Assembly (NCBI GenBank): GCA_020696345.1
Contig: JAEHCK010000011.1
Span: 213-64,212, forward strand
Length of the DNA stretch: 64,000 bases
From: Thermoplasmata archaeon
GTDB lineage: Archaea > Thermoplasmatota > Penumbrarchaeia > JAEHCK01
Direction of reading: 5' to 3'
This document shows positions 1-64,000 of this stretch, piece by piece. Both the position numbers and the translations under genes were made by a program. The notes beneath the pieces were generated by a model that was not told the origin of the DNA, searched no databases, and saw only the letters and a program-made list of their open reading frames with translations. How positions within the stretch are numbered: the stretch's first letter is position 1; each line of letters opens with the position of its first letter.

Positions 1-14
1 CACAAACTGTTTAA

Positions 15-89
15 CGGACTCGGTGGGATTCGAACCCACGAAATCCAGCTTAGAAGGCTGGCGTCTTATCCAGGCTAGGCCACGAGCCC
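15..89 (-). tRNA. tRNA-Arg (anticodon TCT)
   Basis: The reverse complement folds as a 75-nt cloverleaf. Acceptor GGGCTCG/CGAGTCC (one G-U pair), anticodon stem CCAGC/GCTGG with loop CTTCTAA, T-arm GTGGG-TTCGAAT-CCCAC. One C-A mismatch in the D stem. No encoded CCA. Confidence 0.8.
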
Positions 90-206
90 ATGAAATTGAA
101 GATAATTGTTGGGTTGCAAATACTATTGTTATTATTAAATATTTTTATTATGAGTTAAAATTATTTCGTATAATAATTTGATTGATGGTGACGAGGAGTC
201 CAGTGG

Positions 207-308
207 ACTAATTATTGATTAATAGTTGAGAGTCCAGATAATTAATTATTGATTAATAGTCGAGAGTCCAGGCGATTAATTATTGATTAATAGTCGAGAG
301 TCAGGAGT
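207..308. repeat. Three tandem copies of a 34-bp unit (ATTAATTATTGATTAATAGTCGAGAGTCCAGnnn)
   Basis: Unit starts at 207, 241 and 275. Copies 2 and 3 are identical over 28 nt. Followed at 331-366 by GACTC words in the opposite orientation. Confidence 0.85.
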
Positions 309-389
309 CTGAATTATTGGTCAAAATTTACAACTCACGATTCTTGACTCACGACTCTTGACTTACAATAATGATTTAATAATGATGAG

Positions 390-416
390 TGCGGGTGCCG
401 GGATTTGTAACCGAGG
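390..416 (-). pseudogene. Partial duplicate of the 3' end (acceptor 3' strand plus T-arm) of tRNA-Gly
   Basis: 390-407 (TGCGGGTGCCGGGATTTG) is identical to 556-573. Similarity continues with one indel to about 416. Confidence 0.6.
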
Positions 417-466
417 GGTTGGGATTCCAATTAATATTATAAAATAATCTTAGGAATTCCAAGCTC

Positions 467-510
467 AGAACAAAATAAGAATAAATCACAAAACCATCTT
501 ATTTTGTTCT
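467..510. repeat. Perfect 14-bp inverted repeat (AGAACAAAATAAGA / TCTTATTTTGTTCT) with a 16-nt loop
   Basis: Direct reading. Preceded by GGAATTCCAAGCTC. The same module recurs at 30495-30548 and, reverse-complemented, at 4471-4525. Confidence 0.8.
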
Positions 511-555
511 AGGGATCAAATCCCAAATCATCAATAATGTTTTAATTATAAAATA

Positions 556-628
556 TGCGGGTGCCGGGATTTGAACCCGAGTTCTAAGCTTGGCAAGCTC
601 AAGTGATACCAGGCTACACTACACCCGC
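556..628 (-). tRNA. tRNA-Gly (anticodon GCC)
   Basis: The reverse complement is a 73-nt cloverleaf. Acceptor GCGGGTG/CACCCGC, anticodon stem TGAGC/GCTTA with loop TTGCCAA, T-arm TCGGG-TTCAAAT-CCCGG, discriminator A. Confidence 0.9.
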
Positions 629-725
629 ATGTCCGTCTATTGACATAATAGAAAAAAAAACGAATTTAATAGAAACCCCTCAAACGGTTAGTGTGATGAA
701 GTAGTCATAACATACAAGGTTAATT

Positions 726-1124
726 CTACTCTTCTTCTTCCTTTTCCACGTCTTCTTCCTTTTCCATGTTTTCTTCCATTTCCACTTTTTCTTCCATTTC
801 CACTTCTTCATCCTTTTCTACTTTTTCTTCCATTTCCACTTTTTCTTTCTTTCCCAATATTATTTCAATTGAAGAGACGTTAACTGTCGGCCCTTCCTCA
901 GTCGTCAATGGCTCTGTATCTATTATTATATCCCTTATCGTAGCATCTGATACGAATCTATGCCGAACGATCTCGGCCACATCAACTGCACGGCTAATCG
1001 CTCTACCCCGAGCTTTAATGATGATCTCTGGGGAACCGCTATTGAATTGGGTAACAACTGCCAATACATAGTTCATTGTCGGTTTTTTTCCTACGAATAC
1101 TGTGTTCTCATTCTCGTCAGTCAT
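726..1124 (-). CDS. albA: Alba (Sac10b) chromatin/RNA-binding protein with an acidic repeat tail
   Basis: The N-terminal ~90 aa carry Alba signatures ([48 protein letters not shown]). The C-terminal ~40 aa are E/K/V/M repeats. Confidence 0.9.
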
Positions 1125-1229
1125 GGTAAATCTCCAAGTTTTGAATTTAGGGGCAGTTAAAAGGGGATTTCAATATAAAAATCTATCGGTAAATTAACTG
1201 GCCATGTCTGTCACTGACCGGTTTCGGTA

Positions 1230-2717
1230 TCACTTAGCATAGCTTGATGGGAAGAATAGCATCAGCCCTGCAAAGATCTCCAACCTGCCCAACCACATGC
1301 ATAATGCCAGTAGTATTTTCCCCACGTCGGGTATTGAAGTATAGGTCACCGTTGGACCGACCGCACCCAAGCCGGGGCCCACATTGCCCAACGTGGCCGC
1401 CACCGCCGATGCAGAGGATATGATATCCAGGCCCATGAAGGTTATCATTAATGTACATACCACGAAGATTAGTATATAAATGAAAAAGAATACTACTACG
1501 GTTTTAACCACATTTTCCGGAATGGAGATACCGCCTAATTTTATTGGGATAACTGCTCTTGGATGTATTGCCTGGCGAACTTCGCGACGTGCGGTCTTTA
1601 AAAGAACCAGTATCCGTACGATCTTAACTGACCCGCCGGTTGAACCAGCACAACCGCCGATAAACATCAATAATAGTATTATGAACTGTGATGATGGCGG
1701 CCAACCGCCGAAGTCAGCGGTGGCATATCCCGTGGTAGTTGTAATTGATACCGCCTGGAATAAACCGTATCTGAACGAATCCACCGAACTGTAAATACCT
1801 TTGACCGCAAGCTCGCTGGTGATAAAAATCGTGCCAAGGGTTAATATTAAAATATAGAACCTGAACTCCGGGTCACGAAACAAGTTTCTGATCTTCCCGG
1901 TTAAGAATTGATAGTGCAGCACAAAATTCGTACCTGCGATCAACATGAAAATTATAATAACGATCTCCACCAGTGGGTTATTGTAATATCCGATGCTATC
2001 CACATGAGTTCCGAAACCACCGGTGGCCAAGGTTGTAAACGTGTGGCATACTGCATCGTATAGTGCATCAGGTTTACCAGTAGAATTTATTGCAAAATAC
2101 AATAGGGTTATCTGTAAAATGGTAAAAAACCCGTAGATCAACCAGAGCAGTTGGGCGGTTTGTGCGATCTTCGGTTTTAACTTGGTCACTGTCGGCCCCG
2201 GCACCTCCGCACGTAGCAATTGCATACCACCGCCTAAGATCCGGGCCAGAACAACCACGGAGAGAACAATGATCCCCATGCCGCCAAGCCACTGGATAAG
2301 TGCACGCCAGAGAAATATACTGTGTGAATAATTGTCAAGATAGTCGCCGGAGGATACCTCGAGTACTGTAGCACCCGTTGTTGTTAACCCGGACATTGAT
2401 TCGAAATAAGCATGTACCAAATTAGGTATGGCGCCACTGAACACGAACGGCAGTGCGCCAATAAATGCAAGGATCAACCAACCGGCGCCTACTACCGCAA
2501 AAGCCTCACGATCCCGCAACGCCTCCGAGTACCCACGACATTGGAATTTTAAAAATAGACCAATTGATAACGAAATTATGAACGGTACAACATATGAAAG
2601 TATCAAATAATTAATTGGCTCATTGTATATTATTCCCGTGATCAACGGTAAAAACAACGAAAAACTGAACAGTATAAGGATCCAGCCAATAGCTTCTCCC
2701 ACTACTTTATATCTCAT
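1230..2717 (-). CDS. trkH: TrkH/KtrB-family K+ transporter membrane subunit
   Basis: 495-aa polytopic protein with four pore-loop-like motifs (MSGLTTTGATV, TLATGGFGTH, ITTTTGYATADF, GCAGSTGGSVK). Adjacent to trkA. Confidence 0.9.
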   Translation of the reverse strand: MRYKVVGEAIGWILILFSFSLFLPLITGIIYNEPINYLILSYVVPFIISLSIGLFLKFQCRGYSEALRDREAFAVVGAGWLILAFIGALPFVFSGAIPNLVHAYFESMSGLTTTGATVLEVSSGDYLDNYSHSIFLWRALIQWLGGMGIIVLSVVVLARILGGGMQLLRAEVPGPTVTKLKPKIAQTAQLLWLIYGFFTILQITLLYFAINSTGKPDALYDAVCHTFTTLATGGFGTHVDSIGYYNNPLVEIVIIIFMLIAGTNFVLHYQFLTGKIRNLFRDPEFRFYILILTLGTIFITSELAVKGIYSSVDSFRYGLFQAVSITTTTGYATADFGGWPPSSQFIILLLMFIGGCAGSTGGSVKIVRILVLLKTARREVRQAIHPRAVIPIKLGGISIPENVVKTVVVFFFIYILIFVVCTLMITFMGLDIISSASAVAATLGNVGPGLGAVGPTVTYTSIPDVGKILLALCMWLGRLEIFAGLMLFFPSSYAK

Positions 2718-2870
2718 ATCGAAACACCATATAAAAAATTGCAGATATTATCTATTGTTCTTACATAACGATTTATTATAACGTATATTGGAATTTCAAC
2801 GCAACCAGTCGATTATATCTGAATTAATAAAAAAATGCGTCAATTATCATTCACTTTACGCAGCATTTTT

Positions 2871-4223
2871 TTATTGTTTGATCAATTTTGTCAGCCTTTG
2901 ATATGCATCGGTACGTGTAAATAATATCAATTCATCGTTCAACTTGATCCTGAAATCTCCTCTTGGGATCAGCACCTTGTCATTCCTGACAACTGCTGCA
3001 ACCAATGTGTTTTTGGGGAACTTGATCTTTTTCAAAGGTCTCTGACGCAATTTTGATTTCTCTGACACTTTATATTCCACTACCTGCGCCTCACCTTGGT
3101 TCAATATAGATACAGTTAAAAGGCCGGGGCGGTGGACATACTTCAGAATGGTACTGACCGTCACCTGCCGCGGACTGATCATTAGGTCAATACCCACATC
3201 CTCCAGCATGGATTTTATACTCAATCGATCCACAAGTGCAATTGTGCGCTTTGCGTTTTGCTGTTTGGCTAGTAGACAGGACAAAATATTGGTTTCCTCT
3301 TTATTTGTGGTTGCCAAGAACGCATCGACATTGGATATGCCCTCATCGAGCAACAGCTCTCTATCGGTACCACTCCCACGAACCACCAATACCTTTGGCA
3401 ATTTCTCGGATGCAAAAAGGCATTTTTCTTCGGATTCGTCTATTAAAATAACGTTCAAGCCCTGCTCTTGCAGTGTCTTTGCCAGGTGCATGCCTATCCG
3501 CGACGCACCGATGATCATGACCTTTCTAACAATAGTTTTCAGTTCCACATGTTCATAATGCCCGAACAACTCTTCTATGAGTTTAATAGATTCCAGGTCA
3601 CTCATTACCATGACCGCTCGATCATACGCTGCGAATATATCCGACCCGCGTGGAATTATTACATCGGCATCGCGAAAGATCGCCGCCACGTTACACTTTT
3701 GCGGCAGTCCACATTTTTTTAACTGCCTTCCTATGACTGGTGCACCCGGTTCGATGCGCGTGTCATACGCCTTGACCTTTCCATTTGCAAATATCGACAG
3801 GTCGATCAATGACGGGATCGATAAAATACGGGACATTTTTATCGCAGCCACCAGATCGGGGCAGATCGCGGTATCTATGCCCAGATTACGGAATTTTTCG
3901 ATCTCTATTGGTTCATCGATATATTCGATATCGTTTATCCGGGCTATGGTCTTGCATCCCTTCAATTTAGCGATCGCACACCCGAGCATGTTGATCTCGT
4001 CAGAACCGGTTACACCGATAAAGATGTCGGCGGAATTAATGTAGGCCTCTTCCAATTTTGCAGGTGATGCCGGGTTACCGTTAATGACCAGAACGTCCAA
4101 GCTCTCTGTACGCGAGCATGCGTTTTTGTCACTGTCGATTATTGCGACATTATGCCCGGCCTCCGATAAAGACCGTGCGATGGTGAATCCTACATCACCA
4201 GCACCGGCGATCACGATGTACAT
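2871..4223 (-). CDS. trkA: TrkA K+ uptake regulatory protein (two RCK units)
   Basis: Two Rossmann GxGxxG segments (VIAGAGDVGFTIA and MIIGASRIGMHLA), each followed by an RCK-C-like segment. 450 aa, in tandem with trkH. Confidence 0.9.
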   Translation of the reverse strand: MYIVIAGAGDVGFTIARSLSEAGHNVAIIDSDKNACSRTESLDVLVINGNPASPAKLEEAYINSADIFIGVTGSDEINMLGCAIAKLKGCKTIARINDIEYIDEPIEIEKFRNLGIDTAICPDLVAAIKMSRILSIPSLIDLSIFANGKVKAYDTRIEPGAPVIGRQLKKCGLPQKCNVAAIFRDADVIIPRGSDIFAAYDRAVMVMSDLESIKLIEELFGHYEHVELKTIVRKVMIIGASRIGMHLAKTLQEQGLNVILIDESEEKCLFASEKLPKVLVVRGSGTDRELLLDEGISNVDAFLATTNKEETNILSCLLAKQQNAKRTIALVDRLSIKSMLEDVGIDLMISPRQVTVSTILKYVHRPGLLTVSILNQGEAQVVEYKVSEKSKLRQRPLKKIKFPKNTLVAAVVRNDKVLIPRGDFRIKLNDELILFTRTDAYQRLTKLIKQ

Positions 4224-4378
4224 AGGATAGGCAAATGTGAGTGTGAGAAATTTAAATCTTTCGGTTACAACATTATTGCTGAGTTATGCAGGCATATATG
4301 GGTTTTTGTTGGGCCAGCAATAATAGGATAGAAGGGATATATTATTGCTTGAAAGTTTTATGAGTCTAGGGTCTTAAG

Positions 4379-4800
4379 AGTCTAGAGTCAAGAGTCTGGA
4401 GTATTGTGCCAGAGGCAGCATAAGAGATGAGGGTAGGTCCCCTCGGTGTCGGCTTGCAGGAGCACCACATAAAAATAAGTTTTTATTTTTAATGACTTCT
4501 TTTTTTTGTTTGAGCTTAGAATTCCGTTTATTAATTATTGATTTAAACTGGAATTCTAACCCTAGGCTTCAAATCACTCGGGATCGGGCTCCACTGCGTT
4601 AGGCTCTGTAGAAAAACCGCTTAGCAGGCTCTGCATATATTTCATTAGTTTAGGTTCGGGAGATATTAACCCGAACCTATTTCAGCTAAAATAAATCAGA
4701 ACCCGATCCTAATCCAGTAATAATAAATTAGATCCCACTCCCGAATTTGGATAAATCTAACCTTATAAGATGAATATTTATTGACTCTTGACTCTAGACT
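4379..4800. repeat. 18-bp perfect inverted repeat pair (AGTCTAGAGTCAAGAGTC at 4379-4396; its complement at 4783-4800) inside longer GAGTC-word arms (4362-4402 and 4783-4818)
   Basis: Direct reading of both strands. The arms bracket 386 bp of the trkA-nop5 divergent spacer. Confidence 0.8.
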
Positions 4801-4889
4801 CCCTGGACTCTTGACTCCAATTCAACATTCATTAAACGAAATTTATTTACACATCATCAACTATTAAGAATGCATAAATAGGTGTTTAT

Positions 4890-6035
4890 ATGGCCTTAAT
4901 ACTTACAACTACTTGGTTTGGCACATTCTTGATCGACCTCACATCGGGAAAAATAAAAAAGCAAAAGCTGTTTCCGAAAACCGTTCCTGAACTATGTGTT
5001 CGACTCAACACGCTCCAGAGCCAGGGGATCCTATCCGAGGAACAGGGTATGGTCAAAGGATTGAGAGAACCGATCATGGTCACTGATGAACGCATGAAAA
5101 TGTTGGGTGAACTGATCGAAATTGATGGAGTCGAGCAATTACCGGAGCAAATTATTCTGGCGTCTGAAGATTTTGGATTCTCGCCAGAGCTCTACCATCA
5201 GGCCATACTCGAACTTGGCAGATCTCGCACACGAAAGGCCGTGCCAAGGGATCATTATATTGTCCAGGCGGTGAATGGGTTGGATGACCTGACACAAACC
5301 GCGAACCTGTTATCAGAGCGCCTGCATGAATGGTACGGGCTGTACTGGCCCGAGCTCGATGATATTGTTAAAGAAACAGAATATGTCAACCTGATCTCGA
5401 AACTAGGTGACCGGGACACCATAATTGATAAAACCGAGAATAAAAAACTGAAAGGTTTTTCCGCACTCGAATCGGTTGGTGCGATCTTTGATCCCGAGGA
5501 TAAGGAGACCGTGATGGGTTTTGCCCAACAGCTTGTGAATGTACATGCCTCGGAGAAAAGCTTGGAAAACTATATCAAGAACTGCATGGAAGAGCTTGCG
5601 CCAAATATTACGATGCTGATCGGGCCGATCATAGGTGCACGCCTGATCGCGCTCACAGGCGGGTTATCACGCCTGTCTCAGGTATCCTCGAGCACAATTC
5701 AACTGCTCGGTGCGGAGAAGGCATTGTTCCGCCACCTGCGCACCGGTGAACGCCCGCCCAAGCATGGTATAATCTTCCAGCACCCGTTAATTCATAACGC
5801 GCCGTACTGGCACCGCGGTAAGATCGCGCGCGCATTTGCCGGTAAGCTCGCAATCGCGGCCAAGCTGGATTATCACTCCGGTAAATTCATGGGTGATAAG
5901 CTTGAAGAAGATGTCAAACGCAGGGTCGAGGAGATACGCAAAAAGTACCCACGACCGCCCGCAAGGAAGGGAGGCAAAGGTAAGGATAGGGGAAAGAGGA
6001 CTCGTAGAGGAAAGCGGAAGAAGTCGAAGAGATAA
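4890..6035 (+). CDS. nop5: Nop5 (Nop56/58) C/D box sRNP core protein
   Basis: Nop-domain motifs (AVNGLDDLTQTANLLSERLHEWYGLYWPEL; STIQLLGAEKALFRHL; PKHGIIFQHP) and a Lys/Arg-rich C-terminal tail. GGTG lies 7 nt before the ATG. Confidence 0.9.
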   Translation: MALILTTTWFGTFLIDLTSGKIKKQKLFPKTVPELCVRLNTLQSQGILSEEQGMVKGLREPIMVTDERMKMLGELIEIDGVEQLPEQIILASEDFGFSPELYHQAILELGRSRTRKAVPRDHYIVQAVNGLDDLTQTANLLSERLHEWYGLYWPELDDIVKETEYVNLISKLGDRDTIIDKTENKKLKGFSALESVGAIFDPEDKETVMGFAQQLVNVHASEKSLENYIKNCMEELAPNITMLIGPIIGARLIALTGGLSRLSQVSSSTIQLLGAEKALFRHLRTGERPPKHGIIFQHPLIHNAPYWHRGKIARAFAGKLAIAAKLDYHSGKFMGDKLEEDVKRRVEEIRKKYPRPPARKGGKGKDRGKRTRRGKRKKSKR

Positions 6036-6318
6036 CGGGGAATTATTGATTGAATATCGCTGGGGACATTTGAAATTGGAAATTTTAAATTGTAAAATGC
6101 AAAATAACGGTTTTGTTCCGCGGTTTAGTTTGTCGGTGGCGAGATTTCCCCTACCAAAAATTTTATATTTGCTCAAACCTAATGATATCTATTCTCATTT
6201 GCAATTCGAGGCTAATAATATTCTCTGAAACAATGATGAACTTCATTATCAAGAGACTGGGGTAAATCAGTAATTCATTTTAAATTATACCTTATTGTTG
6301 GAAAACGGGTCGGTAATC

Positions 6319-9300
6319 ATGTTTAGGGTGCATAAAAGATTCATTATCATTGGGGTATTATTGATTCTTATATCCAGTACAATTGGTAGTCACCTGATCT
6401 TGTTAACTGGTGATTCGATTAAAGCAGGTGGTGGACGAGATAATAGAAATGCACGAGTGGTTGTGGGGCCCAAAGAAATGCTTGATAATACTGATTTTTC
6501 AGCAGTAAGAAGCTGGGTTTTGATAGATGCAACGAAGGTAAAACCCGCACCCGCCCCTGCCGTTGTTCACACTGATGTCAGGTATAATAATTTGATCTCA
6601 CCGCAATATATCGTATTCGAAAATGACCAACAATTGAACTCGGATGAAACACCTATTTCACCACCATTAAAAGCACGGCTTACACAAACGTTTAATAAAA
6701 CATTCTGGACATCCAATAATCCAAACTCTGTGATATGCAGTTTCGATTACACTCCAACATATTACAATGGTCTAATCGATGGTAGTCCTGCAATCTACGC
6801 CGATATTATATTAGAAATTATGAACCTGTCGACGGGTGTTTATGGCCGTTGGCCAATTGAAAAGGATGCCACTCCCAATTTTGGCAACGGTTCTTACAAG
6901 ACAGATGATTCAAGAATAACATATCCAAGCACACAATTCTTTGTTACCCGGGATATAGGTTCCGGCCCCACCGGCGGCAGTTTTCCGGCAGGTGTGTTCA
7001 ACATTAGCCCACCCGGTCTTTACGAACTTAGTATTATATTTCAAATATGGAGCACAACTCAGGCTTTATTTAACGTGAATACTTATTATACATTTTTATT
7101 TGATAATGTATCGCTGCAGGTTATGGATGTAGAAGAACCGGCAGTGGTGGCTAATAATTCTTCATTTGGCCCTTTCAACAATAATACTTATGATGATCAG
7201 ATCAATGGTAAGATCGATATTGATTTCTTTGCCGGATCTGGTAACAATACACCGTTGAACGAAGGCAAATACAGGCTTAACAATTCCGGCAAACCAGGCC
7301 AGTGGCATCTAATATTCAAAAGCATCACAGAAATGCAGTATACTTATAATTGGTCGATTGCCGCTGTGTGGGCGAACATGAGCGAGGGGAAAAACTATAT
7401 CGATATCTATTGTAGCGATCAGGCCGGTAATTATAATGACTCAGTGCAAATTACCGTGATAAAGGACACGATCCCTCCGGTAACATATCTTCACTCCATT
7501 AACGAATATCAAACCACAAAAGAGTTTCACATTTATTATTATGCCAGAGATCCAGTACCTTCCGGTGGATTTAATAGCACGGTTATATTGATGTTCAAGC
7601 ATAATGGTTCTGGAAAATATGTGAATTATACAACATCGGATAACCCATCCGGGTTGTTCGATCACAACCCGATATTATTCGATATAACAAAGGCTGGTGT
7701 GGGGTATGGTGAGGGTAAGTATGAATTTTATAGCATAGGAATTGACAACACCAGTAACCAAGAGGCACCACCCGCACAAAATAAAATGCCCGACACCGAC
7801 ACTATTGTGGATATACATGGACCAAAACTTATTTTCATTGAACCAAAAGGAAAATATATCGTAGGTACGGAGACACTCACTATCGAGTCTGAAAATGACA
7901 CGAAACTTGTAGAATTCTACTATTGGTTAGATCTGGACAAGGATGGGCAAGCCGACGATGTTGATGATATAAGTAGTGTTTGGGTGTTGATCGATACAAT
8001 CTACAAACCTAAACCCGGCCAGTCAGATAATTGGTCAACCGAATGGGATACCAAATCCGGTAAGGATTTTATATTGGAAGAAGGCATGGTGGTTTTAAAG
8101 GCAATGGCCGTTGACATTGCAAATAATGTTAATGAAGCGTATAAGAACAATATTGAAGTTGATAATGTTGCACCAAAGGTAAAGATCACCAACCCAGAAA
8201 CACTTAGTCCCGAAAATGAAGCGCTAATTTGGATCAACTATACCACAGACCCCGATGTAATGTATGCAACATTCTATTATAGAATACATGATGATAAAGA
8301 AGATAATGCGGAATGGATAAAGATAACCGATAAGGAAAATCACACGTATGGCGATACCATTGGTACTTATCAATGGGTGTTATCAAAAGAATTTCGACAG
8401 GCAAAACCAAGAATAGATATTAAAGTGGAAGTGTCCGATGATGCTGGAAACACTGGGATGTGTGTTGTGGAATATTTACAGCCACCTCCTGTAGGACCGA
8501 AGATCAAATCAGATTTCCCAACACAAATCATGTGGGAAGAGGACTTTGGTAAAAAAACATTGAAACTAACAAAATATGAATCACATTACGACTCGAGTAT
8601 CACAGGGGACAACCTGAAATGGTATATCACATGGAATAGTGAAAAACTCTTCCACATCACCGGTAACAATAATACTGGTGAGAATGCCGATACATTCGTG
8701 TTCACCAGTATTGAAAATAGGTACGGTCAAGAGGTTTTAACCTACCATTTACATGACATGCAAGGGATAGAAGCTACCATCGAGCAGACGATCATCGTGA
8801 TCTCCAAACCCGATCGGCCGGAATTCAATCCACCTACCGAGACTATACATGTAAGATATGGTGAACCGGATACATTTGACCTATCGTATTATATTTTTGA
8901 TGTTGACAATAATAAGATCGACCTGATCCTAACCACAAATGATCCCAAGAATATTACTACAAACGGATTGAATCTAACTTTCAATTATGGTGGATCAATG
9001 AAAGGACAAAAAAAGTTAATTCGAGTCACAGTGACTGATTTCGAATATTCGATCACCAGGACCATCGAAATATTCATCTCGGACAATCATCGACCCAAAT
9101 TAGTTCTAGATCTTCCAAACGATATAGTGCTTCAGAGTGGTGTGGTTGTAAAAGACATTCTAGATCTGGATGAGTATTTCCATGATTTGGAAGATGATGA
9201 CAAATTAACTTTTACATCTGAAGAATCAATAGAATATGACGGACAACAAAAAGTAATTATTTCCATTGGTAAAGAGAATAACGTGACACTCGAAGCACTG

Positions 9301-10584
9301 CCAAATGTGGAAGGCCAGGTGACTATTCGGTTCACGGCAAAAGACCCACTAGGTGCCTGGGGCGTGGGAGATATAAAGATCACGATCAAAGATATCCCAG
9401 ACCCTCCCAGGATCAAGACAATACCAGATATAAACGTACATTACTACAACCCGAACTCTACGACCGATTATGACGGCTATGGCTACGACTTCTCGTATTT
9501 CGTCAACGACCCTGATACAGACCGTTCGGAGCTAATTGTCTGGGCACAGTCTACCATGGACGAAAATGACGATGCCTGGATCCAGGAAGACCCGAAGAAT
9601 AATATGAGGTTAATATTCAAGTTCCCGTTCACAGCCGTAGGCAAACATACATTAGTCCTGTATGCACAGGATCCAAATCCGAAAACAGAAATGGCTTATA
9701 GACATTTCAATGTTACTGTAATAATCGATGCCTGGCCGGTTGAATATATCGGTACGATCCCCGAACAAAGTTTCTTCAGAGATGCGGTATTTGACAATGC
9801 ATTTAATTTCGAGGACTATTTCGAGGACAAAAACGGTCAAGCGGGCGGGACCGACTACTCGATACTGGAAAACCCGAAAAGCAATGTCAATGCAGTGATC
9901 GATAGAGATAACTATGTTGACCTATCTTGTAAAAGTCAGTACTGGCATGGTTATGACGAGTTTGTGATCTTGGCAATGGATACCAATCCCGTGCAATACG
10001 TGTATGCAGTTATAAAAGTGCATGTACTTTATATGCCACCACCGCCCTTGGATCCGCTGCCAATAGTTAATCTAAAAATAGGTGAGGAAAAAACTCTGGA
10101 CCTTAGTAATTATTTTTTTAATGCAAACACACACATTTCTGATCTTGTCATTGAAACCAATGACCCGGAACATATCTGGGTAGACGGAACGAAATTAATT
10201 ATCAAGTATGACAAAGAAGGCACATACTTTGTCAAAGTTTGGGTAATATATCCTGATGGTACAAACCGATCAAGCGATCTGATAATTTATGTAGACGAAC
10301 CATCCAAACCTGAACAGGATAAAACATCAACTACATTCATGTACGAATTAATTGTGGGAATTTTGGTTACTGTCGTGTTTGTCGTTCTTTTAATATTATT
10401 TTTTATGGTCAAAAAAAGGCCAACTCCACTAACCCATAAACAACGTGATAGAATTGTATCTTCCATGCCGGTAAAGACCGTGAAACGGGGTAATACACAA
10501 GAAAAAGCTCATAAAATCCTAATTTATCCACAGCCAACCCAAACACCAACTGACCCCAGTCAACCACCAGTAAAGATAAAGTAG
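6319..10584 (+). CDS. Giant membrane-anchored surface protein with many Ig-like domains
   Basis: Long ORF (the ORF track starts at TTG 6295; ATG 6319 precedes the signal anchor MFRVHKRFIIIGVLLILISS). Repeated Ig-like domain endings (DQAGNYND, AVDIANNVNE, VSDDAGNTG). C-terminal TM (LIVGILVTVVFVVLLILFFMV) plus a Pro/Thr/Gln tail. Confidence 0.75.
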   Translation: MFRVHKRFIIIGVLLILISSTIGSHLILLTGDSIKAGGGRDNRNARVVVGPKEMLDNTDFSAVRSWVLIDATKVKPAPAPAVVHTDVRYNNLISPQYIVFENDQQLNSDETPISPPLKARLTQTFNKTFWTSNNPNSVICSFDYTPTYYNGLIDGSPAIYADIILEIMNLSTGVYGRWPIEKDATPNFGNGSYKTDDSRITYPSTQFFVTRDIGSGPTGGSFPAGVFNISPPGLYELSIIFQIWSTTQALFNVNTYYTFLFDNVSLQVMDVEEPAVVANNSSFGPFNNNTYDDQINGKIDIDFFAGSGNNTPLNEGKYRLNNSGKPGQWHLIFKSITEMQYTYNWSIAAVWANMSEGKNYIDIYCSDQAGNYNDSVQITVIKDTIPPVTYLHSINEYQTTKEFHIYYYARDPVPSGGFNSTVILMFKHNGSGKYVNYTTSDNPSGLFDHNPILFDITKAGVGYGEGKYEFYSIGIDNTSNQEAPPAQNKMPDTDTIVDIHGPKLIFIEPKGKYIVGTETLTIESENDTKLVEFYYWLDLDKDGQADDVDDISSVWVLIDTIYKPKPGQSDNWSTEWDTKSGKDFILEEGMVVLKAMAVDIANNVNEAYKNNIEVDNVAPKVKITNPETLSPENEALIWINYTTDPDVMYATFYYRIHDDKEDNAEWIKITDKENHTYGDTIGTYQWVLSKEFRQAKPRIDIKVEVSDDAGNTGMCVVEYLQPPPVGPKIKSDFPTQIMWEEDFGKKTLKLTKYESHYDSSITGDNLKWYITWNSEKLFHITGNNNTGENADTFVFTSIENRYGQEVLTYHLHDMQGIEATIEQTIIVISKPDRPEFNPPTETIHVRYGEPDTFDLSYYIFDVDNNKIDLILTTNDPKNITTNGLNLTFNYGGSMKGQKKLIRVTVTDFEYSITRTIEIFISDNHRPKLVLDLPNDIVLQSGVVVKDILDLDEYFHDLEDDDKLTFTSEESIEYDGQQKVIISIGKENNVTLEALPNVEGQVTIRFTAKDPLGAWGVGDIKITIKDIPDPPRIKTIPDINVHYYNPNSTTDYDGYGYDFSYFVNDPDTDRSELIVWAQSTMDENDDAWIQEDPKNNMRLIFKFPFTAVGKHTLVLYAQDPNPKTEMAYRHFNVTVIIDAWPVEYIGTIPEQSFFRDAVFDNAFNFEDYFEDKNGQAGGTDYSILENPKSNVNAVIDRDNYVDLSCKSQYWHGYDEFVILAMDTNPVQYVYAVIKVHVLYMPPPPLDPLPIVNLKIGEEKTLDLSNYFFNANTHISDLVIETNDPEHIWVDGTKLIIKYDKEGTYFVKVWVIYPDGTNRSSDLIIYVDEPSKPEQDKTSTTFMYELIVGILVTVVFVVLLILFFMVKKRPTPLTHKQRDRIVSSMPVKTVKRGNTQEKAHKILIYPQPTQTPTDPSQPPVKIK

Positions 10585-10735
10585 TTTAATATGGAAATAA
10601 AAGATCATTCTAAGTGATTTTCAGAAATTCAAGATCTTTATAGGTTTGGGTAGTTTAGATATAGAAGATACTTGTATCATAATAGATATATCCTTACACT
10701 AAAACCGAGATACATTCGATATTTGTCCGAAAAGC

Positions 10736-10745
10736 TTTAAATATA
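10736..10745 (+). promoter_or_regulatory. Putative archaeal TATA box (TTTAAATATA) with a purine-rich BRE-like CGAAAAG upstream
   Basis: About 30 nt upstream of ATG 10774, which would give a very short leader. Pattern only. Confidence 0.3.
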
Positions 10746-10773
10746 CCTATATAGTAATTTAATTAATGATAAG

Positions 10774-13700
10774 ATGATGAGAACTAGAGTAATAAAGAGG
10801 TTGTTTTACGTATATTTGATATTCGCATTAATTACTGCTGGCTTAATCGGATTTCTAATGTTTGAAGGTGTGCGCGACACTCCCGGTGCACAAGCCGCAG
10901 CAATCATAGTCGATTCCAACGGCGGCGGCAATTACACCAAGATCCAGGATGCCATCGATGCCGCCAACCCAGGCGATACTATCTATGTCTGGGCCGGAAC
11001 GTATGTTGAGAATTTCATAATCAATAAAACATTAACCATGATCGGCAACGGAACTTCCAATACAACGCTCGTTGGTGCCATGGACGGTAACGTGGTTTTG
11101 ATCGAAGCAGATTGGGTGAACTTCTCGGGCTTTGAGATCAAGTCAAGTGGTAGCTGGAACTACGGCATCAGGCTTAATTTTGCTAATAACTGCAGTGTCG
11201 ATTCAGTTAAATTTACCAACCTATCTGTGAGTGTCAACCTGATACTCTCAGATAGAAACACCATCACCAATATCACAGGAAGTACTGGCTCGGTCAATCA
11301 TATATTGACATTTAATTCGAATTATAACTTGTTCAAGAATCATACATACTTCTCAACCGTATATTCACGGGTGAAGCTTGATAGTTCAGTGTTCAATACA
11401 CTCATGGATCTCGAGCTTGATAATACTCCTGGGACAGATATGCAAAATACTATTGAACTTGGTAAGTGTAGAAGCATGACACTTAAGAACAATAAAATTA
11501 CCCGGGGCGGAGTATTGATAACCAGCTTTAACTCGGTGGTTTCACATTGGAACACCCATGACATCGACCAGACCAACCTGGTAAACGGAAAGCCCGTCTA
11601 TTATCTGAAGGACCAGCAGAATACTGTGATACCTTCGGGCAAGGGTCAAATTATACTCGCTAATTGTAAAGATATAACTGTTGAAGACTATGACTTCAAT
11701 AATGTGAGCAGCGGTATAACACTCGGGTACTCACAAAATATTGTTATTTCGGATAACACATTCACCAATAACAACTACGGCGTCTATATTTTTGAGTCTG
11801 ATCTCAATACGATAAATAATAATAATTTTAATGTTAACGAATACAACATTCATCTCATCGGTTCGAACAATACTGTGATGGATAATTCTCTTTCCAAAAG
11901 CGATTGGAACAACATTTGGCTGAAAGGTTCTGATAATAGAGTGATAAATAATACGATTCAAGAGGGTTTTAACAGCATTCGTTTGGATTGGGACAGTAAC
12001 CGCAACCTGGTTTACGATAATACCTGCTTCCTAGCAAGTATGGAGGCTATTGGTATTTATGGTAAATACAATATTATTGCCAACAACTCATGCGACTTGA
12101 GCCCTACGGGGATCTTGCTGCGTGATATTGAAAACACTGTTATCAATAACACATGTTCCAATAACCATTACGGCATTAAATTGGGAACTCTATCAACATT
12201 GAAAAGACCAGGCAGCAATATTGTCAAGAACAATACATGTAAAAACAACGACGGCACCGGAATTGAGGTATACACCAGCGATAATCTGATCGAAAATAAT
12301 TATTGTTCAGAGAATGCATTTGGCATGAAATTTACTACTTCTGATAATAACATAGTCAGAGAGAACAATATTACCTATAACATAAATGGTTTCTCTTTAA
12401 CCTCTGATTGCATAAATAATACAATTTATCACAATAACATCATTTACAACGACCTGCAGGTCACAGACGATGGTGATACCGAATGGAGCTTTGATTCTGA
12501 AGGCAATTACTGGTCAGATTACAAGGGCTCTGATGACGGTTCAAACGGTCGTGTTGCAGGTGACGGTATTGGTGATACCGAGATTCCGCATATCCAACTG
12601 GATAACTTTCCGTTCGTGGAGGAGTCTGGCTGGGCATATCCAGGTGTGCTTGAATTCTTAGACCCGGGCGAAGTTGATCCCGATGGTGAATATACGTTAG
12701 CTTGGACCGCGAGTTATAGAGCCACGAAGTATTTGGTTGAGGAAGATGTTGTAATTACTTTTGATTCAGCAAATGTGGTCTATTATGGTTCAGATCTATC
12801 ATTTGATATTGTAAATAAAGACAACGGCACGTATTATTATCGCGTCATACCGTATAACGACCTGGGACCTGGTAGCTGGTCCAACTTTGTAGGAATTACC
12901 GTAGATTGGCTGCCAAATATACCGAAAAACCTATCTGTAGCAGTATTTCCAGCAGGAAATACGCTTAACATATCTTGGGACCCAAACAAAATTGATACCC
13001 AGAGATATAAGCTTGAATTTACCAATGAAACAATGACCATTAGGCAAACGCTTGAGATCTTTGACCACCCCGATAATACTTATAACCACACAGGATTAAA
13101 CGACGATGAGTTTCATTTATATTGGTTATCAGCCTGCGATGGCCGCGGCCAGTGGTCTGAGCGTACCGAATCTGTCTTTGCAATTCCGCATGATTCGGTT
13201 GCACCGGCACCGCCCACGGGACTAAAAGTGTTATTGACATCGAACGATACCGTAGTTCTAACCTGGAACTCAAGCCTCGAGGGCGACGTTGTGGGTTATA
13301 ATATTTACAGAAGTACCTTATCATCCGACCCTGCTACCTGGGGTAGGTTAATAGCGGTTGTTCCGGGGAACAAGAAACAGTATTTTGATTCCGATGCAGA
13401 CCTTCTGGAGGATTTCACATATTACTATACGATCAGGGCTTATGACGAGGTGCCCAACTATTCCAATTTTTCAAACATCGTAACTGCTAAAACCCTGCTT
13501 GGACCGCATGCGCCTGAGATAAATCACTCTTTACCAGATTTCGAATTGCTTGAAGATACCATAGATGTAACTTCCATCAATTTATCGTACTGGTTCAAAG
13601 ATATCAATGGTGACCCGCTAAAGTTCTCGTATGAAGGCCAGGAGCATATATTTATTGATATAGATGGAGAGGACGGCAGCGTGTTAATTGCACCGGAAGA

Positions 13701-14655
13701 GAACTGGAGCGGCCAAGAGACACTGACATTTACCGCCTCGGACGGTTTGTCCTCGGTATCTGATGATGTGACCATTACGGTACTACCAGTTAACGATCCA
13801 CCCGGAGATCTAAAGATCATGCAGCCGTTCGAGGGTGACGAGGTCTATGATGATGAGCCCATCAGTTTTCTAGCCGCTTGCGACGACCCGGATGAACCGT
13901 ACGGTGATCTGCTAACATTCAACTGGACCTCCAATATCTCCGGCCACCTGGGGTATGGCGACTATCTTGAAGGGCTCTATCTATCTCCCGGAGTACATTT
14001 AATAACGCTGACGGTCTGGGATACCGAAGGCCAGAGCATCAATACCAGTATTAATATTACAGTATTAGCGAGCCAGGCTATTGATCCACCTGATAAGCCG
14101 AACAAAGGCGACGAGGATAAAGATAGTTATATCGTATATTCTCAGATAGTAATTTCAGCAGTGGTCTCGATAATAATTATAATCATTCTCGGCGCATTTT
14201 TATTCATGTTCTACAGACGAAAAAAGGTGAAAGTTAAAGACGCACCCACCGAACCTCAACCCCAACCATTTTATACGGTTCAGGATAGGATGGGTGTCCA
14301 ACAACAACCACAACCGATGGTACGAGAGTCGGCACCAACACACATACCAATACAAACACAACCCCAGATAGTTCAATCCACCACTATGGCACAGCAGCCC
14401 ACGATACAACGATCACCATCCATTGCAACTGTACCCCAACCCAAGATCGCCTCGGTAGGAACACTACCAGAGAAACAGCGCATGCCCGCAGGTGAAAAAC
14501 GGCCAATACTACCACCTGGCAATGGTAATGAGGAAATGGTTAAAAGTCATGGAGTCGAGAGTCCTGGGAGTTCCGAGTCTAAAAACGTGAGTCAGGAGCT
14601 GGTGGTCAAGGAAACCACAAATCCCAATAATCAAATCATAAAAAATGGTTTGTGA
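10774..14655 (+). CDS. Giant surface protein: parallel beta-helix (NosD/PbH1-like) repeats, FN3-like, cadherin-like and PKD-like domains, TM, Pro/Gln-rich tail
   Basis: Signal anchor (LFYVYLIFALITAGLIGFLMF). GGGNYTKIQDAIDAANPGDTIYVWAGTY, then many N-rich beta-helix turns (NNTFTNNNYGVYIF, NNTCSNNHYGIKL). FN3-like (APAPPTGLKVLLTSNDTVVLTWN). VLPVNDPP. TM (IVISAVVSIIIIIILGAFLFMF). Confidence 0.8.
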   Translation: MMRTRVIKRLFYVYLIFALITAGLIGFLMFEGVRDTPGAQAAAIIVDSNGGGNYTKIQDAIDAANPGDTIYVWAGTYVENFIINKTLTMIGNGTSNTTLVGAMDGNVVLIEADWVNFSGFEIKSSGSWNYGIRLNFANNCSVDSVKFTNLSVSVNLILSDRNTITNITGSTGSVNHILTFNSNYNLFKNHTYFSTVYSRVKLDSSVFNTLMDLELDNTPGTDMQNTIELGKCRSMTLKNNKITRGGVLITSFNSVVSHWNTHDIDQTNLVNGKPVYYLKDQQNTVIPSGKGQIILANCKDITVEDYDFNNVSSGITLGYSQNIVISDNTFTNNNYGVYIFESDLNTINNNNFNVNEYNIHLIGSNNTVMDNSLSKSDWNNIWLKGSDNRVINNTIQEGFNSIRLDWDSNRNLVYDNTCFLASMEAIGIYGKYNIIANNSCDLSPTGILLRDIENTVINNTCSNNHYGIKLGTLSTLKRPGSNIVKNNTCKNNDGTGIEVYTSDNLIENNYCSENAFGMKFTTSDNNIVRENNITYNINGFSLTSDCINNTIYHNNIIYNDLQVTDDGDTEWSFDSEGNYWSDYKGSDDGSNGRVAGDGIGDTEIPHIQLDNFPFVEESGWAYPGVLEFLDPGEVDPDGEYTLAWTASYRATKYLVEEDVVITFDSANVVYYGSDLSFDIVNKDNGTYYYRVIPYNDLGPGSWSNFVGITVDWLPNIPKNLSVAVFPAGNTLNISWDPNKIDTQRYKLEFTNETMTIRQTLEIFDHPDNTYNHTGLNDDEFHLYWLSACDGRGQWSERTESVFAIPHDSVAPAPPTGLKVLLTSNDTVVLTWNSSLEGDVVGYNIYRSTLSSDPATWGRLIAVVPGNKKQYFDSDADLLEDFTYYYTIRAYDEVPNYSNFSNIVTAKTLLGPHAPEINHSLPDFELLEDTIDVTSINLSYWFKDINGDPLKFSYEGQEHIFIDIDGEDGSVLIAPEENWSGQETLTFTASDGLSSVSDDVTITVLPVNDPPGDLKIMQPFEGDEVYDDEPISFLAACDDPDEPYGDLLTFNWTSNISGHLGYGDYLEGLYLSPGVHLITLTVWDTEGQSINTSINITVLASQAIDPPDKPNKGDEDKDSYIVYSQIVISAVVSIIIIIILGAFLFMFYRRKKVKVKDAPTEPQPQPFYTVQDRMGVQQQPQPMVRESAPTHIPIQTQPQIVQSTTMAQQPTIQRSPSIATVPQPKIASVGTLPEKQRMPAGEKRPILPPGNGNEEMVKSHGVESPGSSESKNVSQELVVKETTNPNNQIIKNGL

Positions 14656-14718
14656 TTTGGTACTTGGAGCTTAATTTTGCATTTTAAAATTTACAATTTC
14701 AAATTTCCAATATCCTCA

Positions 14719-15621
14719 TTAATAATCCTTTGTAAATTCTTCCTTCCTCAGCAACAGCTCCCACTCGCGGTCAACTGTTTTCTGGATCTTGGTTAGCATC
14801 TCTTCGGGCAGATGCCGGAACCGGCCCTGCATCTTAAAATAATCATTGATCGGCTCCTTCTTGGCTGGCTTGCGGCTTATCTTGTATTTACCATTCTCTA
14901 TCTCGTATATCGGGAAAATGCATGTTTTGACCACCAAGCGCGCGATCTCCATGGTCTTTTCGGGCGGCGCACGCCAGCCCGTGGGGCATGGTGCGTAGAC
15001 CTGGATATATTTCGGACCTTTGATACTGATCGCTTTTTGTATCTTTTTAATGAAATCTTCCGGGTACCCTATCGACGCTGTGGCAGTGTAAGGTATCTGG
15101 TGTGCGGCCATGATCTCCACCATATTCTTCTTCGGCTCCTTCTTCCAGTCCTGGGTGGTTCCCACGGTGGTTGTGGTGGTCCAGGCACCTACCGGCGTGG
15201 CTGAACTGCGCTGGATACCAGTGTTCATGTATGCCTCGTTATCGTAGCAGATATAAAGCACATTATGACCGCGCTCCACTGCACCGGAGAGCGCCTGGAT
15301 GCCGATATCGAGCGTGCCGCCGTCACCGGCCCAGCCAACTACATTTATATCCTCCTTGCCGCGCGCATCCAGTGCGGCGCGTACACCAGAGATGGATGCA
15401 CCCGTGGTCTCAAAGGCGTTGTACAGCATGGGTATCTGCAGATTATTATGCGGCCAAACACCGGGCATCACCGCCCAGCAGCAGGCAGGGATACAGATTA
15501 TGGTCCTTCTACCAAGAGCCTTTAATGCGTATCGCATCGCAAGTGTTGCTCCGCAGCCCAAGCAGCCCATGTGCCCCGGCCACATCAACTCGTCTTCGGG
15601 TATCGTAAGTTTCTTAGCCAT
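14719..15621 (-). CDS. porB: 2-oxoacid (pyruvate-type):ferredoxin oxidoreductase beta subunit (TPP-binding)
   Basis: Motifs HMGCLGCGATLAMRY and GWAGDGGTLDIGIQALSG. Last gene of the gamma-delta-alpha-beta operon. Confidence 0.88.
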   Translation of the reverse strand: MAKKLTIPEDELMWPGHMGCLGCGATLAMRYALKALGRRTIICIPACCWAVMPGVWPHNNLQIPMLYNAFETTGASISGVRAALDARGKEDINVVGWAGDGGTLDIGIQALSGAVERGHNVLYICYDNEAYMNTGIQRSSATPVGAWTTTTTVGTTQDWKKEPKKNMVEIMAAHQIPYTATASIGYPEDFIKKIQKAISIKGPKYIQVYAPCPTGWRAPPEKTMEIARLVVKTCIFPIYEIENGKYKISRKPAKKEPINDYFKMQGRFRHLPEEMLTKIQKTVDREWELLLRKEEFTKDY

Positions 15622-16838
15622 TATAATCCCCCCTCACCATCGGGATCTTCCGCATCCTTAAGGCCGTACCAGACGATTTCCTCATCAAGTTTACCGGCTT
15701 CTTTGATCTTGATCATATTTTTGTAGATGTCAATGATATGCTCTTTACGCACATCGCGCCCGCCAACACCCAGCATGTAATTCTTCATTATTGGCCTCTC
15801 ACCTTCAGAAACTGCGTTATATATCGCCCCGCCTACCTCGGCAAAGAACGGGCCGCCATAGCCGAACGTGAATGTTCGTTCAGACACACCAAGCACATCC
15901 ACGGTCTTTGCCAATGCGCGCACCTGCTCGTACGGGAACGGTCTGAAGAACCGGATCCGCGACAGACCAACCTTGAGCCCATCATTGCGCAGATCGTCCA
16001 CGGCCTCGCGGGCGGTGCTTGCATTGGTCCCTGCGGCCATTAGAACCACATCGGCATCGGAACAGCGGTAGTTATCTAATAATCCGCCGTAGGAGCGGCC
16101 GAATATCTTTTCGAAATCTTTCTCTGCCTGGAGTATTTTTGCGCGTGCATCATCCATGGCCTGGGCGATCTTGTATCGGAACTCCATATGCCAGCTGTGC
16201 GGCATCACCAATGAACCGAACCCATGTGGGTCGTCAACATCAAGTTTATACGGCGGGTCGAACCTGGGCAGGTATTCATCCACCAGCTCTTGGTCGGGCA
16301 GGTCCACGACCTCGTAAGTATGCGACAGGTAAAATGCATCAAGCGTTGTCATACCAGGTAATAATATTTCATCATCCTCACACGCTTTGAAGAGCTGTAA
16401 AATTGTATCCACCACTTCCTGGTTGTTCTCGCAGTAGAGTTGGATCCAGCCGGTATCACGCTGCGCCACGGAATCTTGGTGATCCGCCCAAACACTCCAT
16501 GGTGGGCCCATGGCACGGTTCACATTCGCCATTACCACGGGCGTTCGTGCTCCGGCAGCCCACATGAGCAGCTCATGCATCAATGCCAGGCCCTGTGCCG
16601 ACGTTGCGGTGAATGTGCGCACACCGGTTTGCGATGCGGAAATGCATGCTGCCATGGCCGAATGTTCGCTCTCGACTTTGATATATTGTGTCTCCAGCTC
16701 GCCATTACCCACAAAATCCGCGATCTTCTCCACAATTGTGGTCTGCGGTGTTATGGGATAGGCCGGTATAACCTCTGCGCGCGCTAGTTTAGCACCGTAT
16801 GCTACTGCTGAGTTTCCTGTGATTACCATTTTTGTCAT
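15621..16838 (-). CDS. porA: 2-oxoacid:ferredoxin oxidoreductase alpha subunit
   Basis: N-terminus VITGNSAVAYGAKLARAEVIPAYPITPQT. 405 aa. Its stop overlaps the start of the beta subunit. Confidence 0.88.
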   Translation of the reverse strand: MTKMVITGNSAVAYGAKLARAEVIPAYPITPQTTIVEKIADFVGNGELETQYIKVESEHSAMAACISASQTGVRTFTATSAQGLALMHELLMWAAGARTPVVMANVNRAMGPPWSVWADHQDSVAQRDTGWIQLYCENNQEVVDTILQLFKACEDDEILLPGMTTLDAFYLSHTYEVVDLPDQELVDEYLPRFDPPYKLDVDDPHGFGSLVMPHSWHMEFRYKIAQAMDDARAKILQAEKDFEKIFGRSYGGLLDNYRCSDADVVLMAAGTNASTAREAVDDLRNDGLKVGLSRIRFFRPFPYEQVRALAKTVDVLGVSERTFTFGYGGPFFAEVGGAIYNAVSEGERPIMKNYMLGVGGRDVRKEHIIDIYKNMIKIKEAGKLDEEIVWYGLKDAEDPDGEGGL

Positions 16839-16854
16839 ACTTTACCTCCCCCGA

Positions 16855-17178
16855 TCAATCGTTCTCCTCCATTACCAAGGTTATTGCCTTTTTCGGGCAC
16901 TCATTGGCACAGATACCACAGCCTTTACAATAATCAAGGTCCACCACGGGGAGCTCGTCCATGCTTTTTATCACGATACATGGCTCTGGACAGCAGCGCC
17001 AACACAGGAAACATAGATTACATTTTTCCGCGTCGATCACCGGTCGTAAAGTACGCCATGGACCGGTATGTACTGCTAAAGACGATTCTATTGTCATGGT
17101 CATTGGCGGTAGGTCCTGATAGCCTTTGACATCCTTTGACGGTTTATACCCTTTTGACTTTTCATTTGCATCTGACAT
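16855..17178 (-). CDS. porD: 2-oxoacid:ferredoxin oxidoreductase delta subunit (2x[4Fe-4S])
   Basis: Two Cys clusters (CNLCFLCWRCCP and CKGCGICANECP). 107 aa, located between gamma and alpha. Confidence 0.85.
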   Translation of the reverse strand: MSDANEKSKGYKPSKDVKGYQDLPPMTMTIESSLAVHTGPWRTLRPVIDAEKCNLCFLCWRCCPEPCIVIKSMDELPVVDLDYCKGCGICANECPKKAITLVMEEND

Positions 17179-17736
17179 CTATTCTCCCTCCATCTGGACA
17201 GCATCAAATGCATCTTGCCCGGCCTTGGCGTTCTCCTCCTTTTTGGCGGGTGAACGTTCCTTGATCGCGGCAACTAGGGACTCGATAGTGACAATGCCGG
17301 ATACTTTTGCCAGACCGCCTATGATCGCGGTGTTCACGATTGGTGCCGTACGTGTGCCAAGTCTATTATTGATGGCGATCTCTGTTGCATCCACAGTTGC
17401 TATTTTGCCTTTGACAAATTTCTTAAATGTCTCTGGCGGTTTATTTGAATTGATAATTACAATTCCATCGGGTTTAAGGCCCTCGGCAACATCGATGGAT
17501 TCTACCAGCTGTGCGGCAAGTACAACCACATAATCGGGTTCATAAATCGCTGACTTAACTCTGATGGGTTTCTTATCGATCTTGGTATAAGCGGTCACGG
17601 GCGCACCGCGGCGTTCAACACCAAAATATGGGAACGCCTGTACATCGTTTCCTTCTCGAAACGCTGCTTCTGCAAGTATGGTCGCTGCTGTTACCGCTCC
17701 TTGTCCGCCCCTACCGTGGAACCGTATCTCTATCAT
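17179..17736 (-). CDS. porG: 2-oxoacid:ferredoxin oxidoreductase gamma subunit
   Basis: N-terminus [26 protein letters not shown]. 185 aa. First gene of the operon. Confidence 0.88.
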
Positions 17737-17960
17737 ACTATCAGCTCCTGCTCCTTTTCATTCCCCTCTTGATTAAAATTAAACATTCTTTCTTCCTATA
17801 GGAAGGGTGAATAAGGATAGTGATATTTAATTTATGGGATAATTAGTAATACTTCGTGGATTGATGGTTTAGTATTCAGAAATTAATGAATGGTGGAATA
17901 TTCAGGGGTAAGGGGTCACAATTCAGGGGTCAGAAATAAGCAGTTTTAAGTACATTCTTC

Positions 17961-18100
17961 AGTCTTCCAGTCTACCCGTCTTCTGGTCTGCTGGTCCGTT
18001 AGTCTACCGGTCGACCAGGTGACTACCTGACTAGCCGACTGGTTGACCAGCTGACTGATCGACTACCTGATTCATTATATTTTTCAACTAACAAAGTAGT
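17961..18100. repeat. Mosaic intergenic repeat (GACCAG/CTGGTC words plus a conserved 30-mer), reverse orientation copy
   Basis: The reverse complement aligns by eye over about 125 nt with 47256-47375 (shared blocks ACTACTTTGTTAG, CAGTCAGCTGGTC, GCTAGTCA, GACCGGTA). Confidence 0.75.
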
Positions 18101-18257
18101 GTTAGTAAATAATGAATTATACTTTAATTCGACATTGATCCATTTTTCCGGTGATCTAGCCCTAAATTTGTTATGTGTTAGAAAGAGTATAATACATGAT
18201 TTATCATTTCATTAAACGGTTTCGTTAAACGGAATAGATAGGTGATGGCTTATTAAG

Positions 18258-18926
18258 TTGATATTATTAGGTGCACCCGGTTCCGGAAAGGGTACCCAGG
18301 CTAAATTGATCGCCGAGAAATATTCACTGCTGCACATCGCAGCCGGTGATCTATTGCGTGAAGCGGTGAATAAGAATACGCCACTGGGGTTACAGGCTAA
18401 AGAATTCATGGGTCGTGGCGGGCTTGTACCGGACAAGATCGTTATTGACCTGATCCGACAACGGCTGGATGAGCCCGACGCCAAGGCGGGCAATGGATAC
18501 ATATTGGATGGTTTCCCACGTACATTGGCACAAGCCGAGAAGTTAGCAGATGTCGAGGATGTAGATATTGATATAGTGCTGAACATTGACGTGATCTTTG
18601 ATCTGTTGTTGGAGCGTTTGACCGGGCGCAGGACGTGTGGTTCATGTGGGGCGGTCTATCATATTAAGTATAACCCTCCAAGATCAATAGGCGTTTGTGA
18701 CAAATGCGGTTCTGAGCTTTTCCATAGACGCGATGATAATGAGGAAGTAATTAAAAATCGATTGGATACATACTTGAACCAGACCCAACCACTCATCCAA
18801 TTCTATAAACAAAGAGGTTTACTCAAAGACATTAATGGCTCAGGAGCGATTCAAAACATTTTCAAATTGATCGTGACGATACTGGATAATAAACACGAAT
18901 ATACAAACTCCGGAGTTCGTTTATGA
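18258..18926 (+). CDS. adk: Adenylate kinase, long (bacterial-like) type with a zinc-ribbon lid
   Basis: P-loop ILLGAPGSGKGTQ, LID cysteines CGSCG...CDKCG. TTG start as given in the ORF track. Confidence 0.88.
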   Translation: MILLGAPGSGKGTQAKLIAEKYSLLHIAAGDLLREAVNKNTPLGLQAKEFMGRGGLVPDKIVIDLIRQRLDEPDAKAGNGYILDGFPRTLAQAEKLADVEDVDIDIVLNIDVIFDLLLERLTGRRTCGSCGAVYHIKYNPPRSIGVCDKCGSELFHRRDDNEEVIKNRLDTYLNQTQPLIQFYKQRGLLKDINGSGAIQNIFKLIVTILDNKHEYTNSGVRL

Positions 18927-19312
18927 ATCGTATTTATTTATTCTTTATCATTTGTTTGGCAGGTATAGTCGGCACCATCTTCACTTTTTTATTTGGCCAC
19001 TGGGCGTGTTTTCTTGGAACCCTTATTTTCATTCCAGCCATTGCATTATCATTGGATACATACTTTCGAAGCCGACGTGAAGATAGAGAAAAACTATATG
19101 CCCGGGTTATGGAGAAAGAAACCTCGATATCAGATTATATCAGGCACTTCGGCCTCGACCGCAATAGGGCTGAAATGTTATACAATGCCGGGTTCAAAAA
19201 CATAGACGACCTCAAAGATAGATCGATTGAGGAGTTCATGCAGATCGACGAGATCAATCCAACCATGGCAAAACGAATAGTGCAAAAGATGAAAGAAAAT
19301 AGAATAAAATGA
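18923..19312 (+). CDS. Small membrane protein with a C-terminal helix-hairpin-helix-like domain
   Basis: Two N-terminal hydrophobic helices. C-terminal MLYNAGFKNIDDLKDRSIEEFMQIDEINPTMAKRI. ATGA start-stop overlap with adk. Confidence 0.55.
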   Translation: MNRIYLFFIICLAGIVGTIFTFLFGHWACFLGTLIFIPAIALSLDTYFRSRREDREKLYARVMEKETSISDYIRHFGLDRNRAEMLYNAGFKNIDDLKDRSIEEFMQIDEINPTMAKRIVQKMKENRIK

Positions 19313-19540
19313 TCAATCATTTTCTTCCAGTTCCTGGCGCTCCAAATGCGAATATAACAACATTCCCACCAGACCAAAACCTATTAAAAGAACACTGATC
19401 GCATAGACGCCAACATCGAACCAGATATTATATAAAATTCCCCAGCCCAGATAAAGACCGATACCAAATATAAGGATGATCGTATAGAATGTTCGAGGAA
19501 TGAATGCTGGCATTTTTACTTCTTCTGGCATTTCATACAC
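19313..19540 (-). CDS. Small two-TM membrane protein
   Basis: 75-aa ORF with two hydrophobic helices. No competing ORF. Function unknown. Confidence 0.45.
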   Translation of the reverse strand: MYEMPEEVKMPAFIPRTFYTIILIFGIGLYLGWGILYNIWFDVGVYAISVLLIGFGLVGMLLYSHLERQELEEND

Positions 19541-19810
19541 CTATTCTGTTTGTACAAGTATAATCTCTTTTTATAAACATAGGGTTTTGGTATAAATAAT
19601 TTTTTTATTGGATATATTATTTGTTAAAAGTTGGTCAACATAATAAATTGCTAAGTTTTCGATTTAGGGTGTGTGTGTCAATGTAGGAGTTTGGGAGTTA
19701 TGGAGTTTAGGGAGTATTAAGTTTTGAGTTTTAAGGATAGAGTTTATAGTTGAGTTATTGCTTTTAACTTCCATGACCCCATAGACTATTAACTCTTCAT
19801 AGTGATCTTC

Positions 19811-22800
19811 TCACCGACCAGGGTCCGGTGGTTTGGAGTGTTTATGTTGGTAGTGCGGTTGCGCATGTGGCGCCTGCGAAATATGTCTCGGTGTTTGATG
19901 TAAATATTGCTGTTTATTTTCCTGCTGTGGGTGCTTTGGCATTTCTTCCATAGTTTCTCGTGCCGGTTGTGGTGTTGAAAACTCATATTCACTGGTGGCT
20001 GGCACACCATCTGGCGGTGGTAAATCATACAACCGATCCTTTTTACCATTTTTACGAAAATAGAAAAAGTAAAGCATACACAGTATGATGATCAATATTA
20101 TCACACCAACAGCAGCACCGATCATTACTGCGTTCGAATCCGATTCCTGTATCGACCCATCCTTATCTTTTAAAACACGGATCGTTAGTGTTGTGTTACG
20201 TTTTACCTCCAGGCCATACTCTTTTGCCTTGGTGGAGTTTACTGATACATTTATTTGTATCTCTCCGGGTTTTGTATTGGAACCAACTTTTATTACCACC
20301 GAAAACTCTGCAAAACCATCAACATCTACCGGTTTGGAAGCATTACCCGATATCCTGATATCTATTCCGGTTTTTGAAGTTGTTTCCAGAGTCAATAATA
20401 CAATATCGTTCGCCTCACCCAAATTCTCAACCGTTGCTTTTACGATCTTCTCCTCGCCCTGATGCAGCTCGACCACACTTTCATTAAGAACAATAGCCAG
20501 GTCGAATTTTGGCACAATATCTGCAACTACCTTGAATGACCATGTTGCTGAATCGGGCCCCTCGATATCCCCGGCAAACGGCACAATCTTCCAGTAATAT
20601 GTCTTACCGTTCTCAAGATCTTTCTCTACTGAATACTTATTTCCCGAGATACTTTCTATGATACTCTCCTCGCCATCATCTGACCAGATATGTATATTAT
20701 AAGTTACGGCCTCCGTACCGGCATAGGTAACCGACCATTTCAGGATGGGTTTCGATGTGTTAACATCTACACCGTCCAATGGCGATTGAAGTGTAACCTG
20801 TGGCACGGGGATGCTGAGGTTCACGGAAAACGACCAGACACCGGACAGGCACCGGCCGTTTGTTGAACCGGTCTTTGGTACCACGGTCCAATAGTATGTA
20901 GTGCCATCGGTTAAGCCTGTTTTAAGTAATGTTGTTTCAGAGTGATCCGTTTTCTCTGATTTTTTCGGCGGGTTAACTGTATCAAGCAAGATATCATACC
21001 TAATTCCCGTAAAACCCATGTCGGTTAATTCCCATTTCAATTCGATGGATTTCTTTGCGATGACGGCACCGCTCTTGGGCGCCAGCAACTTGACCTTTGG
21101 CGTCTGTGCATCCAGCCAGGTGTTTACCTTTATATTATATATCTTAGATTCCGTGGGTCCATTACCCGCAATATCTACCGCGCGCCATTTGATATGGTTC
21201 TCTGTGCCGTTGGCAAATGTGATATTTAATTTCACATCAATGCCGGCGCTTTCCACCAGATCATGAACCTTTAACCACGGCTCCCATGTACCACCCCCAT
21301 CGGTGGATATTGCATATTCCACCGAGGCCGCATCCACGCCGGAGGTCTCATCTGAAATGGTAATTCCCACCTCGACGGTTTCTGTGGGTGATTCTGATGC
21401 CTGGGATGGTAGATTGTCAGAAAAAATGACATATTGAGTGTCTATCAATATCCTGTACGGTTCACTTTCTATAGGGCCGTTACCCACAGTATCTCCCGCC
21501 TGCCATTTGACCAGGTTTTCACGGCCATCCTTTAACGTAACCTGACCATTGGCGGATACACTTGCTTCATCGTCCTTGTTAGTGGCGCCGGGTTGCCAGA
21601 CATTCCAGATTGAGCCATTATCGGTTGTGGTGCTGTACTCTATACTCGATGCATCCACGAAGCCGCCGCCAGTGTCCAGAACAGCTATACCAACTGCCAC
21701 GTCGGTATCGGTGTGCCATGTAGTATTATCGGGCGTAGGATTCGAATATGTCACATTCTCGCTGTCGAGCTTGATGGTGAACGATTCCGATGTTGCATCG
21801 CAGTATGGAGGAATACCGGTGAGATTTATTGTATAAGTAAACCCATCCGAATCTGAAATATATGGTGTGGTGATCTCGATATCAATCGGCTGGCCGGGGA
21901 CCGGTGATGAGAACCATGATCTACCGTTGTCACCCCAGATGGTCACCTTTAGTCCACTATCTGTGGGATAAATATCTGTTGTACTTTGGTAAGCCGGTAT
22001 CAAACCCGAAAATGTTAATTTTTCACCACCGCGGATAATAGAGCTTCCTGTTATCAGCAGATCTTCTTCATACCTTACTTCCAAATTTCCTGTAAACACC
22101 AGGTCGTTTTCCACACGGTACATATTTGACATGTTAAGCCATGCTGGTGGTAACATCTCGCTAGATGCATAAACTTTCACATCATGAAGGTTTTCATCCG
22201 GGTATGTCCAGTTGAAGGTAACATTGAAATCGATTGTCCAGTTATTTCTGCCGTTGTTGTATGCTATGCACGATTGTTCAAGAGTAAGATAATTATTAGG
22301 ATCGTTTAGCTTTTTGAATTGCCCAGTTGCTCGATCCCATCGGAGTTGGATGCTCAATCCCTGTGGGTCCAAATTCAATTGGGTAAATTCAAGATCTATT
22401 AAAGATATTGAATCAGTTATATTAACTCTAAATGTGTATAGACCAAGCATAGAATAGATCTTATTCATAACCACATCATTTTTTATTAATTCAAGAGAAC
22501 CAATCCGTATTCCAACGGGGAACGAAAATTTTGAAACAAATACATCAGTTCTGTTATTATGAGTAATATTGAAAGCGCCTTTAGAAGTAGGAAAATCCGT
22601 TGAAGATGTGTGGCCAGTAATAAAAACATTTCCTTTAGAGTCAATATCGATCCCCGATCCAGTATCGGTATCTAATCCACCCAAACATGTGGAATATAAT
22701 AATGTTGAACAATTTGAATTTAATTGAGCTAAGAACACATCATCATCTTGTATATGTTTTGCATATGCATCCGGTGTGACGGGGAAATCATATGATCCGG

Positions 22801-24736
22801 TGGTACCTGTTACAAATATCTTCCCGTAAGTATCCAGTTTCAAATCGATCCCTGAATCGTCTGAAGTGCCATCTAAGAATGTCGAGCAAACGATCTTTGA
22901 CCCGGATTCATTTAATTTTAAAACAAACACACTAACATCTCCTGAGTTTTTTTGTGTGCAATATGCCCTGGGTGTAGTAGGAAAATCATCAGAATCTGTA
23001 TAGCCTGTTACAACCGCATTACCTTCAAGATCCAATTTTAAACCATAGCCACCGTCATCATTTACACCACCTATAAACGTAGAATAGTTGAGTTTTGAAC
23101 CGTTATGATTGAGTTTTGTAATAAAACAGTCCAATGTACCAAAATTTCCATTAAAGGAAGTATCTTTTGCACCGGGTGTTGTTGGGAAATCAGAAGATGA
23201 TGTAAGACCGGTTATGAATGCTTCACCCTTGGAATTGGTTTCGATATTAATTATATAATCAGCTTGGTTTCCGCGTATATATGTTGAATAATTTAGCTTT
23301 GATCCATTATTATTTAATTTTAAAACAAAACCATCTTGATTAACACTAGAAGAATTATCGAACGCATTTTTGGTGGTGGGGAAATCTAAAGATTGAGTAT
23401 TACCGGTTACATAAGCATCTCCATATGGATCAATAGCAATATCATAGGCATAATCGGAGCCACTACCACCAATATAGGTAGAATAAATGAGTTTTGAGCC
23501 ATTTGGATATAATTTCACACACACAATATCTCTGTTCCCGTTATTGGATGAATTCAATGCATCCTTTGTTACTGGGAAATCAGTTGAATCCGTTCTACCA
23601 GTAACAAATGCTTCTCCGAGTGTATTGACCTCGATCGCATTTCCCCTGTCGTCCAAACTTCCTCCAATGAAGGTTGAAAATATCAGTTGTGAGCCGTTAT
23701 GATTTAATTTTGATACAAAAATATCATTGGTGCCATTCAATATAATGTCTAACGCACCCGTAGTATTCGGGAAATCATGTGATTGGGTGTAACCCGTTAT
23801 GAATGCATTCTCCGAATCATCTACCGCAATGTCAAAACTATATTCATAACCATCCCCACCAACATAAGTCGAATACTCCAACGTTGGATCGATGATCAAT
23901 GTTCTTTGCGGATCAAACTCTCCGATCAGATCAAAACCATATTTATTTTCATTTAATACACAAAATCTACTATCAACCTGCCGCCTTTGACCATTGCTCT
24001 CCTGGTAAACGAATAGGTCTCTATCCACGATATTTTTAATGCCTGTCCGTATCTCCAGGTCACCGAATTCATTAACCTCTATTCCATCCGCACCATCGAC
24101 CTTAACTCTAATTTGGCTTGGATCGGCACCTGGGTGCACGATAAAATCGTATTTCAAGCCGTTGTTATCTGTATAATATCGCAGATCGATGCCGTCATAA
24201 ATGTGCTCGTAATACACCTCACCGTAATTGGGCACACCAGTACACCACCTGGTCGAGTCATTGCCGTAGAAGAAATTGCTGTTCCAGGATAGTCTTTGTC
24301 TGCCTTCGGGGCGGACCAGGTTTGCACCAACGAATTCCTGCTTGATCACAGCTCGACGATATTGAATTGGTTTAAGTTGCTCTTGATAAATCATCGGATC
24401 AGATCTGACTCTCGACTCCAGACTCCTAGACTCTCGACCTTCAATTGGTATCTCTTCTCTGAGCTCAAGCCACATACCATCATCAGTAAACCATACACCG
24501 CCGTCCTTGGAATAGAAGCGGACAGCATTGTTCTCGAGCTGGCCGCGGTTGGGGGTGAAGGTGATCGGTCTTTGCAGTGACGCATCAAATTTATACTGAA
24601 ACCGGTTCTCATTAGATTCACTATTTATTGATCCCTGATCATTTTGAAATACGCTGACCTCGCCGATGATCCCCATAGGATATAAGTTAAGGATAAAAAT
24701 GGATACAATAATAAGACCTATTATTTTCTTAGTCAA
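19811..24736 (-). CDS. Giant surface protein: SBBP-type beta-propeller repeats, Ig/FN3-like and CARDB-like domains, TM, Pro/Gln/His-rich tail
   Basis: Signal anchor (IIGLIIVSIFILNLYP). About nine repeats of the pattern YSTYIGGSGSDYAYDIAIDPYGDAYVTGNTQSLDFPTT. Three repeats of the TYYWTVVP/TYYWKIVP type. TM (AVMIGAAVGVIILIIILCMLYFFYF). Confidence 0.85.
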   Translation of the reverse strand: MTKKIIGLIIVSIFILNLYPMGIIGEVSVFQNDQGSINSESNENRFQYKFDASLQRPITFTPNRGQLENNAVRFYSKDGGVWFTDDGMWLELREEIPIEGRESRSLESRVRSDPMIYQEQLKPIQYRRAVIKQEFVGANLVRPEGRQRLSWNSNFFYGNDSTRWCTGVPNYGEVYYEHIYDGIDLRYYTDNNGLKYDFIVHPGADPSQIRVKVDGADGIEVNEFGDLEIRTGIKNIVDRDLFVYQESNGQRRQVDSRFCVLNENKYGFDLIGEFDPQRTLIIDPTLEYSTYVGGDGYEYSFDIAVDDSENAFITGYTQSHDFPNTTGALDIILNGTNDIFVSKLNHNGSQLIFSTFIGGSLDDRGNAIEVNTLGEAFVTGRTDSTDFPVTKDALNSSNNGNRDIVCVKLYPNGSKLIYSTYIGGSGSDYAYDIAIDPYGDAYVTGNTQSLDFPTTKNAFDNSSSVNQDGFVLKLNNNGSKLNYSTYIRGNQADYIINIETNSKGEAFITGLTSSSDFPTTPGAKDTSFNGNFGTLDCFITKLNHNGSKLNYSTFIGGVNDDGGYGLKLDLEGNAVVTGYTDSDDFPTTPRAYCTQKNSGDVSVFVLKLNESGSKIVCSTFLDGTSDDSGIDLKLDTYGKIFVTGTTGSYDFPVTPDAYAKHIQDDDVFLAQLNSNCSTLLYSTCLGGLDTDTGSGIDIDSKGNVFITGHTSSTDFPTSKGAFNITHNNRTDVFVSKFSFPVGIRIGSLELIKNDVVMNKIYSMLGLYTFRVNITDSISLIDLEFTQLNLDPQGLSIQLRWDRATGQFKKLNDPNNYLTLEQSCIAYNNGRNNWTIDFNVTFNWTYPDENLHDVKVYASSEMLPPAWLNMSNMYRVENDLVFTGNLEVRYEEDLLITGSSIIRGGEKLTFSGLIPAYQSTTDIYPTDSGLKVTIWGDNGRSWFSSPVPGQPIDIEITTPYISDSDGFTYTINLTGIPPYCDATSESFTIKLDSENVTYSNPTPDNTTWHTDTDVAVGIAVLDTGGGFVDASSIEYSTTTDNGSIWNVWQPGATNKDDEASVSANGQVTLKDGRENLVKWQAGDTVGNGPIESEPYRILIDTQYVIFSDNLPSQASESPTETVEVGITISDETSGVDAASVEYAISTDGGGTWEPWLKVHDLVESAGIDVKLNITFANGTENHIKWRAVDIAGNGPTESKIYNIKVNTWLDAQTPKVKLLAPKSGAVIAKKSIELKWELTDMGFTGIRYDILLDTVNPPKKSEKTDHSETTLLKTGLTDGTTYYWTVVPKTGSTNGRCLSGVWSFSVNLSIPVPQVTLQSPLDGVDVNTSKPILKWSVTYAGTEAVTYNIHIWSDDGEESIIESISGNKYSVEKDLENGKTYYWKIVPFAGDIEGPDSATWSFKVVADIVPKFDLAIVLNESVVELHQGEEKIVKATVENLGEANDIVLLTLETTSKTGIDIRISGNASKPVDVDGFAEFSVVIKVGSNTKPGEIQINVSVNSTKAKEYGLEVKRNTTLTIRVLKDKDGSIQESDSNAVMIGAAVGVIILIIILCMLYFFYFRKNGKKDRLYDLPPPDGVPATSEYEFSTPQPARETMEEMPKHPQQENKQQYLHQTPRHISQAPHAQPHYQHKHSKPPDPGR

Positions 24737-25518
24737 TTACTTACCCCGTAGATTGAATACACTTTTTTATATGTCCAGATATGTATTAAACATATAAAAG
24801 CAATTCGAATGATTTTGCAATATGTTACGTTTGAATATTATTTCGTAATTTGTTAATTCAAAATCCAAAAAACAAAAATCCAAGAAAACACCAAAACCAA
24901 AATCACAAAGTATTTTGAGTTAGGGATTTTGGAATTTACCATGAGGCAAGATTTGGTAAGCTATTATTGATTAGTATTTCCAAATCTTTACTTTATTACC
25001 CACCTACCCTTAATTAGATATCGATTTGGGTTCGGGGTATTGGATTTACTTTATGTTCACAATTAACAATCCATAATTTACAATCCATGACCGTGGTGCT
25101 GCCGTGCTGGTTGACATAAATCCAAGTATTATCCGTTTATTATTAATATTTATTACCAGTTCTCTTGACAAGTCCCTAATATTTATTAGATCGGTTTAAT
25201 ATAATCTAACACTTAAATCTTTGAGTTTGTTATTTTTACCCTTGGTCTTTCTCCAAAAATGTCAATTAAATAGGTGATATATGACTATATACAAACCTTT
25301 AGCAAAGAAATTTAATTTTCGGAAGTTATTTATTTCATTGGCTTTTCAATAATCTAACGAAGATTTCGTTGCTTTGCTATTGGTTTGGACTTTTTTATTC
25401 ACATATTGTCTAGAATTACCACTACAAAATTTCCTAGTTAATTGTTTATTGCACAGAAGTAACATACAACCAGAAAGATTGATTAATTAATTTGCTTTTA
25501 TTTTTTTTCAACCTAATT

Positions 25519-26073
25519 TTATCTCTTACTTCTTGGAATACTAAAGAAATCCACTTTTTTCCATATTGCATTCGGACATTTTTCTTTTAAAGTTTCAACA
25601 AGTCTTTCATAAAAATCATTTTTGAAATCTTTGTCATTAAAACTTCCACAAGCTGGTGAAAGTGAATTATCTTCATAAATAATTATGAAATTCTTAATTA
25701 CATTGTCCCAAGTGTATTGCCCATATCCAATCTTAGTTATATTCTCAAATCTATGAAATGATTTTGCATATAAACGTTTAAAAAGATAATCGTTTCTATT
25801 TGTAATCCCATTCTCATATATACCGTCGATTTCAAGTCCACCCATTGCTATTACAAATGGAAAACAGAATAAGAAGATAATGAATGGGATTAAAAAACCT
25901 AATAGAGGCGATCCCATAATAGTTCCCGTTCCAATAACAGCGAATATTGCTAAAAGTAAACCTACTATACAACCAGTAACATAAGTAAGTAAACCGAATC
26001 GTTGAGCTTCAATAGTATCATCCCATCTTCCCTGAATACCTCTGTATAATAATTTACCTCTATCTTTTTTCAT
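25519..26073 (-). CDS. Membrane protein of unknown function (2-3 TM plus a soluble C-terminal domain)
   Basis: 184-aa ORF, AT-rich, immediately downstream of 26092..27642 on the same strand. Confidence 0.5.
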   Translation of the reverse strand: MKKDRGKLLYRGIQGRWDDTIEAQRFGLLTYVTGCIVGLLLAIFAVIGTGTIMGSPLLGFLIPFIIFLFCFPFVIAMGGLEIDGIYENGITNRNDYLFKRLYAKSFHRFENITKIGYGQYTWDNVIKNFIIIYEDNSLSPACGSFNDKDFKNDFYERLVETLKEKCPNAIWKKVDFFSIPRSKR

Positions 26074-26091
26074 GGAATCTCTTCTTGTTTT

Positions 26092-27642
26092 TTATAATTC
26101 TGTAGCGTAAGGGGTTGTCAAAAATGTGGTTGTACTTTTTATTAATTGTATTATCGATATTCCCACAATAACATATGTAATCTTTTCTCCGAGAAATCCA
26201 ACCCAAGAAACTTTATCTGAGATAACATCTTTATAACATTTAACTGCACCTATAAATGAAAAAGCAAACCCTGTTAAATGCATTGCAAATTGAATAATTG
26301 GATTTGAGGGTATTGGGTTTTTATAGAGAATTAAAACAATACCTAAAATTCCCCATACAAGTCCTACGATATCTCCAAAAAATGTTTTCAAAGCCCCTCC
26401 TCTTTCACCAGTTTTATATTTAGCATACATTGTAAGAAGACCAGCAATTATTCCGGCACTTCCAAGAGTTAATCCAATAGCGGGCAATAAATCCTCTAAA
26501 TCATTATTGCCATTCTCAAAGGTCTCCATAATACCATTTGCTATTGCACCAATTATTGCACTTACAATTATTGGTTTAACAAAATCTATAATTGCGCCTA
26601 TACCTAATGCAACAGTAAAAGGTTTTGTAAGTACTTCCACTGCAAATATAACTGTTAATAATGCAGTGAATCCCCAATAAAGTTGGCTATTGAATACTGC
26701 ATCAACAATCCCAACAAACATGCCAGCGGCCCCTGCAGATTCATAACCATTTTTTATGTTATTTGCCATGTCATTCACAAAATTATTAATGGCATCTTTT
26801 ATCGGCTTGAGGACCGTATCCATCATAAATCTAATTGCTTTCCAAATCCATTCAAGAAGCATGCTCAAGAACTTTTCTACTAATTTGGCGAGTTCAGTTA
26901 ACAACTTCATGAGAGCTTTTATTAACCCTTCAAGCAATCCATCAAGGTGTGTCTTGTATTTCGCATAATTACCGCCCTCGTCCTCGGCCTCCACCCAAAC
27001 ATCGTAGCCACCTCCTAGAGACTTCGCCGCATCCACATCGAAATCTTTCTTGAAACTTTTACTCTGTTCTCCGTCACAACCGATCTTCTTCCAGCTTTGG
27101 CCTTTAATTCTGACCTTTATATAATCCAAACCACTCAGATCATAGACCTTACCGGAAACACGTATGACATAGTGCCACCAGCCCTTGTCATAATGCTTGA
27201 CCTCAACTTTCATGATCAGCGGCGGTGTGCCGTCACGCTGGGTGGGTGATGGCACTGGTAGGACTTTGTTATTTTTATCTGCCCACTCCTCGTAAAATTC
27301 CCAGATCACCGGATAGAGGTCCATGAAATGTATTTCCTCGTAATCTGTTAGGCCATCGGAATCTGTATCGGAAGTATTTGGTGCTGTTCCGTTTGAAAGT
27401 TCTTCAAAGTCCGTAAGACCATCGTTATCCGAATCTATATAATTTGGATTTGAAATAACAGTCCATGGCTTACCTATCTGCTTCTTTGTGGTTTCCCAGT
27501 AAATTAAAACACTCCAGCCTGCCACCTCCTCGCCGTCGTTTAAGCCGTCACCGTCGGTATCCAATTTGGTAGGATCAGAACCCGTATGTGTTTTATTATA
27601 AATAAATTTCACTTTTGTTAATCTAACGATACCAAAACACAT
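26092..27642 (-). CDS. TSP3-repeat / Ig-like domain protein fused to a glycine-zipper-rich polytopic membrane domain; possibly a 5'-truncated or chimeric gene
   Basis: Start reassigned to the ATG at 27642 (Met79 of the tracked ORF), because the upstream extension overlaps abiEi. Motifs DTDGDGLNDGEE, DSDNDGLTDFEE, DTDSDGLTDYEE, then WVEAEDEGGNYA, then about 6 hydrophobic helices. No signal peptide. Confidence 0.55.
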   Translation of the reverse strand: MCFGIVRLTKVKFIYNKTHTGSDPTKLDTDGDGLNDGEEVAGWSVLIYWETTKKQIGKPWTVISNPNYIDSDNDGLTDFEELSNGTAPNTSDTDSDGLTDYEEIHFMDLYPVIWEFYEEWADKNNKVLPVPSPTQRDGTPPLIMKVEVKHYDKGWWHYVIRVSGKVYDLSGLDYIKVRIKGQSWKKIGCDGEQSKSFKKDFDVDAAKSLGGGYDVWVEAEDEGGNYAKYKTHLDGLLEGLIKALMKLLTELAKLVEKFLSMLLEWIWKAIRFMMDTVLKPIKDAINNFVNDMANNIKNGYESAGAAGMFVGIVDAVFNSQLYWGFTALLTVIFAVEVLTKPFTVALGIGAIIDFVKPIIVSAIIGAIANGIMETFENGNNDLEDLLPAIGLTLGSAGIIAGLLTMYAKYKTGERGGALKTFFGDIVGLVWGILGIVLILYKNPIPSNPIIQFAMHLTGFAFSFIGAVKCYKDVISDKVSWVGFLGEKITYVIVGISIIQLIKSTTTFLTTPYATEL

Positions 27643-27661
27643 ATATGGGTGTAATAATATT

Positions 27662-28396
27662 ATGATAATTATGAATGACTTGACAATTACAAAAATGCTG
27701 GAAGATAGACAAGCTGCAGTATTTACAACGCAACAATTGGCCGTATTGTTCGGGTTGAAACCCAACTCCACTACAGTGAAATTAAACCGTCTTGTAGCAA
27801 GAGGTGTTTTGGTTCGCGTGGTTAGGGGCCGATATACTCTGCCTAGCACAAATATACTTGCCGTTGCTTCCAGCATATATCCGCCATCGTATGTGTCATT
27901 ATTAGCAGCATTTGAATATCATGGCACTACCACTCAATCACCCAGGATGATCGATGTTATAAACAATGTACACACGGGTCGTACAACAATATTGTTGGAG
28001 TCCGGGCTGTTTGAAATACGTTTTATTAAAGTAGCTCCTTATTTGCTCTTTGGCTATGAAAAGAATTTTATTAATAGCATGACCTCTATGATCGCTGAGA
28101 AAGAAAAAACGATAGTCGATAGTTTATTACTCATTGGTTATGTATCATTGGACGAAACAGTGGCGTGCATTCGCAGCCAGGTTAATTATGAAAAAGCAAT
28201 GGAGTATGCCCGACGCACCGGCCGACAGAGCGTGATAAAGAGATTGGGATATCTACTCTCATCTGAAGGAATAGATGTTTTGCCAAAATTTCTAAAGGGT
28301 CTATCGAAAACCTATGTGCCGCTGGACCCCGCACTCTCCAAGCGAGGGAAATATGACCCGAAGTGGCGAATTATTGTTAATAGGGTGATCGAATGA
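27662..28396 (+). CDS. abiEi: AbiEi-family type IV toxin-antitoxin antitoxin (wHTH regulator)
   Basis: N-terminal wHTH (FTTQQLAVLFGLKPNSTTVKLNRLVARGVLVRVVRGRYTL) and an AbiEi-like C-terminal domain. ATGA overlap with the downstream AbiEii gene. Confidence 0.78.
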   Translation: MIIMNDLTITKMLEDRQAAVFTTQQLAVLFGLKPNSTTVKLNRLVARGVLVRVVRGRYTLPSTNILAVASSIYPPSYVSLLAAFEYHGTTTQSPRMIDVINNVHTGRTTILLESGLFEIRFIKVAPYLLFGYEKNFINSMTSMIAEKEKTIVDSLLLIGYVSLDETVACIRSQVNYEKAMEYARRTGRQSVIKRLGYLLSSEGIDVLPKFLKGLSKTYVPLDPALSKRGKYDPKWRIIVNRVIE

Positions 28397-29157
28397 ATCG
28401 TGATGAACTGAAAAGACACATCGGAATAACCGGTTACTCGTTGGGACAAGTGGAAAAAGATTATTTTCAGCATATGATTCTTGGTGCATTATCAAGAAGA
28501 GCTGGTGGAGGGTTGGTGTTCAAGGGAGGCACAGCATTACAAAAACTTGGTATTATACCCCGGTTCAGTGAAGACTTGGACTTCACTGCACGATATGATC
28601 CAAAGATACAAAAGTTAAAAGATTATATTTTAAGGGTTATCCATAATTATAATTTCTTGGCCGAGGCAAACAATTTTATTGACGATGAGAGAACAGCTGG
28701 TTTTCGAATTAAGATACAGGGTCCACTCTTTCGCAACAGACAAGGATTATGTACTATCAGAATAGAGATTAGCAAAAGAGAGTCAGTGATATCAATCCCT
28801 GAAAATAAAGAATTCAATCCACCATATCTTGATATACTGCCATATTCTTTGAATATCATGCATAAGGAAGAAATTCTTGCTGAAAAGATTCGTGCAATTT
28901 ATTCTAGGCATAAGGCACGAGACCTTTATGATATTTACAAACTCTTAGAGATAGGAACAATTTACAATATCGATCTAGCTAATGAAAAATTGGATTATTA
29001 CAATCTTCAATTCGATACTGGATCATTCATAGAAAATTGTGAGAAATTAAAACCAGATTGGGAGCGGGACCTACAAAGCTTAATGCAAAATATCGTACCA
29101 TATAATAATGTCTTGAATGTTATTAAGGAAAGACTTTTGAAAGATCAGAAACTATAA
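28393..29157 (+). CDS. abiEii: AbiEii/AbiGii-family nucleotidyltransferase toxin (DUF1814-like)
   Basis: Motifs EKDYFQHMILGAL, LVFKGGTALQKL and RFSEDLDF are typical of this family. 254 aa. Confidence 0.82.
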   Translation: MNRDELKRHIGITGYSLGQVEKDYFQHMILGALSRRAGGGLVFKGGTALQKLGIIPRFSEDLDFTARYDPKIQKLKDYILRVIHNYNFLAEANNFIDDERTAGFRIKIQGPLFRNRQGLCTIRIEISKRESVISIPENKEFNPPYLDILPYSLNIMHKEEILAEKIRAIYSRHKARDLYDIYKLLEIGTIYNIDLANEKLDYYNLQFDTGSFIENCEKLKPDWERDLQSLMQNIVPYNNVLNVIKERLLKDQKL

Positions 29158-29230
29158 AATAACCCATCTCACATTCGCTCAATAAATCCTACTTATCAAT
29201 TTGCTCATTTTGGATTTTCGAGGCGGAACC

Positions 29231-30397
29231 ATGAAATTACATGAATATATGGCGAAAAATGTATTTTCCGACTTTGGCATACCCACCCCAAAGGGCATCG
29301 TAATTGGCAGTCTTGAAGAATTCGAGTCTGAAAAACAAAATCTGAATTATCCCATTGCCATCAAATCACAGGTGTTAGTTGGCGGCCGCGGCAAGGCGGG
29401 TGGGATCAAGTTTGCAGAATTAGAAACTGAGGCGCGAGAAGCCATTTCAGAGCTGCTGGGTGCGGATATCAAAGGTTTCAAGGTCAAGCAGTTATTACTG
29501 GAAGAAAAAGCCGACATGGCCAATGCCCAGGAGTTGTATTTAGGCTTCACCATTAACCGCGAGGCGAAAAGGGTTACTTGCATCCTATCCAGTCAAGGCG
29601 GTGTTGACATCGAACAGGTGGCCCGTGAGCACCCGGAGCAGATCGCAAAAATGGACATTGATCCTGAAACCGGGCTGGAACTCTACCACTGCCGTAAATT
29701 GGCGAAAAGCATTGGCTTGAACGGTAAGGCTGTGTTAAAGGTTGCCAATGTTGCCGTAAAATTATATAAGGCTTTCAGGGTATCAGACGGAGAATTGGCT
29801 GAAATTAATCCGTTGATACTAACCAGTACTCAAAATGTAATTGCCGTTGATGCTGTGTTAAACATAGATGATAATGCACTATACCGTCACCCGGAATTCA
29901 AACAAGAGCGCGAAACCACGGAAGAATTCACCGCATTGGAAAAGGAGGCACGCGAGGCTGGGTTGGCATATGTTGACCTGGATGGCGATATCGGCATTAT
30001 CGGCTGTGGCGCCGGACTGGTGATGGCCTCTTTGGATATTCTAAAACAATACAACGGTGAGCCCGCTAATTTCTTGGATGTAGGCGGCGGTGCTAACGCG
30101 GAAAACATGCGAAAGGCGTTGGATATTGTGATGAGGAAACCGGGAGTTAGATCTATTTTTGTTAACATATTCGGCGGCATCACACACTGCGACGAGATTG
30201 CCAGGGGTATCGTGGATATTGCACCGAAAATTCCAATCTCCATTCGTATGATGGGTACCAACCAGGAAGAGGGAATTAGAATATTGAAAGAGAATAATTA
30301 CAATGTTTATGACACCATGGAGGATAGTGCGGAGCATGCGGTGGAACTTGCCAAGATCGATAGTAATAAATCCGAAGTACGAAAAACGAAATTCTAA
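29231..30397 (+). CDS. sucC: Succinyl-CoA synthetase beta subunit-like ATP-grasp protein
   Basis: MKLHEYMAKNVFSDFGIPTP, KSQVLVGGRGKAGGIKF, C-terminal NIFGGITHCDEIA. Start moved to ATG 29231. Confidence 0.82.
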   Translation: MKLHEYMAKNVFSDFGIPTPKGIVIGSLEEFESEKQNLNYPIAIKSQVLVGGRGKAGGIKFAELETEAREAISELLGADIKGFKVKQLLLEEKADMANAQELYLGFTINREAKRVTCILSSQGGVDIEQVAREHPEQIAKMDIDPETGLELYHCRKLAKSIGLNGKAVLKVANVAVKLYKAFRVSDGELAEINPLILTSTQNVIAVDAVLNIDDNALYRHPEFKQERETTEEFTALEKEAREAGLAYVDLDGDIGIIGCGAGLVMASLDILKQYNGEPANFLDVGGGANAENMRKALDIVMRKPGVRSIFVNIFGGITHCDEIARGIVDIAPKIPISIRMMGTNQEEGIRILKENNYNVYDTMEDSAEHAVELAKIDSNKSEVRKTKF

Positions 30398-30742
30398 ACA
30401 AACTCTAATTTTCCAAAAACCAAATAAGATTGTTTTTTGTGATTTGTAATTTGTTTAGGGGTTAGAATTCTGTTTAGATCATTGATTGATCAAAGGAATT
30501 CTAAGCTCGATAAAAAATAAGATAAAATTAATAATTATTCTTATTTTTGCGAAGTATTTAGAACTTCGGATTTAGAATTTTCTTTCATTGATAATAAATA
30601 TATAATGAAGGGGTTTAATATTAAATTAGAGAGATTATTGAAAGTACAAAATCATATCTCTACAATTTATCTTTTAAAGACGATTTCGACTAGTGGCATT
30701 GAAATTCCAATAGGCGTTAATAAAAAATGTTTTTGTTATCTT

Positions 30743-31597
30743 TCAGTTAACGAAATGTTTTCTTTTAATCTCGGACAGCTCTACAATGTCTGGTAATTTA
30801 CCAAGATCGGTTCCATCCAGTAAATATACATTTACATTCTCAATATCAACAAACCTGTTCTTGAGCATTGGCCCGAGAAATTCCGGCTTTGCCGTGTTAA
30901 CCGGCGTGCCGCTGCCCAGGTCATTGAACGCGGGCATGATGATGATCTCGGGGCCGGTATCTTTGATCCCGGGGTACCTGTCCACTGCACGGGCCATGTT
31001 CAAATGTCCACGAACCCAACACGAATATGACGCCCGCCCGCCAAGCTTGTCGATGAACAATACGTGTGGATGGTTATGGGCCATCAATGTGATGGCCTTT
31101 GGCGGGTTGAGCACATGCGGCGCCGGCCAGGTGTGGCCGTGGAAAAAACCGAAACCGTGGATCACAGCGCCAGAGTTTGGGTGGAGCTCTATGTTTGCCA
31201 GGTCATCGGGTATTAATTTTCGTAGCCCGCCGTCATGGTTGCCAGGGATGATGTGGACACTTTCAAGAGCACTTGATAAAGTTTCAAATACTTTCGGCAG
31301 TTCGTACCACTCCTGGTTAGATGTTTTCGGAACGGTGTGCTTGATATCACCGACCAGGATTAGCTCGGTGACGGAATTTTTCGAGCATAACTTCAAGATG
31401 TGTTCAGTAATTACCTCGGTCTGGCTGGGCAGATGCGCACCTGCGAGGGCTATTGTATGCTCGATGCCGTAGTGTATATCTGCGATTATTAAGATGTTAC
31501 CAATACCGCTTTTGGGATGCTCCACGATGAATGCGGGCTCGTCGTGAATAGGATGGGCATTGACGATTTTTTCTGTTCTTCGTCTGTTTACGGCCAT
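30743..31597 (-). CDS. Metallophosphoesterase (archaeal SbcD/Mre11-related ICC-like phosphoesterase)
   Basis: Motifs IIADIHYG, LVGDIKH, IPGNHDG, FFHGH, AHNHPH. Confidence 0.8.
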   Translation of the reverse strand: MAVNRRRTEKIVNAHPIHDEPAFIVEHPKSGIGNILIIADIHYGIEHTIALAGAHLPSQTEVITEHILKLCSKNSVTELILVGDIKHTVPKTSNQEWYELPKVFETLSSALESVHIIPGNHDGGLRKLIPDDLANIELHPNSGAVIHGFGFFHGHTWPAPHVLNPPKAITLMAHNHPHVLFIDKLGGRASYSCWVRGHLNMARAVDRYPGIKDTGPEIIIMPAFNDLGSGTPVNTAKPEFLGPMLKNRFVDIENVNVYLLDGTDLGKLPDIVELSEIKRKHFVN

Positions 31598-31727
31598 GGA
31601 GTAGTTAGAACGTTCTCTAGTTTATAATTATTTTTCTAATACGTTTGAATTTTCAAATCCGGCTCCGAGGGCCTGCCCTCAGCTCTTGCGCGGCTTCGTG
31701 GTACAAAAACCCCTCCCCTCCATAATA

Positions 31728-31798
31728 AACCACGAATTAACACGAATCTTCACGAATGTTTTTATATCATTCGTGCCAATTCGTGTGTATTCGTGGTT
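31728..31798. promoter_or_regulatory. Segmented hairpin / operator-like array: three CACGAAT words then three ATTCGTG words, each phased at 10 bp
   Basis: CACGAAT at 31731, 31741, 31751. ATTCGTG at 31769, 31779, 31789. The arms pair as 10+8+8 bp helices. Located in the divergent spacer between 30743..31597(-) and 31904(+). Confidence 0.6.
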
Positions 31799-31903
31799 TC
31801 AAACCGAAAAATCAATCCGTGTAAATTTCAGTTTTTATTTCGACCTTTACCTTTTCAATACAACAATTTACTTATATTCCGCCAAGCATTATCAATTTGA
31901 TTC

Positions 31904-33223
31904 GTGATGAACACTCTTCGATCGCTCCGCCGTCGTTACGGGAGGACAACTTTAATTGTAATAGGCATAGCCTTGGCGATCGCATTTTCCACCATCATGC
32001 TGTCCATTGGTGTTGCGATCCAGGATTCGAGCAAGAAGATCATTGACGAGGCTGGTGTGGACCTGTTCGTTGAATCCAGTGTGGATCTGTCACCATTATT
32101 ACTCGAGTTTACCAACCGTTTCGAGATCGACCATGGTAGAACGATCGCGCAGGCAATGGTGGATAATAATTCGAAGATTCGTGAAGCGGCGCCGTGGCTC
32201 AAGAAGAACCTATACATGGCCAAGTATCCCGACGAGATCAATGCAACCGACCCGCCAAAATTCTCGCTGTCGGTTTGCAAGGGCTTTATCCCGGAGCAGA
32301 ATCGATATTTCAGCGGCAGAACAATTGTGGATGGCCGAAAGCTGCCCACGCAAAATGACCCGTTCTATGCAAACGGCACATACCTAGACGGTGAAGCATC
32401 CGATAACTTTACCCATGAGATCCTGCTCAGCAAGTCGTTGGCAAAAAGACTGGATGTCGCGGTGGGCGATATTATCTATATCGATCCTATCCTGATCACC
32501 GACGAGCTCACCGAGCACTCGCTCGAAGCATGGTTCAAGAATGCGACGATGTTCAAGGTATACGGAATAATGGTGGAATCGTTTGAAAGCCAACAGGCGT
32601 TGATGGCGCACCTTCATCTGAGTGAACTCCAATATATATTGGATCTTGATGAAAAAGATACCGTCACCAGTATCTATGTGAACCTGTATCATAGAAGCGA
32701 CCGTGAAAATGTAAAGCACTGGCTCGAAAACGAGTTCATTTATAAAGATTCGATCTCGGTTCACACACCGGGTGAGATGTTGGAGGATATTTCCGATCTA
32801 ACCGGTATGCTGGAAGGTTTCTCGAGAATGGTTGTGATCATTACGATATTGGTGGCGGCTCTCTTTATCGGTACGGTTTCCATGATCTCCACCCGTGAGC
32901 GCAGCCGCGAGATCGGCGCACTGCGCGCTATCGGGATATCTAAATTTACCATTAACAAATTCATTATCAAGGAATCGATGATCATGTGTATAGCCGGTTT
33001 AATAATTGGTTTTATTCTGGGCTATATCGGGTCCGATATCATAAATGATTATATTGTCAGCACCCAACCGTTCTTACCCCCGAACTTTCGTGTCACCATG
33101 ATCACACCGGGTATTGTTGCTTTTGTTACATTCATTACATTATCGATCGCAGTATTAGCCAGCTTGGGCCCTTGCTATTGGGCCATGAGCCTCAAACCGG
33201 TGGAGGCCTTAAGAAACGATTGA
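31904..33223 (+). CDS. ABC transporter permease, FtsX/MacB type
   Basis: N-terminal TM, an extracytoplasmic domain of about 270 aa, C-terminal 3-TM FtsX domain (SREIGALRAIGISK). Confidence 0.8.
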   Translation: MMNTLRSLRRRYGRTTLIVIGIALAIAFSTIMLSIGVAIQDSSKKIIDEAGVDLFVESSVDLSPLLLEFTNRFEIDHGRTIAQAMVDNNSKIREAAPWLKKNLYMAKYPDEINATDPPKFSLSVCKGFIPEQNRYFSGRTIVDGRKLPTQNDPFYANGTYLDGEASDNFTHEILLSKSLAKRLDVAVGDIIYIDPILITDELTEHSLEAWFKNATMFKVYGIMVESFESQQALMAHLHLSELQYILDLDEKDTVTSIYVNLYHRSDRENVKHWLENEFIYKDSISVHTPGEMLEDISDLTGMLEGFSRMVVIITILVAALFIGTVSMISTRERSREIGALRAIGISKFTINKFIIKESMIMCIAGLIIGFILGYIGSDIINDYIVSTQPFLPPNFRVTMITPGIVAFVTFITLSIAVLASLGPCYWAMSLKPVEALRND

Positions 33224-33432
33224 TAGATCGAATTAGGTAGAAGGAAAAATTGAAGTCTTTCGGTATACGGTTTGGCTGCTCGTATCGTCCAACGGTTTCG
33301 GCTAACGGCTCTTTGCCGTTTAACGTTAGACGATTTACGATACGAGCTTCGAAACCGATGGACGAAGCCTGTAATATAACTAAATAAATAGAAATTAGAA
33401 ATAATAATACATAATTCTTGCGGAAATGAAAT

Positions 33433-34749
33433 ATGATAATCCATAATCTGCTCAGGCACAAGGGTCGGACAATCATGTCAATAGTGTCGGTGGCGATCTC
33501 CACCGCACTTCTAGTGTCATTACTCTCGGTGGCGGAAGGTATTTGGCAAAACACATCGCGATCGGTCTTGGCCAGTGGTGAAGACATCCTCATAGTTCCC
33601 GACCTGCCAGGCGGCAGCGGTGCGGGCAGTCTTGGAAGTATAAGTAATGGTCATAAGATAGCCGATGATATTAAAAGTGATACAACAAATATTTCAGAAA
33701 CCTCGCCGTTGTACGGCACACTGCTGAAGATCGAACAAGTTGGAGAGATAAGTTCCGATAATACCGTCAATACCGAACCAAAGACCGGCGGAGTGTTATC
33801 TTTGGGTGTAATTCCCGAGCGTCTGAAGAAGTTCCTCGTTAACGGAGATACATATAACCTGGATATGATCGAGCTAAAATTTGACGACTGGTTCGAGACC
33901 CCGGGCGACCCGCATTATGAGAATGATTTCACTGGCCCATGGACATATGAAGTATTGGTGGATGACTATCTGGCCGGAAAATATCAACTTACCATAGGTT
34001 CCAATATAAATTTATCTATTGGTAAAGAGGCCCATACATTTACAGTTGCGGGTATTTTCAAGACCAATCTGAAAGGCGGGTATTTTGAAGATTTTATAGA
34101 TGGGTTTACAATCCTTCATTTGAGTGAGCTTCAGAGCATATTGGGCGAAGATGTGATCACCAAAGATAATCGTACAGTGGTGATCGATTATGTAAAAACC
34201 ATTGCGATCTCGCTCAAAAGTGAAAGCGAGGGCGCCAACCCGGCAGATGATATCGCGTTCGGCCTTCAAGAGAAATATCCATTATTGGATGTTATAACCC
34301 TGGGCGAGCAATTGGAACGATTGGAAGAACAGAATGCCATGACCCGCGTATTTTATACCGCGATCAGTTTGGTATCGATCATAATCGGGTTATTATTTGT
34401 TGCATGTATCATGTTGATCTCTGTGTATGAAAGGATAAATGAAATAGGTATACTGCGTGCCATCGGGATATCGAGAACCACTATCTTTAAATGGGTGATC
34501 CTGGAATCACTAATGCTTATCATAATGGGCATCTTGATCGGTTTTTTGCCAGGATATGTCGGTTCCGAACTGCTTGGAGCCTATATAAGTGAAGATATCG
34601 GCATCTCCGAGGATCTGACCGCGTTCACGCCAGAGCTGGTGGTTTGGTCGTTCCTCGGTATGTTGGGTATAGGTACGTTAATGAGTTTGATCCCCGCACT
34701 GCGTGCAAGCACCATGAAGATCACAAATGCAGTCTCGTTCGTGAGGTGA
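33433..34749 (+). CDS. ABC transporter permease, FtsX/MacB type (second copy)
   Basis: Same architecture (INEIGILRAIGISR). Paralogous to the upstream gene. Confidence 0.8.
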   Translation: MIIHNLLRHKGRTIMSIVSVAISTALLVSLLSVAEGIWQNTSRSVLASGEDILIVPDLPGGSGAGSLGSISNGHKIADDIKSDTTNISETSPLYGTLLKIEQVGEISSDNTVNTEPKTGGVLSLGVIPERLKKFLVNGDTYNLDMIELKFDDWFETPGDPHYENDFTGPWTYEVLVDDYLAGKYQLTIGSNINLSIGKEAHTFTVAGIFKTNLKGGYFEDFIDGFTILHLSELQSILGEDVITKDNRTVVIDYVKTIAISLKSESEGANPADDIAFGLQEKYPLLDVITLGEQLERLEEQNAMTRVFYTAISLVSIIIGLLFVACIMLISVYERINEIGILRAIGISRTTIFKWVILESLMLIIMGILIGFLPGYVGSELLGAYISEDIGISEDLTAFTPELVVWSFLGMLGIGTLMSLIPALRASTMKITNAVSFVR

Positions 34750-34810
34750 AATAAGAAATGCTTTGAAGAAAAAATGTAGCATCCGCATTTCTTATTAGAG
34801 ATGCGGGATG
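34750..34810 (+). terminator. Two mutually exclusive hairpins directly after the permease stop codon
   Basis: 12-bp perfect AATAAGAAATGC/GCATTTCTTATT (34750-34761 / 34785-34796). 9-bp CATCCGCAT/ATGCGGGATG with one bulge (34780-34788 / 34801-10). Function not established. Confidence 0.3.
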
Positions 34811-35152
34811 AGGACATTTATGTAGAATTATTAAAATCATTCATTTGTGGGATTAGGGCTGTAGAATTTATGCAACTCACATCCCACACTCCACATCCCA
34901 AATCCCTTGTATATTATATGAAAAACTATTAACAATTAAGCAATAAATTAATAGATTAAGATTTCATAAAGTAATGTAAATCCCAACATAAAAGGTGATC
35001 TAATCAAATTACAAGCAGTCAATAAAAAATCAGATAAAAAAGAACAAAAAGCCATTATCAAATTAATAAATGTTTCCAAAATCTATGATTCCGGCGCGGT
35101 CAATGTCAAAGCACTGATCAATATAGATCTTACAATAGGGAAGGGCGAATTC

Positions 35153-35716
35153 TTGGCGATCGAGGGGCCGTCCGGAAGTGGAAAGTCCACTTTATTGAAT
35201 ATAATCGGCTGCATCGATACACCTACCAAAGGCAAGATCTTTCTCTCGGGCCGTGATATAACTGGCTTAAGCGAGCGCGAGCTTACGAAGATCAGGCTTT
35301 TGAAGATCGGCTTTATTTTTCAATTATTTTATCTGATACCCACACTAAAAGCGTGGGAGAACATAGACCTACCGTTGCGTGAGGCAAAGGTGCCCAGGAA
35401 AAAGCGCAAGGCACGTGTTGACCGATTGCTCAAAATGGTAGGTCTGTCGAAGCGTGCGAATCATTATCCCAATCAATTAAGCGGCGGGGAATGCCAGCGG
35501 ATCGCAATTGCACGTGCATTGGCAAATAACCCCGAAATCTTACTGGCCGATGAACCAACTGGCGAGATCGATAGGGCTACGAGCAATAGAATTCTGAAGA
35601 TCTTCAAAGATCTGGTTGAAAAATATCAGATGACGATAGTTCTTGTCACCCATGACCCGAAGATCTCCGAGCAAACTCAACGGCGGATCATCATCGAGGA
35701 CGGGCGAATTTCTTAA
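35153..35716 (+). CDS. ABC transporter ATP-binding protein (MacB/LolD-like); 5' end unresolved
   Basis: Walker A GPSGSGKST, signature LSGGECQR, Walker B LLADEPTGEID, H-loop THD. Conserved N-terminal sequence (AIIKLINVSKIYDSG...GEF) continues in frame upstream to about 35051 without an ATG, GTG or TTG. Confidence 0.85.
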   Translation: MAIEGPSGSGKSTLLNIIGCIDTPTKGKIFLSGRDITGLSERELTKIRLLKIGFIFQLFYLIPTLKAWENIDLPLREAKVPRKKRKARVDRLLKMVGLSKRANHYPNQLSGGECQRIAIARALANNPEILLADEPTGEIDRATSNRILKIFKDLVEKYQMTIVLVTHDPKISEQTQRRIIIEDGRIS

Positions 35717-35750
35717 TGCGGAATATTCTGAATATTAATTCAGAGAGAAT

Positions 35751-36320
35751 CTACAATCTGATATCCGGGTGGACGAATTCAACATTAACCTCGCCTTTTC
35801 GCATGCCCTCGGAAAATGCGGTAATGGTGGGGGTTAAAGTTTCCTTAACAGATCGAAGTTCGGTCTTGGCCACACCGCCCCTGCATTTCACGATACGATC
35901 GGAAAGCACACCACCGGTGGTTAAAAAATGGATCTCGTTCTTGGCGTTCGTGATCAGGCTGCCATCCTCGTCTCGGATGCTGGCAGTTATTGTAACCGTT
36001 GATTTGCCGTCGGCGCGCATCTCGGGGATGCCATCGCCGTCATGGTCGGGTGCGTCAATGGCAAGATCGATATATGGCAATGTGGACCTTCTAACAAGTT
36101 CTTTGGGCACGCCACTGCTGCTGAACTTCAGTTCGTACTTGTAGATCTCATTAGCCACGATCTCGTCGTCCGGGACGATGAACTCCATTACGTTGGGGTC
36201 CAACCGTCCGGTTGTTGATCTATTATTAATATACTGGGTTGGCGCCAACCCGGTCGTATCCTGTGAGATCATTGATATACCTATGATCTCTCGGTTCTTT
36301 CTATCATATATGACAATCAT
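35751..36320 (-). CDS. Cytoplasmic-type protein ending in a Big_1 (invasin/intimin-like) Ig domain
   Basis: ADGKSTVTITASIRDEDGSLITNAKNEIHFLTTGGVLS...GGVAKTELRS. No signal peptide or TM. Confidence 0.55.
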   Translation of the reverse strand: MIVIYDRKNREIIGISMISQDTTGLAPTQYINNRSTTGRLDPNVMEFIVPDDEIVANEIYKYELKFSSSGVPKELVRRSTLPYIDLAIDAPDHDGDGIPEMRADGKSTVTITASIRDEDGSLITNAKNEIHFLTTGGVLSDRIVKCRGGVAKTELRSVKETLTPTITAFSEGMRKGEVNVEFVHPDIRL

Positions 36321-36340
36321 ACCAAAACCTCAAACATGGT

Positions 36341-36823
36341 CTATTGTAAAACACCAAAAGCTATCCAATTCACGACGCCTTTATCCTTACCATCATCGGA
36401 TAGTGCATGAATTTTGAAACCATTTTCCGTGATCTCATAGGGATAGCATCGAATGGCTTTTTTCGATTCGTCAGCGCTGTTTAATGTGCCGCTTAGTGAA
36501 ATTAATACATGGGGTTTCACACCCCAATTCAATTGGATGTATGTCTCATGGCTGGACACACCGGAAGCGATCAGGATCTGTGATTTGGATACAAAATTAT
36601 TGATCGTTGCCGCGATGTTGTTAAGGTCATCTTTGATCTCTGTTTGTAGATCATTCCAGTCGTCGGCCATGATCAGGTCGCCTGGTCCCTTTTTACGCGG
36701 GTTGAAAGTTGTATTGATCACCGCACTTTTGTCAACTTTTTCCAGGTCCCACTCGGTCTCATCATCTTTTGGCTCTGATATCGCCTTAACCTCTGACCCT
36801 GCTATTATTTTGGGTTTTGCCAT
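36341..36823 (-). CDS. Protein with a C-terminal H-type-lectin-like domain
   Basis: The C-terminal ~80 aa (YIQLNWGVKPHVLISLSG...YEITENGFKIHALSDDGKDKGVVNWIAFG) fit the H_lectin pattern as I remember it. No signal peptide. Confidence 0.5.
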   Translation of the reverse strand: MAKPKIIAGSEVKAISEPKDDETEWDLEKVDKSAVINTTFNPRKKGPGDLIMADDWNDLQTEIKDDLNNIAATINNFVSKSQILIASGVSSHETYIQLNWGVKPHVLISLSGTLNSADESKKAIRCYPYEITENGFKIHALSDDGKDKGVVNWIAFGVLQ

Positions 36824-36856
36824 TTTATCATCCTTTTTGTTTGATTGAATATTGAT

Positions 36857-37642
36857 CTAAAATGAAATTTTCCAAATCAAAGATAATGTAAACTTATCGG
36901 TTTTAGTGATCTCCGGAAATACCACACGATTATACATGACTCCGCCATCTTCGGAATTGAAAATTCCAGCTTCGGTCAAGATGCCATTTGCATCCTCATA
37001 ACCAAAGGTAGATGACAGTGTTACCACAATATCCGAGCCGCCTGAGAGTTTTGTGGGGTTAAGCTGCCTGGGAAGTGCTTCTTCAAGAACAGAGGCAGAA
37101 ACCAGTTCTGAGCCATTATTGAGTTTTGCGATCAAATAATCATCGGACTCGGGGTCCATCACCAGATCCTCGAAGGTCTCTGTAATGCCCTCGGCTTCAT
37201 TTGTTAGAATGAAATTTGCCACAGTCCTCTTGCCTCGGCCACGCCCGCTCACATCAATGGCTTTGATCTCCAAGATCGTGTTATTTCCACACTCTCCACT
37301 AAGTTTTGAAGTGAGTTTAATAACATCTTTATTTTTTTTATCTTTTAGGATAATAGATGCGTTCTTTTCTTCCTGGATATTGTTTTGATCGAACACTTTT
37401 CGTGGCGGGTTCTCCTCTACGAGGTTATCGTCGGCGGGTGATGGTTTTGTCGAACCTGTGCCAACACCGATATGGCTCACACCCTGTTTCTCGGCGCCCC
37501 GAAAGATATTGGCAAGTAATATTTTACCACTTGATGTGATCAGATTTTGGTATTTTTGTTTTTTTACTATTTTTCCCGCTTCATCACGTAGGATTATCTC
37601 AACCGAACCTTTTATTGAATTATGATCACATTGTATGTTCAT
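36857..37642 (-). CDS. Virus-structural-like protein (tail-fibre-module beta-sandwich with a sheath-like insert)
   Basis: Termini NLITSSGKILLANIF..HIGVGTGSTKPSPADDNLVEE and ILTEAGIFNSEDGGVMYNRVVFPEITK. Central ITETFEDLVMDPESDDYLIAKLNNGSELVSASV resembles a tail-sheath N-terminal motif. Recognition from memory only. Confidence 0.5.
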   Translation of the reverse strand: MNIQCDHNSIKGSVEIILRDEAGKIVKKQKYQNLITSSGKILLANIFRGAEKQGVSHIGVGTGSTKPSPADDNLVEENPPRKVFDQNNIQEEKNASIILKDKKNKDVIKLTSKLSGECGNNTILEIKAIDVSGRGRGKRTVANFILTNEAEGITETFEDLVMDPESDDYLIAKLNNGSELVSASVLEEALPRQLNPTKLSGGSDIVVTLSSTFGYEDANGILTEAGIFNSEDGGVMYNRVVFPEITKTDKFTLSLIWKISF

Positions 37643-38093
37643 CCCAAGATCCCCCAGACCTGTTTCCTGTAATGGAAATGTTTGGTAATAGACATGGATT
37701 GATAATAAGATGTTGTTTCATGTAAAGTTGTGAAAGGGTTATTGTAATAAGTAATAATAAAGATTTTCTTAACCGGGTAAGAGTTCTAGGGCGGCTTCCC
37801 ATAAAGCAATAAATATTTATAGCAATAGAACAATAGAGGTGCGGAAAACTACAGAACAGATGACCTTCTATACACCCTAAACTTTTTAAAAAGCACTATC
37901 AACCCCCCCTATTGGTGTATCGAAGTTGGTGAAGAGAGGATTGGAAAATAAGGATGTTCGATGATTTATTGGTTCTACTTCAAAAAAAAGATCTAAAAAC
38001 GCCCACACTTTTTTTTATATAAATCATCACATCCTTTTTTCCTGCATTTTTGCGTTTTGATTGGATAGAATAATAATTTTAGATCAATGAGAT

Positions 38094-38326
38094 GGTCGAC
38101 TGTTAGACCGAGTGACAGGGGTCTGGGGCCGGAAACAGTTGCTAGATGTTAGTTGCTAGTTGCCAGTTTAATAATATCACACTAGAAACTAGAAGCTAGC
38201 AACTGATAACTAACGGGGTCGGGGTGAGAACAAGGTACGAGTTTAACGGGAAGAATCAATAAATAAGCACACTGGCAACCGACAACTGATTACTGACAAC
38301 TAGTATGGACGGTAGACCATCTAACA
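38094..38326. repeat. MITE-like mosaic element (GTTGCTAG/CTAGCAAC words), long copy
   Basis: Shares GGTCGAC..GGAAACAGTTGCTAGATGYTAGTTGC..CAGTTTAATA..ATCACACTAGAAACTAGAA and CTGACAACTAGTATGGMCGGTRGAC with 61371-61484. Carries about 110 extra internal nt. Outer 10-bp pair CAGTTGCTAG/CTAGCAACTG. Confidence 0.7.
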
Positions 38327-38350
38327 ATTAACTCCTACTTTTGACTGGGT

Positions 38351-38607
38351 AAGAATTCTGAATTAATTGTAATGCATTTTTAAGAATTCTTAGTTCCAGA
38401 CAATTTTTTATGAAAAATTGTTGAGGTTTAAAATTTGACTTATCAATTTGCTCTAGCAAATTTTTCTAAAGGTATAAATTCCGAATCTAATTACATAATT
38501 ATAGAAAGAATTTATAGCTCGAGACCATTTTCGTAAGAAAATTGTCGAAGCTTTGAAAAACTAAAAAGTTTTTCAATGTAGAATAATTTTTCTCTAGAAA
38601 ATTGTTC
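38351..38607. repeat. Train of seven short AT-rich hairpins (7-9 bp stems)
   Basis: AAGAATTC/GAATTCTT 38351-38391; CAATTTTT/AAAAATTG 38401-38420; AATTTGC/GCAAATT 38445-38462; TATAAATTC/GAATTTATA 38473-38516; GACCATTTT/AAAATTGTC 38523-38546; TTGAAAAAC/GTTTTTCAA 38553-38576; GAATAATTTTC/GAAAATTGTTC 38581-38607. Confidence 0.7.
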
Positions 38608-38690
38608 CAATATCCCAAGCAACGATCAAGCACATTTTACCAACAACTTAATTACCCCCTTTATTATTTATACACTTGAAGGTGAAAATC

Positions 38691-41600
38691 ATGAGGCTCA
38701 TGAGACGGGGCGTCCTGGTATTATTCTGTTCGATTTTCCTGATCTTGGTATCCTTGACTTATCCATTGATCAAATTTGACATCACTGCGGATTCGAAAGT
38801 TCAGACATTCCATGATGGGACAGATGAAAAAATTGTGAGTGTCCCGGATTTTGATACGAGTTTCTATATTGAGGTCCCGACAACTGCAGATGCACTTGAA
38901 GCAACCATGAACGTGTCGTTTGTGGATTTTGACGGGCTTTACCCGATCAATCCTATATTGCGAATGGGTACATCTATCGACCCGGTCTGGATGAAGCCGC
39001 TTTGGGAATACAAGAATACAGGGTATGGTGCACTGGGGCATCAATACAGCTTCACCAGTGGTGCAATTGAAGATGAGCTCGTGTACGATGAGGCCACGAA
39101 GGAGGATGAGGTTACGATATTTTTACCCGCCTCGGCTCATGTACGCTCGGCAAAGATAAATCTCACTGGCATAGAATATGACTGCTGGTCGAAAGATGTA
39201 TTGGAGTTAAATGTCGAGCCGGACGGTACCGGTGACTATGAACCGGATATGACCGTTTTCAATGACCAACTGTTCACGGTCTATCGCAGCTATAATGATG
39301 TGGTTACAAATGCAAGTGACGCAGATATTGTCATAACAAATTCCACAGATGGGTTCAACTGGAGCTCCGGATATGAGATCACATCCAGACCGGATAGCAT
39401 ACCGCCGTATAATTATTCATTGACTTCGGCCGATTGGCGGCCGGTGCTGGAACAATTCAAAAACAGGTTATACTGTGCCTGGGAAAGCAACGGCACCTCC
39501 ACTTCAGGCCCCGACCATGATATCCTTCTACGCTCATCGGCAAACGGCATCACCTGGAGCGAACCCATCGTCAATGTGAGCGACCTTTGGGAAGATACAT
39601 ATTCAGTCAATCCGGGGATCAAGAATGATTGGACGGCGGATATGGCAGTTTTCAAGAATAAACTGTGGCTGGTCTGGGTCAGTAATAATACGGGTTCCAA
39701 TAGCGGTTTTTCCACATCTATCGGAGATATAATGATCACCAATAGCTCGGACGGCATTACCTGGGGTGTGCCCAAAGACCTGGTCAAGGGTGATAATTGG
39801 TACACCAATGATCTATCACCGAAACTTACTGTGTTCAATAACAGTTTATATGCGGTCTGGGTGTCGAATACGACCAAATTAGCGCATAATGATGAACTGG
39901 ACTTTGATATAGTATACCGAAACACCACCGATGGTGTAAACTGGAGCGCGTTAAAGACACTAAATCCCAATGATAATGATTACCTGTTTGGCAAGGGTAG
40001 TGTTGACCATCAGCCCGTGTTGTTGAGCCATGATAACAAGTTGTACTGTGCCTGGATGTCTGCAGCTACTCAATACACTTCTGGGGTGGACTTTGATATA
40101 GTTCTTGGGTATACCTCCAATGGTACTTTTGACTCGGAAAATATAACTCACATGGAAGTGTCGGACGAGAAAAATAATTATTACGAACATTCACCACAAC
40201 TAACAGTTTTCGAAGATCGACTGTACATAATATGGGTGAGCGAGGTTGCGGGCAATACGGGCAATAGCGAGATTTTGGTGCGGTATTTAGATCTCGATCT
40301 TGACCTTAACCCAGCCAACAACCACCTTAGCATGATCCAGCAGGTCAACCCACCCGATAACGGCGGCAAAGATTATTGGCCGAAAGTTAGCGTGTTCAAA
40401 AACAAATTATTCGCAACCTGGGTTTCAAATGACACTAAAACAGGTACGGGCAAGGATAAGGATATCATACTTACTCATCTAACCACATCGCATCTACCTT
40501 TAAAGATCGGTTTGGATGTGGGTGGTGACGGTACCTGGGATATTGCGAAAGCTACTCAATTAGATGAGCAAATTACAGAGTTCGACCTGACTTCGTACTT
40601 CAATAATGTACTCACCAACAATACATGGCAAGATAACAATTCAAAAACAACTTCGTACGGTTTTACAATGAGCGAGATACCCTTGAATGTCCAATTTTCG
40701 GGCCCGGGGAAAATTCTTGCCCAGGACTTGCATATTTATTATAATTGTACATTTCAGGTCAAGGATTTCAGTAAAAAATTAAATGAATATATTACATCAC
40801 ATCCGGGTGAGGCCACGAGTAATAACACGATCAAGATCCCGTTTACACTAACGGTTCCGGTCAGCACAAAAGGGAAGATCAAGGTCTCGGACGTGTCGGT
40901 GATCTTTGATCACAAGCCAAGTATAAATATTATCGAGCCGCCTGAAGATGGGTTGACCATTTCCGAGCCAGTGTTTAGAATTCAATGGTCGGACTTCGAT
41001 CCGGACGATAACGCAAAAATTTCACTGTATTATGATACTGACGCCCATGGTTTCGATGGCAAGGTCATTGCTACCAATTTAAGCGAGGACGGCGACTTGG
41101 ATGAGAATTATTTTGATTGGGCCTGGTGGAACACTGAAGAACTTCGAGCCGGTGGAACCTATCATATCTACGCCAATATAACCGATGGAAGGAACTATTA
41201 CCTTAATTACAGTGAGGGGCCGCTCAAGATCCCACTGATCAATATAACCAATTTTATCGATCTTCAACTCGTGGAACCAGACGGAGTTGACGATGACGCG
41301 TGGGATGCCGTTGTGATACAATGGGCGAGTTATAACTATTGGCCCGACCAGACCGCTAATATCGCACTGTATTATGACACCGATGATAATGGCTTCGACG
41401 GATTGCCTATCGATATCAACAACGACAGTAAAGTCGATGACCAGGATCTAATAAATATGACGGGTGAGCATGGTCAAGGCACGATCATATGGAACATATC
41501 AGGACTACCTCAGGGAAGCTCGGTTTTCATCTACGGCAAGATCACCGATCACTGGAATATTTCATATTCTAACTACAGTTCAGGTCCGATCACGCGCCTT

Positions 41601-42662
41601 CATATGCCAGCACCGAAAGGGTTTGTTCTCGTGGACGATCTGGACCCACTCGACAATAATTTTACCACCCATGACCAAAACCCGTCGTTCACATGGCTGC
41701 CGCCCATGGCCAACCCGCCCGATGACATGGAATATGTCTTTAAGGTCTGTGAAGGATCAGATAACTCCGGTGAAAAAGTGTTTGAGGACACCGTATTGAC
41801 CACCGAGGTTTCGGTTGATAAACCACTGGAATTTCATCAAATATATTATGCCGAGGTATTCGCACAATTGGCTGATGGCAATGCCTCTATGAAAGCGGGT
41901 CTTACCTTTGAATTGACCAACCATGCCCCAGAGGCGCCAGTTATAGCAATTACTCCAGGATCGCCAAAAACCACATCAATACTGAATTGTACGGTCCTAA
42001 ATGAGAGTTTCGATCATGAGAATGATCGTATCGAATATTCATACCTATGGTTCAAGAACGGTCACGCACAAGTAGACTATACAAATTTAACCGAGATCAC
42101 GTCGGACGCCACCACAAAAGGCGAACGCTGGCGGTGTACTGTGTTACCCAATGATGGTATAGACCAAGGGATCGGCGGAAGTATTGAAGTATTGATAGGT
42201 AACAGCCCGCCCACCATCAAGATCGACGTACCAGTATCCGGTAAAGAGTACCAGGACAATGAGGTTATTAATATCAAATTTACGATCCATGACCCGGATG
42301 CGGGTGATATCGAGCATATTCAATACATAGTATATGCAAACGAGCTGAAACATAAGATAAGAACGGGATATGTGGATTCCAACAACGGTATTGTAGAATT
42401 TGCCACTTACCTGGCTGAGGGCACACATAATTTGACATTCAACATATCCGATGGTGAGACCAGTATCGAGGTATATCTGGAAGTGAAAGTTTCAGGCCAC
42501 CAGACCGAAGATCTTAACAACCTGATGTTACAGCTCATCTATGGGATCGTGATCATAGTGGTCATCTTACTAATTTTCTTTCTGGCACTACTGACACGGG
42601 TGCGGAATATGAAGAAAGAAGATAAAGCGGAAGATAAAGCAGAAGTTGATGAAGAGGAATAA
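38691..42662 (+). CDS. Giant surface protein with a BNR/Asp-box (sialidase-like) beta-propeller, Ig-like domains, TM and acidic tail
   Basis: GGTGA lies 6 nt before ATG 38691 (the ORF track starts at TTG 38676). Asp-boxes ITNSTDGFNWSS, SSANGITWSE, ITNSSDGITWGV, NTTDGVNWSA. TM (IYGIVIIVVILLIFFLALL). Tail KKEDKAEDKAEVDEEE. Confidence 0.85.
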   Translation: MRLMRRGVLVLFCSIFLILVSLTYPLIKFDITADSKVQTFHDGTDEKIVSVPDFDTSFYIEVPTTADALEATMNVSFVDFDGLYPINPILRMGTSIDPVWMKPLWEYKNTGYGALGHQYSFTSGAIEDELVYDEATKEDEVTIFLPASAHVRSAKINLTGIEYDCWSKDVLELNVEPDGTGDYEPDMTVFNDQLFTVYRSYNDVVTNASDADIVITNSTDGFNWSSGYEITSRPDSIPPYNYSLTSADWRPVLEQFKNRLYCAWESNGTSTSGPDHDILLRSSANGITWSEPIVNVSDLWEDTYSVNPGIKNDWTADMAVFKNKLWLVWVSNNTGSNSGFSTSIGDIMITNSSDGITWGVPKDLVKGDNWYTNDLSPKLTVFNNSLYAVWVSNTTKLAHNDELDFDIVYRNTTDGVNWSALKTLNPNDNDYLFGKGSVDHQPVLLSHDNKLYCAWMSAATQYTSGVDFDIVLGYTSNGTFDSENITHMEVSDEKNNYYEHSPQLTVFEDRLYIIWVSEVAGNTGNSEILVRYLDLDLDLNPANNHLSMIQQVNPPDNGGKDYWPKVSVFKNKLFATWVSNDTKTGTGKDKDIILTHLTTSHLPLKIGLDVGGDGTWDIAKATQLDEQITEFDLTSYFNNVLTNNTWQDNNSKTTSYGFTMSEIPLNVQFSGPGKILAQDLHIYYNCTFQVKDFSKKLNEYITSHPGEATSNNTIKIPFTLTVPVSTKGKIKVSDVSVIFDHKPSINIIEPPEDGLTISEPVFRIQWSDFDPDDNAKISLYYDTDAHGFDGKVIATNLSEDGDLDENYFDWAWWNTEELRAGGTYHIYANITDGRNYYLNYSEGPLKIPLINITNFIDLQLVEPDGVDDDAWDAVVIQWASYNYWPDQTANIALYYDTDDNGFDGLPIDINNDSKVDDQDLINMTGEHGQGTIIWNISGLPQGSSVFIYGKITDHWNISYSNYSSGPITRLHMPAPKGFVLVDDLDPLDNNFTTHDQNPSFTWLPPMANPPDDMEYVFKVCEGSDNSGEKVFEDTVLTTEVSVDKPLEFHQIYYAEVFAQLADGNASMKAGLTFELTNHAPEAPVIAITPGSPKTTSILNCTVLNESFDHENDRIEYSYLWFKNGHAQVDYTNLTEITSDATTKGERWRCTVLPNDGIDQGIGGSIEVLIGNSPPTIKIDVPVSGKEYQDNEVINIKFTIHDPDAGDIEHIQYIVYANELKHKIRTGYVDSNNGIVEFATYLAEGTHNLTFNISDGETSIEVYLEVKVSGHQTEDLNNLMLQLIYGIVIIVVILLIFFLALLTRVRNMKKEDKAEDKAEVDEEE

Positions 42663-42715
42663 TTAGTTTGTGAGTGTGGGAGTGTAAGTGTGTGGGAGTT
42701 ATTATCAGGGATTTA

Positions 42716-42780
42716 GGGTCGGAAACAGTTGCTAGATGTTAGTTGCTAGTACTACTTTGTTAGTTGAAAAATTTAATGAA
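42716..42780. repeat. Partial GTTGCTAG module followed by the conserved 30-mer ACTACTTTGTTAGTTGAAAAATTTAATGAA
   Basis: 42716-42750 matches 38126-38160. The 30-mer recurs at 47256-47285 and, reverse-complemented, at 18071-18100. Confidence 0.8.
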
Positions 42781-42974
42781 CTATTTGGGTTTGGGATTTT
42801 CTTGAGGCATTGGTAGTAGAATAAAATGGTTTAGGTAATTCAAATTTGAAGTTTAGAATTTGTTTAGAGATTCGAAATTCGAATTTTACGTTATCTAAAT
42901 AATAAATAAACATATTCTTAGCAGTTCGGAAATAGCCATGTCCAACATTTTTTCACTACGATTACAAGGATAAA

Positions 42975-43118
42975 ATGATGGTAAAAGGAGAAATTGGAAG
43001 ATCAATAAAAAAGGGAAACTTCGAAATATTTGTTAAACTGATCCCTAGTTATTCATACTCCATTGACGAAGAGGTATGGGTTTTAAAGCACATTGGTAAA
43101 AGGAGGTTAAAGAAATGA
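42975..43118 (+). CDS. Hypothetical 47-aa protein (below the ORF-track cutoff)
   Basis: ATG ORF MMVKGEIGRSIKKGNFEIFVKLIPSYSYSIDEEVWVLKHIGKRRLKK. Its stop overlaps (ATGA) the start of 43115..43414. Nothing beyond the open frame supports it. Confidence 0.25.
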   Translation: MMVKGEIGRSIKKGNFEIFVKLIPSYSYSIDEEVWVLKHIGKRRLKK

Positions 43119-43414
43119 ATAGAAAAAAACTTGAATCTGGAGATATTAAATGCCCGGATTGTGGAAAAAAATGCAGATCCACAGAAATAGCAGCCGCTGG
43201 AGCTAAAGTTAAAGGTTGGAGATGTAATTGTAGCTACGAACTAATAAGCCCTTATGAAATCGAAAAAGCCTATTTACTAATGCTAGCCAAAAAGCACGAA
43301 AAGGTAAAAATTTCCAAGAGAGGTAATTCTTACATGATCACAATTCCAAAAGCTATCGCTAATGCTATTAATATTGAAAAAATAAAGGCTGCGGAGGTTT
43401 TTCTGAATGGATGA
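43115..43414 (+). CDS. Zinc-ribbon plus AbrB/SpoVT-like DNA-binding protein
   Basis: CPDCGKKC...WRCNC, then VKISKRGNSYMITIPKAIANAINI (swapped-hairpin AbrB/MazE-like motif). AGGAGG lies 8 nt before the ATG. Confidence 0.6.
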   Translation: MNRKKLESGDIKCPDCGKKCRSTEIAAAGAKVKGWRCNCSYELISPYEIEKAYLLMLAKKHEKVKISKRGNSYMITIPKAIANAINIEKIKAAEVFLNG

Positions 43415-43586
43415 ACATACGATCTCGGTTATCGTCTAAAGTATATTCATCCCATGTTCGTTCTTTCATTCGTTGCTTGTGCGCATTAAGCGACTAATAG
43501 TAGGTGTCTGCAGGGGGTAAAAAAAAAGGAAAAATATTTATGTATATAGACGATAACTAATCATTCATGTTTTTGGGGGTAGTGGT

Positions 43587-46500
43587 TTGAAAAAGAGATT
43601 AATACATAAATTGATCACTTTTAGTTTCATTATATTTATAATTATTTCAAATGCTCAATTTTTTGTTTCAACAAATAATAATAGATATGAGTTCAATGAA
43701 AATTTGGAATTATTCAAATCCGAACAGAGATCCGCTAATTTTAATAACAAATTCCAAGAATCAAGTGGATCAAGATATTCACCATATCAAACAAAATATA
43801 TTGAAGACAACTTTTTCAACGAGTCAAAAATTGATTTTAAGGAAAACGTACTTATTGATACTTCATTAGGTGAGATAACGATATTAGAACCAATGATACC
43901 TTTTAATAAGACATATTATAAAGACGGAGGTGGAACAGGTCGGTCGATCCAGCAAACATCCGATGGTGGATATATCATTGCAAGCACATCAAATGATGCC
44001 ATTTTAACCAAAATAGATAAAAACGGCAATCTATCGTGGCGAAAAAGCTTTGGGGGGTATGACACAGATATTGGATATTTTGCAGCTGAAACAACAGATA
44101 AAGGTTTTATTTTATTCGGATCGACGTATTCCTATGGAGCGGGTAGTTCTGATGGATTATTAATTAAGACCGATAAACTTGGCAATCTAATTTGGGAATC
44201 CACATTTGGGGGTATTAGCGTTGATCTAATACGCACAGGTCAACAAACCTCGGATGGAGGTTATATTGCTGTTGGTATAAGTAAAGTTGAAGATAGTGCA
44301 CCACAGAATTTATGGTTAGTTAAAACTGATGATATGGGTAACGTGGAATGGAATAAAAGGTATGGTGGACAATATACAGATGAGGGATATTGGGTACAAC
44401 AGACGTCGGATGAGGGGTACATCATTACTGGTTCAACCATATCTTATGCAACTGGATCTGGTCGTACCTGGTTAATAAAAACGGATGATTCAGGAAATGA
44501 AGAATGGAATACAAGCTTTGAAGGATATCAAGGTGATGTTGGACATTATGTTCAAGAAACCTCAGAAGGTGGATATATAATCACAGGTACAAATAAAAGC
44601 ATCTACCATGGAACAGGGAAAAGTGACGTAGCTCTTATTAAAACTAATAGCACAGGTGTTGTCGAATGGCGAAGCATTTTTGAAAGCATAACTGATGATT
44701 CAGGGCATACAGTCCATCAGACCTCAGATAATGGATATATTATTGGTGGTGGCATCGATGGTGATAAGTATCATTACATGTGTTTAATAAAAACAAATGA
44801 AACTGGCCATGTAATGTGGGATAAGAAATTTTATGGTAAAGAAGAATATTATCCAACATTTGCCCAACCAACCAAGGATGATGGATATATAATTGTTGGT
44901 ACAACAAAAATCTACGGAGATGGCGGAAGTGATACTTGGGTAATCAAAACAGATAGCACAGGAAATATGTATCCAATTAGCTTTATGAATGGTACTATAA
45001 TTTCACGAAATTTGCTAGAAAATGATAGTGCAAATTCAATAAACTTCTTTAATTGTACAGCATCAATTTACCCAGATACAAATATTGATGTTCAATTTTC
45101 GCAAGATAATATTACTTGGTATAATTCTTTAGGCATTTTAGATGACTTTGATCGATTGGGTGATAGATTAAATAATATCGATCTAAAATCTCTAGATTGG
45201 AGTGGAAATGAATTCTATTACAAATTGAACTTTTCAACTCATGATGTTGACTATATTCCAAATATCCTAAATATAAACATATCATTTACGATAAATATTG
45301 ATTTACCAGCTTATACAAAAGATAAACCAGATCTTAGCATTGATAAAAGAGATATTAGAACGAGTTCTAATTATCAGAAGAGCATACTAGTCTATGATTC
45401 GATAGTTTTTAGAATTATAATCCATAATATTGGAAATGCTTCAGCTAACAATATAAAAGTCAAATTATGGGAAGGACATCCTGAGTCTGAAGATAGAAAG
45501 ATCATATCAACGTGGGATCATGATGAGTTACACCCAAACAAAGAAGTTGAACTATCAAGAACCCCGGGCTATCAATTTGATACCATTGGAGAACACTATA
45601 TTTATGCCGTAATTGATCCAGATAATTTAATTCTTGAAATGGATGAAGATAATAATATTGCTTTTAGAATAATAAATGTAACCCCAAGATTACCTGAACT
45701 TTTTATTCTGGAGGATATTAGAGATCAAGAAATAAAACCGTGGGTTTTTCGCAATGGTAAAAATGTCCAGACAGGAATATTACTTGATGGGGAAAAATAT
45801 TGGTTTAATTTCAATATTTCAAATATGGGACCTCGTCATGCTTTAAATTTTAATGTCTCAATATACCTAGATCATCTATTGAATGAATTGGATAAAATTT
45901 TTATTGAAGAAATATACGCTGAAAAACGTGAGTATAGTATTACTACAAAATCAATAATCGCTGATTTCTCTATTGAGTCAGATAATAATCATAAAATAAT
46001 AATTGTTATTGATCCAGATTATACTATTAAAGAACTAAACAAAGAAAATAACATATTAGAAATCCCACAGTGCTTTACAATTATACATCCAAAAGATGAT
46101 CCAGACCTTGATGGATGCGTGAATGAATGGGAGATATATTTAGAAACAGATCCGTTTAATAAAAGTTCGAAACCACTAGATACCGATAATGATGGAAAAC
46201 CAAATGGTGATGAAAATAATTCTCAACCTTGGATGGACTATGATGATGATAATGATAATTATAACGATGAAGATGAAAAAAATTCCAATACAGATCCATT
46301 AGATGATAATGATCATCCATCCAAACAAACTGATAAAAGTACTTTTATTGAAGAGAATCTTATTATAGTAATTTTCATACTTATTCTTATTTTTACAATC
46401 ATAATAATAATTTTAGTAAGGGGCAAATCAAAAACAATAGAACTAAAAGAAACAAAACTAAAAAAAATAAAACCAATAGAAATAGAACCAATAGAAATAG

Positions 46501-46796
46501 AACAATCATATAGTGAAAATATGACACCCCAACCACTTGAGCAACAAACCAATTATCAAACAAACGTCCTCTCCAGTCAAAAACATATAGGATATTTTCT
46601 AATTACATTGGGTTTATTAGTAGCTATTGTAGTTCCAATCGCAATAATTGTCCGTGGAGGAGTGGGAGAAACTAGGGGATTTACTTTATGTATGGCAGTC
46701 TTAGCTCCTTATGTATTGATAATTCATGGTTATCGGATTGTATCTGCTAAATGGCCGGTTAATACCTGGAGTTGGAATTTGGAACGAAAAACCTAA
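43587..46796 (+). CDS. Large surface protein: about 8 beta-propeller-like repeats, CARDB-like domains, TSP3-like acidic stalk, TM, and a cytoplasmic segment with two further TMs
   Basis: Repeats of the QTSDGGYII.G.T.S.G.G..D.WLIKTD..GN..W pattern. DLSIDKRDI...HNIGNASANNIKV (CARDB-like). QPWMDYDDDNDN. TM LIIVIFILILIFTIIIIILV. Strongly AT-rich codons. TTG start. Confidence 0.78.
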   Translation: MKKRLIHKLITFSFIIFIIISNAQFFVSTNNNRYEFNENLELFKSEQRSANFNNKFQESSGSRYSPYQTKYIEDNFFNESKIDFKENVLIDTSLGEITILEPMIPFNKTYYKDGGGTGRSIQQTSDGGYIIASTSNDAILTKIDKNGNLSWRKSFGGYDTDIGYFAAETTDKGFILFGSTYSYGAGSSDGLLIKTDKLGNLIWESTFGGISVDLIRTGQQTSDGGYIAVGISKVEDSAPQNLWLVKTDDMGNVEWNKRYGGQYTDEGYWVQQTSDEGYIITGSTISYATGSGRTWLIKTDDSGNEEWNTSFEGYQGDVGHYVQETSEGGYIITGTNKSIYHGTGKSDVALIKTNSTGVVEWRSIFESITDDSGHTVHQTSDNGYIIGGGIDGDKYHYMCLIKTNETGHVMWDKKFYGKEEYYPTFAQPTKDDGYIIVGTTKIYGDGGSDTWVIKTDSTGNMYPISFMNGTIISRNLLENDSANSINFFNCTASIYPDTNIDVQFSQDNITWYNSLGILDDFDRLGDRLNNIDLKSLDWSGNEFYYKLNFSTHDVDYIPNILNINISFTINIDLPAYTKDKPDLSIDKRDIRTSSNYQKSILVYDSIVFRIIIHNIGNASANNIKVKLWEGHPESEDRKIISTWDHDELHPNKEVELSRTPGYQFDTIGEHYIYAVIDPDNLILEMDEDNNIAFRIINVTPRLPELFILEDIRDQEIKPWVFRNGKNVQTGILLDGEKYWFNFNISNMGPRHALNFNVSIYLDHLLNELDKIFIEEIYAEKREYSITTKSIIADFSIESDNNHKIIIVIDPDYTIKELNKENNILEIPQCFTIIHPKDDPDLDGCVNEWEIYLETDPFNKSSKPLDTDNDGKPNGDENNSQPWMDYDDDNDNYNDEDEKNSNTDPLDDNDHPSKQTDKSTFIEENLIIVIFILILIFTIIIIILVRGKSKTIELKETKLKKIKPIEIEPIEIEQSYSENMTPQPLEQQTNYQTNVLSSQKHIGYFLITLGLLVAIVVPIAIIVRGGVGETRGFTLCMAVLAPYVLIIHGYRIVSAKWPVNTWSWNLERKT

Positions 46797-46943
46797 TCAT
46801 CAAAACTAGTAATAAATATTGATAAATATCAATCCGTACCGAACAGTGCAAAGGGGGACGGTTTTCGCCACCGCAGGTACGGAAGGGTCTGAGTGGGAGC
46901 ACCCGAGGTGGCCAATTTTGTGGAGGATGTCACTACGGCCACA

Positions 46944-47219
46944 ATGGACAGCTACGACTTGCAGCAATATACGATTTCAGACACCCATACCGGCAGGGTG
47001 GCAAAATTAGCCAAAAATATACATGAGCTAACAAAAGCTACATTGGTGGGCATATCAAAACAGAAAGTAGAAAAAAGCACTGGTGAGAAAAAATGGGAGG
47101 TGTATCCCAATCTGGATGACAATATAAAGTTACATTCAGGTGATATTGTAATTCTACTGGGAAATGAAGACCAGTTCAAACGTGTTAGGGCCTACCTGGG
47201 AACGGTGCAGGGGCGATGA
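46944..47219 (+). CDS. Stand-alone TrkA-C (RCK C-terminal) domain protein
   Basis: VYPNLDDNIKLHSGDIVILLGNEDQFKRVRAYLG matches the TrkA_C pattern. Start uncertain (GTG 46893 or ATG 46944). Confidence 0.55.
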   Translation: MDSYDLQQYTISDTHTGRVAKLAKNIHELTKATLVGISKQKVEKSTGEKKWEVYPNLDDNIKLHSGDIVILLGNEDQFKRVRAYLGTVQGR

Positions 47220-47222
47220 AGG

Positions 47223-47375
47223 ACAGTTGCTAGGTTCTAGTTGCTAGTTGCTAGTACTACTTTGTTAGCTGAAGAATTTAATGAATAATAGACGGTCGAC
47301 CAGTCAGCTGGTCGATCTGTCAGCTAGTCACCCAGTTGACCGGTATACTGTTAGACCAGTAAACGAGCAGACCGG
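47223..47375. repeat. Mosaic intergenic repeat: GTTGCTAG words, conserved 30-mer, GACCAG/CTGGTC words
   Basis: 47223-47285 parallels 42724-42780. 47256-47375 parallels the reverse complement of 17961-18100. Confidence 0.8.
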
Positions 47376-47489
47376 GAAATTATGGGTTATGGATATGAAT
47401 TGAAGAATTAAGGTTGAAAAATTTACTAATTTACTAATGTAAACTAGTTGGTACTTTTAAATTTTCAATTTACAATTTTCATTTTTAAA

Positions 47490-47512
47490 TATCCCAAGCA
47501 ACAATCAAGCAT
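47490..47512 (+). repeat. Conserved 23-mer TATCCCAAGCAACAATCAAGCAT at the 3' edge of an AATTT/CAATTT word block
   Basis: Near-identical copies at 38611-38633 (TATCCCAAGCAACGATCAAGCAC) and 62394-62415 (TATCCAAGCAACAATCAAGCAC), all on the + strand. Degenerate copy near 53187. Confidence 0.8.
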
Positions 47513-47585
47513 CTTTCAATTTTCTCTCTTTATATCTCGTCATCCCCTCATAATTCTTATAAACGATTAATACATAGTCCTCTCA

Positions 47586-48164
47586 ATGATAGTTGCCTTG
47601 ACTGGTACCCCCGGCACCGGTAAGTCCACTGTGAGTAAACAACTGGTCGACGATAGATATTCTGTTCTTCCCATCAATGAGATCGCAAAAGAGCGCAAAC
47701 TGTTATTGGACTATGACTCCGACCGACAAACATACGAGGCCGATATTGACGGTTTGAACAAATATTTGACTAGATATATAAGCGAGCTAAATGCACAACA
47801 TAATAACGAGCCTGCACCCGAGCCGCAAGATACCATATTTCTCGAAGGCCATCTGGCACATCACCTGGACATGCCGGAGATCGTAATTATTTTGCGCTGC
47901 CACCCAACAGTGCTAACGCAGCGGTTATCGGCGAAGGGCTGGTCGGAGAATAAGATACGTGAAAACCTCGAGGCTGAGGCAGTTGACGTGATCTTGATCG
48001 AATGTATGAATAGATACGATGAAGATAAAATATTTGAGATCGATACCACTAGTGAAAAACCAAGTGAAAGTGTCAAGAGAATAGTAGAAATATTAAGCGG
48101 TTCCTCCAAACAATATCAACCTGGAAAGATCGACTGGTCAGAGGAGATATTAAAATGGTATTGA
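47586..48164 (+). CDS. Fap7/AK6-like adenylate kinase-type NTPase
   Basis: N-terminal P-loop MIVALTGTPGTGKSTVSKQL. 192 aa, typical of the archaeal AK6/Fap7 family. Confidence 0.78.
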   Translation: MIVALTGTPGTGKSTVSKQLVDDRYSVLPINEIAKERKLLLDYDSDRQTYEADIDGLNKYLTRYISELNAQHNNEPAPEPQDTIFLEGHLAHHLDMPEIVIILRCHPTVLTQRLSAKGWSENKIRENLEAEAVDVILIECMNRYDEDKIFEIDTTSEKPSESVKRIVEILSGSSKQYQPGKIDWSEEILKWY

Positions 48165-48880
48165 ATAAGTACAGGTCATTTGCCGATAAGATCTTGGACC
48201 CCGTTGCCAGGGCATTTTCCGGCCTCAGTCCGGATACTCTCTCTGCCGTGTCTTTGGTTTTTGCATTCATAGCATGTATCGCATTTATATTCGCCCATGA
48301 GGTGAATTATGAGAGTATGTTTAGCCCGGGGTATTATGTATATTATATGTTTGCCATAGCCAGTGTATGTATATTTCTTAACGGTTTTCTCGATGCGATC
48401 GACGGCAAAGTGGCGCGGTTAACTAATACTATCTCGAAACGCGGCGATTTTTTGGATCATGTATTCGACAGATATTCAGATATCCTGATCCTGGGCGGTA
48501 TCATGATAAGCGCATATTGTGATGTGCTGATCGGTGCGTTGGCGATCATTGCAGTTCTCATGACAAGTTATATGGGTACACAGGCACAGGCACTGGGGTG
48601 TGGTAGGAATTACGGCGGCATATTGGGCAGGGCCGACAGATTGGTAATTCTGATGATCGCACCATTGGCGCAGATGCTGGTACTTTATTATTTCCCGTCA
48701 GGCCGATTGCCTTTTATTTATATCAATAATTTTACTCTCATTGAATGGGTCATGATCTGGTTCATTATTGCAGGTAATCTAACTGCTGTTCATCGTGGAA
48801 TTCGTAGCTGGAATGAGTTGCGGGGCCAAGAACCAACAAAAAAAGGTATAATTAAACATAAAATTAAAGGCAAACATTAA
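48155..48880 (+). CDS. CDP-alcohol phosphatidyltransferase family protein
   Basis: DAIDGKVARLTNTISKRGDFLDHVFDRYSD fits D-x2-D-G-x2-A-R...G-x3-D-x3-D. Polytopic. Overlaps the upstream gene by 10 nt. Confidence 0.85.
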   Translation: MVLNKYRSFADKILDPVARAFSGLSPDTLSAVSLVFAFIACIAFIFAHEVNYESMFSPGYYVYYMFAIASVCIFLNGFLDAIDGKVARLTNTISKRGDFLDHVFDRYSDILILGGIMISAYCDVLIGALAIIAVLMTSYMGTQAQALGCGRNYGGILGRADRLVILMIAPLAQMLVLYYFPSGRLPFIYINNFTLIEWVMIWFIIAGNLTAVHRGIRSWNELRGQEPTKKGIIKHKIKGKH

Positions 48881-49073
48881 CATTGGGTTTGGATAGAGGG
48901 TTGAAATATCATCGTCAAAACCCTCTTTCCTCTAACGATTCATATCACCAATTCTACACAGTGTCCTCTTCCCTCTTTCCTGTTTGAAATAATAGCTAAT
49001 TATAATAATTATTGGTTGGATCAACTTGGATAGTTATTCTATGCGAAGCGTTCCACAACATTTAAATAATCGT

Positions 49074-49103
49074 GTAAAAAGTGTTCCAATCTTTATTTTA
49101 ATA
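49074..49103 (+). promoter_or_regulatory. Shared box AAAAAGTGTTCCAAT plus TATA-like TTTATTTTA
   Basis: 15-nt identity with 53286-53300. Located about 45-70 nt upstream of ATG 49145. Confidence 0.35.
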
Positions 49104-49144
49104 CTAACGATCATTTTTTTATTAATTAATTTGAGGTGACTGAC

Positions 49145-52100
49145 ATGCGGCGTACAGTTTCTGTTATTGTTGTGATCTTTTTATTATTGGGTGGATTTAT
49201 ATTACCGATATCTTTCGACTTGACTTCGCAAGATGCATCGGCAGAGGATTGGTATATGTCCATAGATGTGGATACCACCTGGAACACGGATATGGCCATC
49301 AAACAGGATATTTATATTAGCGCTGGCAAAACATTAACGATAGACCCGGGCGTTACAATTCTATTCGACGGAGCATTCAGTTTAATTGTAAATAGCACGG
49401 GCAAGTTGGTAGCGAACGGTGGCCAAACACAACCGATAACCTTTGACCGAACAGGAGGCAGTAAATGGGCAGGACTGGAAGTTCTTAATAATGCCAGGTC
49501 CGAGCTTGACTGGTGCACGTTTAATAATGCAAATAATGGGATCATTTTACAAAATAATCAATTTTATACCAACATCACGAACAGCTCATTCTCTAATTGT
49601 ATACAATATTTAAATATTAAAACTTCAAAGGTCAATATAACCAGCACGAAGTTTGAAGGTAAAGCATTTGATAAAAACCCAAACCAGATCCTGGGCAAGA
49701 TCGACATGGACAGCACCTCTGAAATATATATCCAGTATTTTGTTAACATATATACGGTGAACGGTTCGTCAGATCTGACCATGCGGGCGCGGATGACGTA
49801 CCCGGTTTCGAATGTGAACGTGGACCTAGATAATTTTGTTCAGGACCGGCTATTCGGTACCACGGGTTCTAATGGTACCGTTTCGAACATGCGTGCAACT
49901 TCATTGAAGATCAATGGCTCGGCAAAAACCCGTGATTATCAATTTAGTATTTATAAAATGGAAGTGTCCGATAAGTGGGACAGCACAATGCGTGAGGCCT
50001 TTGGAATTTCTCGTAATTCTACGAATTTTAATTTATCTTCAATAGTGAATCAATCATTTTCGGGTGATGATCTTGAAGTCGATTCAAATCTTCATATTAA
50101 TGCATTCTTCATGTTCAAATATCCACCTGTGATCACCTCAGCTTCAAATAGGGTGACCGTTTACGAGGATGCTCCAAAAACAGACAGTTTCATATTCTTT
50201 GATAATGATGACGATTCCGATCTCGAAAGTAATATCACTATTAATATTACCGACCAGCACGGGAAAACAATATATAGTGATGAGCCGAATACAACAGACA
50301 CATGGATCAGCTGGTATAATGAAACAGAAGAGTTAATTTTCTACAGGACCATCGAATCACCCGACACACCGGCTGGCCCGGGGGATTACAAGGCCAAAGT
50401 AGATGAGACCATTTACGTAACAATAACAGACCTATTGGGCCAGAAGGCAGAACACAGCATAATAATCGAGTATCATAATGTTCCGGACAAGCCGATGATC
50501 ACCGGGATACCGGTAACCATACCAGTGGTCGAGGATCAGGTGAAATATATCCCGATCTCGGTCTCCGATAACGATAACGGTACTGCCGACATATATATCT
50601 CAAGCAATAGTGAATATGTGAAATATGTCTACAATGATACCAATGACCAGAGTTTATATTTCAAGTTCCCGAACGAGTTTGGTGCGGACGGGTCACAACA
50701 GTTGGTGAACATCTCGGCAACCGATAACTGCTCGGATGAGGTTACATATAATTTTAATGTGCTGTTCAGCCAAACTCCCGACCGGCCGAAGATCATTGGC
50801 ACGATCCCGAACAAGATCGGTACGGAAACCGACTGGACCCCGGAGCTTGTATTGAATGATTATTGGTTCGACCCCGACCCAGATGATAACGCGAACACTT
50901 TGGATTGGTATGTGTCGGGTGTGAATGCCAAATACTTTGAGGTCTTCGGTGCGAACCAAACGGCCGTTTCACCGTTAAGCTTCAATTACATCTATGATAT
51001 TGATCTGGGTGGTGCCCGAAGCCAGGGTCAGATCGTGGATGATGTCACGATCTGGCTTGAGGATAAGGACGGGTTGAAAGTACATCAAAATATTAAATTG
51101 ATAGTGACCGGAACAAACCAGCAACCAAGCCTGCACAAGGTCAAGATCAATAATACCCAATTTTCGGTACAGCCGGAAGCCGGTGATAATGACCAAACAT
51201 ACAAGTTCATGATCGAATACAAGGACCGCGACGGTTTAAAAGGTGATGCACCCGAGCATGTCAGGGTAATTATCGATAGCGAGCAGCATGATATGCTCGA
51301 ACAAAACCCTGATGACGAAGATCATATCGATGGCAAGTTATATTATTACGAAACCAAGCTGAGTATCGGCACGCACCAGCATTATTTCGTATGCTCCGAC
51401 AGCGCTCTCTCTTCTCGTCAGCCCAAACTGGACGACGATCCGAACATAATATCGTTGCCAGTAGTGAGCTCAAAGATCAATATCGGTAAATTCAAAAGTA
51501 ATGACGGCAATTTCATAGCGAAAATAGCGTATACCGGTAATAAAGGCAGTGCATCGATCACGATTACGGCTACGGATGTTGTTTCTGTGCCTGCGGCCGC
51601 ATACGAGGAGCGCAAGGGCGATATCGGTGTATATTTCGTGATCAAAACCCAAAATATGAGCTCGATCATCTGGGTGGATATTTCGGTCAAGTTTGGTTCC
51701 GGGTTTGACAATTATGGTTCTCGTTGGTTGAAGAAGGACGATATGGATTTGGCTTATCTGGAGAATACCACCTGGCAGCCGTTGATACAGGAATCGAACA
51801 TGTTTCTTGAAGATGATATGAATATGCTGGGATGTAATTTCACGCGCACGAACATTTTAAGCGCTTTACTCATCGATAACAACACGGCCATGTTCACGGT
51901 GATCGGCTGGCTGGATGCGGATAGCGATGGGTATTTCAATGACGAGGATGATTTTCCGTTCGACACCGCAGCCAGTGAAGATAGGGACACCGACGGCTCA
52001 CCCGATAAATGGAACCCTGGAAAAAACCAAAAAGACTCCACAACAGAACCGAAGTTACACCTGGACAAGTTCCCAGACGACCCCGCAGCCAGCCTGGATG

Positions 52101-53041
52101 ATGACGAAGACGGCTATCCGGACGCATGGAACCCCGGTATGGGCTATAATGATTCCACATCGGACCCCAAACTGAACCTGGATATATGGCCCGGCGACCC
52201 GGAAATGAGTTTGGATACAGATCGCGACGGTTATGCCGATGGCGATAAATTGAACACGAAACCATGGATGGACCGTGATGACGACAACGATGGCATGCCC
52301 GATGCATGGGAGATCAAGTGGCTGGAATATGCCATCGAACATAATATATCCTATCATTTTAACCCCAAGGATCGGACCGATGGTGCGTATGACTGGGATT
52401 CGGACGGGCGCAATAATACCAAGGAGTATCTGGAAAACACCAATCCGTTCAAAAAAGATACGCCAAAGAAAGATGAAGGTATGCTTTCGGGTTCGGCAGG
52501 TTGGGCGGCTGTGATCGCCATGGTGGTGATCATCGTTATTTTAATACTTTTCATGTACACCAAAATGCATCGTGACCAGCTGCTGGAGCACAAGGTACGG
52601 GCGAAGATCCTGGACTATATTAACGGGCACCCGGGCACACATTACCGCAAGATCTTGAGCGAGCTGGACATGCAGATGGGCACATTGACCCATCACCTGA
52701 ACATGCTCGAACGGCAGAAATATATCAAATCACTCCAGGACAGCATGTACCGACGGTTCTATCCGGTGGGGACGCCCATTAAAACCGGCTTGTTATTGAC
52801 CGAGGTTCAAGAGCGCATTTTGGGCACAATGAAAAAAAGCCCCGGCATGTCACAGGCCGAGATCGCGCGCAGGCTTAACGTGGCACGTAAGGTGGTGAAT
52901 TATCATATGAAGATACTCTCGGATGCGGACTTTGCGCGTGTGGAGTTGGTGGGGCGGGCGAGCAGGTGTTATTACCTGGATGGCCTGGAGTTTCCGAAAA
53001 AACCCAAACCCACTATGCTCAGAGGAAGACGTGCTGCATAA
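49145..53041 (+). CDS. Receptor-like giant membrane protein: beta-helix / cadherin-like ectodomain, TSP3 stalk, TM, cytoplasmic tandem winged-helix HTH
   Basis: GAGGTGA lies 7 nt before ATG 49145 (the ORF track starts at GTG 49136). Signal anchor VSVIVVIFLLLGGFILPI. TSP3-like DADSDGYFNDEDD, DRDTDGSPD, DDDEDGYPDAW, DTDRDGYADGD, DDDNDGMPDAWE. TM AAVIAMVVIIVILILFMY. wHTH 1 HYRKILSELDMQMGTLTHHLNMLERQKYIKS. wHTH 2 MSQAEIARRLNVARKVVNYHMKILSDADF. Confidence 0.85.
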   Translation: MRRTVSVIVVIFLLLGGFILPISFDLTSQDASAEDWYMSIDVDTTWNTDMAIKQDIYISAGKTLTIDPGVTILFDGAFSLIVNSTGKLVANGGQTQPITFDRTGGSKWAGLEVLNNARSELDWCTFNNANNGIILQNNQFYTNITNSSFSNCIQYLNIKTSKVNITSTKFEGKAFDKNPNQILGKIDMDSTSEIYIQYFVNIYTVNGSSDLTMRARMTYPVSNVNVDLDNFVQDRLFGTTGSNGTVSNMRATSLKINGSAKTRDYQFSIYKMEVSDKWDSTMREAFGISRNSTNFNLSSIVNQSFSGDDLEVDSNLHINAFFMFKYPPVITSASNRVTVYEDAPKTDSFIFFDNDDDSDLESNITINITDQHGKTIYSDEPNTTDTWISWYNETEELIFYRTIESPDTPAGPGDYKAKVDETIYVTITDLLGQKAEHSIIIEYHNVPDKPMITGIPVTIPVVEDQVKYIPISVSDNDNGTADIYISSNSEYVKYVYNDTNDQSLYFKFPNEFGADGSQQLVNISATDNCSDEVTYNFNVLFSQTPDRPKIIGTIPNKIGTETDWTPELVLNDYWFDPDPDDNANTLDWYVSGVNAKYFEVFGANQTAVSPLSFNYIYDIDLGGARSQGQIVDDVTIWLEDKDGLKVHQNIKLIVTGTNQQPSLHKVKINNTQFSVQPEAGDNDQTYKFMIEYKDRDGLKGDAPEHVRVIIDSEQHDMLEQNPDDEDHIDGKLYYYETKLSIGTHQHYFVCSDSALSSRQPKLDDDPNIISLPVVSSKINIGKFKSNDGNFIAKIAYTGNKGSASITITATDVVSVPAAAYEERKGDIGVYFVIKTQNMSSIIWVDISVKFGSGFDNYGSRWLKKDDMDLAYLENTTWQPLIQESNMFLEDDMNMLGCNFTRTNILSALLIDNNTAMFTVIGWLDADSDGYFNDEDDFPFDTAASEDRDTDGSPDKWNPGKNQKDSTTEPKLHLDKFPDDPAASLDDDEDGYPDAWNPGMGYNDSTSDPKLNLDIWPGDPEMSLDTDRDGYADGDKLNTKPWMDRDDDNDGMPDAWEIKWLEYAIEHNISYHFNPKDRTDGAYDWDSDGRNNTKEYLENTNPFKKDTPKKDEGMLSGSAGWAAVIAMVVIIVILILFMYTKMHRDQLLEHKVRAKILDYINGHPGTHYRKILSELDMQMGTLTHHLNMLERQKYIKSLQDSMYRRFYPVGTPIKTGLLLTEVQERILGTMKKSPGMSQAEIARRLNVARKVVNYHMKILSDADFARVELVGRASRCYYLDGLEFPKKPKPTMLRGRRAA

Positions 53042-53282
53042 AAGCGATTTTTTATCGTTGAGTATAGCTAATTGCTGCTAAAATGTGTGTGAGTTATGGG
53101 GGTTATGGGAGTTACGGGAGTTTAAGAATTATTGGTATTTGGAGCATTGGAGCTTAATTTTCAAATTTACAATTTCAAATTTCCAATGACCCAAGCACTA
53201 TATTATCAAACCACGATCCATAATTCTATCAATATTAATAGATCTTTGATCACCGCTTTGTTCCAATATGCTTATATAATTG

Positions 53283-53314
53283 TCAAAAAAGTGTTCCAAT
53301 ATTTACTTTTATAG
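53283..53314 (+). promoter_or_regulatory. Shared box AAAAAGTGTTCCAAT plus TATA-like TTTACTTTTATA
   Basis: Same 15-mer as at 49076-49090. Located about 65-90 nt upstream of ATG 53378. A second GTTCCAAT lies at about 53261. Confidence 0.35.
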
Positions 53315-53377
53315 GGGAGAGCATATTTTTTAATAACCTGAATTGGAAACCTGAGTTTCCGATCAAGGAGGGTTAAT

Positions 53378-54520
53378 ATGGTGAAAAGTATAAAAAAAGT
53401 GAAAAAAAACAAGAAACGGATGAATAAAATATTGTACCTGATCGTGGGGTTGGTGATCGGGATCTTTATCTTCACGGCGGGCACCATGGCCATGATGGTC
53501 AAAGACGAGATCAAGGAGAAAGACCCAGGGCCGCCGCCAGAGCCTGTCAATGAAGCACACCTGTTCGTGGAGGATGTCTACTTTATGATGGACGGCAGTA
53601 GAGCGGCTGTTGATGGAGACGGAATTGAAAGAGTGGATATAATTACCACCGTATATATCACAAATGACGGTCTTGCCGAGGCAAAGAATGTGAAGATCAC
53701 TGCCTGGCCAATGGATGAGGACAAGAACATGGGCAAGGATAAAGTTGATGAGACCGTGGGAATAATACCCATCCAAAAGACATCGGAGATCGAGCTTACC
53801 ATCAGAGTACCGCCCGGTGCACGGCATAATGTTGATTTCCTGATCTTCGAGCGCGATCTATTGATCCTTCGCGGCAGCGGCTCGGTGGTGACCGAGGGTA
53901 CATTTAAAAATACACCCAAATACCAGACCAATGAGGTCAAAGGCACGGTGAACGATACCGACTACGACGGCATACCCGATGACTGGGAGCGGTACTACGG
54001 CTTGGACCCGAACGACCTAAACGATGCACACGATGATCCGGATGGGGACGGCGTGAGTAATCTGGAGGAGTATCGTGCTAACACGGAACCGAGAGATCCA
54101 AAAGTTGGTGGTTGTGAAAGTGATGATGATAAAGAAGAAAAAGGATTATCAAGCCTTGATAATGGGGCAGTAGTCGGTGGTCTGGGCATATTTATTGCAA
54201 TAATTGTCATAATCATCATCATTATTGCAGTATTTGCATCATCAAAGCATGAGCATCATAACAAGGTCAACAATAATCCCCAAGCATATACAAACCAATA
54301 TACACCGCCGAGCATATTGAATGTACAGCCAGGCCAAGTCATACCTAAACGCTGCTCACGGTGCGGTGGCTGGGTGGTGAACGATGCTTGCACACTCTGC
54401 GGCAGTAGATATCCACCAGCAACCACACCAACTGCTCCAGAGCCACAAATAGTTTCTGAAACAGAGGATGTTTCTGATACCAAAGAAGAAAATGCCGAGT
54501 GGGAAAGTGATCAGAAATAA
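53378..54520 (+). CDS. Receptor-like membrane protein: CARDB-like domain, TSP3 stalk, TM, cytoplasmic zinc ribbon
   Basis: AGGAGGG SD. Signal anchor ILYLIVGLVIGIFIFTAGTMAMM. DTDYDGIPDDWE, DPDGDGVSNLEEY. ESDDDKEEKGLSSLD. TM GLGIFIAIIVIIIIIIAVF. CSRCGG...CTLCG. Confidence 0.8.
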   Translation: MVKSIKKVKKNKKRMNKILYLIVGLVIGIFIFTAGTMAMMVKDEIKEKDPGPPPEPVNEAHLFVEDVYFMMDGSRAAVDGDGIERVDIITTVYITNDGLAEAKNVKITAWPMDEDKNMGKDKVDETVGIIPIQKTSEIELTIRVPPGARHNVDFLIFERDLLILRGSGSVVTEGTFKNTPKYQTNEVKGTVNDTDYDGIPDDWERYYGLDPNDLNDAHDDPDGDGVSNLEEYRANTEPRDPKVGGCESDDDKEEKGLSSLDNGAVVGGLGIFIAIIVIIIIIIAVFASSKHEHHNKVNNNPQAYTNQYTPPSILNVQPGQVIPKRCSRCGGWVVNDACTLCGSRYPPATTPTAPEPQIVSETEDVSDTKEENAEWESDQK

Positions 54521-54773
54521 TTATTTATTTATCGCAAATGCTTATAGGTGAAATATAATGATAATAAAAATGCCTAAATTAAGGATGAAGGATGTGTACG
54601 CTCACAGATAGGGATGCAGGACTCGCATACTCGGTTCCCTCGCTTGAGGGTTTCGGGTCTTGTCAATAAGCTTTCAACCCGCCTCCCGCATTCCAAATCC
54701 CGCATCCCTAACGACATTATCATAATTCAAATAATGAAAAGAAATTTATAAAACATTTCATTGGTGTTCATAA

Positions 54774-55745
54774 ATGATATCAAACTACAAGATCATTCAA
54801 AGAAATTTAACTATCGTTCTAGTTTTAATCCTTATCTTAGTTTGCTCCATTGTACCTGTACAAGCTCAACAGGATTCAGATACCGACAGCATGCCGGACA
54901 GCTGGGAGACTACCAACGGTCTGGATGCTAATAATTCTGCCGATGCAGATAATGACACCGACGCCGACGGGTTGACCAATAAAGAAGAATACGATAATGG
55001 CACCGACCCGAACGATCCGGATACCGACGGTGACGGCATGCCCGATGGCTGGGAGGTACAATACGGTCTTGATCCAAATGATGAAACCGATGTTGAAGAG
55101 GATCCGGATAAAGATGGATTTAATAACTTAGATGAATATAAAAGAAATGGAGATCCAAAAGATCCAAGAAAACCGGCTGGTGGTGCTGAGTCTGATGATG
55201 ATAAAGAAGAAAAAGGAATGAGTTCTTTAGACACCAGCCCTTTCTGTCTCTTGCTTTTAATCCCCGGAATCGTCATACTGCTCGTCATCATATTCGTGTA
55301 TACCAAGATGCGCCGCGAACGGCTCCTGGAGCATAAGGTACGGGGTGATATATTCGCCCATATCAACAAAAACCCCGGCGTGCACTACCGCGGCATCATG
55401 AACGAGTTGGGCCTGCACATGGGCACGCTCACACATCACCTGAACATGCTCGAGACACAGCGGTACATAAAATCGTACCAGGACGGCATGTACCGCCGGT
55501 TCTACCCCATCGATCACAAGATCGGCACTGGCCTGATACTCACCGAAATTCAGCACAAGATCTTGCAAGCCATACACGATAGCCCGGGGCTGTCGCAGGT
55601 GGAGATCGCGGGTAAAGTAAACCAGAACCGCAAGATCGTGCACTACCATGTGAAATTGCTCTCCGATGCCGGGTTCGTGCATGTGGAGCAGGCCGGCCGC
55701 GAGAGCAGGTGCTATTATGCAGGTGGGTTGAGAATGGGGGGATAA
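54774..55745 (+). CDS. Short receptor-like membrane protein: TSP3 stalk only, TM, cytoplasmic tandem winged-helix HTH (paralog of the 49145..53041 C-terminus)
   Basis: Signal peptide LTIVLVLILILVCSIVPVQA. DSDTDSMPDSWE, DNDTDADGLTNKEEY, DPDTDGDGMPDGWE. ESDDDKEEKGMSSLD. TM LLLLIPGIVILLVIIFVY. wHTH HYRGIMNELGLHMGTLTHHLNMLETQRYIKS and LSQVEIAGKVNQNRKIVHYHVKLLSDAGF. Confidence 0.85.
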   Translation: MISNYKIIQRNLTIVLVLILILVCSIVPVQAQQDSDTDSMPDSWETTNGLDANNSADADNDTDADGLTNKEEYDNGTDPNDPDTDGDGMPDGWEVQYGLDPNDETDVEEDPDKDGFNNLDEYKRNGDPKDPRKPAGGAESDDDKEEKGMSSLDTSPFCLLLLIPGIVILLVIIFVYTKMRRERLLEHKVRGDIFAHINKNPGVHYRGIMNELGLHMGTLTHHLNMLETQRYIKSYQDGMYRRFYPIDHKIGTGLILTEIQHKILQAIHDSPGLSQVEIAGKVNQNRKIVHYHVKLLSDAGFVHVEQAGRESRCYYAGGLRMGG

Positions 55746-55746
55746 T

Positions 55747-56124
55747 TTGATGAATTGATGCTTAACAGAAGCCAGGTTGGGTTGATGTTGAACAGAAACC
55801 AGGCTTAATTAATACTGAACAGAAGCCAAGCTGAGTTGATGTTGAATAGAAACCAGGTTGAGTTGACGCTGAACAGAAGCCTGGTTGAGTTGATGTTGAA
55901 CAGAAACCGGCTTCTGTCAATCAACAATGAATCAAGGTTTCTGTCAATCAACAATGAATCAAGGTTTCTGTCAATCAACAATTAATCCCGGCTTCTGTCA
56001 ATCAACAATTAATCCCGGCTTCTATCAATCAACAATGAATCTCGGCTTCTATCAATCAACAATGAATCATGGCTACTGTCAATCAATAACTCATCACGGC
56101 TACTGCCAATCAACAAATCTACAT
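55747..56124. repeat. Two abutting tandem arrays of exactly 27-bp units: 6 A-type units (55747-55908), then 8 B-type units (55909-56124)
   Basis: No indels across 14 units. A units end ACAGAAGCC or ACAGAAACC in strict alternation. B units start with the exact reverse complements GGCTTCTGT or GGTTTCTGT. Confidence 0.9.
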
Positions 56125-56245
56125 ATTATCAATTAATTCAATCTCCATTGTGCTTAAGATCGTAGATGAGGCATAATTATTAATAATGTAAAAAAATTCC
56201 ATCTCAACGATTTACGATAGATAACCATACAATTAGGTGAGATAA

Positions 56246-56842
56246 ATGCCGCGTAAAAATAAAAATAAAAGTAAAAGCACAAGTAAAAAATCCAAGAAAT
56301 CGGATGAAAAACCTAAATTCAAATTCGTATGCCAGAAGTGTGGTAAGTGTTGCGAAACTGAGACCATATTCATCTCGATCTCCGACCTGGAGCGTTGGGT
56401 GAATGATCAGACCATCTATCGTGTAATGCACAGGTTAGAACTACAAGAGATCGAGGGAAACTATAAACTGGTATTGATACATGATGATGATGGAAAATGT
56501 AATTTATACAATCGTGATAATAAAATGTGTATGATCTATGACACGCGGCCGGTTATGTGTCGTTCTTACCCGTTGGGATTTAACGGGCAAGAATATTTTG
56601 TAAAGAACAATAAATGTAAAGGACTTAACAAAGAGGATATGACCAAGCAGCAGCTGGATACCATACGCAACCACGCTTTTGAGGAGCATATCGCCCATCG
56701 TCAAATGGATCGTGTACTTCCATTACTTTACAGCCTGATCTTTAACAAATTGATCAAGGACTCACAAGCGTTTATGAACAAGCTTGCAGATCCGGATGAA
56801 GAAACCAAAGACACCGTAACTAGCGATGAAAAAACTAAGTAA
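56246..56842 (+). CDS. YkgJ-family (CxxCxxCC) cysteine-cluster protein with a basic N-terminal tail
   Basis: FVCQKCGKCCE plus distal cysteines (GKCNLY, CMIY, CRSYP). AGGTGA SD. Confidence 0.72.
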   Translation: MPRKNKNKSKSTSKKSKKSDEKPKFKFVCQKCGKCCETETIFISISDLERWVNDQTIYRVMHRLELQEIEGNYKLVLIHDDDGKCNLYNRDNKMCMIYDTRPVMCRSYPLGFNGQEYFVKNNKCKGLNKEDMTKQQLDTIRNHAFEEHIAHRQMDRVLPLLYSLIFNKLIKDSQAFMNKLADPDEETKDTVTSDEKTK

Positions 56843-56926
56843 ATTACTTGTCCATACCAAATTTTTTTACAAAAAGTATTTATGTAATAGTGAGTTAGGA
56901 TTTTAACTGACCTTGGGAGAGATACA

Positions 56927-57220
56927 GTGGTAGAAAAATTCAGCAGCAGAGTAATCCGACTGGGTGAATATTTACGCATAGCGATTCCGCTTGAGATCGC
57001 CAATACTGTTAATTTGGCTGATCAAACACCAGTTAATATATTTATTAACGACCAAGGAAACATTGAGATCGAGCTCCAAGAGTCTGATGCGCCAAATGCT
57101 ATGTGTGCAATATGCGGTATTTATGCTGCCAGAAAAAAATGTATCAACTGCGGTCGAATTGTGTGTTCGAAATGTTTCTGGGCCTTCGGCAGTCTTTGTA
57201 AGAAATGCGCAAGAAAATAA
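56927..57220 (+). CDS. AbrB/SpoVT-like domain plus C-terminal zinc-ribbon protein
   Basis: RVIRLGEYLRIAIPLEIANTVNL, then CAICG...CINCG..CSKC...CKKC. GTG start. Confidence 0.55.
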   Translation: MVEKFSSRVIRLGEYLRIAIPLEIANTVNLADQTPVNIFINDQGNIEIELQESDAPNAMCAICGIYAARKKCINCGRIVCSKCFWAFGSLCKKCARK

Positions 57221-57313
57221 TTTCATAGTTTTTTTTATGTTGAGATGTAATGAATCGAAATCCTTAATATCAATAAATCATATTTCCCCGCAACGAACTC
57301 GGGAGGTTTAGCA

Positions 57314-57487
57314 ATGCCAGCAGTTATTAACGCGGAAAAATGTGACGGATGCGGTACCTGCGTAGACGAATGTCCGGTAGAGTGCATTACACTTAACGAA
57401 CATGCAAAGGTTGACGCCGATGAATGCACCGAATGCGGCTCATGCGTAGAAGTATGCCCAAACGACGCGATCACCTTAGATGATTAA
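57314..57487 (+). CDS. 2x[4Fe-4S] ferredoxin, 57 aa (below the ORF-track cutoff)
   Basis: [57 protein letters not shown]. Two CxxCxxCxxxCP motifs. GGGAGG SD 7 nt upstream. Confidence 0.85.
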
Positions 57488-57664
57488 AATCAAGTTTGAT
57501 CTTAATAGAAAACCTCGAATGCCGAGGATTTGTTAGTTTTATTAATTACAAACGCTATTGGGTAATTATTATTAGAACCTTTATTTGCGATTAAAGAATT
57601 CTTACCCAGGCAAAAGTGATCAGAACTTTTAACTTTTCAATTTTAACTTTTAAAATTTTACTTT

Positions 57665-59668
57665 TCAATTCTTTTTTCGTTTTGTATGATAAAAATAAAC
57701 AACCATGGCGCCAGCCAGGATCAGTATTAGCACAACTGAGAGCATGACCGGTGACGCACCCACCTCATCTTTTCTCCGCGGTTTATTCTGTGTGGCAAGC
57801 TCCATGAAGTGTTCAAGCGAGGTCTGTACACCGTTTATCGCACGTACCTTAAGGGTATGATCACCGTTCTCGAGGCCAGTGGTATCAAGTTCATACGTCC
57901 AATTTAGATAGATACCATTCACTTCTTTTGTTTTGACCTTCTTCCAGCTGCCATTATCCACTGCAATTTCTATGGCCTCGATCTCAATGCCAGTTTTCGA
58001 GAACGCTACACCACCAATAGTAGTGGTGCCAGTAGTAATGTTTTCCACTCCCATTTCGAGCTCTGTGATGAAGCATTGAAGATTTACATCTATTATATCC
58101 ACATCAGTAATGCTGGCGCTGACCATAACTGCTTTGTAAGCATCCACCGCACCCCAGCCAAAATCCTTGTTCCAGAACGGGTCAAGTTCGGGTATTGTTG
58201 CCTTGCCGCGGCGCTCGGCTGTAAGGTGAAGGATCTCCTTAATTACTTCACTGGTAAGTTTTGGATTAGCCTCGAGCATCATTGCACATATTCCAGCTAC
58301 TACCGGTGTTGCATACGATGTACCGCTTCCGCGGCTGCCGTAGCCGTTCCCCGAACCATCACCGATCGGGTCGAACTGTACCTGCATGATATGGGTCCCC
58401 GGTGCGGTAATATCCGGCTTCAACTCGTTATACGGGTTGCCGTCGTTGTTATCGTGTCTTGGCCCGCGGCTCGAGTATTCGGCTATTATATCATCGGACC
58501 GGTCGATGGTGTCCAGGTCATCTGACGCCGCCACAGAGATACCGTTGGAGGCCGCAGAAAATCCGCGAAAACCATCATTGTTCGGCCCTGAATTACCTGC
58601 AGCATGGCACACGATCACACCGGTATCCGCGAGCCGGTCCAGCGCAGCCGAGTATGCATCAGAACCGTCCGACGGGCTGTCAGTATCAATGCCCCAGGAC
58701 AGTGAGAGTATATCAATACCTTTATTCTCGGGATCCGCTCCAGCCCATGAGTCATCTTTGTGTTTAATGATCCACTCGATGCCTTCCAGAGAAGCATCCA
58801 GGAACTTGACCGGCATCGGTCCCTCACCTGGTGCGTAACCGAACACCGTGCCTATTCGTACATCAACCACCTTAGCCTCCGGCGCCGCACCCATGTATTT
58901 CCCCTCGGGTGCGCCCGTACCAATGGCGATACCCGTGCATGTGGTCCCGTGGCCGTTGGTATCATCAGCGTCAAAGGTGCCATCTTGAAATATACCTAAG
59001 GGATCAGGTTTGCTGATATCAGCCCCGCCAACCCATTTACCTGTCAGGCTCGGGTGGGCATTATCCACACCCGTGTCCATTACCGCAATATTGACGCCTA
59101 GACCCTGATACCCAAGCTCCCAGGCGGTGAACGGCGAGTATTCATTTGACTCGCGTGCCTTCACCGCGGGCGTGGCGATATCCGAGTACAGTACCGGCCT
59201 GCCGGGGTTCTCCACACGCAGGACGCCGGGCAGTCCAGCGATGGTCCCTATTATTGGCACGGGTACAGCGAGCAATGAAACCATATCCAGGTACCAGAAG
59301 ATGTTGCCGATCTCCACACCAAGGTCGCGTAATGTGGTAATGTCATCTTGGGTTAGTCTATCTTTGAACATCACTATTGTATCCAACCGTTGGTAACCCT
59401 TATGGATCCAGGTGTCAAGATCATCCGAGATCTTGTTGTTATTCCGATCACGTGTTGATATTAATGGTGTAGTGGTTTCATCTTGGTTGTACCTGTCCAT
59501 GCAGCCATTGCTTGTGGGTGCATGGTCGGTTGTATTCTCCGTTAGATCGATGGTAACTTCACGGCTGCGGGCGGGGATGGTAAAAAATACCGAATTGATC
59601 GGCAGTAAAATTAATAATACCAGACACGCTGCGGCAATCTGTTGGGTGATCTTGACCTCAGTCCTCAT
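57665..59668 (-). CDS. Membrane-anchored subtilisin-like (S8) serine protease
   Basis: Signal anchor. I9-like propeptide. Catalytic Asp (AVMDTGVDNAHPSL), His (NGHGTTCTGIA), Ser (GSGTSYATPVVAG). Ig-like domain. C-terminal TM (VMLSVVLILILAGAMVVYFY). Confidence 0.9.
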   Translation of the reverse strand: MRTEVKITQQIAAACLVLLILLPINSVFFTIPARSREVTIDLTENTTDHAPTSNGCMDRYNQDETTTPLISTRDRNNNKISDDLDTWIHKGYQRLDTIVMFKDRLTQDDITTLRDLGVEIGNIFWYLDMVSLLAVPVPIIGTIAGLPGVLRVENPGRPVLYSDIATPAVKARESNEYSPFTAWELGYQGLGVNIAVMDTGVDNAHPSLTGKWVGGADISKPDPLGIFQDGTFDADDTNGHGTTCTGIAIGTGAPEGKYMGAAPEAKVVDVRIGTVFGYAPGEGPMPVKFLDASLEGIEWIIKHKDDSWAGADPENKGIDILSLSWGIDTDSPSDGSDAYSAALDRLADTGVIVCHAAGNSGPNNDGFRGFSAASNGISVAASDDLDTIDRSDDIIAEYSSRGPRHDNNDGNPYNELKPDITAPGTHIMQVQFDPIGDGSGNGYGSRGSGTSYATPVVAGICAMMLEANPKLTSEVIKEILHLTAERRGKATIPELDPFWNKDFGWGAVDAYKAVMVSASITDVDIIDVNLQCFITELEMGVENITTGTTTIGGVAFSKTGIEIEAIEIAVDNGSWKKVKTKEVNGIYLNWTYELDTTGLENGDHTLKVRAINGVQTSLEHFMELATQNKPRRKDEVGASPVMLSVVLILILAGAMVVYFYHTKRKKN

Positions 59669-59735
59669 CTAGTTGGATAATTTGTATGATGACCTATAAA
59701 TGTTTTGGGTGAATTAAGAATTTTATTTTATTTCA

Positions 59736-60611
59736 TCAAACCCATTGGATGAATACGAAAAGAAGGGCCACCCTGATCATGATCGTCCCAACTACGTAGA
59801 AAAAATAACCCATATAATTATATTTCTTTTTCTGGAAACTACACAAACCAAAAATAAGCACACCAAATATAATTCCCAGAATAAAGATCCCATAGAAATT
59901 AAATGTTAGATATTTTGTCCATTGCATTATTAATAGGTATATGAAAGGTAAAAGATAGAAGATAAAACACAAAAGTGCACCTCTCTTTTTCCCAAAAATT
60001 ATTGGAATTGTTTTAATGTCCGATTGTTTGTCTCCCTCTACATCTGAAAAGTCTTTACATAATGCAATGAACACTTCATGCGTAAATAAGAAAAGTATTA
60101 GCCATATGGGAATTGCAGTTATGGGTTTGTACACTCCCCAACCGACCAGAAACATCAAAATGCCATAGCCTATACCTATCACTACTGTGCTGAAGAATAT
60201 ATTGGCTTTCGCATATATTTGGGGTAAAGTGTATATTCCACCAATTGCCAAACCGGCTATGGCAATTAGTAAATAGTCAAACCCCAGATATATTGTAAGA
60301 AGGCCAGCACATAATGATAGAGAAAAAGAAATAATAAAAACCTGTTTTTTTGTTAATTTTTTTGAAGGGATCGGCCTGTCGGGTTTATTTATCCGGTCTA
60401 TTTCCACATCGAAGATCTGGTTTAACGAGTTGATGCTGGCAAGACCCAAAATACAAAAAAGGATCGCGATGGACAATCGAGGTATATTGGAATTTGGCAT
60501 TCCATTACTGGCAAAACTGGCTGCAAGAAAGACAAAAACTACACCGAGAAATATATCCTCGAGTTTGAACAGCTGGTGTAGAAAATGTATCTTTTTTGCA
60601 ATTGTACCCAT
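59736..60611 (-). CDS. UbiA-family prenyltransferase
   Basis: NQIFDVEIDRINKPDRPIPS (NxxxDxxxD) and KDFSDVEGDK. 8-9 TM helices. AT-rich. Confidence 0.85.
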   Translation of the reverse strand: MGTIAKKIHFLHQLFKLEDIFLGVVFVFLAASFASNGMPNSNIPRLSIAILFCILGLASINSLNQIFDVEIDRINKPDRPIPSKKLTKKQVFIISFSLSLCAGLLTIYLGFDYLLIAIAGLAIGGIYTLPQIYAKANIFFSTVVIGIGYGILMFLVGWGVYKPITAIPIWLILFLFTHEVFIALCKDFSDVEGDKQSDIKTIPIIFGKKRGALLCFIFYLLPFIYLLIMQWTKYLTFNFYGIFILGIIFGVLIFGLCSFQKKKYNYMGYFFYVVGTIMIRVALLFVFIQWV

Positions 60612-60612
60612 A

Positions 60613-61257
60613 TCACACCTTGCCTACCAAGACTGAACAATATTGAAATAAAAAACGTTTTTCTTCGATTATTTGAATACCTGACCGGGTTAGAAGTTTT
60701 TCCAGATCATGTATCTTGTGGTATCTAAGCCCAGTTGTCAAATAAAAGAACGTGAAAACCGGCATTCTGAATAAGGATATTAATCCGGATAAAACAGCAT
60801 TAGCAGGTTTTAATTCATCAGCAATAAGTAAGTATCCACCTGGCTTTAGGTAAGATCTCGCCTTTTTCAATACAGTCTCAACAGAATCTTCGTCAGGAAA
60901 CACATTTAAAAAATATACTAATGTCACATAATCGAATTTTTCTTTTAGATCAAAAGAAAAAAGGTCCTCTTGATAAAAAGTCACATTTTTGATATTATTA
61001 TGTTTGGCATTTTTTTTAGCATTTCCAATCATTTTTTTTGATACATCCAATCCAATAACTTTTGAGACCTTTTTTGCACATGATATTGCAAAGTCACCAT
61101 TGCCACAACCAATATCTAATACTGATCGGTTTTTATCAATTTTTTCCAGAAGATAATTTTTTGTCTTTACGGTTTGATAAATAGAGATCATGTCTGTAAA
61201 TTGATCATAAATGGCTGAGATCGGATCATGGTTGTATTTCAGAGATACACCCACCAA
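60613..61257 (-). CDS. Class I SAM-dependent methyltransferase (UbiE/MenG-like)
   Basis: Motif I VLDIGCGNGDF, motif post-I GLDVS. 1-nt gap to the UbiA gene. TTG start as given in the ORF track. Confidence 0.78.
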   Translation of the reverse strand: MVGVSLKYNHDPISAIYDQFTDMISIYQTVKTKNYLLEKIDKNRSVLDIGCGNGDFAISCAKKVSKVIGLDVSKKMIGNAKKNAKHNNIKNVTFYQEDLFSFDLKEKFDYVTLVYFLNVFPDEDSVETVLKKARSYLKPGGYLLIADELKPANAVLSGLISLFRMPVFTFFYLTTGLRYHKIHDLEKLLTRSGIQIIEEKRFLFQYCSVLVGKV

Positions 61258-61370
61258 GTGAAATAGTTATAATTATATCAATTTTTTAATGAAAAATAAT
61301 TAGTCAATATAAATGAGATAATGATATGTAAGATTAATGGTTGATACGATGTATAGCTGGATGTAGAGTT

Positions 61371-61484
61371 GGTCGACTTGTCGGAAACAGTTGCTAGATG
61401 CTAGTTGCCAGTTGCCAGTTTAATATAATCACACTAGAAACTAGAAACTAGAAACTGACAACTAGTATGGCCGGTGGACTATCT
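61371..61484. repeat. MITE-like mosaic element (GTTGCTAG/CTAGCAAC words), short copy
   Basis: Collinear with both ends of 38094-38326 (see that entry). Confidence 0.7.
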
Positions 61485-61553
61485 CTCAACAACAATTATC
61501 TATAACCAAATAAGTTATTTATACCTGGCAGTACAATAGGGATGTGTGGTGTC

Positions 61554-61688
61554 ATGGTAAGATATTGTGGTTTTGATTGCGAATATGCTGAACCATGTGA
61601 CGATGTGCCCAGTTGCATGACTTTTAATCCTATTCATTGTAGATTGAAGAATAAAATGGTAGCTAAAGGTATGATCTGTGATAGCTGA
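61554..61688 (+). CDS. Hypothetical Cys-rich mini-protein (44 aa; 48 aa if started at ATG 61542)
   Basis: MVRYCGFDCEYAEPCDDVPSCMTFNPIHCRLKNKMVAKGMICDS. Six Cys. Open frame only. Confidence 0.3.
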   Translation: MVRYCGFDCEYAEPCDDVPSCMTFNPIHCRLKNKMVAKGMICDS

Positions 61689-61719
61689 AGATTAATAAGC
61701 ATTTCAATTATTTGATAAT

Positions 61720-61956
61720 TTAATGGGATGTTGATGGATCGTGGCCGTGATGTGTTATTGATGGGCAGATGCCTTGATTCATTGTCGATTGAACGAAAGG
61801 TAGTTGTGATAGTAAATCAACGGATCTTCCTAGCATTAATTCATTTCGGTATCTACTCAGCACCAACCCAGCACGGCATCTATTCAGCATCAACCCATCC
61901 AAGTATCTGTTCAGCATAAATTCATCACGGTATCTGTTCAATATCAATTCATTCAT
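61720..61956. repeat. Second, inverted copy of the 27-bp A/B tandem-array element
   Basis: Read on the minus strand: 5 A-type units (61822-61956, phased exactly every 27 nt), one degenerate unit, then 2-3 B-type units. The B end aligns with 56044-56124 at roughly 75 percent identity by eye. Confidence 0.85.
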
Positions 61957-62039
61957 GCCACTGCTCACCATTAAATGAACACTGCCTCTAAAACAAACCA
62001 TTATATATGCGGTTCAAAATTCTGTTTTTTGGAATTATT

Positions 62040-62285
62040 ATGGCAACACAGGATGATACCGTCAAAATTGCGATCAAAAAACGTCTTGCACTGAAACTTC
62101 GCCGCCGTCTCAAAGAGACCGACTTCAAAACGTTATCCGAATATGTGAATTTCATACTTGCAGAGGTTGTTTCAAGCCTGGAAGAGCAGGATCAAGCTGA
62201 CGAGGCAGAGGTAGAGCCTGAGTACAGCAGAGAAGAAGAGGAAAAGGTGAAAGCGCGTTTGAGGGACCTGGGGTACTTGGATTGA
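62040..62285 (+). CDS. Ribbon-helix-helix (CopG-like) DNA-binding protein with an acidic C-terminal region
   Basis: VKIAIKKRLALKLRRRLKETDFKTLSEYVNFILAEVV, then an acidic linker and RLRDLGYLD. Start probably ATG 62040 (the tracked ORF starts at 62007). Confidence 0.62.
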   Translation: MATQDDTVKIAIKKRLALKLRRRLKETDFKTLSEYVNFILAEVVSSLEEQDQADEAEVEPEYSREEEEKVKARLRDLGYLD

Positions 62286-62445
62286 GATTTATGGGTTGTG
62301 GATAAGAATTGAAGAATGAAGAATATAAATTTTAAAGTGAAAGAGATGTTATTGAAACTTTTAACTTTAAAATCTTCAATCTTCACTTTTAAATATCCAA
62401 GCAACAATCAAGCACCTTTTATCCACGAAGTAGTACAATACCAAT

Positions 62446-63537
62446 TCACTTCTTCCAGACAGATTTACCGATCGTAATGAATTTGATCTTATCTGCACTG
62501 ACCCCTCTGACCAATGCATATTCCGGTTTATCCATGGGCAGCTCTAACACCATGAAATTACTTGGTGTTCCCGGCCCTAAATTAAGATGATCTGTAGCAT
62601 TGAAAAGTTTTTTGGGATTAACCGCTGCCATTATTAACATATCCTCCGCACTAACAGATAAACCGCCGGTTCTGTTCGCCAGCTCAAAGCCAACACGGAG
62701 CTCTTCGAATAGATTGGACGAATTGAGCATCGCATTATCGGTACCCAGGACTAAAGTTACGTTCTTACTTAACATTTTTTTGATATTAGGTCTATTTTTA
62801 AAAAATACATTAGTTCTCGGGCATATGACCACAGGTATCTTATTTTCCGATAATGTCTCGAGATCGGCGTTGGACCCCTTCGTCATGTGCACCAGAAAAT
62901 CCGGTTTCAGATCAAGGATCATGTCCAGGTCTTCGCGTATGCGTTCAGATGCGTGCAATGCAAAAACCTTGCTCTTGGCTTTCGTTTCTTTCGCAACCTT
63001 TTCCAGTTCGGAATAATCCCAATCGGAGATGCTGCTTACACCAATACCATTGACCTTTGTAAGGAGTTCAGATAGTTCGGATCTAGAATATTTCAGCTCT
63101 TTTGGCCTACCCATGATCATTGGCTTTATTGGCAGTTCGCCTATTGCTTTTTTTAAAAGTTCAACACCTTGAAGCCCTTCTTCGCGAAAATCACAAAATG
63201 TCCCCGTACCCGTATCCAGCATATCTATTAACGCCCTATGCATGGCATTTCTTAAGTCGCGAGGTGTGCTCTCGCGTAATATCCGGAATTTCAGGCCGTT
63301 CGGCGGCGCGACCAATGATTCAAGATCGCCTGTCAATTTTCTGCCATGCGCGATCGCATCACCGATATGGGTGTGACAATTTGTCAAAAGTGGCATCACC
63401 ACTCCTTTTGCGAGCGGTTCGATATTTCCCGGGCACATTCCACGATAAATCTCGGTTATTATGCCATCTTCAAACCCAAGATGGCCGTTGATGAACCCCG
63501 ACCTTTGATAGATCATTCCTTCGACATACTGCATCAT
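62446..63537 (-). CDS. Metal-dependent amidohydrolase (chlorohydrolase/deaminase-like)
   Basis: HxH motif (LLTNCHTHIGDA), later FALHASE and LGTDN. 363 aa. Confidence 0.82.
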   Translation of the reverse strand: MMQYVEGMIYQRSGFINGHLGFEDGIITEIYRGMCPGNIEPLAKGVVMPLLTNCHTHIGDAIAHGRKLTGDLESLVAPPNGLKFRILRESTPRDLRNAMHRALIDMLDTGTGTFCDFREEGLQGVELLKKAIGELPIKPMIMGRPKELKYSRSELSELLTKVNGIGVSSISDWDYSELEKVAKETKAKSKVFALHASERIREDLDMILDLKPDFLVHMTKGSNADLETLSENKIPVVICPRTNVFFKNRPNIKKMLSKNVTLVLGTDNAMLNSSNLFEELRVGFELANRTGGLSVSAEDMLIMAAVNPKKLFNATDHLNLGPGTPSNFMVLELPMDKPEYALVRGVSADKIKFITIGKSVWKK

Positions 63538-63657
63538 GGCAACCGACTTCTATATGTATAAGTCGATGTAATATAAATAAAAGATATTTAAATGTGTTTC
63601 AGATGATATCATATTTTATATATTGAATTCCATTCTGGGTTTAAAGTGAAAAGTCCC

Positions 63658-64000
63658 ATGCCCGAGTTTAGCGTAATTCTACAAGAGCCAAAATATGAAG
63701 GTAATGTCGGTGCAGTTGCCAGGTGTATGAAGAACTTTGGCTTTGAAAAGTTGTATCTGGTAAACTCATGTGACCTGGGTGAGCAGTGTTTTAAACGTTC
63801 AAAACATGCAAAAGATATTATTTTAAATGCAAAGAGATTCGATTCGTTGAATGATGCAATGAAAGAATTTGACTTTTTAGTTGGTACCACTGGCATTGTG
63901 AACGTGAATGAAAAGCGTCAGCTTCGCAACCCGAAAACACCACGTGAGTTCGTGGAATATGCAGACCATCTGGATATGCGTGTGGGTCTATTGTTCGGCC
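63658..64000 (+). CDS. SpoU/TrmH-family RNA 2'-O-methyltransferase (TrmJ-like), 3' end outside the window
   Basis: The open frame runs from ATG 63658 to the window edge. N-terminus FSVILQEPKYEGNVGAVARCMKNFGFEKLYLV is typical of the TrmJ group. Not in the ORF track because no stop lies inside the window. Confidence 0.78.
   Translation, partial: MPEFSVILQEPKYEGNVGAVARCMKNFGFEKLYLVNSCDLGEQCFKRSKHAKDIILNAKRFDSLNDAMKEFDFLVGTTGIVNVNEKRQLRNPKTPREFVEYADHLDMRVGLLFG

Follow-up and report, generated by a model that had tools for sequence, protein, structure and literature searches.

The stretch analysed here (the window) comprises 64 kb of chromosomal DNA on one contig; the source archaeon is uncultured and a relative of Methanomassiliicoccales. 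The repeat analysis covered this window and its 30 intergenic spacers, and the features located between the genes are listed in Table 1. Metagenome assemblies often err at repeats, and a single sequencing run is the source of all data, so the repeats could in principle be an artefact of the metagenome-assembled contig. However, three Logan contigs generated from the run (SRR26538805) by a second assembler agree with the window without a single mismatch over 3540, 987 and 4370 nt, and they cover the arrays at 4781-4817 and 6064-6096 as well as the entire composite spacer at 47220-47585. Arrays of the same type also recur in relatives from other samples and pipelines. An assembly artefact is largely refuted and highly improbable.

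Table 1. Repeat arrays, dispersed elements and related segments in the spacers of the window.
Position	Strand	Feature	Evidence or context
196..366	.	GAGTC-type arrays between tRNA-Arg and tRNA-Gly	TRF, partner test, fold
415..509	-	F1 copy 1	covariance model R1, 94.8 bits
2763..2812	.	F2 box (TATTGGAATTTCAAYGC..)	blastn self-comparison
4354..4817	.	filler between divergent TrkA and Nop5 core promoters	TRF, inverted-repeat comparison, covariance model
4468-4563	+	F1 copy 2	covariance model; inside TrkA/Nop5 spacer
6052..6105	-	AATTT-type heptad array after Nop5	sole copy inverted relative to upstream gene
14657..14718	+	AATTT-type array (TTGGAGCTTAATTTT..AATTTACAATTTCAAATTTCCAAT)	fills convergent junction surface-protein gene/POR-beta
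17956..18112	-	cassette sub-run M2-M3: 30-mer 18071-18100, then GACCAG/GTCAGCT 8-nt array	divergent POR/adk spacer
19686..19756	+	GT leader and GGAGTTT/GGGAGTT 8-nt array	TRF; no inverted partner
24858..24935	+	A/C-rich CAAAATCCA array with short inverted arm (ATTTTGAGTTAGGGATTTTGG)	TRF
30430..30551	.	T-rich heptad array 30430-30455, then F1 copy 3	array directly after stop codon
30458-30551	-	F1 copy 3	covariance model, 89.4 bits
31727..31799	.	three CACGAAT at 10-11-nt spacing opposite three ATTCGTG	32-nt arms, 84%
33275..33345	.	lone imperfect hairpin between two FtsX paralogues	sequence; fold z -3.3
34776..34906	.	GCATCCGCAT/GATGCGGGATG hairpin and C-rich array CACATCCCACACTCCACATCCCAAATCCC	sequence; fold z -3.7
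38088..38335	+	M1 hairpin element, first copy	outer stem GATGGTC..GACCATC
42667..42780	+	GT-rich GAGTGTGG array 42672-42699, then sub-run M1-M2 42713-42780	TRF, blastn
47220..47516	+	complete cassette: M1, GTTGCTAG array; M2, 30-mer with promoter-like GAAAAATTTAATG; M3, GACCAG 8-nt array; M4, ATTTATGGGTTATGGATA..GAATTGAAGAAT; M5, AATTT array with four T4+ tracts; M6, ATATCCCAAGCAACAATCAAGCA	TRF, blastn self-comparison, alignments
49050..49134	+	F7 promoter/operator-like segment with GTTCCA boxes	blastn self-comparison
53085..53187	+	GAGTTATGG 9-nt array 53091-53122, then AATTT array 53132-53187	3' of gene 49136-53041
54581..54708	.	AAGGATG repeats opposite CCCGCAT heptad array (54678-54708), inner hairpin between	fold z -2.4
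55746..56143	.	large palindrome of 27-nt unit	5.7 copies (55751-55905) opposite 7.7 inverted copies (55908-56116)
57620..57670	+	AACTTTT heptad array, five T4 tracts	convergent junction
61365..61495	+	M1 hairpin element, second copy	CAGTTGC x4.7 opposite ACTAGAA x4.7
61703..61981	-	27-nt family, second locus	in opposite orientation to 55748-56141, to which it is 64-76% identical over 95-261 nt
62289..62419	+	cassette sub-run M4-M5-M6	blastn, alignment

Short-period arrays in the spacers

Arrays with a period of 6-9 nt and at least 2.5 copies (TRF) account for 676 nt in 15 of the 30 spacers, corresponding to 60 nt/kb compared with 6 nt/kb in genes. In 100 dinucleotide shuffles of the spacers, such arrays amounted to 14 ± 18 nt in 0.65 spacers (about 1 nt/kb). 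The recurrence of 4-mers in the spacers, with a baseline of about 8 per 1000, rose to a peak of 24.8 at lag 7 and showed further peaks at lags 14 (18.1), 21 (13.4), 8 and 16 (13) and 27 (25.9), while the genes displayed 3-periodicity only. The arrays are degenerate, with 70-93% matches between copies. For seven of them the fit improves when the period is doubled (14 versus 7 nt: 93 versus 77% at 53159-53187, 83 versus 74% at 57627-57670, and 85 versus 75% at 4362-4402), which is the pattern of stepwise tandem duplication. An 18-nt repeat, a multiple of three, encodes a 40-aa tail in the Alba gene and appears to reflect the same process inside a gene.

A significant inverted partner at a distance of up to 350 nt was found for 12 of the 30 arrays, and the inverted pair at 4362 and 4783, 386 nt apart, brings the paired arrays to about 13, while the partner test against the null detected an extra direct partner for none of the 30. 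In the tRNA-Arg/tRNA-Gly spacer, a 34-nt unit present in 3.1 copies (196-302), each with GAGTCCAG and AATTATTGATTAA, lies opposite an inverted 14-nt unit in 2.2 copies (333-363; partner p = 0.016, fold z -3 to -4). The GAGTCNN heptad array at 4354-4402 and its inverted copy at 4781-4817 are 83% complementary over 35 nt and flank about 380 nt containing F1 copy 2 and a 32-nt repeat (4668-4736). The large 27-nt palindrome reached an inverted score of 50 against 13 in the null, and its DNA fold has -55.6 kcal/mol (z -5.1). Overall, 29% of the 150-nt spacer windows had a fold z below -2, compared with 4% of the coding windows. A preliminary description of this DNA had proposed that reverse complements usually lie nearby, allowing imperfect hairpins to form; such partners accompany about 13 of the 30 arrays. 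As to its statement that nearly every spacer is assembled from short words, 18 of the 20 spacers with a length of 200 nt or more contain an array or a strong hairpin by our reading of the TRF, sequence and fold results, and arrays and dispersed families together occupy about 26-29% of the non-coding bases, not nearly all of them. The spacers are unusually rich in foldable short-period tandem and inverted repeats.

Shared words, dispersed families and the composite cassette

It had also been suggested that one shared vocabulary of short words builds the spacers. The number of 8-mers common to several spacers was 1923, with no excess over shuffles (1930 ± 31); the most shuffle-enriched 6- and 7-mers each occurred in at most five of the 30 spacers, and 27 words had z > 4 compared with 15.5 (maximum 27) in shuffled replicates. 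A common vocabulary of short words is not supported by these counts. Most arrays are restricted to one spacer, and about ten unrelated words are found in the 64 kb. The words themselves are present where they had been described, mostly as degenerate copies: GAGTC occurs five times in 191-308, four times in 4362-4402 and five times inverted in 4783-4818, the 30-mer starts at 42751 and 47256 and is found as reverse complement at 18071, and GGAATTCYAAGCTC is found at three sites. For GGATGC, reported from three intervals, the exact word is present in one and missing from two. An excess of sharing begins at 10-mers (12-mers, 161 versus 29 in shuffles; 14-mers, 88 versus 2), and the sharing between spacers is due to about eight longer families of 50-300 nt that were copied whole or truncated.

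The F1 element consists of two hairpins, in copy 1 ACAAAATAAG..CTTATTTTGT and, after TGAGCT, GGAATTCC..GGAAT, which are kept by compensatory changes in 10 of 21 pairs. This copy, described earlier as a module of GGAATTCYAAGCTC plus an AATAAGA hairpin, is bordered by an inverted T-arm-like box on one side and by a partial tRNA-Gly 3' end (391-416) on the other. Two weak F1-like matches to the covariance model lie at 38346-38423 and 38469-38547. A second, inverted copy of the F2 box was identified at 30686-30736, and 14-mers of this box are shared with a relative (L040) at the same TrkH-TrkA position. F7, with a paralogous copy at 53260-53347, is a shared regulatory region, not a repeat array.

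The composite cassette is represented by one complete copy and by shorter runs that are collinear with it, with 73-92% identity. Sub-run M2-M3 matches 47245-47373 (73% over 129 nt, E 2e-16), and sub-run M4-M5-M6 matches 47380-47516 (77% over 137 nt, E 8e-20; both blastn). In the first M1 hairpin element, a GTTGCTAG heptad array (38137-38168) faces an ACTAGAA/CTAGCAAC array (38181-38212), a second 3' arm is duplicated at 38263-38327, and an M6 box follows at 38609-38637; the second M1 element (61382-61464) is 92% identical to the first over 83 nt. Several spacers thus carry some modules in mosaic combinations, as had been noticed, but module order is fixed and does not vary as had been supposed.

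Comparison with relatives and possible mobility

The TrkA/Nop5 spacer measures 78 nt without filler in the relative L039, 666 nt with GAGTC arrays in the window and 612 nt in L040, where unrelated TGGAATA arrays have the same palindromic layout; the flanking promoter boxes are conserved in all three. The 7-nt signature recurs, but with words that mostly differ, in a relative whose proteins are about 55-63% identical. On contig L052, from the same metagenome sample as L039, arrays reach 112 nt/kb and the lag-7 peak 30 per 1000, and most words differ from those of the window. No arrays were found in two Methanomassiliicoccales-type outgroup loci, one of them GC-matched, and scans of sequence collections for the repeats returned chance matches only. 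Two assemblies of one relative agree throughout a repeat-rich spacer of 612 nt and hence give no direct indication that slippage is still going on.

These comparisons bear on whether the cassettes and the array pairs that form hairpins could be mobile, as non-autonomous elements of the MITE or REPIN kind whose folded arms would be recognised and copied into new spacers by an enzyme encoded elsewhere. The 380-nt insert flanked by inverted arrays is absent from the orthologous L039 spacer, copies within the window are 77-92% identical, and F1 retains its hairpins. A distant relative also carries two of the families, at sites that are not orthologous; the CAAAATCCA array, for instance, is about 90% identical over about 50 nt to L052 18640-18688. 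Such identity of array-bearing segments between genomes at about 55-63% protein identity is hard to explain by neutral filler and points to constraint or mobility. Moreover, Logan contig L046 ends about 60 nt before the array at 17956, and a sister-species contig (L051) ends at a 27-nt array edge. However, a Pfam scan of the 36 proteins of the window revealed no RAYT, IS200/IS605 TnpA, other transposase or integrase as a candidate mobilising enzyme; target-site duplications and sharp ends were not definable in the cassette alignments; each family has only 2-5 copies in the 64 kb, and most arrays are confined to one spacer. The partial copies run collinear with parts of the cassette, which would be expected if one cassette had been truncated or had recombined. 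We consider mobile elements of this kind possible but doubtful.

The spacers had been likened to bacterial REP/BIME mosaics. REP/BIME and REPIN elements of Enterobacteria and Pseudomonas (PMC3116915, PMC3184786) are likewise extragenic and able to form hairpins; they occur in mosaics where partners are inverted, and they lie between genes, convergent pairs among them. In contrast to the spacers, which have no conserved unit and no RAYT gene in the window, REPs are one or a few conserved palindromes of 20-40 nt, present in hundreds of copies and tied to a RAYT gene. The analogy thus breaks down at the very features that define REP/BIME: the spacers do not repeat any one conserved imperfect palindrome, and alternating REP pairs with set linkers are absent from them.

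Among cyanobacteria, heptamer repeats known as STRR occur in Calothrix and Nostoc. The closest known kinds, which the preliminary description had not mentioned, are such bacterial heptanucleotide repeats and the paired inverted GGGAATC arrays of Xanthomonas; they resemble the spacers more than REP/BIME does (PMC4679880, PMC4692102). As summarised in these two papers from Mrazek (2007), heptanucleotides dominate the long simple-sequence repeats (5-11-nt units) of many bacteria, with Burkholderia, cyanobacteria, actinobacteria and Xanthomonas as the top genomes; like the window arrays, these are mostly 7-nt tandem units confined to non-coding DNA, with several units per genome and a patchy distribution among lineages, and slippage has been proposed as their cause. 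The window arrays differ in their archaeal host, their shortness (3-6 copies), their degeneracy and the inverted partner of many. The Xanthomonas GGGAATC and Nostoc GGGGAYT heptamers also form intergenic arrays, typically of about four units, whose length and sequence differ between related species while the type of site is kept, as here; in Xanthomonas, 70-75 sites per genome consist of two convergent arrays capable of forming a stem-loop or cruciform, like the present pairs (PMC4692102). Unlike the varied words of the window, they use one G-rich word genome-wide, for which G-quadruplex formation was shown (PMC4692102); the window has no canonical G-quadruplex motif. TAACTGA repeats of marine Beggiatoaceae, cyanobacteria and Bacteroidetes are intergenic direct repeats with 2-6 copies per set, which sometimes mix with other heptamer arrays and are missing from the shorter spacers of related species, but they represent a single word, mostly just 5' of start codons, with one indirect repeat in 170 sets (PMC4679880). 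Borg tandem repeats are archaeal, fast-evolving and intergenic, and those in genes are multiples of 3 nt, like the Alba tail; they are near-perfect and direct, belong to an extrachromosomal element and are almost entirely missing from the chromosome of the host (PMC9879509), whereas the present repeats are degenerate, chromosomal, often inverted and mostly of 7-8 nt. The earlier remark that archaea have no known equivalent is in line with the literature found, and a survey of 687 archaeal genomes described archaea as poorer in short tandem repeats than any other domain (PMC12699852).

Putative signals and origin of the arrays

Some modules lie at the 3' ends of genes, others where convergent genes meet or between divergent promoters, so that, as proposed before, one role such as terminator cannot cover them all. 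The arrays could be functional nucleic-acid signals, either arrays of protein-binding sites (operators, insulators, sites for chromatin or Sm-like proteins) or structured 5' or 3' UTRs or small RNAs. The CACGAAT structure (fold z -5.8 to -6.4, inverted partner z 8.8) has complementary words at helical-turn spacing, and since the words are conserved and the 3-nt linkers are neither conserved nor complementary, it looks more like protein-binding sites than a selected stem. In addition, a 43-nt F7 block with the GTTCCA boxes is identical in L052, the CAAAATCCA element, like the AATTT array, is conserved between genomes whose proteins are about 55-63% identical, and the M2 30-mer upstream of the M3 array resembles promoter boxes of this genome (GAAAAATTTAATG versus AGAAATTTAAAT). 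However, so many unrelated words would need many specific binders, most words are not kept in relatives, and arrays are found on either side of genes, 5' as well as 3', and also in the space that separates divergent core promoters, which is not expected to yield mRNA. The array elements also had no match among Rfam families, and the window offers no canonical G-quadruplex motif. We consider it unlikely that the arrays are functional signals.

We lend roughly even credence to an explanation in which the arrays are made by slippage, their arms matched by hairpin-templated copying, cassettes duplicated and T-rich arrays reused. The degenerate arrays, whose unit measures 7 or 8 nt or else 14/16, 27 or 34 nt, would arise where they stand, in DNA free of constraint, through replication slippage or unequal exchange. 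The arms of facing arrays, which involve about half of the arrays, may be kept complementary by hairpin-templated (quasi-palindrome) copying, so that the DNA or its transcript could form a long imperfect hairpin. The composite cassettes (50-300 nt), which contain arrays, have been copied into 2-5 spacers, whole or truncated and with constant order; they would have spread through recombination, duplication or some mobilising enzyme. As the arrays sit between core promoters, terminators and genes and not inside them, we read most as probable neutral or selfish filler.

A third kind of repeat, overlapping with the arrays and cassettes, comprises short conserved signals also present in relatives, namely T-rich AATTT arrays at gene 3' ends, promoter/operator boxes and the tRNA-Gly-linked two-hairpin element. 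The AATTT array at 14657..14718, in which two T4 tracts lie on the sense strand of the upstream gene, has a 14-mer-level match at the orthologous convergent junction in L039 (16038-16075). Of seven AATTT arrays, six are T-rich when read in the direction of a gene whose 3' end lies upstream, a weak bias (one-sided binomial estimate, about p = 0.06), and T4 tracts show no clear excess 3' over 5' of genes (0.89 versus 0.81 per 100 nt). The known archaeal terminator signal comprises at least two U4 tracts (PMC8716108). The AATTT/TTTTCAA arrays 3' of genes, with 2-5 T4+ tracts within 35-50 nt, resemble the multi-U-tract terminators of aCPSF1/FttA, which are not described as phased 7-nt arrays or as a dispersed family (PMC8716108). 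This likeness suggests that T-rich arrays may have been taken over by the archaeon as multi-U-tract transcription terminators.

Tandem arrays in the intergenic spacers

The window harbors genes for tRNA-Arg(TCT) and tRNA-Gly(GCC), and its protein genes include those for Alba, TrkH/TrkA, Nop5, adenylate kinase, a four-subunit pyruvate:ferredoxin oxidoreductase, several surface proteins of 1000-1600 amino acids, an AbiEi/AbiEii pair, MacB/FtsX transporters and a subtilase. The closest distinct relatives of its Nop5 are 61-66% identical, with Methanomassiliicoccales next at ~47%, and the gene order TrkH-TrkA-Nop5-surface protein-POR is retained among relatives. Therefore, the window derives from the chromosome of an uncultured archaeon related to Thermoplasmatota. 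Three contigs produced by a different assembler from run SRR26538805 showed 0 mismatches to the window, including the entire composite spacer 47220-47585, so the repeats are not an assembler artefact. Look-ups of exact proteins for strain variants yielded only contigs of the same run, identical to the window.

A rough gene model assigns 82% of the window to coding sequence; spacers of 40 nt or more number 30 and sum to 11.3 kb. Small genes appear to lie inside several of these spacers (57312-57485, 43113-43410, 62040-62290, 19313-19520), one of which reads as a ferredoxin while another may be a zinc-ribbon-type ORF, and the real non-coding fraction is probably somewhat below 18%.

The preliminary description held that nearly all spacers are assembled from one vocabulary of short words. 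Its coordinates proved accurate, but exact copies of the words are scarce, given the degeneracy of the arrays. Arrays with a period of 6-9, as detected with TRF, cover 676 nt in 15 of the 30 spacers, corresponding to 60 nt per kb of spacer compared with 6 nt per kb of genes, and 100 dinucleotide shuffles gave 14 ± 18 nt (maximum 95). Of the TRF rows in spacers that have 2.5 copies or more, 16 have period 7 and 6 have period 8, the dominant periods. The recurrence of 4-mers in spacers reaches 24.8 per 1000 at lag 7 against a baseline of ~8, with further peaks at 14, 21, 8/16 and 27, while genes display codon periodicity only. Perfect heptamer doublets fall in spacers in 13 of 16 cases. The TRF arrays run head-to-tail with no intervening spacers and use about ten unrelated words. 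Since a count of perfect repeats rests on a looser definition than the published short-tandem-repeat density (1.02 bp/kb) and consists mostly of chance 5-6-mer doublets, comparison with that density was abandoned.

A significant inverted partner within 350 nt was found for 12 of the 30 arrays, or 12-13 when the 4362/4783 pair, 386 nt apart, is taken in, and an extra direct partner for none (0/30). Examples of close pairs of convergent arrays of the same heptamer are given in the table. Folding z-scores below -2 were obtained for 29% of 150-nt spacer windows vs 4% of coding windows.

Coordinates of repeat features in the window and in contigs of its relatives
Feature	Location	Remark
Convergent same-heptamer array pair	4362-4396/4783-4817	
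Convergent same-heptamer array pair	38137-38168/38181-38212	
Convergent same-heptamer array pair	61388-61420/61433-61465	
Convergent same-heptamer array pair	31727-31758/31768-31799	
Cassette sub-run M1-M2	42713	
Cassette sub-run M2-M3	18100	reverse complement
Cassette sub-run M4-M5-M6	62289	
M6	38609	
M1 with its own inverted arm	38125 and 61377	
F1 regions, window	385-545 (-), 4450-4610 (+), 30410-30570 (-)	
F1 region, relative L039	5850-6345	
F1 region, relative L042	1-1025	
AATTT array	47448-47490	4 T4+ tracts
AATTT array	57620-57666	5 T4+ tracts
AATTT array	14656-14718	2 T4+ tracts
AATTT array	62352-62398	2 T4+ tracts
AATTT array	53141-53187	1 T4+ tract

Dispersed families and copied cassettes

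A single shared vocabulary was not borne out. The number of 8-mers common to spacers was 1923, vs 1930 ± 31 in shuffles, the total of over-represented 6- and 7-mers was barely above shuffles, and none of the most shuffle-enriched 6- or 7-mers occurs in more than 5 of the 30 spacers. Sharing between spacers exceeds shuffles only from 10-mers on and rises with length, reaching 88 vs 2 for 14-mers. A control with coding chunks was disregarded because random chunks overlap. What spacers share beyond shuffles belongs to about eight families, each 50-300 nt long: the two-hairpin element F1, the box F2 (2763-2812 and 30686-30736), the AATTT arrays, the M1 hairpin element, M2-M3, M4-M6, the promoter/operator-like segment F7 and the 27-nt arrays. 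Together, arrays and dispersed families account for 26-29% of the non-coding bases.

The M modules belong to a composite cassette, and alignments place the full run M1-M2-M3-M4-M5-M6 at 47220-47516. Sub-runs elsewhere keep the module order. These collinear sub-runs show the pattern expected of a copied and truncated cassette, not that of freely shuffled words. Scans for other contigs of this genome, of genome contigs with the M6 box and of metagenomes with the M1 box, returned chance matches only; the two metagenome matches lie within apparently protein-coding sequence.

The second module listed in the preliminary description turned out to be F1, a two-hairpin element. In ten copies from three genomes, 10 of 21 base pairs show compensatory changes. 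With a covariance model, the window yielded three strong and two weak copies, L039 three and L042 five or six, and no copy was detected in L040, L043, L052, the outgroups or viral contigs. A viral origin of F1 was rejected, as the 13 matches to the F1 box in viral contigs were unconfirmed by the covariance model. The copies cluster beside tRNA-Gly(GCC) in all three F1-bearing genomes. Full copies are flanked by T-arm-like boxes, one inverted and one direct, the latter running on into the acceptor end of tRNA-Gly (a partial tRNA-Gly 3' end). F1 may be a dispersed repeat of tRNA origin or a relic of integration sites.

The AATTT arrays are oriented with the upstream gene in 6 of 7 cases, and one is conserved in L039. 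Archaeal termination has been described as relying on a multi-U-tract signal, two or more U4 tracts occurring in the last ~30 nt of the transcript (PMC8716108), and the T4+ tracts of the arrays fit putative terminators of this kind. T4 tracts 3' of genes showed no significant overall enrichment. After the TrkA stop codon, at 2824-2870, lies a hairpin with flanking A and T runs of the AAAAATGCGTCA..TGACGCATTTTTTT type, which L040 carries in the same place together with one more (2138-2184, 4034-4080), and which looks like a putative bacterial-style terminator in an archaeon.

Several other loci were noticed. Within F7, GTTCCA boxes surround a TATA-like box in a block of 43 nt (49065-49107) that is identical to L052 3223-3265. 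This block lies upstream of a 1301-aa protein, which has HTH domains at the C-terminus in addition to TSP3-type repeats; a paralogous copy of the block (53260-53347) precedes the gene at 53378-54520. The block is probably the operator of a small regulon. The proteins encoded at 49136-53041 and 54774-55745 combine a signal-like N-terminus, TSP3 calcium-binding-type repeats, a hydrophobic stretch and two C-terminal winged-helix HTH domains, an unusual layout which suggests membrane-tethered transcription factors. At 27662-29157, an AbiEi antitoxin and an AbiEii nucleotidyltransferase toxin form a pair of the type IV toxin-antitoxin or abortive-infection kind. The ORF called for AbiEi overlaps the start of the adjacent 594-aa gene on the opposite strand. 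The arms of the 27-nt palindrome, 55762-55920 (-) and 55927-56136 (+), are each open in one frame, with a predicted reading of 9-aa GFCQST/GFCSTST-type repeats outward from the center; these frames are probably a by-product of the repeat.

Spacers of related genomes

The orthologous divergent spacer between TrkA and Nop5 has lengths of 78 nt (L039), 180 nt (L042), 612 nt (L040) and 666 nt (window). Its flanking core promoter boxes are conserved, and both long versions are nested palindromes with periodic arms, built from unrelated words (TGGAATA in L040 vs GAGTC in the window). Two assemblies of one relative (L040/L041) are identical across its repeat-rich spacer. In L043, a DDE_Tnp_1 (IS4-like) transposase gene (8478-9899) occupies the position of TrkA directly upstream of Nop5; the site upstream of Nop5 is a rearrangement hotspot within the clade.

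L052 stems from the metagenome sample that also gave L039. The spacers of L052, whose CxxCxxCC protein is 54% identical to that of the window, contain arrays at 112 nt/kb, lag-7/14/21 peaks as strong as those of the window, and a 26-nt array related to the 27-nt unit. Densities in the smaller samples of L039, L040 and L042 range from 15 to 51 nt/kb. No arrays were found in 848 nt of L043 spacer or in the two outgroup loci, one of which is GC-matched. Window spacers have 26, 38 and 20 14-mers in common with L039, L052 and L040, respectively, vs 2-3 in shuffles, and sharing with the outgroup did not exceed shuffles. Most of the common pieces are promoters, the AATTT array of the corresponding convergent junction, the F2 box, F1 and an A/C-rich array element of ~50 nt. 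The latter (24858-24906, L052 18640-18688) is ~90% identical between genomes whose proteins are ~55-63% identical, at a non-orthologous site with different neighbor genes, and occurs once in each stretch examined. No match to the CAAAATCCA element was found among viral contigs.

In a sister species (L051 1-785, GCA_044344285.1), the counterpart of 56108-56853 is 92% identical in DNA and 89% in the CxxCxxCC protein. This 785-nt contig stops at the edge of the 27-nt array, suggesting that the array is also present there and breaks the assembly. The 5.6-kb segment between both 27-nt array loci was considered as a mobile or invertible element and rejected, its genes being ordinary (CxxCxxCC protein, subtilase, UbiA).

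Taken together, the repeats described at the outset are real and lineage-specific, and the preliminary description is confirmed in part.

Known repeat systems and possible origin

The interpretation in the preliminary description was supported in part; its analogy to bacterial REP/BIME elements fails on the conserved unit. As in REP/BIME/REPIN, inverted pairs of units can form hairpins, but instead of a conserved imperfect palindrome of 20-40 nt across spacers there are about ten unrelated words. A Pfam scan of 36 window proteins revealed no RAYT (IS200/IS605-like Y1 transposase), a gene that REPs usually flank. MITEs have terminal inverted repeats, a target-site duplication, defined ends and many near-identical copies related to an IS. 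In the window, inverted arrays at 4354-4817 bracket an insert missing from L039; neither target-site duplications nor sharp ends were detected at the repeat families, no IS lies within the window, and each family has 2-5 copies there. Among the closest likenesses are heptanucleotide long simple-sequence repeats (STRR), with which the window shares head-to-tail units of 5-11 nt dominated by heptamers as well as non-coding confinement. Xanthomonas genomes carry 70-75 convergent GGGAATC pairs each (PMC4692102). The layout of two close convergent arrays of one heptamer matches, whereas Xanthomonas uses one G-rich word with G-quadruplex potential genome-wide and the window many words; no (G3+ N1-7)x3 G3+ motif is present on either strand. 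Heptad-periodic intergenic repeats have so far been reported from a few groups of bacteria, and neither their origin nor their role has been settled there (PMC4692102, PMC4679880). Of all domains, archaea are reported to be the poorest in short tandem repeats (PMC12699852), and, in agreement with the preliminary description, we found no published account of repeats of this type from archaea.

Other candidates were rejected. The arrays lack the unique spacers of similar length that separate the 24-48-nt repeats of CRISPR arrays, and the Pfam scans of window proteins identified no cas domains. Only the two tRNAs exceeded the thresholds for known RNA families, a sub-threshold mir-1277 match at 31725-31799 reflecting the hairpin only. 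Restriction-modification avoidance or decoys were rejected, as genes show no depletion of the array words (O/E 1.12 for GAGTC and 1.02 for GGATG); low values were seen only for CTAG (0.65) and GTCGAC (0.38, 4 counts).

The Alba gene, 726-1124 (-), contains seven 18-nt tandem repeats (731-856) encoding a 40-aa acidic C-terminal tail (EKVEMEE-type), and the Alba proteins of relatives have 90-91 aa. In this tail, the process that makes the spacer repeats seems to extend a protein. Together with the degeneracy of the arrays and the better TRF fit of doubled periods than of the basic period, this points to stepwise tandem duplication, which would operate in unconstrained DNA. Hairpin-templated copying at quasi-palindromes yields inverted arms that match word for word, and we infer that it could have made such arms here. 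The arrays sit between promoter boxes and genes and not within them, a placement that fits tolerated filler.

That array pairs or cassettes are mobile elements appears rather unlikely: families span genomes and two contig ends (L046, which matches the window, and L051) lie close to repeats, but the window holds no transposase and no target-site duplications were found. It is improbable that the arrays serve as protein-binding or RNA elements, as might be surmised from the CACGAAT structure with its complementary words and non-complementary linkers, given the many unrelated words. We consider it distinctly improbable that this clade keeps self-propagating or selected, previously undescribed spacer elements, namely palindromes with phased 7-8-nt (or 26-27-nt) tandem-array arms plus a two-hairpin element flanked by inverted tRNA T-arms. 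If true, the latter would correspond, in archaea, to the SINE- or MITE-like repeats derived from tRNAs, and the persistence of families at ~55-63% protein identity would imply an unknown mobilizing or structure-reading enzyme, or a boundary/insulator function.

The preferred reading, about as likely as not, is tolerated filler made by duplication. In practical terms, short-read assemblies of this lineage seem to break at the repeats. Orthologous spacers span 78-666 nt, and the repeats offer a handle for strain typing. The few modules conserved between distant genomes are candidate archaeal terminators, operators or small mobile elements. An archaeon with a bacterial-like 7-nt preference and paired-inverted layout is informative. 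Replicative polymerases differ between archaea and bacteria, so if slippage is the cause, the 7-nt preference would extend beyond the bacterial replisome; selection for structure, should that be the cause, would be common to both domains.

Follow-up and report, generated by a model that had tools for sequence, protein, structure and literature searches.

The question raised by this locus is whether the cytoplasmic tails of its large surface proteins connect the outside of the cell with its interior, or serve only to hold the proteins in the membrane. The window, by which we mean the whole stretch of 64,000 nucleotides that was analysed, comes from an uncultured marine-sediment Thermoplasmatota archaeon, of a lineage in which many large extracellular proteins (enzymes, propellers, beta-helices) are held in the cytoplasmic membrane by a C-proximal helix that leads into a modular tail inside the cell. 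The relatives that we found are all Thermoplasmatota MAGs, the sequencing runs that hold DNA of the window are from marine sediment, and a search for RNA runs containing it found none. An earlier note had proposed that nine genes, here G1 to G9, make up about 44% of the window and encode proteins of one layout, with long and varied tails suggestive of outside-to-inside coupling. We found all 9 ORFs at the positions and on the strands given below, each with one terminal stop, and their summed length is 28,272 nt (44.2% of 64,000), in agreement with that proposal. Slightly longer alternative starts exist for three of them (TTG at 6295, TTG at 38676 and GTG at 49136).

Hydropathy analysis placed a hydrophobic segment among the first 40 aa of each of the 9 proteins, with 2–9 K/R and at most one D/E before it, and showed in each a very strong C-proximal transmembrane (TM) segment (Kyte-Doolittle values of 2.8–3.9). 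Counts over the 15 residues that follow the C-proximal TM gave 4–6 K/R, except in G7, which has 2; the 15 that precede it are on balance neutral or acidic in every protein but G9 (4 K/R vs 2 D/E). By the positive-inside rule, therefore, the C-terminal tails of G1–G9 are predicted from hydropathy and charge to be cytoplasmic, and the charge pattern does not point to an inverted topology. When the proteins were judged strictly as type I, an outside N-terminus, an inside C-terminus and a single C-proximal TM were supported for eight of them, G5 having extra TMs; the N-terminal segment may be either a cleaved signal peptide or a second anchor. The tails measure 57 aa in G1, 146 in G2, 81 in G3, 22 in G4, 124 (with extra TMs) in G5, 160 in G6, 93 in G7, 147 in G8 and 7 in G9. 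Hence the common layout of anchor, ectodomain, C-proximal TM and tail is present throughout, with reservations for the extra TMs of G5 and the short tails of G9 and G4; as a description, "long tail" is wrong for G9 and hardly apt for G4. TSP3-type DxDxDG repeats occur just outside the membrane in G5, G6, G7 and G8. We also checked the ectodomain and tail labels against Pfam and NCBIfam models. The beta-helix, SBBP, GGYII, CARDB and subtilase assignments stood, whereas the Ig-like domains of G1 and the propeller of G4 gave sub-threshold matches only. The tail descriptions were accurate: tandem winged helix-turn-helix domains (wHTH) in G6 and G8, CxxC-x8-CxxC in G7, an acidic tail in G4, a P+Q content of 23–28% in G1–G3, and extra TMs in G5.

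G1 (6319–10584, + strand; 1421 aa, from ORF and hydropathy) has one TM at aa 1344–1364 and a tail rich in K/P/T/Q; its domain matches (Big_9, Y_Y_Y and tandem-95 in Pfam/NCBIfam) are all sub-threshold, and judging from sequence its ectodomain probably consists of Ig-like repeats. G2 (10774–14655, + strand; 1293 aa) has NosD/right-handed beta-helix and fn3 matches above threshold (Pfam/NCBIfam), PKD-like sequence, a TM at 1125–1147 and a P/Q-rich tail (25%). G3 (19811–24736, - strand; 1641 aa) has DUF7948 and SBBP propeller matches above threshold in the same databases, fn3-like sequence, a TM at 1537–1560 and a tail rich in P/Q/H. Among 120 homologues of G2 the tails were highly variable. In six loci, the gene immediately after one for a membrane-tethered wHTH protein is a G3 homologue (33–35% identity), and the tails of these homologues, 45–59 aa long, five P/Q-rich and one acidic, do not align with that of G3. 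Taken together, the tails of G2 and G3 homologues range from 24 to 186 aa and may be P/Q-rich, K/R-rich, acidic, zinc-ribbon or wHTH. Thus, at the family level, the conservation of tail length and composition on which the earlier note had made its proposal depend did not hold for G2 and G3 homologues, and signalling by the P/Q-rich tails of G1–G3 is unsupported. Probably, these tails are fast-evolving, low-complexity, disordered sequences for which no signalling role can be demonstrated. In the G2 homologues that are closest over the full length (P0122, P0130, P0131 and P0150) the tails do stay P/Q-rich, and in view of this recurrence some function for such tails is still conceivable.

G4 (38691–42662, + strand; 1323 aa), assigned by hydropathy, Pfam and repeats as an Asp-box/BNR-like propeller with Ig-like sequence, has SxDGxxW Asp-box-like repeats, a match just below threshold to the BT_1020 propeller, a TM at 1282–1301 and an acidic tail; its orthologues in loci L038 (49% identity) and L042 keep acidic tails of ~27 and ~65 aa. 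G5 (43587–46796, + strand; 1069 aa), assigned by the same means, combines "TSDGGYII" propeller repeats (the source of the GGYII label), CARDB above threshold and TSP3 repeats with a TM at 926–945, which is followed by a 58-aa loop, predicted to be cytoplasmic, and two or three further hydrophobic helices. G9 (57665–59668, - strand; 667 aa) is a subtilase (S8) above threshold in Pfam/NCBIfam, with a C-terminal TM at 641–660, the basic tail HTKRKKN and a weak extra segment at 123–150. The tails of G4 and G9 are best read as short stop-transfer sequences, and the two proteins as plain membrane anchors to which the proposed coupling does not extend.

G6 and G8 are of a different kind. G6 (49145–53041, + strand; 1298 aa), a predicted membrane-tethered regulator by Pfam, has a ~920-aa lineage-specific ectodomain, six TSP3-like repeats, a TM at 1119–1138 and a tandem wHTH at 1146–1283. 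G8 (54774–55745, + strand; 323 aa), likewise predicted from Pfam, an alignment of 33 sequences of its family and an AlphaFold model, has a signal sequence, 3–4 repeats of the TSP3 Ca-binding type, a disordered acidic linker, a TM at 157–176, and then wHTH1 and wHTH2; over its entire length, G8 is 44% identical to the C-terminal 313 aa of G6. The Kyte-Doolittle peaks of the two TMs are 3.03 (aa 1119–1137) and 3.37 (aa 157–175), respectively. HTH_HVO_0163_N was matched with 51.6 bits by G6 and 41.6 bits by G8 (Pfam cut-off 31), and HTH_24 with 47.6 and 48.9 bits (cut-off 21.9). Also, wHTH1 matches PDB 5duk, a "putative DNA binding protein" (E=5e-13), and wHTH2 matches ArsR/MarR regulators. In the alignment, 42 columns are invariant, including the recognition-helix region LTHHLNMLE, and few parts of these proteins are as well conserved as the wHTH tails. 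The model of G8 (pLDDT 86, pTM 0.38) has a single helix at 158–199 that comprises the TM and helix 1 of wHTH1. That these tails are DNA-binding tandem winged helices is a prediction, but it is a well-founded one, as is outside-to-inside coupling by the 2 proteins, in which a wHTH tail is joined to the TM.

The family is large. We recovered 493 homologues of G8, the top matches having the same order of signal sequence, TSP3, TM and tandem wHTH, and with a profile of the TM plus tandem wHTH we counted 998 matching representative clusters at E<=1e-30, a number that rises to 6,159 when the limit is relaxed to E<=1e-10. The 150 best matches, 137–1716 aa in length, all carry the module at their very C-terminal end; immediately ahead of it there is a strong TM in 111 of 131, the other 20 mostly having a weaker hydrophobic segment there. 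The fused ectodomains extend from about 100 to 1,700 aa and include VIT+VWA, beta-helix/fn3 and unknown types, and one of the proteins recovered, from Halobacteriales (L037), likewise combines an ectodomain, a TM and a tandem HTH. Homologues of the G6 ectodomain are colinear up to the TM, after which the tail is wHTH in G6, P0243 and P0246, and in P0244, P0245, P0247 and P0248 is instead a ~200-aa sequence ending in a zinc ribbon.

G7 (53378–54520, + strand; 380 aa) has a DUF7490 match above the Pfam threshold, TSP3 repeats and a TM at 269–287; its strongly basic N-terminus, a long basic region with a 24-aa hydrophobic stretch, looks like an uncleaved anchor. We defined a zinc ribbon as two CxxC knuckles 8–20 residues apart and conserved among orthologues. 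The G7 tail contains C326-x2-C-x8-C-x2-C341, and the predicted ribbon, CSRCGGWVVNDACTLCGSRY (aa 326–345; 54353–54412, + strand), is conserved in five orthologues, with the form CxxCGG-x3-N-x2-CxxCG-x2-Y in L002, L038, L041 and L042. In a more distant clade, a zinc ribbon is found at the end of the tail of a large FG-GAP protein and not in a G7-type tail. A G7 homologue is directly upstream of a G8 homologue in 11 genome-scan loci and in L038, L041 and L042; the gene order G4, AAA_18, CDP-OH transferase, G6, (extra regulator), G7, G8 is retained in L038 and L042; and the G6-G7-G8 module is conserved in at least five related genomes. The regulators thus have a single-pass membrane partner encoded next to them in a conserved position, as expected of a co-component. 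G7 and G8 are 50% identical over the 119 aa of their common TSP3-linker-TM segment, which hints at an interaction between G7 and the regulators through this segment. We consider coupling plausible for G7, given that both its place in the operon and its zinc ribbon are conserved.

The element ATTGT-N9-GTTCCAAT, adjoining a TATA-like box, was found upstream of G4, G6 and G7. On the + strand, its TGTTCCAAT portion lies ~80 nt upstream of G4 (38603–38611) and 55–63 nt upstream of G6 (49082–49090), the latter with a degenerate copy, GTTCCACA, 33 bp further upstream. Upstream of G7, at 78–119 nt, are two copies (53259–53300, + strand) that are spaced by exactly 33 bp and each have a TATA-like box behind them; this two-copy layout recurs in L002, L038, L041 and L042. 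The window contains 7 copies of TGTTCCAAT vs 1.19 expected, a number reached in none of 100 shuffles, and 12 of 13 G7-type genes are preceded by it with at most one mismatch. Of 61 copies of GTTCCAAT in 553 kb of related DNA, 23 are upstream of an ORF on the same strand, and all 23 ORFs are membrane-anchored surface-type genes or G7 homologues; also, a metagenome scan that started from the motif returned a new G7-G8 locus. The element is absent from the 253-bp region upstream of G8 itself and from upstream of the G6 orthologues in L038 and L042. It could be bound by another factor, or be a core-promoter variant specific to this class of genes.

The reading that we consider probable is that G1–G5 and G9 are anchored surface proteins, and that G6-G7-G8 is a conserved one-component trans-membrane regulatory module with its promoter element. 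G8 would expose a small ectodomain of TSP3 (Ca2+-binding-type) repeats, and G6 the same stalk beneath its 920-aa ectodomain. Since the TM helix appears to run unbroken into the first wHTH, the regulators would sit at the inner face of the membrane, with G7 (DUF7490, zinc-ribbon tail) as an obligatory partner. A signal would change the ectodomains or stalks; it might be a ligand, Ca2+, or hetero-association of the proteins by way of their homologous TSP3/TM segments. In response, the wHTH pair in the cytoplasm would oligomerise or bind its partner differently. The pair would then change its occupancy of ATTGT-N9-GTTCCAAT at the TATA boxes of its own operon, G4 and G6, so that expression of surface proteins could be tuned.

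Four alternatives must be weighed against this. G6 and G8 might be latent factors freed by regulated proteolysis in or near the TM, in the manner of SREBP, Notch or RsiV. With only ~10 residues between membrane and wHTH1, and no flexible linker in the continuous helix, access to DNA may need such release; the junction YTKMRRExLLEH right after the TM is conserved, the juxtamembrane ectodomain (136–156) is disordered in the model (pLDDT <50) and could be a site-1 target, and the subtilase G9 is anchored on the same surface. However, no intramembrane protease was found in the window or the conserved operon, and there are well-documented cases of regulators that work while still bound to the membrane (PMC10269533, PMC6396743); we regard this alternative as a real but lesser possibility. 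That all 9 proteins are purely structural, adhesive or enzymatic, with even the winged helices stabilising the anchor or otherwise non-regulatory, fits the variable tails of G2 and G3 homologues, the minimal tails of G4 and G9, and the presence of the same layout in 63 of 323 ORFs of related DNA, C-proximal TM anchoring being this lineage's default for surface proteins. It is made unlikely by the wHTH tails, whose 42 invariant columns, scores above Pfam thresholds for DNA-binding HTH families and co-occurrence with a conserved promoter element it leaves unaccounted for. Equally improbable, in our judgement, is that the tandem winged helices tether a chromosome, a plasmid or a protein partner to the membrane and recognise no operator. 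The family is very large and fused to many ectodomains, and the structural neighbours of the G8 two-domain unit (RPC34, ScpB, ESCRT-II and SelB in Foldseek; best matches weak, E ~1e-4) include the protein-binding tandem winged helices of ScpB and ESCRT-II, but the sequence profiles are of ArsR, MarR and Lrp-type HTH families and the promoter of the operon itself contains a specific, conserved element. Finally, inverted topology or mis-called ORFs, which would make the tails extracellular, is most improbable: orientation is deduced from hydropathy and charge, yet K/R cluster after every C-proximal TM with neutral or acidic residues before it in 8 of 9 (not G9), HTH and zinc-ribbon domains are cytoplasmic folds, and other genomes conserve these long, uninterrupted ORFs.

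A wider version of the one-component reading, which we offer tentatively and think rather doubtful, is a combinatorial receptor toolkit in which ectodomains and outputs are swapped around one TM, zinc-ribbon co-receptors gate membrane-held wHTH regulators (a loose parallel to the gating of sigma factors by zinc-binding anti-sigma factors), and ATTGT-N9-GTTCCAAT is the operator of a surface-protein regulon. Candidate ectodomains are beta-helix, propellers, FG-GAP, VWA and the bare TSP3 stalk; candidate outputs are the tandem wHTH, the zinc ribbon and motif-bearing disordered tails. If true, archaea would possess a widespread signalling system, as yet undescribed, whose topology is that of eukaryotic type-I receptors.

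With those receptors and integrin alpha the proteins share a signal sequence, modular ectodomain, one TM and cytoplasmic tail, and related loci encode FG-GAP and Ig-like ectodomains with ~200-aa tails carrying conserved short motifs such as IYSPPGW. The likeness is architectural only, with no kinase, phosphatase or known adaptor-binding domain, and no homology of the tails was found. Archaeosortase substrates also have a C-terminal TM after a large secreted domain, and G9, with its TM and short basic tail, resembles them; we rejected this class for the 9 proteins, none of which (G9 included) matches PGF-CTERM or other NCBIfam sorting-signal models, and 7 of which have tails far exceeding a sorting signal. 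HVO_0163, which has been called "ArsR-type" (PMC10294847; Pfam PF24266), represents haloarchaeal regulators whose model wHTH1 of G6 and G8 matches above threshold; we found no description, in the literature searched, of membrane topology, partner gene or target site for this type. ArnR and ArnR1 of Sulfolobus acidocaldarius are membrane-bound one-component regulators of surface-structure genes (PMC6396743). This archaeal membrane-bound one-component architecture and a proposed connection with surface genes are shared by the regulators described here, and no sequence relationship of ArnR to proteins of the window was detected in the searches run. In ArnR the HTH is N-terminal and the TM helices C-terminal, and it is not known to have a large ectodomain.

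The closest comparison is with the transmembrane transcription regulators, a class known in archaea and bacteria that includes regulators with a co-component (ToxR/ToxS, TcpP/TcpH, VtrA/VtrC and CadC/LysP; PMC10269533). By the definition of the class, G6 and G8 have a predicted DNA-binding domain and a TM in the same polypeptide (PMC10269533), and like the regulators named they are single-pass proteins with their own winged helix, here predicted to be cytoplasmic, and a small single-pass partner encoded adjacently. They are not ToxR/CadC-type regulators: Pfam gave no Trans_reg_C match, and their DNA-binding domains are C-terminal and of the ArsR/MarR/HTH_24 type. Their orientation is reversed, with the ectodomain N-terminal; they have a tandem ArsR/MarR-like wHTH vs a single OmpR/PhoB-type domain; the module joins the TM without a linker and the ectodomains reach ~1,700 aa; and the partner combines DUF7490 with a zinc-ribbon tail, vs a lipocalin-like periplasmic protein. 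With these differences, G6-G8 is probably a variant of an already known class, that of the transmembrane transcription regulators.

All nine ORFs that an earlier note had read as type-I-receptor-like surface proteins are present, at 6319-10584 (G1), 10774-14655 (G2), 19811-24736 (G3), 38691-42662 (G4), 43587-46796 (G5), 49145-53041 (G6), 53378-54520 (G7), 54774-55745 (G8) and 57665-59668 (G9), and the share of the window that it had assigned to them is borne out (28,272 nt, or 44.2%). They do not constitute a single island, an arrangement we rejected because housekeeping genes are scattered among the nine (TrkAH, Nop56/58, pyruvate:ferredoxin oxidoreductase, adenylate kinase, succinyl-CoA ligase, ABC transporter and UbiA). 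By hydropathy, each N-terminus carries 2-9 K/R followed by a hydrophobic stretch, and each protein has a single, very strong helix near its C-terminus (Kyte-Doolittle 2.8-3.9); G5 has extra hydrophobic helices besides this one. Within 15 residues past the C-proximal helix there are 4-6 K/R in eight proteins and 2 in G7, and the 15 residues ahead of it are net neutral or acidic in all except G9; by the positive-inside rule, these distributions predict that the ectodomains lie outside and the tails in the cytoplasm. The long basic N-terminal region of G7, with its hydrophobic stretch of 24 aa, resembles an uncleaved anchor. No C-terminal sorting signals (PGF-CTERM or others) were found by NCBIfam in the nine proteins. 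The tails measure, from G1 to G9, 57, 146, 81, 22, 124, 160, 93, 147 and 7 aa, so that G9 and G4 are not long-tailed.

Pfam and NCBIfam searches bore out ectodomains in G2 (beta-helix/NosD plus fn3), G3 (DUF7948 plus SBBP), G5 (CARDB) and G9 (subtilase); the Ig-like call for G1 was sub-threshold. The same searches matched G7 to DUF7490 and located the tandem wHTH tails (HTH_HVO_0163_N plus HTH_24) in G6 and G8. The "GGYII" repeats fall in G5; G4 has Asp-box-like repeats (SxDGxxW) that are shorter by one residue than a canonical Asp-box. A juxtamembrane stalk of TSP3-type DxDxDG repeats is common to G5-G8.

The proposal that varied cytoplasmic tails couple outside to inside is supported for three of the nine proteins (G6-G8), but not for the other six. 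Among the closest of 120 G2 homologues, nearly all keep the C-proximal TM; their tails, of 24-186 aa, are P/Q-rich, K/R-rich, acidic, zinc-ribbon or tandem wHTH, and the nearest full-length homologues tend to P/Q-rich tails (27-55%) that vary about two-fold in length. The tails of G3 homologues (45-59 aa) are P/Q-rich in five cases and acidic in one, and no alignable motif was found between them and the 81-aa P/Q tail of G3, which is similar in composition; six G3 homologues lie directly downstream of a membrane-tethered regulator gene. The acidic character of the G4 tail is kept at varying length (22, about 27 and about 65 aa). The low-complexity tails behave as fast-evolving and probably disordered segments, and a long tail of this kind on an archaeal surface protein is by itself no evidence of signalling. 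Of 323 ORFs in 442 kb of related DNA, in which regulator loci are over-represented, 63 (32% of bases) have the same layout, which is therefore the norm of the lineage, and 57 of the 63 have tails of at least 20 aa.

Several neighbouring features were also recorded. Upstream of G3 are short tandem repeats, TTTTGG-rich runs and GGATTGT repeats (24737-25100), and two minus-strand genes outside the earlier list, for a 594-aa protein with a TSP3 repeat, several C-terminal TM helices and weak tape-measure-like PHROG matches (26092-27876) and then a 184-aa two-TM protein (25519-26073). On the plus strand, an AbiEi antitoxin-like gene (244 aa) and an AbiEii nucleotidyltransferase toxin-like gene (254 aa) with a 4-nt overlap (27662-29157) look like a type IV toxin-antitoxin pair. 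Two MacB/FtsX-type permease genes and a following ABC ATPase ORF occupy 31904-35716 on the same strand; the ORF has a TTG start and only 187 aa, the result either of a mis-placed start or of damage at the 5' end. Three consecutive minus-strand ORFs at 35751-37642 (189, 160 and 261 aa), lacking signal sequence or TM, may be what is left of a cluster of viral origin; a Big_1/invasin-D3-like domain is present in the first, and the third matches phrog_5417 (E=1.6e-19) and, at 8e-6, a tail-fibre PHROG.

The case for coupling is built on G6 and G8, which join a TM to tandem winged helices. The whole of G8 is 44% identical to the last 313 aa of G6, and G8 shares with G7 the TSP3-linker-TM stretch (50% over 119 aa), the tails of these two being different. 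Database homologues of G8 number 493, and the best all comprise a signal sequence, 3-4 TSP3 repeats, an acidic linker, the TM, a YTKMRRExLLEH junction and two winged helices. In the AlphaFold model of G8 (pLDDT 86, pTM 0.38) the TSP3 repeats are confident, the juxtamembrane segment 136-156 is disordered, a single helix (158-199) serves as the TM and also as helix 1 of wHTH1, and wHTH2 occupies 258-315. By sequence, wHTH1 matched PDB 5duk (E=5e-13) and wHTH2 matched ArsR/MarR regulators; the fold neighbours of the pair, with weak E-values, were the tandem winged helices of RPC34, ScpB and ESCRT-II, and also ArsR/MarR. A profile of this module, searched against 1.84 billion representative proteins, gave 11,575 matches at E<=1e-3, 6,159 at E<=1e-10 and 998 at E<=1e-30. 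The module is the extreme C-terminus in the best 150 matches (137-1716 aa), among which the proteins bearing it have a median of 548 aa and 28 of 131 reach at least 1000 aa. In the best matches a TM lies just upstream of the module, and the ectodomains fused ahead of it include bare TSP3, VIT+VWA, beta-helix/fn3 and unknown folds.

A G7 (DUF7490) homologue is encoded directly upstream of a G8 homologue at 11 genome-scan loci and also at L038, L041 and L042, related loci of which two preserve the wider order G4-AAA_18-CDP-alcohol transferase-G6-(extra regulator)-G7-G8. The zinc ribbon of G7, CxxCGG-x3-N-x2-CxxCG-x2-Y, is kept in its five closest orthologues. In a more distant clade the G7 tail has an F-x3-V-x-EG[HA] motif instead, and the ~200-aa tail of a large FG-GAP/Ig protein encoded upstream terminates in the zinc ribbon. 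These type-I proteins, whose ectodomain layout resembles integrin-alpha, are located upstream of the G7/G8 homologues at L004:4997-9382, L007:4998-9383, L009:4247-8716, L012:1823-6292, L013:4447-8838, L034:4990-9381 and L015:5791-9561; their tails (193-232 aa) have an acidic W-rich run, conserved IYSPPGW, FFG and LPEGVxP motifs and a C-terminal CxC...CxxC zinc ribbon. Proteins with the G6 ectodomain (41-59% identity, colinear as far as the TM) carry either the tandem wHTH or an acidic, P-rich stretch of about 200 aa that terminates in a zinc ribbon, FxCPNCGxxLTRxMTxCPGC. Since ectodomains of the same type bear either tail, the wHTH and zinc ribbon are alternative outputs of one sensor type; the operon usually holds one protein with each.

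The upstream regions of G6 and G7 have AAGTGTTCCAAT in common, and its core, TGTTCCAAT, has 7 occurrences in the window where 1.19 would be expected (at least 7 in 0 of 100 shuffles). Of the seven, four fall in intergenic DNA, upstream of G4, G6 and G7 (two at G7, 33 bp apart), and three are within the G2 coding sequence. Enrichment is limited to the exact core; with 2 mismatches allowed, the 12-mer showed no enrichment in the window (11 copies, 8.7 expected). A conserved promoter element, ATTGT-N9-GTTCCAAT with a TATA-like box, is found on the plus strand at 38603-38611, 49082-49090, 53259-53267 and 53292-53300, and ATTGT-N9-GTTCCAAT recurs in the related loci L002, L004, L007-L013, L015, L016, L019, L027, L034, L038, L041 and L042. 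A pair of copies spaced by exactly 33 bp characterizes the window's clade, and this two-copy layout is repeated in L038, L002, L041 and L042. Alignment of the sites gave the consensus aATTGT.AAAAAa.tGTTCCAAT.TTTg.TTtAATA, by which the element abuts the TATA-like box. With at most 1 mismatch, it lies upstream on the coding strand in 12 of 13 G7-type genes, against a background of 0.37 per kb on both strands. Among 61 exact copies of GTTCCAAT in 553 kb, 23 lie on the same strand within 250 nt upstream of an ORF, and these ORFs are without exception G7 homologues or genes for type-I-like surface proteins or regulators; promoter-oriented intergenic copies are confined to the upstream regions of genes for DUF7490 proteins, membrane-tethered wHTH proteins and some surface proteins, and further exact copies are inside coding sequence. 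A motif-first scan of metagenome contigs with the strict 35-nt motif gave two matches only: a new, true G7-G8 locus, and one inside a bacterial-looking ORF, rejected as chance. We infer from these sequence comparisons that the element is a candidate operator of the G6-G7-G8 module. It is absent from the upstream region of G8 and from those of the G6 orthologues in L038 and L042, and the RNA fold of the GC-rich G7-G8 intergenic region was not significant (z = -1.9). Intergenic short tandem repeats, GTTATGGGG / GTTATGGGA / GTTACGGGA, are also present upstream of G7 (53100-53180).

The homologues and related loci come from Thermoplasmatota MAGs, the EX4484-6 group included, with one match each in Methanobacteriota and Halobacteriales. 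Four proteins clearly of Thermoplasmatota type (P0012, P0199, P0243 and P0247; assembly GCA_975970955.1) are labelled "[Eubacterium] cellulosolvens" at NCBI, a bin that is probably mis-assigned or contaminated. The left edge of the window, with minus-strand genes for tRNA-Arg(TCT) (14-90), tRNA-Gly(GCC) (555-629) and an Alba-family chromatin protein (726-1124), is consistent with an archaeal chromosome. The sequencing runs that hold this DNA are marine-sediment or cold-seep metagenomes, all from DNA, with no RNA evidence for it.

Little of the signal transduction of uncultured archaea has been mapped, and many of their lineages have few two-component systems. The module family, which runs to about a thousand clusters at 50% identity, places sensor ectodomain, anchor and DNA-binding output in one polypeptide and, if our reading is true, would give sediment Thermoplasmatota a major means of matching a very large surface proteome to their surroundings. 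The conserved partner, the tail swapping and the operon-specific element supply defined proteins and a defined 22-35-bp DNA site, and the hypothesis is open to in vitro testing without cultivation of the organism. Literature searches gave nothing relevant on Thermoplasmatota surface proteins with cytoplasmic tails and a single proteomics mention of "HVO_0163", and the "dark matter" paper does not describe the module. The class of transmembrane transcription regulators is established for both bacteria and archaea, and some of its members come with an adjacent co-component (PMC10269533); Sulfolobus ArnR/ArnR1 are archaeal examples (PMC6396743). G6 and G8 have the predicted DNA-binding domain and TM that define this class. 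They differ from its characterized members in their C-terminal output, tandem ArsR/MarR-like wHTH, TM junction without a linker, very large ectodomains, DUF7490/zinc-ribbon partner and defined candidate operator. We found no description of these distinguishing features in the literature searched, and therefore place G6 and G8 as a variant within the known class, one in which the orientation of the module is the reverse of the ToxR paradigm.

Follow-up and report, generated by a model that had tools for sequence, protein, structure and literature searches.

Location and composition of the coding array

The window analysed here, a 64,000-nucleotide stretch of a Thermoplasmata archaeon genome, carries on its minus strand an open reading frame (ORF; positions 19811–24736) that, according to the ORF call and profile matches, encodes a surface protein of 1641 aa. 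This protein comprises, in order, an N-terminal hydrophobic signal/anchor, a DUF7948 domain, SBBP beta-propeller repeats, an Ig/fn3-like region, and a C-terminus formed by a transmembrane helix and a low-complexity tail. The DUF7948 domain (PF25778) spans residues 60 to 285 (positions 23882–24559, minus strand), with 226 residues aligned to the 214-position profile (E = 1e-58), and the SBBP match (PF06739) has an E-value of 3e-26, both Pfam models being significant.

A sequence-only reading of this DNA had proposed that a module of GACTC/GAGTC words lies in frame inside this gene, at 24411–24449. The module is real, with four words within the ORF, and only its position needed correction: the string AGATCTGACTCTCGACTCCAGACTCCTAGACTCTCGACC was found at 24401–24439, the proposed range lying 10 nt too far to the right. 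On the plus strand, GACTC occurs at 24407, 24414, 24421 and 24429 (spacing 7, 7 and 8 nt), and a degenerate fifth unit, GACC, at 24436–24439 gives a unit spacing of 7, 7, 8 and 7 nt. The resulting GTC-core heptamer/octamer array (24407–24439, minus strand) was delimited from the string and word positions, Tandem Repeats Finder (TRF), which reported a period-7 array at 24414–24433, and the codon phases. On the coding strand it reads GGTC followed by four GAGTC words, each preceded by a spacer (GA, TAG, TG and GA, successively); four units share the 5-nt core exactly, the spacers vary, and one unit is 8 nt long. The array, 33–39 nt long with 12–20 nt in common with the other window copies, consists of head-to-tail copies of a unit within the 5–11 nt that define a long simple-sequence repeat.

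The ORF is unbroken at the array and the DUF7948 match spans the site, which bears out the in-frame location. The minus-strand translation across the array is ...IEGRESRSLESRVRSDPM..., in which the array and its edges (24398–24442, minus strand) encode the peptide E99–D113, EGRESRSLESRVRSD. The four words are read in codon phases 0, 2, 0 and 1. With all three phases used in translation, what is repeated here is the DNA and not a peptide motif.

The array lies 5' of a conserved (F/S)DP(M/L) motif in a hypervariable DUF7948 loop (residues 94–127; 24356–24457, minus strand), delimited by a structural model and the homologue alignment and flanked by predicted strands at residues 87–95 and 126–135. 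In the AlphaFold2 model (mean pLDDT 83.5), residues 101–120 have values of 58–63 and the two strands values of 88–98. The array peptide is thus predicted to lie in a disordered, low-confidence and permissive loop joining two confident beta-strands of DUF7948, in line with the surface loop that the sequence-only reading had suggested modelling. A fold search of the DUF7948 model against the PDB gave nothing at E <= 0.001, with weak matches to the N-terminal beta-sandwiches of GH92 enzymes, so that the loop could not be mapped onto a solved structure.

Signs of a transposable element were not found at the coding copy. No hairpin or RNA fold was detected at 24380–24480 on the minus strand (z = +1.1), the window copy having one arm, and the surroundings of the array contained no inverted partner, flanking direct repeats or target-site duplication of note; the idea of a palindromic-type insertion does not hold for this copy. 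Among the 16 of 43 long window ORFs scanned, neither a transposase nor a RAYT-like gene (RAYT, REP-associated tyrosine transposase) was present; a REP-like consensus was not found either. Scores for sigma-70-type promoters and intrinsic terminators near the array were below chance in a scan unsuited to archaea. A literature search on archaeal heptamer repeats and SBBP surface proteins yielded nothing specific.

The sequencing runs that matched the window region are DNA runs. The contigs of run X1 contain it at 100%, and a run X2 contig, ~97% identical, misses 15 nt (8 + 7) at 24421, which maintains the reading frame. This unit-number polymorphism is one observation from assembled contigs (Logan), and minor tract-length variants could escape detection because contigs, not reads, were compared. 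No frame-shifted allele of the loop was found in 113 homologous loci, whose matches all lie in one frame. The one stop codon observed, in L088, results from a point nonsense change within the NxGQ motif, far from the array and unrelated to it.

Related repeats in the window

The same GAGTC word is found at five loci of the window. An intergenic module between two tRNA genes (196–363, plus strand), identified by word scan, TRF and tRNA search, consists of a 34-bp unit present three times (GAGTCCAG..GATTAATTATTGATTAATAGTCGA), followed by GAGTC units and then by an inverted GACTC array. Two other intergenic arrays are promoter-proximal: a GAGTC heptamer array at 4354–4402 (plus strand), ~140 nt upstream of the minus-strand gene 2871–4223, and a GAGTC array at 4781–4817 (minus strand, appearing as TTGACTC on the plus strand), ~75 nt upstream of the plus-strand gene 4890–6035. 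Both have the same orientation relative to their own genes, whereas that of the coding array is the opposite. A second, looser in-frame GAGTC cluster (14552–14593, plus strand; word starts at 14552, 14559, 14575 and 14589) is located in the low-complexity C-terminal tail of a 1293-aa NosD/beta-helix surface protein.

The sequence-only reading had equated the coding words with those of the intergenic modules, and the comparison words were indeed located there: CGAGAGTC and GGAGTC within 260–309, and TAGAGTC within 4362–4402. Furthermore, the coding-strand GTCGAGAGTCTAGGAGTCTG matched positions 292–311 with 19 of 19 aligned bases equal and one single-base gap. Arrays with at least three copies of any 5-mer at 6–9-nt spacing numbered 20 in the window versus 0–5 (mean ~2) in 20 block shuffles, and the only G+C-containing one within a CDS was that at 24407–24439. 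GAGTC itself occurred 56 times, versus 68 ± 8 in dinucleotide shuffles or 46 under a Markov model; since the word is not enriched overall, the signal resides in its clustering and not in its count. The best explanation of these observations is that the five-unit GTC/GAGTC-core array of 7–8-nt repeats belongs to the dispersed intergenic repeat vocabulary of the genome.

The intergenic modules fold as hairpins made of an array and an inverted array (z = -2.6 and -3.8). Extra depth was observed over 241–312 in runs X1, X2 and X4, and other X1 contigs match the intergenic module; the extra depth in X1 indicates further module copies elsewhere in that sample. A search of viral contigs with the module and its AT-rich leader (TTGATTAATAGTCGAGAGTC) gave no match, and the known RNA families in the window amount to two tRNAs. 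GAGTC is a PleI/MlyI-type site; word avoidance linked to restriction-modification was rejected, as the word is not depleted (56 versus 46 expected, z = 1.75, maximal-order Markov model). An origin of GAGTC tandem repeats from a nicking enzyme plus a polymerase was considered and set aside, since most window array words lack GAGTC.

The DUF7948 loop among homologues

In a genome collection of 185,579 species, which lacks the source genome, the nearest entries were uncultured Thermoplasmata MAGs (43–51% identity). In a Thermoplasmata clade from marine sediments, most homologues have a heptamer array with a GTC core that begins at the same codon and phase, with the common nucleotide pattern RGT-CRR-GRG-TCN at the array start. 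In homologues L002, L004, L081–L083, L086, L089, L090, L092 and L097, as in the window copy, the first G[AG]GTC word is in phase 0 and lies 24 nt from the start of the loop. The same 5' edge and codon phase across homologues from different genomes argue for inheritance, not repeated insertion. The expectation of a lineage-specific insertion holds in part: the array peptide is missing from bacterial and more distant archaeal homologues, but other Thermoplasmata have the array at the same codon and phase. On this sequence comparison, a recent, genome-specific insertion is not supported. Where a homologue has a similar peptide, that peptide is encoded by the gene's own GTC-core heptamers, which does not bear out the refuting case of the same peptide in genomes free of the repeat family; the intergenic repeats could hardly be assessed on the short contigs of these homologues, which showed one GAGTC array outside the loop (L096, 244–263).

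Over 17 clade homologues, the G[AG]GTC words lie in codon phases 0, 1 and 2 in 19, 8 and 15 cases, respectively, and one DNA word is read as different peptides (ESRSLESRV, ESRVGSRES, ESRVESQ, ESRVQSR and ESSVGSQ). Residues change (S/G/C, R/Q, E/G) under a kept RGTCRRGRGTC pattern, in genes whose four-fold synonymous identity is 0.15–0.52, that is, saturated. Within the arrays, Val is encoded by GTC in 6 of 6 cases (genome usage 16%) and Glu by GAG in 12 of 12 (genome usage 47%); CGA accounts for 2 of 11 Arg codons, both at the common first Arg position (L083 and L088), the rest being mostly AGA/AGG. The purine-rich strand is the sense strand in all homologues.

Within this pattern, the arrays vary among homologues in unit number, in word (GAGTC, GGGTCA, CAGTC, CACTC) and in the presence of added second arrays, and some clade members are array-less. 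Loop length ranges from 0 to 47 aa across the 113 homologues, and the loop is polar and of low complexity in nearly all of them. Array-less clade members have loops of 29 aa, many array-bearing ones of 36 aa and the window copy one of 34 aa; the difference between 36 and 29 aa corresponds to 21 nt, i.e. three heptamers. Array-bearing and array-less genes are intermixed in a neighbour-joining tree, a crude tree that does not separate one gain followed by losses from several gains.

When the homologue loops were aligned locally to the intergenic modules of the window, nearly every array-bearing loop scored above all 200 shuffles, up to 5 of 200 shuffles equalled the score for a few loop-module pairs, and array-less loops did not exceed the shuffles. 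The coding AATTATCGATTAATAGTCAAAAGTCA of L084 and window positions 277–302 are equal at 23 of 26 positions, the match reaching into the AT-rich part of the module. Two-armed hairpin modules were found in the loops of some homologues (L081, z = -1.9; L084, z = -1.2).

In bacterial DUF7948 homologues, the equivalent loop has period-7 arrays or palindromic elements of its own, strong hairpin modules or a classic palindromic element being present in L055 (z = -5.3), L077 (z = -5.6), L053 (z = -3.9) and L114/P0028 (z = -4.2). The period is 7 in 13 of the 16 strongly periodic loops. For the archaeal clade, the loop had 39 period-7 arrays per 10 kb and the remainder of the loci 0.40; the bacterial figures were 11.8 and 0.49. 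Arrays were present in 11–14 of 25 loops, and same-length control segments had none at a cut-off of 0.8; the N-terminal linkers of the same archaeal proteins contained 0 of 25 at this cut-off and 2 of 25 at 0.7. This linker is equally disordered yet lacks strong arrays; therefore, tolerance alone leaves the location of the array unexplained.

Origin of the array and comparison with known repeat systems

With a probability that we place slightly above even, the coding array is an anciently acquired, slippage-driven repeat that is tolerated in a permissive loop. The loop would have acquired the array on one or a few occasions, in the ancestor of the gene family. Thereafter, replication slippage or unit turnover would have lengthened and shortened it, altered its word and sometimes let it decay. 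Selection may have filtered only the reading frame (15 = 7 + 8, 21 = 3 x 7) and the absence of stop codons, the protein presumably tolerating a polar disordered peptide without needing it. This explanation does not account for the presence of one word at five window loci, and pure slippage with neutral drift leaves the kept GTC core and purine spacers unexplained at saturated synonymous divergence. We provisionally put the retention of the GTC/purine pattern despite that divergence down to the repeat family evolving in concert or being homogenised. Slippage itself should be slow because the array units are imperfect and few (4–5).

Other histories were weighed against the same data. The least probable is that the loop is an ordinary Ser/Arg/Glu linker selected at the peptide level and resembling the intergenic words by coincidence: the loop is polar and of low complexity in nearly all homologues, but a period of 7 nt rather than 3, 6 or 9, the reading of one word in three phases, a codon choice fixed against genome usage and the 12–26-nt matches to intergenic modules above shuffles effectively refute this reading. 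A mobile module of the Rickettsia palindromic element (RPE) or miniature inverted-repeat (MITE) type, copied from intergenic DNA, retained in the tolerant loop and inserted independently across homologues, seems unlikely. It would agree with the hairpin folding and dispersal of the intergenic modules, the hairpins or palindromes of some archaeal and bacterial loops, the L084 match into the AT-rich part, and the intermixing of array-bearing and array-less genes. Against it stand the one-armed window copy without fold signal, inverted partner or flanking direct repeats, the identical 5' edge and phase in many homologues of different genomes, and the absence of a transposase/RAYT-like gene from the ORFs scanned.

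Two further proposals invoke a function. Slippage could vary the surface protein, either by on/off frame switching or by in-frame epitope change, as in a contingency or hypervariable locus. We regard this as improbable, since no locus was frame-shifted, the sole length variant seen in the assembled contigs keeps the frame, the single stop observed is a distant point mutation, and 4–5 imperfect units are short for efficient switching; a unit length that is not a multiple of three, a location in the 5' portion of a gene whose product is exposed and anchored in the membrane, the in-frame length polymorphism between near-identical strains, the extreme diversity of the loop among paralogues and the recurrence of period-7 arrays in the same loop in several phyla are nevertheless in its favour. 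Rather unlikely, too, is a functional nucleic-acid element within the CDS, namely an array of sites for a GTC/GAGTC-binding factor or, ~100 codons into the mRNA of a secretory protein, a purine-rich element resembling a Shine-Dalgarno sequence; the intergenic copies would serve the same partner. The RGTCRRGRGTC pattern kept at the nucleotide level while amino acids change, the constant sense orientation of the purine-rich strand, the five loci sharing one word, the like orientation of the two promoter-proximal arrays and the enrichment of the loop over control segments argue for such an element, whereas the variable words, the array-less clade members, the opposite orientation of the coding copy, the lack of RNA structure and of promoter or terminator signals above chance, and the fact that no partner is known argue against it.

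A broader proposal, to which we assign a low probability, is that the DUF7948 loop is a dedicated cassette site, in which a period-7 element is maintained at the nucleotide level inside the CDS instead of being tolerated as junk. The Thermoplasmata loop would then contain an array with a GTC core, akin to the hairpin modules between genes; Pyrinomonadaceae, Nitrospira, Gemmataceae, Terriglobia and Zixibacteria would have acquired their own arrays or palindromes independently; and the site might serve programmed diversification of an exposed loop or control at the DNA or mRNA level.

Returning to a tolerated, slippage-driven repeat, the case makes an unusually clear series for comparison. A single loop of a single domain can be followed through dozens of paralogues and orthologues, in which a heptamer array is seen to arise, expand, change its word, form paired hairpins and decay, with the frame constraining every step. 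Beyond the ordinary are the GTC/purine pattern kept at the nucleotide level and the recurrence of period-7 arrays or palindromes in the bacterial DUF7948 loop. Should function rather than tolerance lie behind these two features, the loop would provide a testable case of a nucleic-acid element housed in a coding sequence, or of a hypervariable site built into surface proteins of environmental prokaryotes. If tolerance only is involved, the lesson is one for annotation: such peptides are repeat-derived and not motifs, and heptamer arrays can be legitimate parts of ORFs.

The sequence-only reading had likened the module to RPEs, which Ogata et al. reportedly described in 2000 as inserted in frame in protein-coding genes. 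The RPEs are ~150 bp long and lie in frame in protein-coding genes (PMC10969869), compared with 33–39 nt here, well below the ~100–150 bp expected of an element of the RPE or MITE type. The likeness stands for the outcome: repeat DNA, selfish or neutral and also intergenic, is translated in frame at a tolerant, fold-compatible surface or loop site, and homologues outside the lineage lack it. It does not extend to family membership or to a transposition mechanism. RPEs are discrete palindromes that occur in various unrelated genes and encode a conserved peptide, whereas the window array is a one-armed tandem without fold, located at the same codon across a gene family and encoding a peptide that is not conserved. 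The analogy is closer for the homologue loops with full hairpin modules (L081, L084, L055, L077 and L114).

Bacterial heptamer repeats provide another comparison. As Mrazek 2007 is summarised in PMC4679880, among the long simple-sequence repeats of prokaryotes those with a heptanucleotide unit are the most frequent; they are attributed to polymerase slippage and, inside ORFs, persist mainly at the protein periphery; the TAACTGA repeats of Beggiatoaceae and cyanobacteria are an example (MacGregor 2015, PMC4679880). The window arrays resemble them in having 7-nt tandem units in 2–6 copies, mostly intergenic and genome- or lineage-specific, with slippage proposed and occasional ORF copies in a stop-free orientation in peripheral or unconstrained protein parts. 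They differ in the archaeal host, in non-identical units built of a common 3–5-nt core and variable purine spacers, in the pairing of intergenic copies into periodic hairpins, and in the placement of the coding copy in an internal loop of a folded domain with position and phase conserved across a clade. Simple-sequence contingency loci are known from host-adapted bacteria such as Haemophilus and Neisseria (PMC2651432). There, as in the window, the 5' coding part of a surface-protein gene contains a repeat whose unit length is not divisible by three, and tract length differs between strains. The window tract, by contrast, is both short and imperfect; frame-shifting variants were not encountered, and the single variant observed is in frame.

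The REP/BIME extragenic palindromes and the cyanobacterial STRR heptamers are short, lineage-specific, mostly intergenic and often hairpin-forming, while the window copy is intragenic and not palindromic, with neither a REP-like consensus nor a RAYT gene seen. The known cases of repeat DNA translated in frame are mainly Rickettsia RPEs, along with scattered bacterial MITE or heptamer examples; the same outcome, translated repeat DNA, is found here in an uncultured marine-sediment archaeon.

Position of the array and its host protein

The 39-mer picked out in the sequence-only reading exists, at 24401-24439 of the window, 10 nt further left than had been given. On the + strand, GACTC starts at 24407, 24414, 24421, and 24429, followed by a degenerate GACC; the coding (minus) strand reads GGTC-GA / GAGTC-TAG / GAGTC-TG / GAGTC-GA / GAGTC. 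As had been proposed, the array lies inside a coding sequence, ORF 19811..24736(-), encoding a 1641-aa SBBP surface protein in which it is translated as E99-D113, EGRESRSLESRVRSD. Further GAGTC clusters occur at 196-357, 4362-4396, 4783-4817, and 14552-14593. GAGTC as a word was not over-represented in the window. Arrays built on any 5-mer with 6-9 nt between copies, nearly all of them intergenic, numbered 20 versus about 2 in shuffles (about ten times commoner); thus, the array observation is real and beyond chance. The cluster at 14552-14593 (+) is a second, looser in-frame one. It lies in ORF 10774-14655, which encodes a surface protein of 1293 aa (NosD/beta-helix/fn3/PKD), falls in the low-complexity tail at the C-terminus of that protein (...MVKSHGVESPGSSESKNVSQE...), and has the 12-mer GAGTCGAGAGTC in common with the SBBP array.

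The 1641-aa protein comprises an N-terminal hydrophobic segment, DUF7948 (PF25778; aa 60-285, E = 1e-58, 226 residues on the 214-position profile), SBBP propeller repeats, fn3/Ig-like modules, and a C-terminal transmembrane helix with a low-complexity tail. An AlphaFold2 model of residues 1-300, based on a 32-sequence alignment (mean pLDDT 83.5), predicted confident beta-strands at 87-95 and 126-135 and a pLDDT of 58-63 at residues 101-120. The array peptide is thereby placed in a low-confidence stretch between strands; whether it forms a surface loop had been named as a point to check. No significant match of the DUF7948 model to any solved structure was found.

The nearest relatives of the protein belong to uncultured Thermoplasmata from marine and estuarine sediment, and the region is present at 100% identity in run X1, a marine-sediment metagenome. 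Neighbouring genes are ordinary chromosomal ones (pyruvate:ferredoxin oxidoreductase operon, adenylate kinase, succinyl-CoA synthetase), and several additional giant surface proteins are encoded around the gene. An AbiEii-family nucleotidyltransferase toxin gene of the type IV toxin-antitoxin class (28393-29157 (+); Pfam E = 5e-29) adjoins succinyl-CoA synthetase beta. Additionally, 49136-53041 (+) encodes a 1301-aa protein in which the only domains that can be recognised are HTH modules at the C-terminus (HVO_0163-type, ArsR/MarR-like); for a putative DNA-binding protein it is unusually large, and its region abounds in repeat arrays.

The DUF7948 loop in archaeal homologues

In the protein alignment, the array segment is the most variable DUF7948 region (0-47 aa). 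An insertion confined to this one genome is not supported by this comparison: close homologues carry related low-complexity peptides at the same place (e.g., NSRESRVGSQESD, NSRESSVESQEPDE, RGQGSEASGQEPQ, RGQGSQLRGQGG) because their loop DNA holds period-7 arrays. Among the fetched homologue loci, the loop array reads TAGTC-GA-GAGTC-AA-GAGTC-GA-GAGTC-AA-GAATC in L002, L004, and L097 and AAGTC-GA-GAGTC x4 in L083; GAGTC arrays are found in L088, L091, L081, and L005, GGGGTCA arrays in L086, L090, and L092, NAGTC units in L003, and CACTC-type 8-9-mers in L102 and L113. Period 7, which is no coding periodicity, occurs in 13 of the 16 strongly periodic loops. In L006, L085, L087, and L093-L096, the loop has 29 aa, lacks an array, and follows the pattern EEI...FDPLSRFEPPEPxKYK, and the loop is nearly absent from L099 and L100. 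L088 (metagenome contig Ga0114922_10134824) carries an in-frame stop at about position 1200, at the conserved Q of the NxGQLEN motif where DUF7948 starts; this possible pseudogene or sequencing error bears no relation to the array.

Across 17 sequences of the marine-sediment Thermoplasmata clade, G[AG]GTC words occupy every codon phase (19/8/15), and an 8-nt unit in place of a 7-nt one gives another peptide from the same DNA word. In 11 of the 17, GAGTC-type and GGGTC-type alike, the first word is in phase 0 at an offset of 24 nt from the loop start, and the common pattern RGT-CRR-GRG-TCN encodes S/G/C, R/Q, E/G, and S. The two types differ by purine transitions, with non-conservative amino acid changes. 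Within the arrays, Val is encoded by GTC (genome usage 16%) and Glu by GAG (47%) without exception, and Arg by CGA (12%) in 2 of 11 cases, at the common first Arg position, and elsewhere mostly by AGA/AGG; the last of these counts is partly circular, since arrays are defined by the word itself, whereas conservation of position, phase, and orientation is free of that circularity. Four-fold synonymous identity between array genes in the flanking, well-aligned domain is 15-52%, i.e., saturated. Taken with the conserved position and phase, this saturation indicates that the array is old and common to the gene family. Judged from these comparisons, its nucleotide sequence is retained more strictly than expected under neutral drift. 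Peptide-level selection or chance as its origin is effectively excluded.

The loop is often 36 aa long with an array versus 29 aa without, the extra 21 nt equalling three heptamers; the window loop, at 34 aa, is 15 nt above the array-less form. Run X2 contains a contig with about 97% identity to the window from which 15 nt (an 8-mer plus a 7-mer) are missing at 24421, with the frame intact; X1, X2, X4, and all other runs were examined as assembled contigs, in which rare tract-length variants are invisible. No frame change at the loop was found among the homologues examined. In a simple neighbour-joining tree, array-bearing and array-less genes are interspersed, implying losses, repeated gains, or both.

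Related repeats in bacteria, viruses, and intergenic DNA

The homologous loop of bacterial DUF7948 (alignment checked) also holds repeat DNA, with words particular to each lineage: (AATGCGG)n and (CAATCCG)n in the Pyrinomonadaceae-type loci L019, L055 (fold signal z = -5.3), L011, and L069; (GAAGCGT)n in Nitrospira (L074 and a degenerate L041); (AATTCAG)n in Gemmataceae (L053, z = -3.9); and a 9-mer palindrome in Terriglobia (L077, z = -5.6). Some of these arrays are inverted pairs forming hairpins. In Zixibacteria (L114, 3200-3420; protein P0028), a 204-nt loop with the palindrome GTCATTCCCGCGCAGGCGGGAATCCAG... (z = -4.2) represents a classic bacterial palindromic repeat, in frame and encoding VIPAQAGIQ...RFRGHD. 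Period-7/8 arrays reach 39 per 10 kb in the loop of the archaeal clade versus 0.40 in the remaining fetched loci, and 11.8 versus 0.49 in bacteria, counts that ignore kinship (L011, L019, L055, and L069 represent a single lineage). At a 0.8 cut-off, no arrays were found in control segments of equal length, among them the N-terminal linker, which is just as disordered; lowering the cut-off to 0.7 admits 2 of 25 archaeal linkers. These densities are only suggestive of the loop being a cross-phylum repeat hot spot. The IMG/VR viral collection has 116 stretches with GAGTCNN arrays of four or more units, the longest having 32 units and TT being the commonest spacer. In the viral contigs L115-L194, 61 of the 84 arrays examined sit in frames that run for 150 aa or more without a stop; thus, ORF-internal heptamer arrays are no rarity in viral genomes.

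The typical intergenic module of the window is an array followed by its inverted counterpart, folding as a periodic hairpin (38125-38215, z = -2.6; 17950-18075, z = -3.8). The coding copy has one arm and no fold signal (z = +1.1), and a search around it for an inverted partner or flanking duplication found none. In the L081 and L084 loops, a second, inverted array (GACTG after AGTC) is present and periodic hairpins form. Using shuffles that keep base composition only, local alignments of the window coding array and array-bearing loops to intergenic modules beat 200/200 shuffles in nearly every comparison (in the worst, 5/200 reach the score); array-less loops did not do so. The coding sequence of L084 agrees with 277-302 of the window in 23 of 26 nt, a match that takes in the AT-rich ATTGATTAATAGTC part. 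In X1, X2, and X4, contig depth is raised over 241-312, showing this module to be dispersed there.

The window contains further repeats. A second dispersed family (38137-38204, 47225-47255, 61388-61465; three intergenic regions) consists of an (AGTTGCT)n array, an AT-rich loop, and an inverted (ACTAGAA/CTAGCAACT)n array, and it folds imperfectly as a hairpin (38125-38215, z = -2.6). The segment 17956-18070, flanked by the POR operon and the gene for adenylate kinase, is a long imperfect palindrome of ~8-nt units with (A/G)GTC cores, then the complement GAC(T/C), centred on GGTCGACC; it gives the strongest fold signal among the window segments folded (z = -3.8). A 34-bp tandem repeat (x3) at 196-302, between tRNA-Arg and tRNA-Gly, carries TTAATTATTGATT beside GAGTC. 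This 13-mer recurs at 4531-4543 between two inverted GAGTC arrays, and matches at up to 2 mismatches total 23 versus 8.3 expected. The related TTCATTGTTGATT recurs in 55908-56116 (7.7 copies), one of three 27-bp-period tandem arrays, the others being 55751-55905 (5.7) and 61832-61952 (4.5); the first two by position are adjacent in one intergenic gap, with consensus units partly reverse-complementary by eye.

Origin of the array and comparison with known repeats

In the best-supported account, a member of the GTC-core heptamer family would have arrived in the permissive loop of DUF7948 in a gene ancestral to the Thermoplasmata family and then evolved as a simple-sequence array through unit gain and loss. 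Selection would have acted on reading frame and stop codons only, the polar, disordered peptide being tolerated by the protein. This account leaves unexplained why the word is retained at the nucleotide level, why it recurs at several loci, and why the loop is preferred over the N-terminal linker, and these three observations keep alive a nucleic-acid-level function of the array, a hypervariable or contingency role, and mobility of the RPE/MITE kind. The last was the original proposal, and its likeness to Rickettsia palindromic elements holds in outcome: their insertions are likewise in frame, at the protein surface, and lineage-specific (PMC10969869). It fails in the structure that defines RPEs and MITEs, as the window copy lacks the size, the palindromy, and the discrete dispersed copies.

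Ancestral entry followed by unit turnover and frame filtering fits what is known of prokaryotic heptanucleotide repeats, the most abundant class of long simple-sequence repeats, which are ascribed to polymerase slippage and survive within ORFs at unconstrained protein parts in a stop-free orientation (PMC4679880). The window array is thus best filed as a variant of these repeats. It differs from them in being archaeal, in having a core with variable spacers, in belonging to a family that is hairpin-paired between genes, and in its conserved position in the loop of a folded domain.
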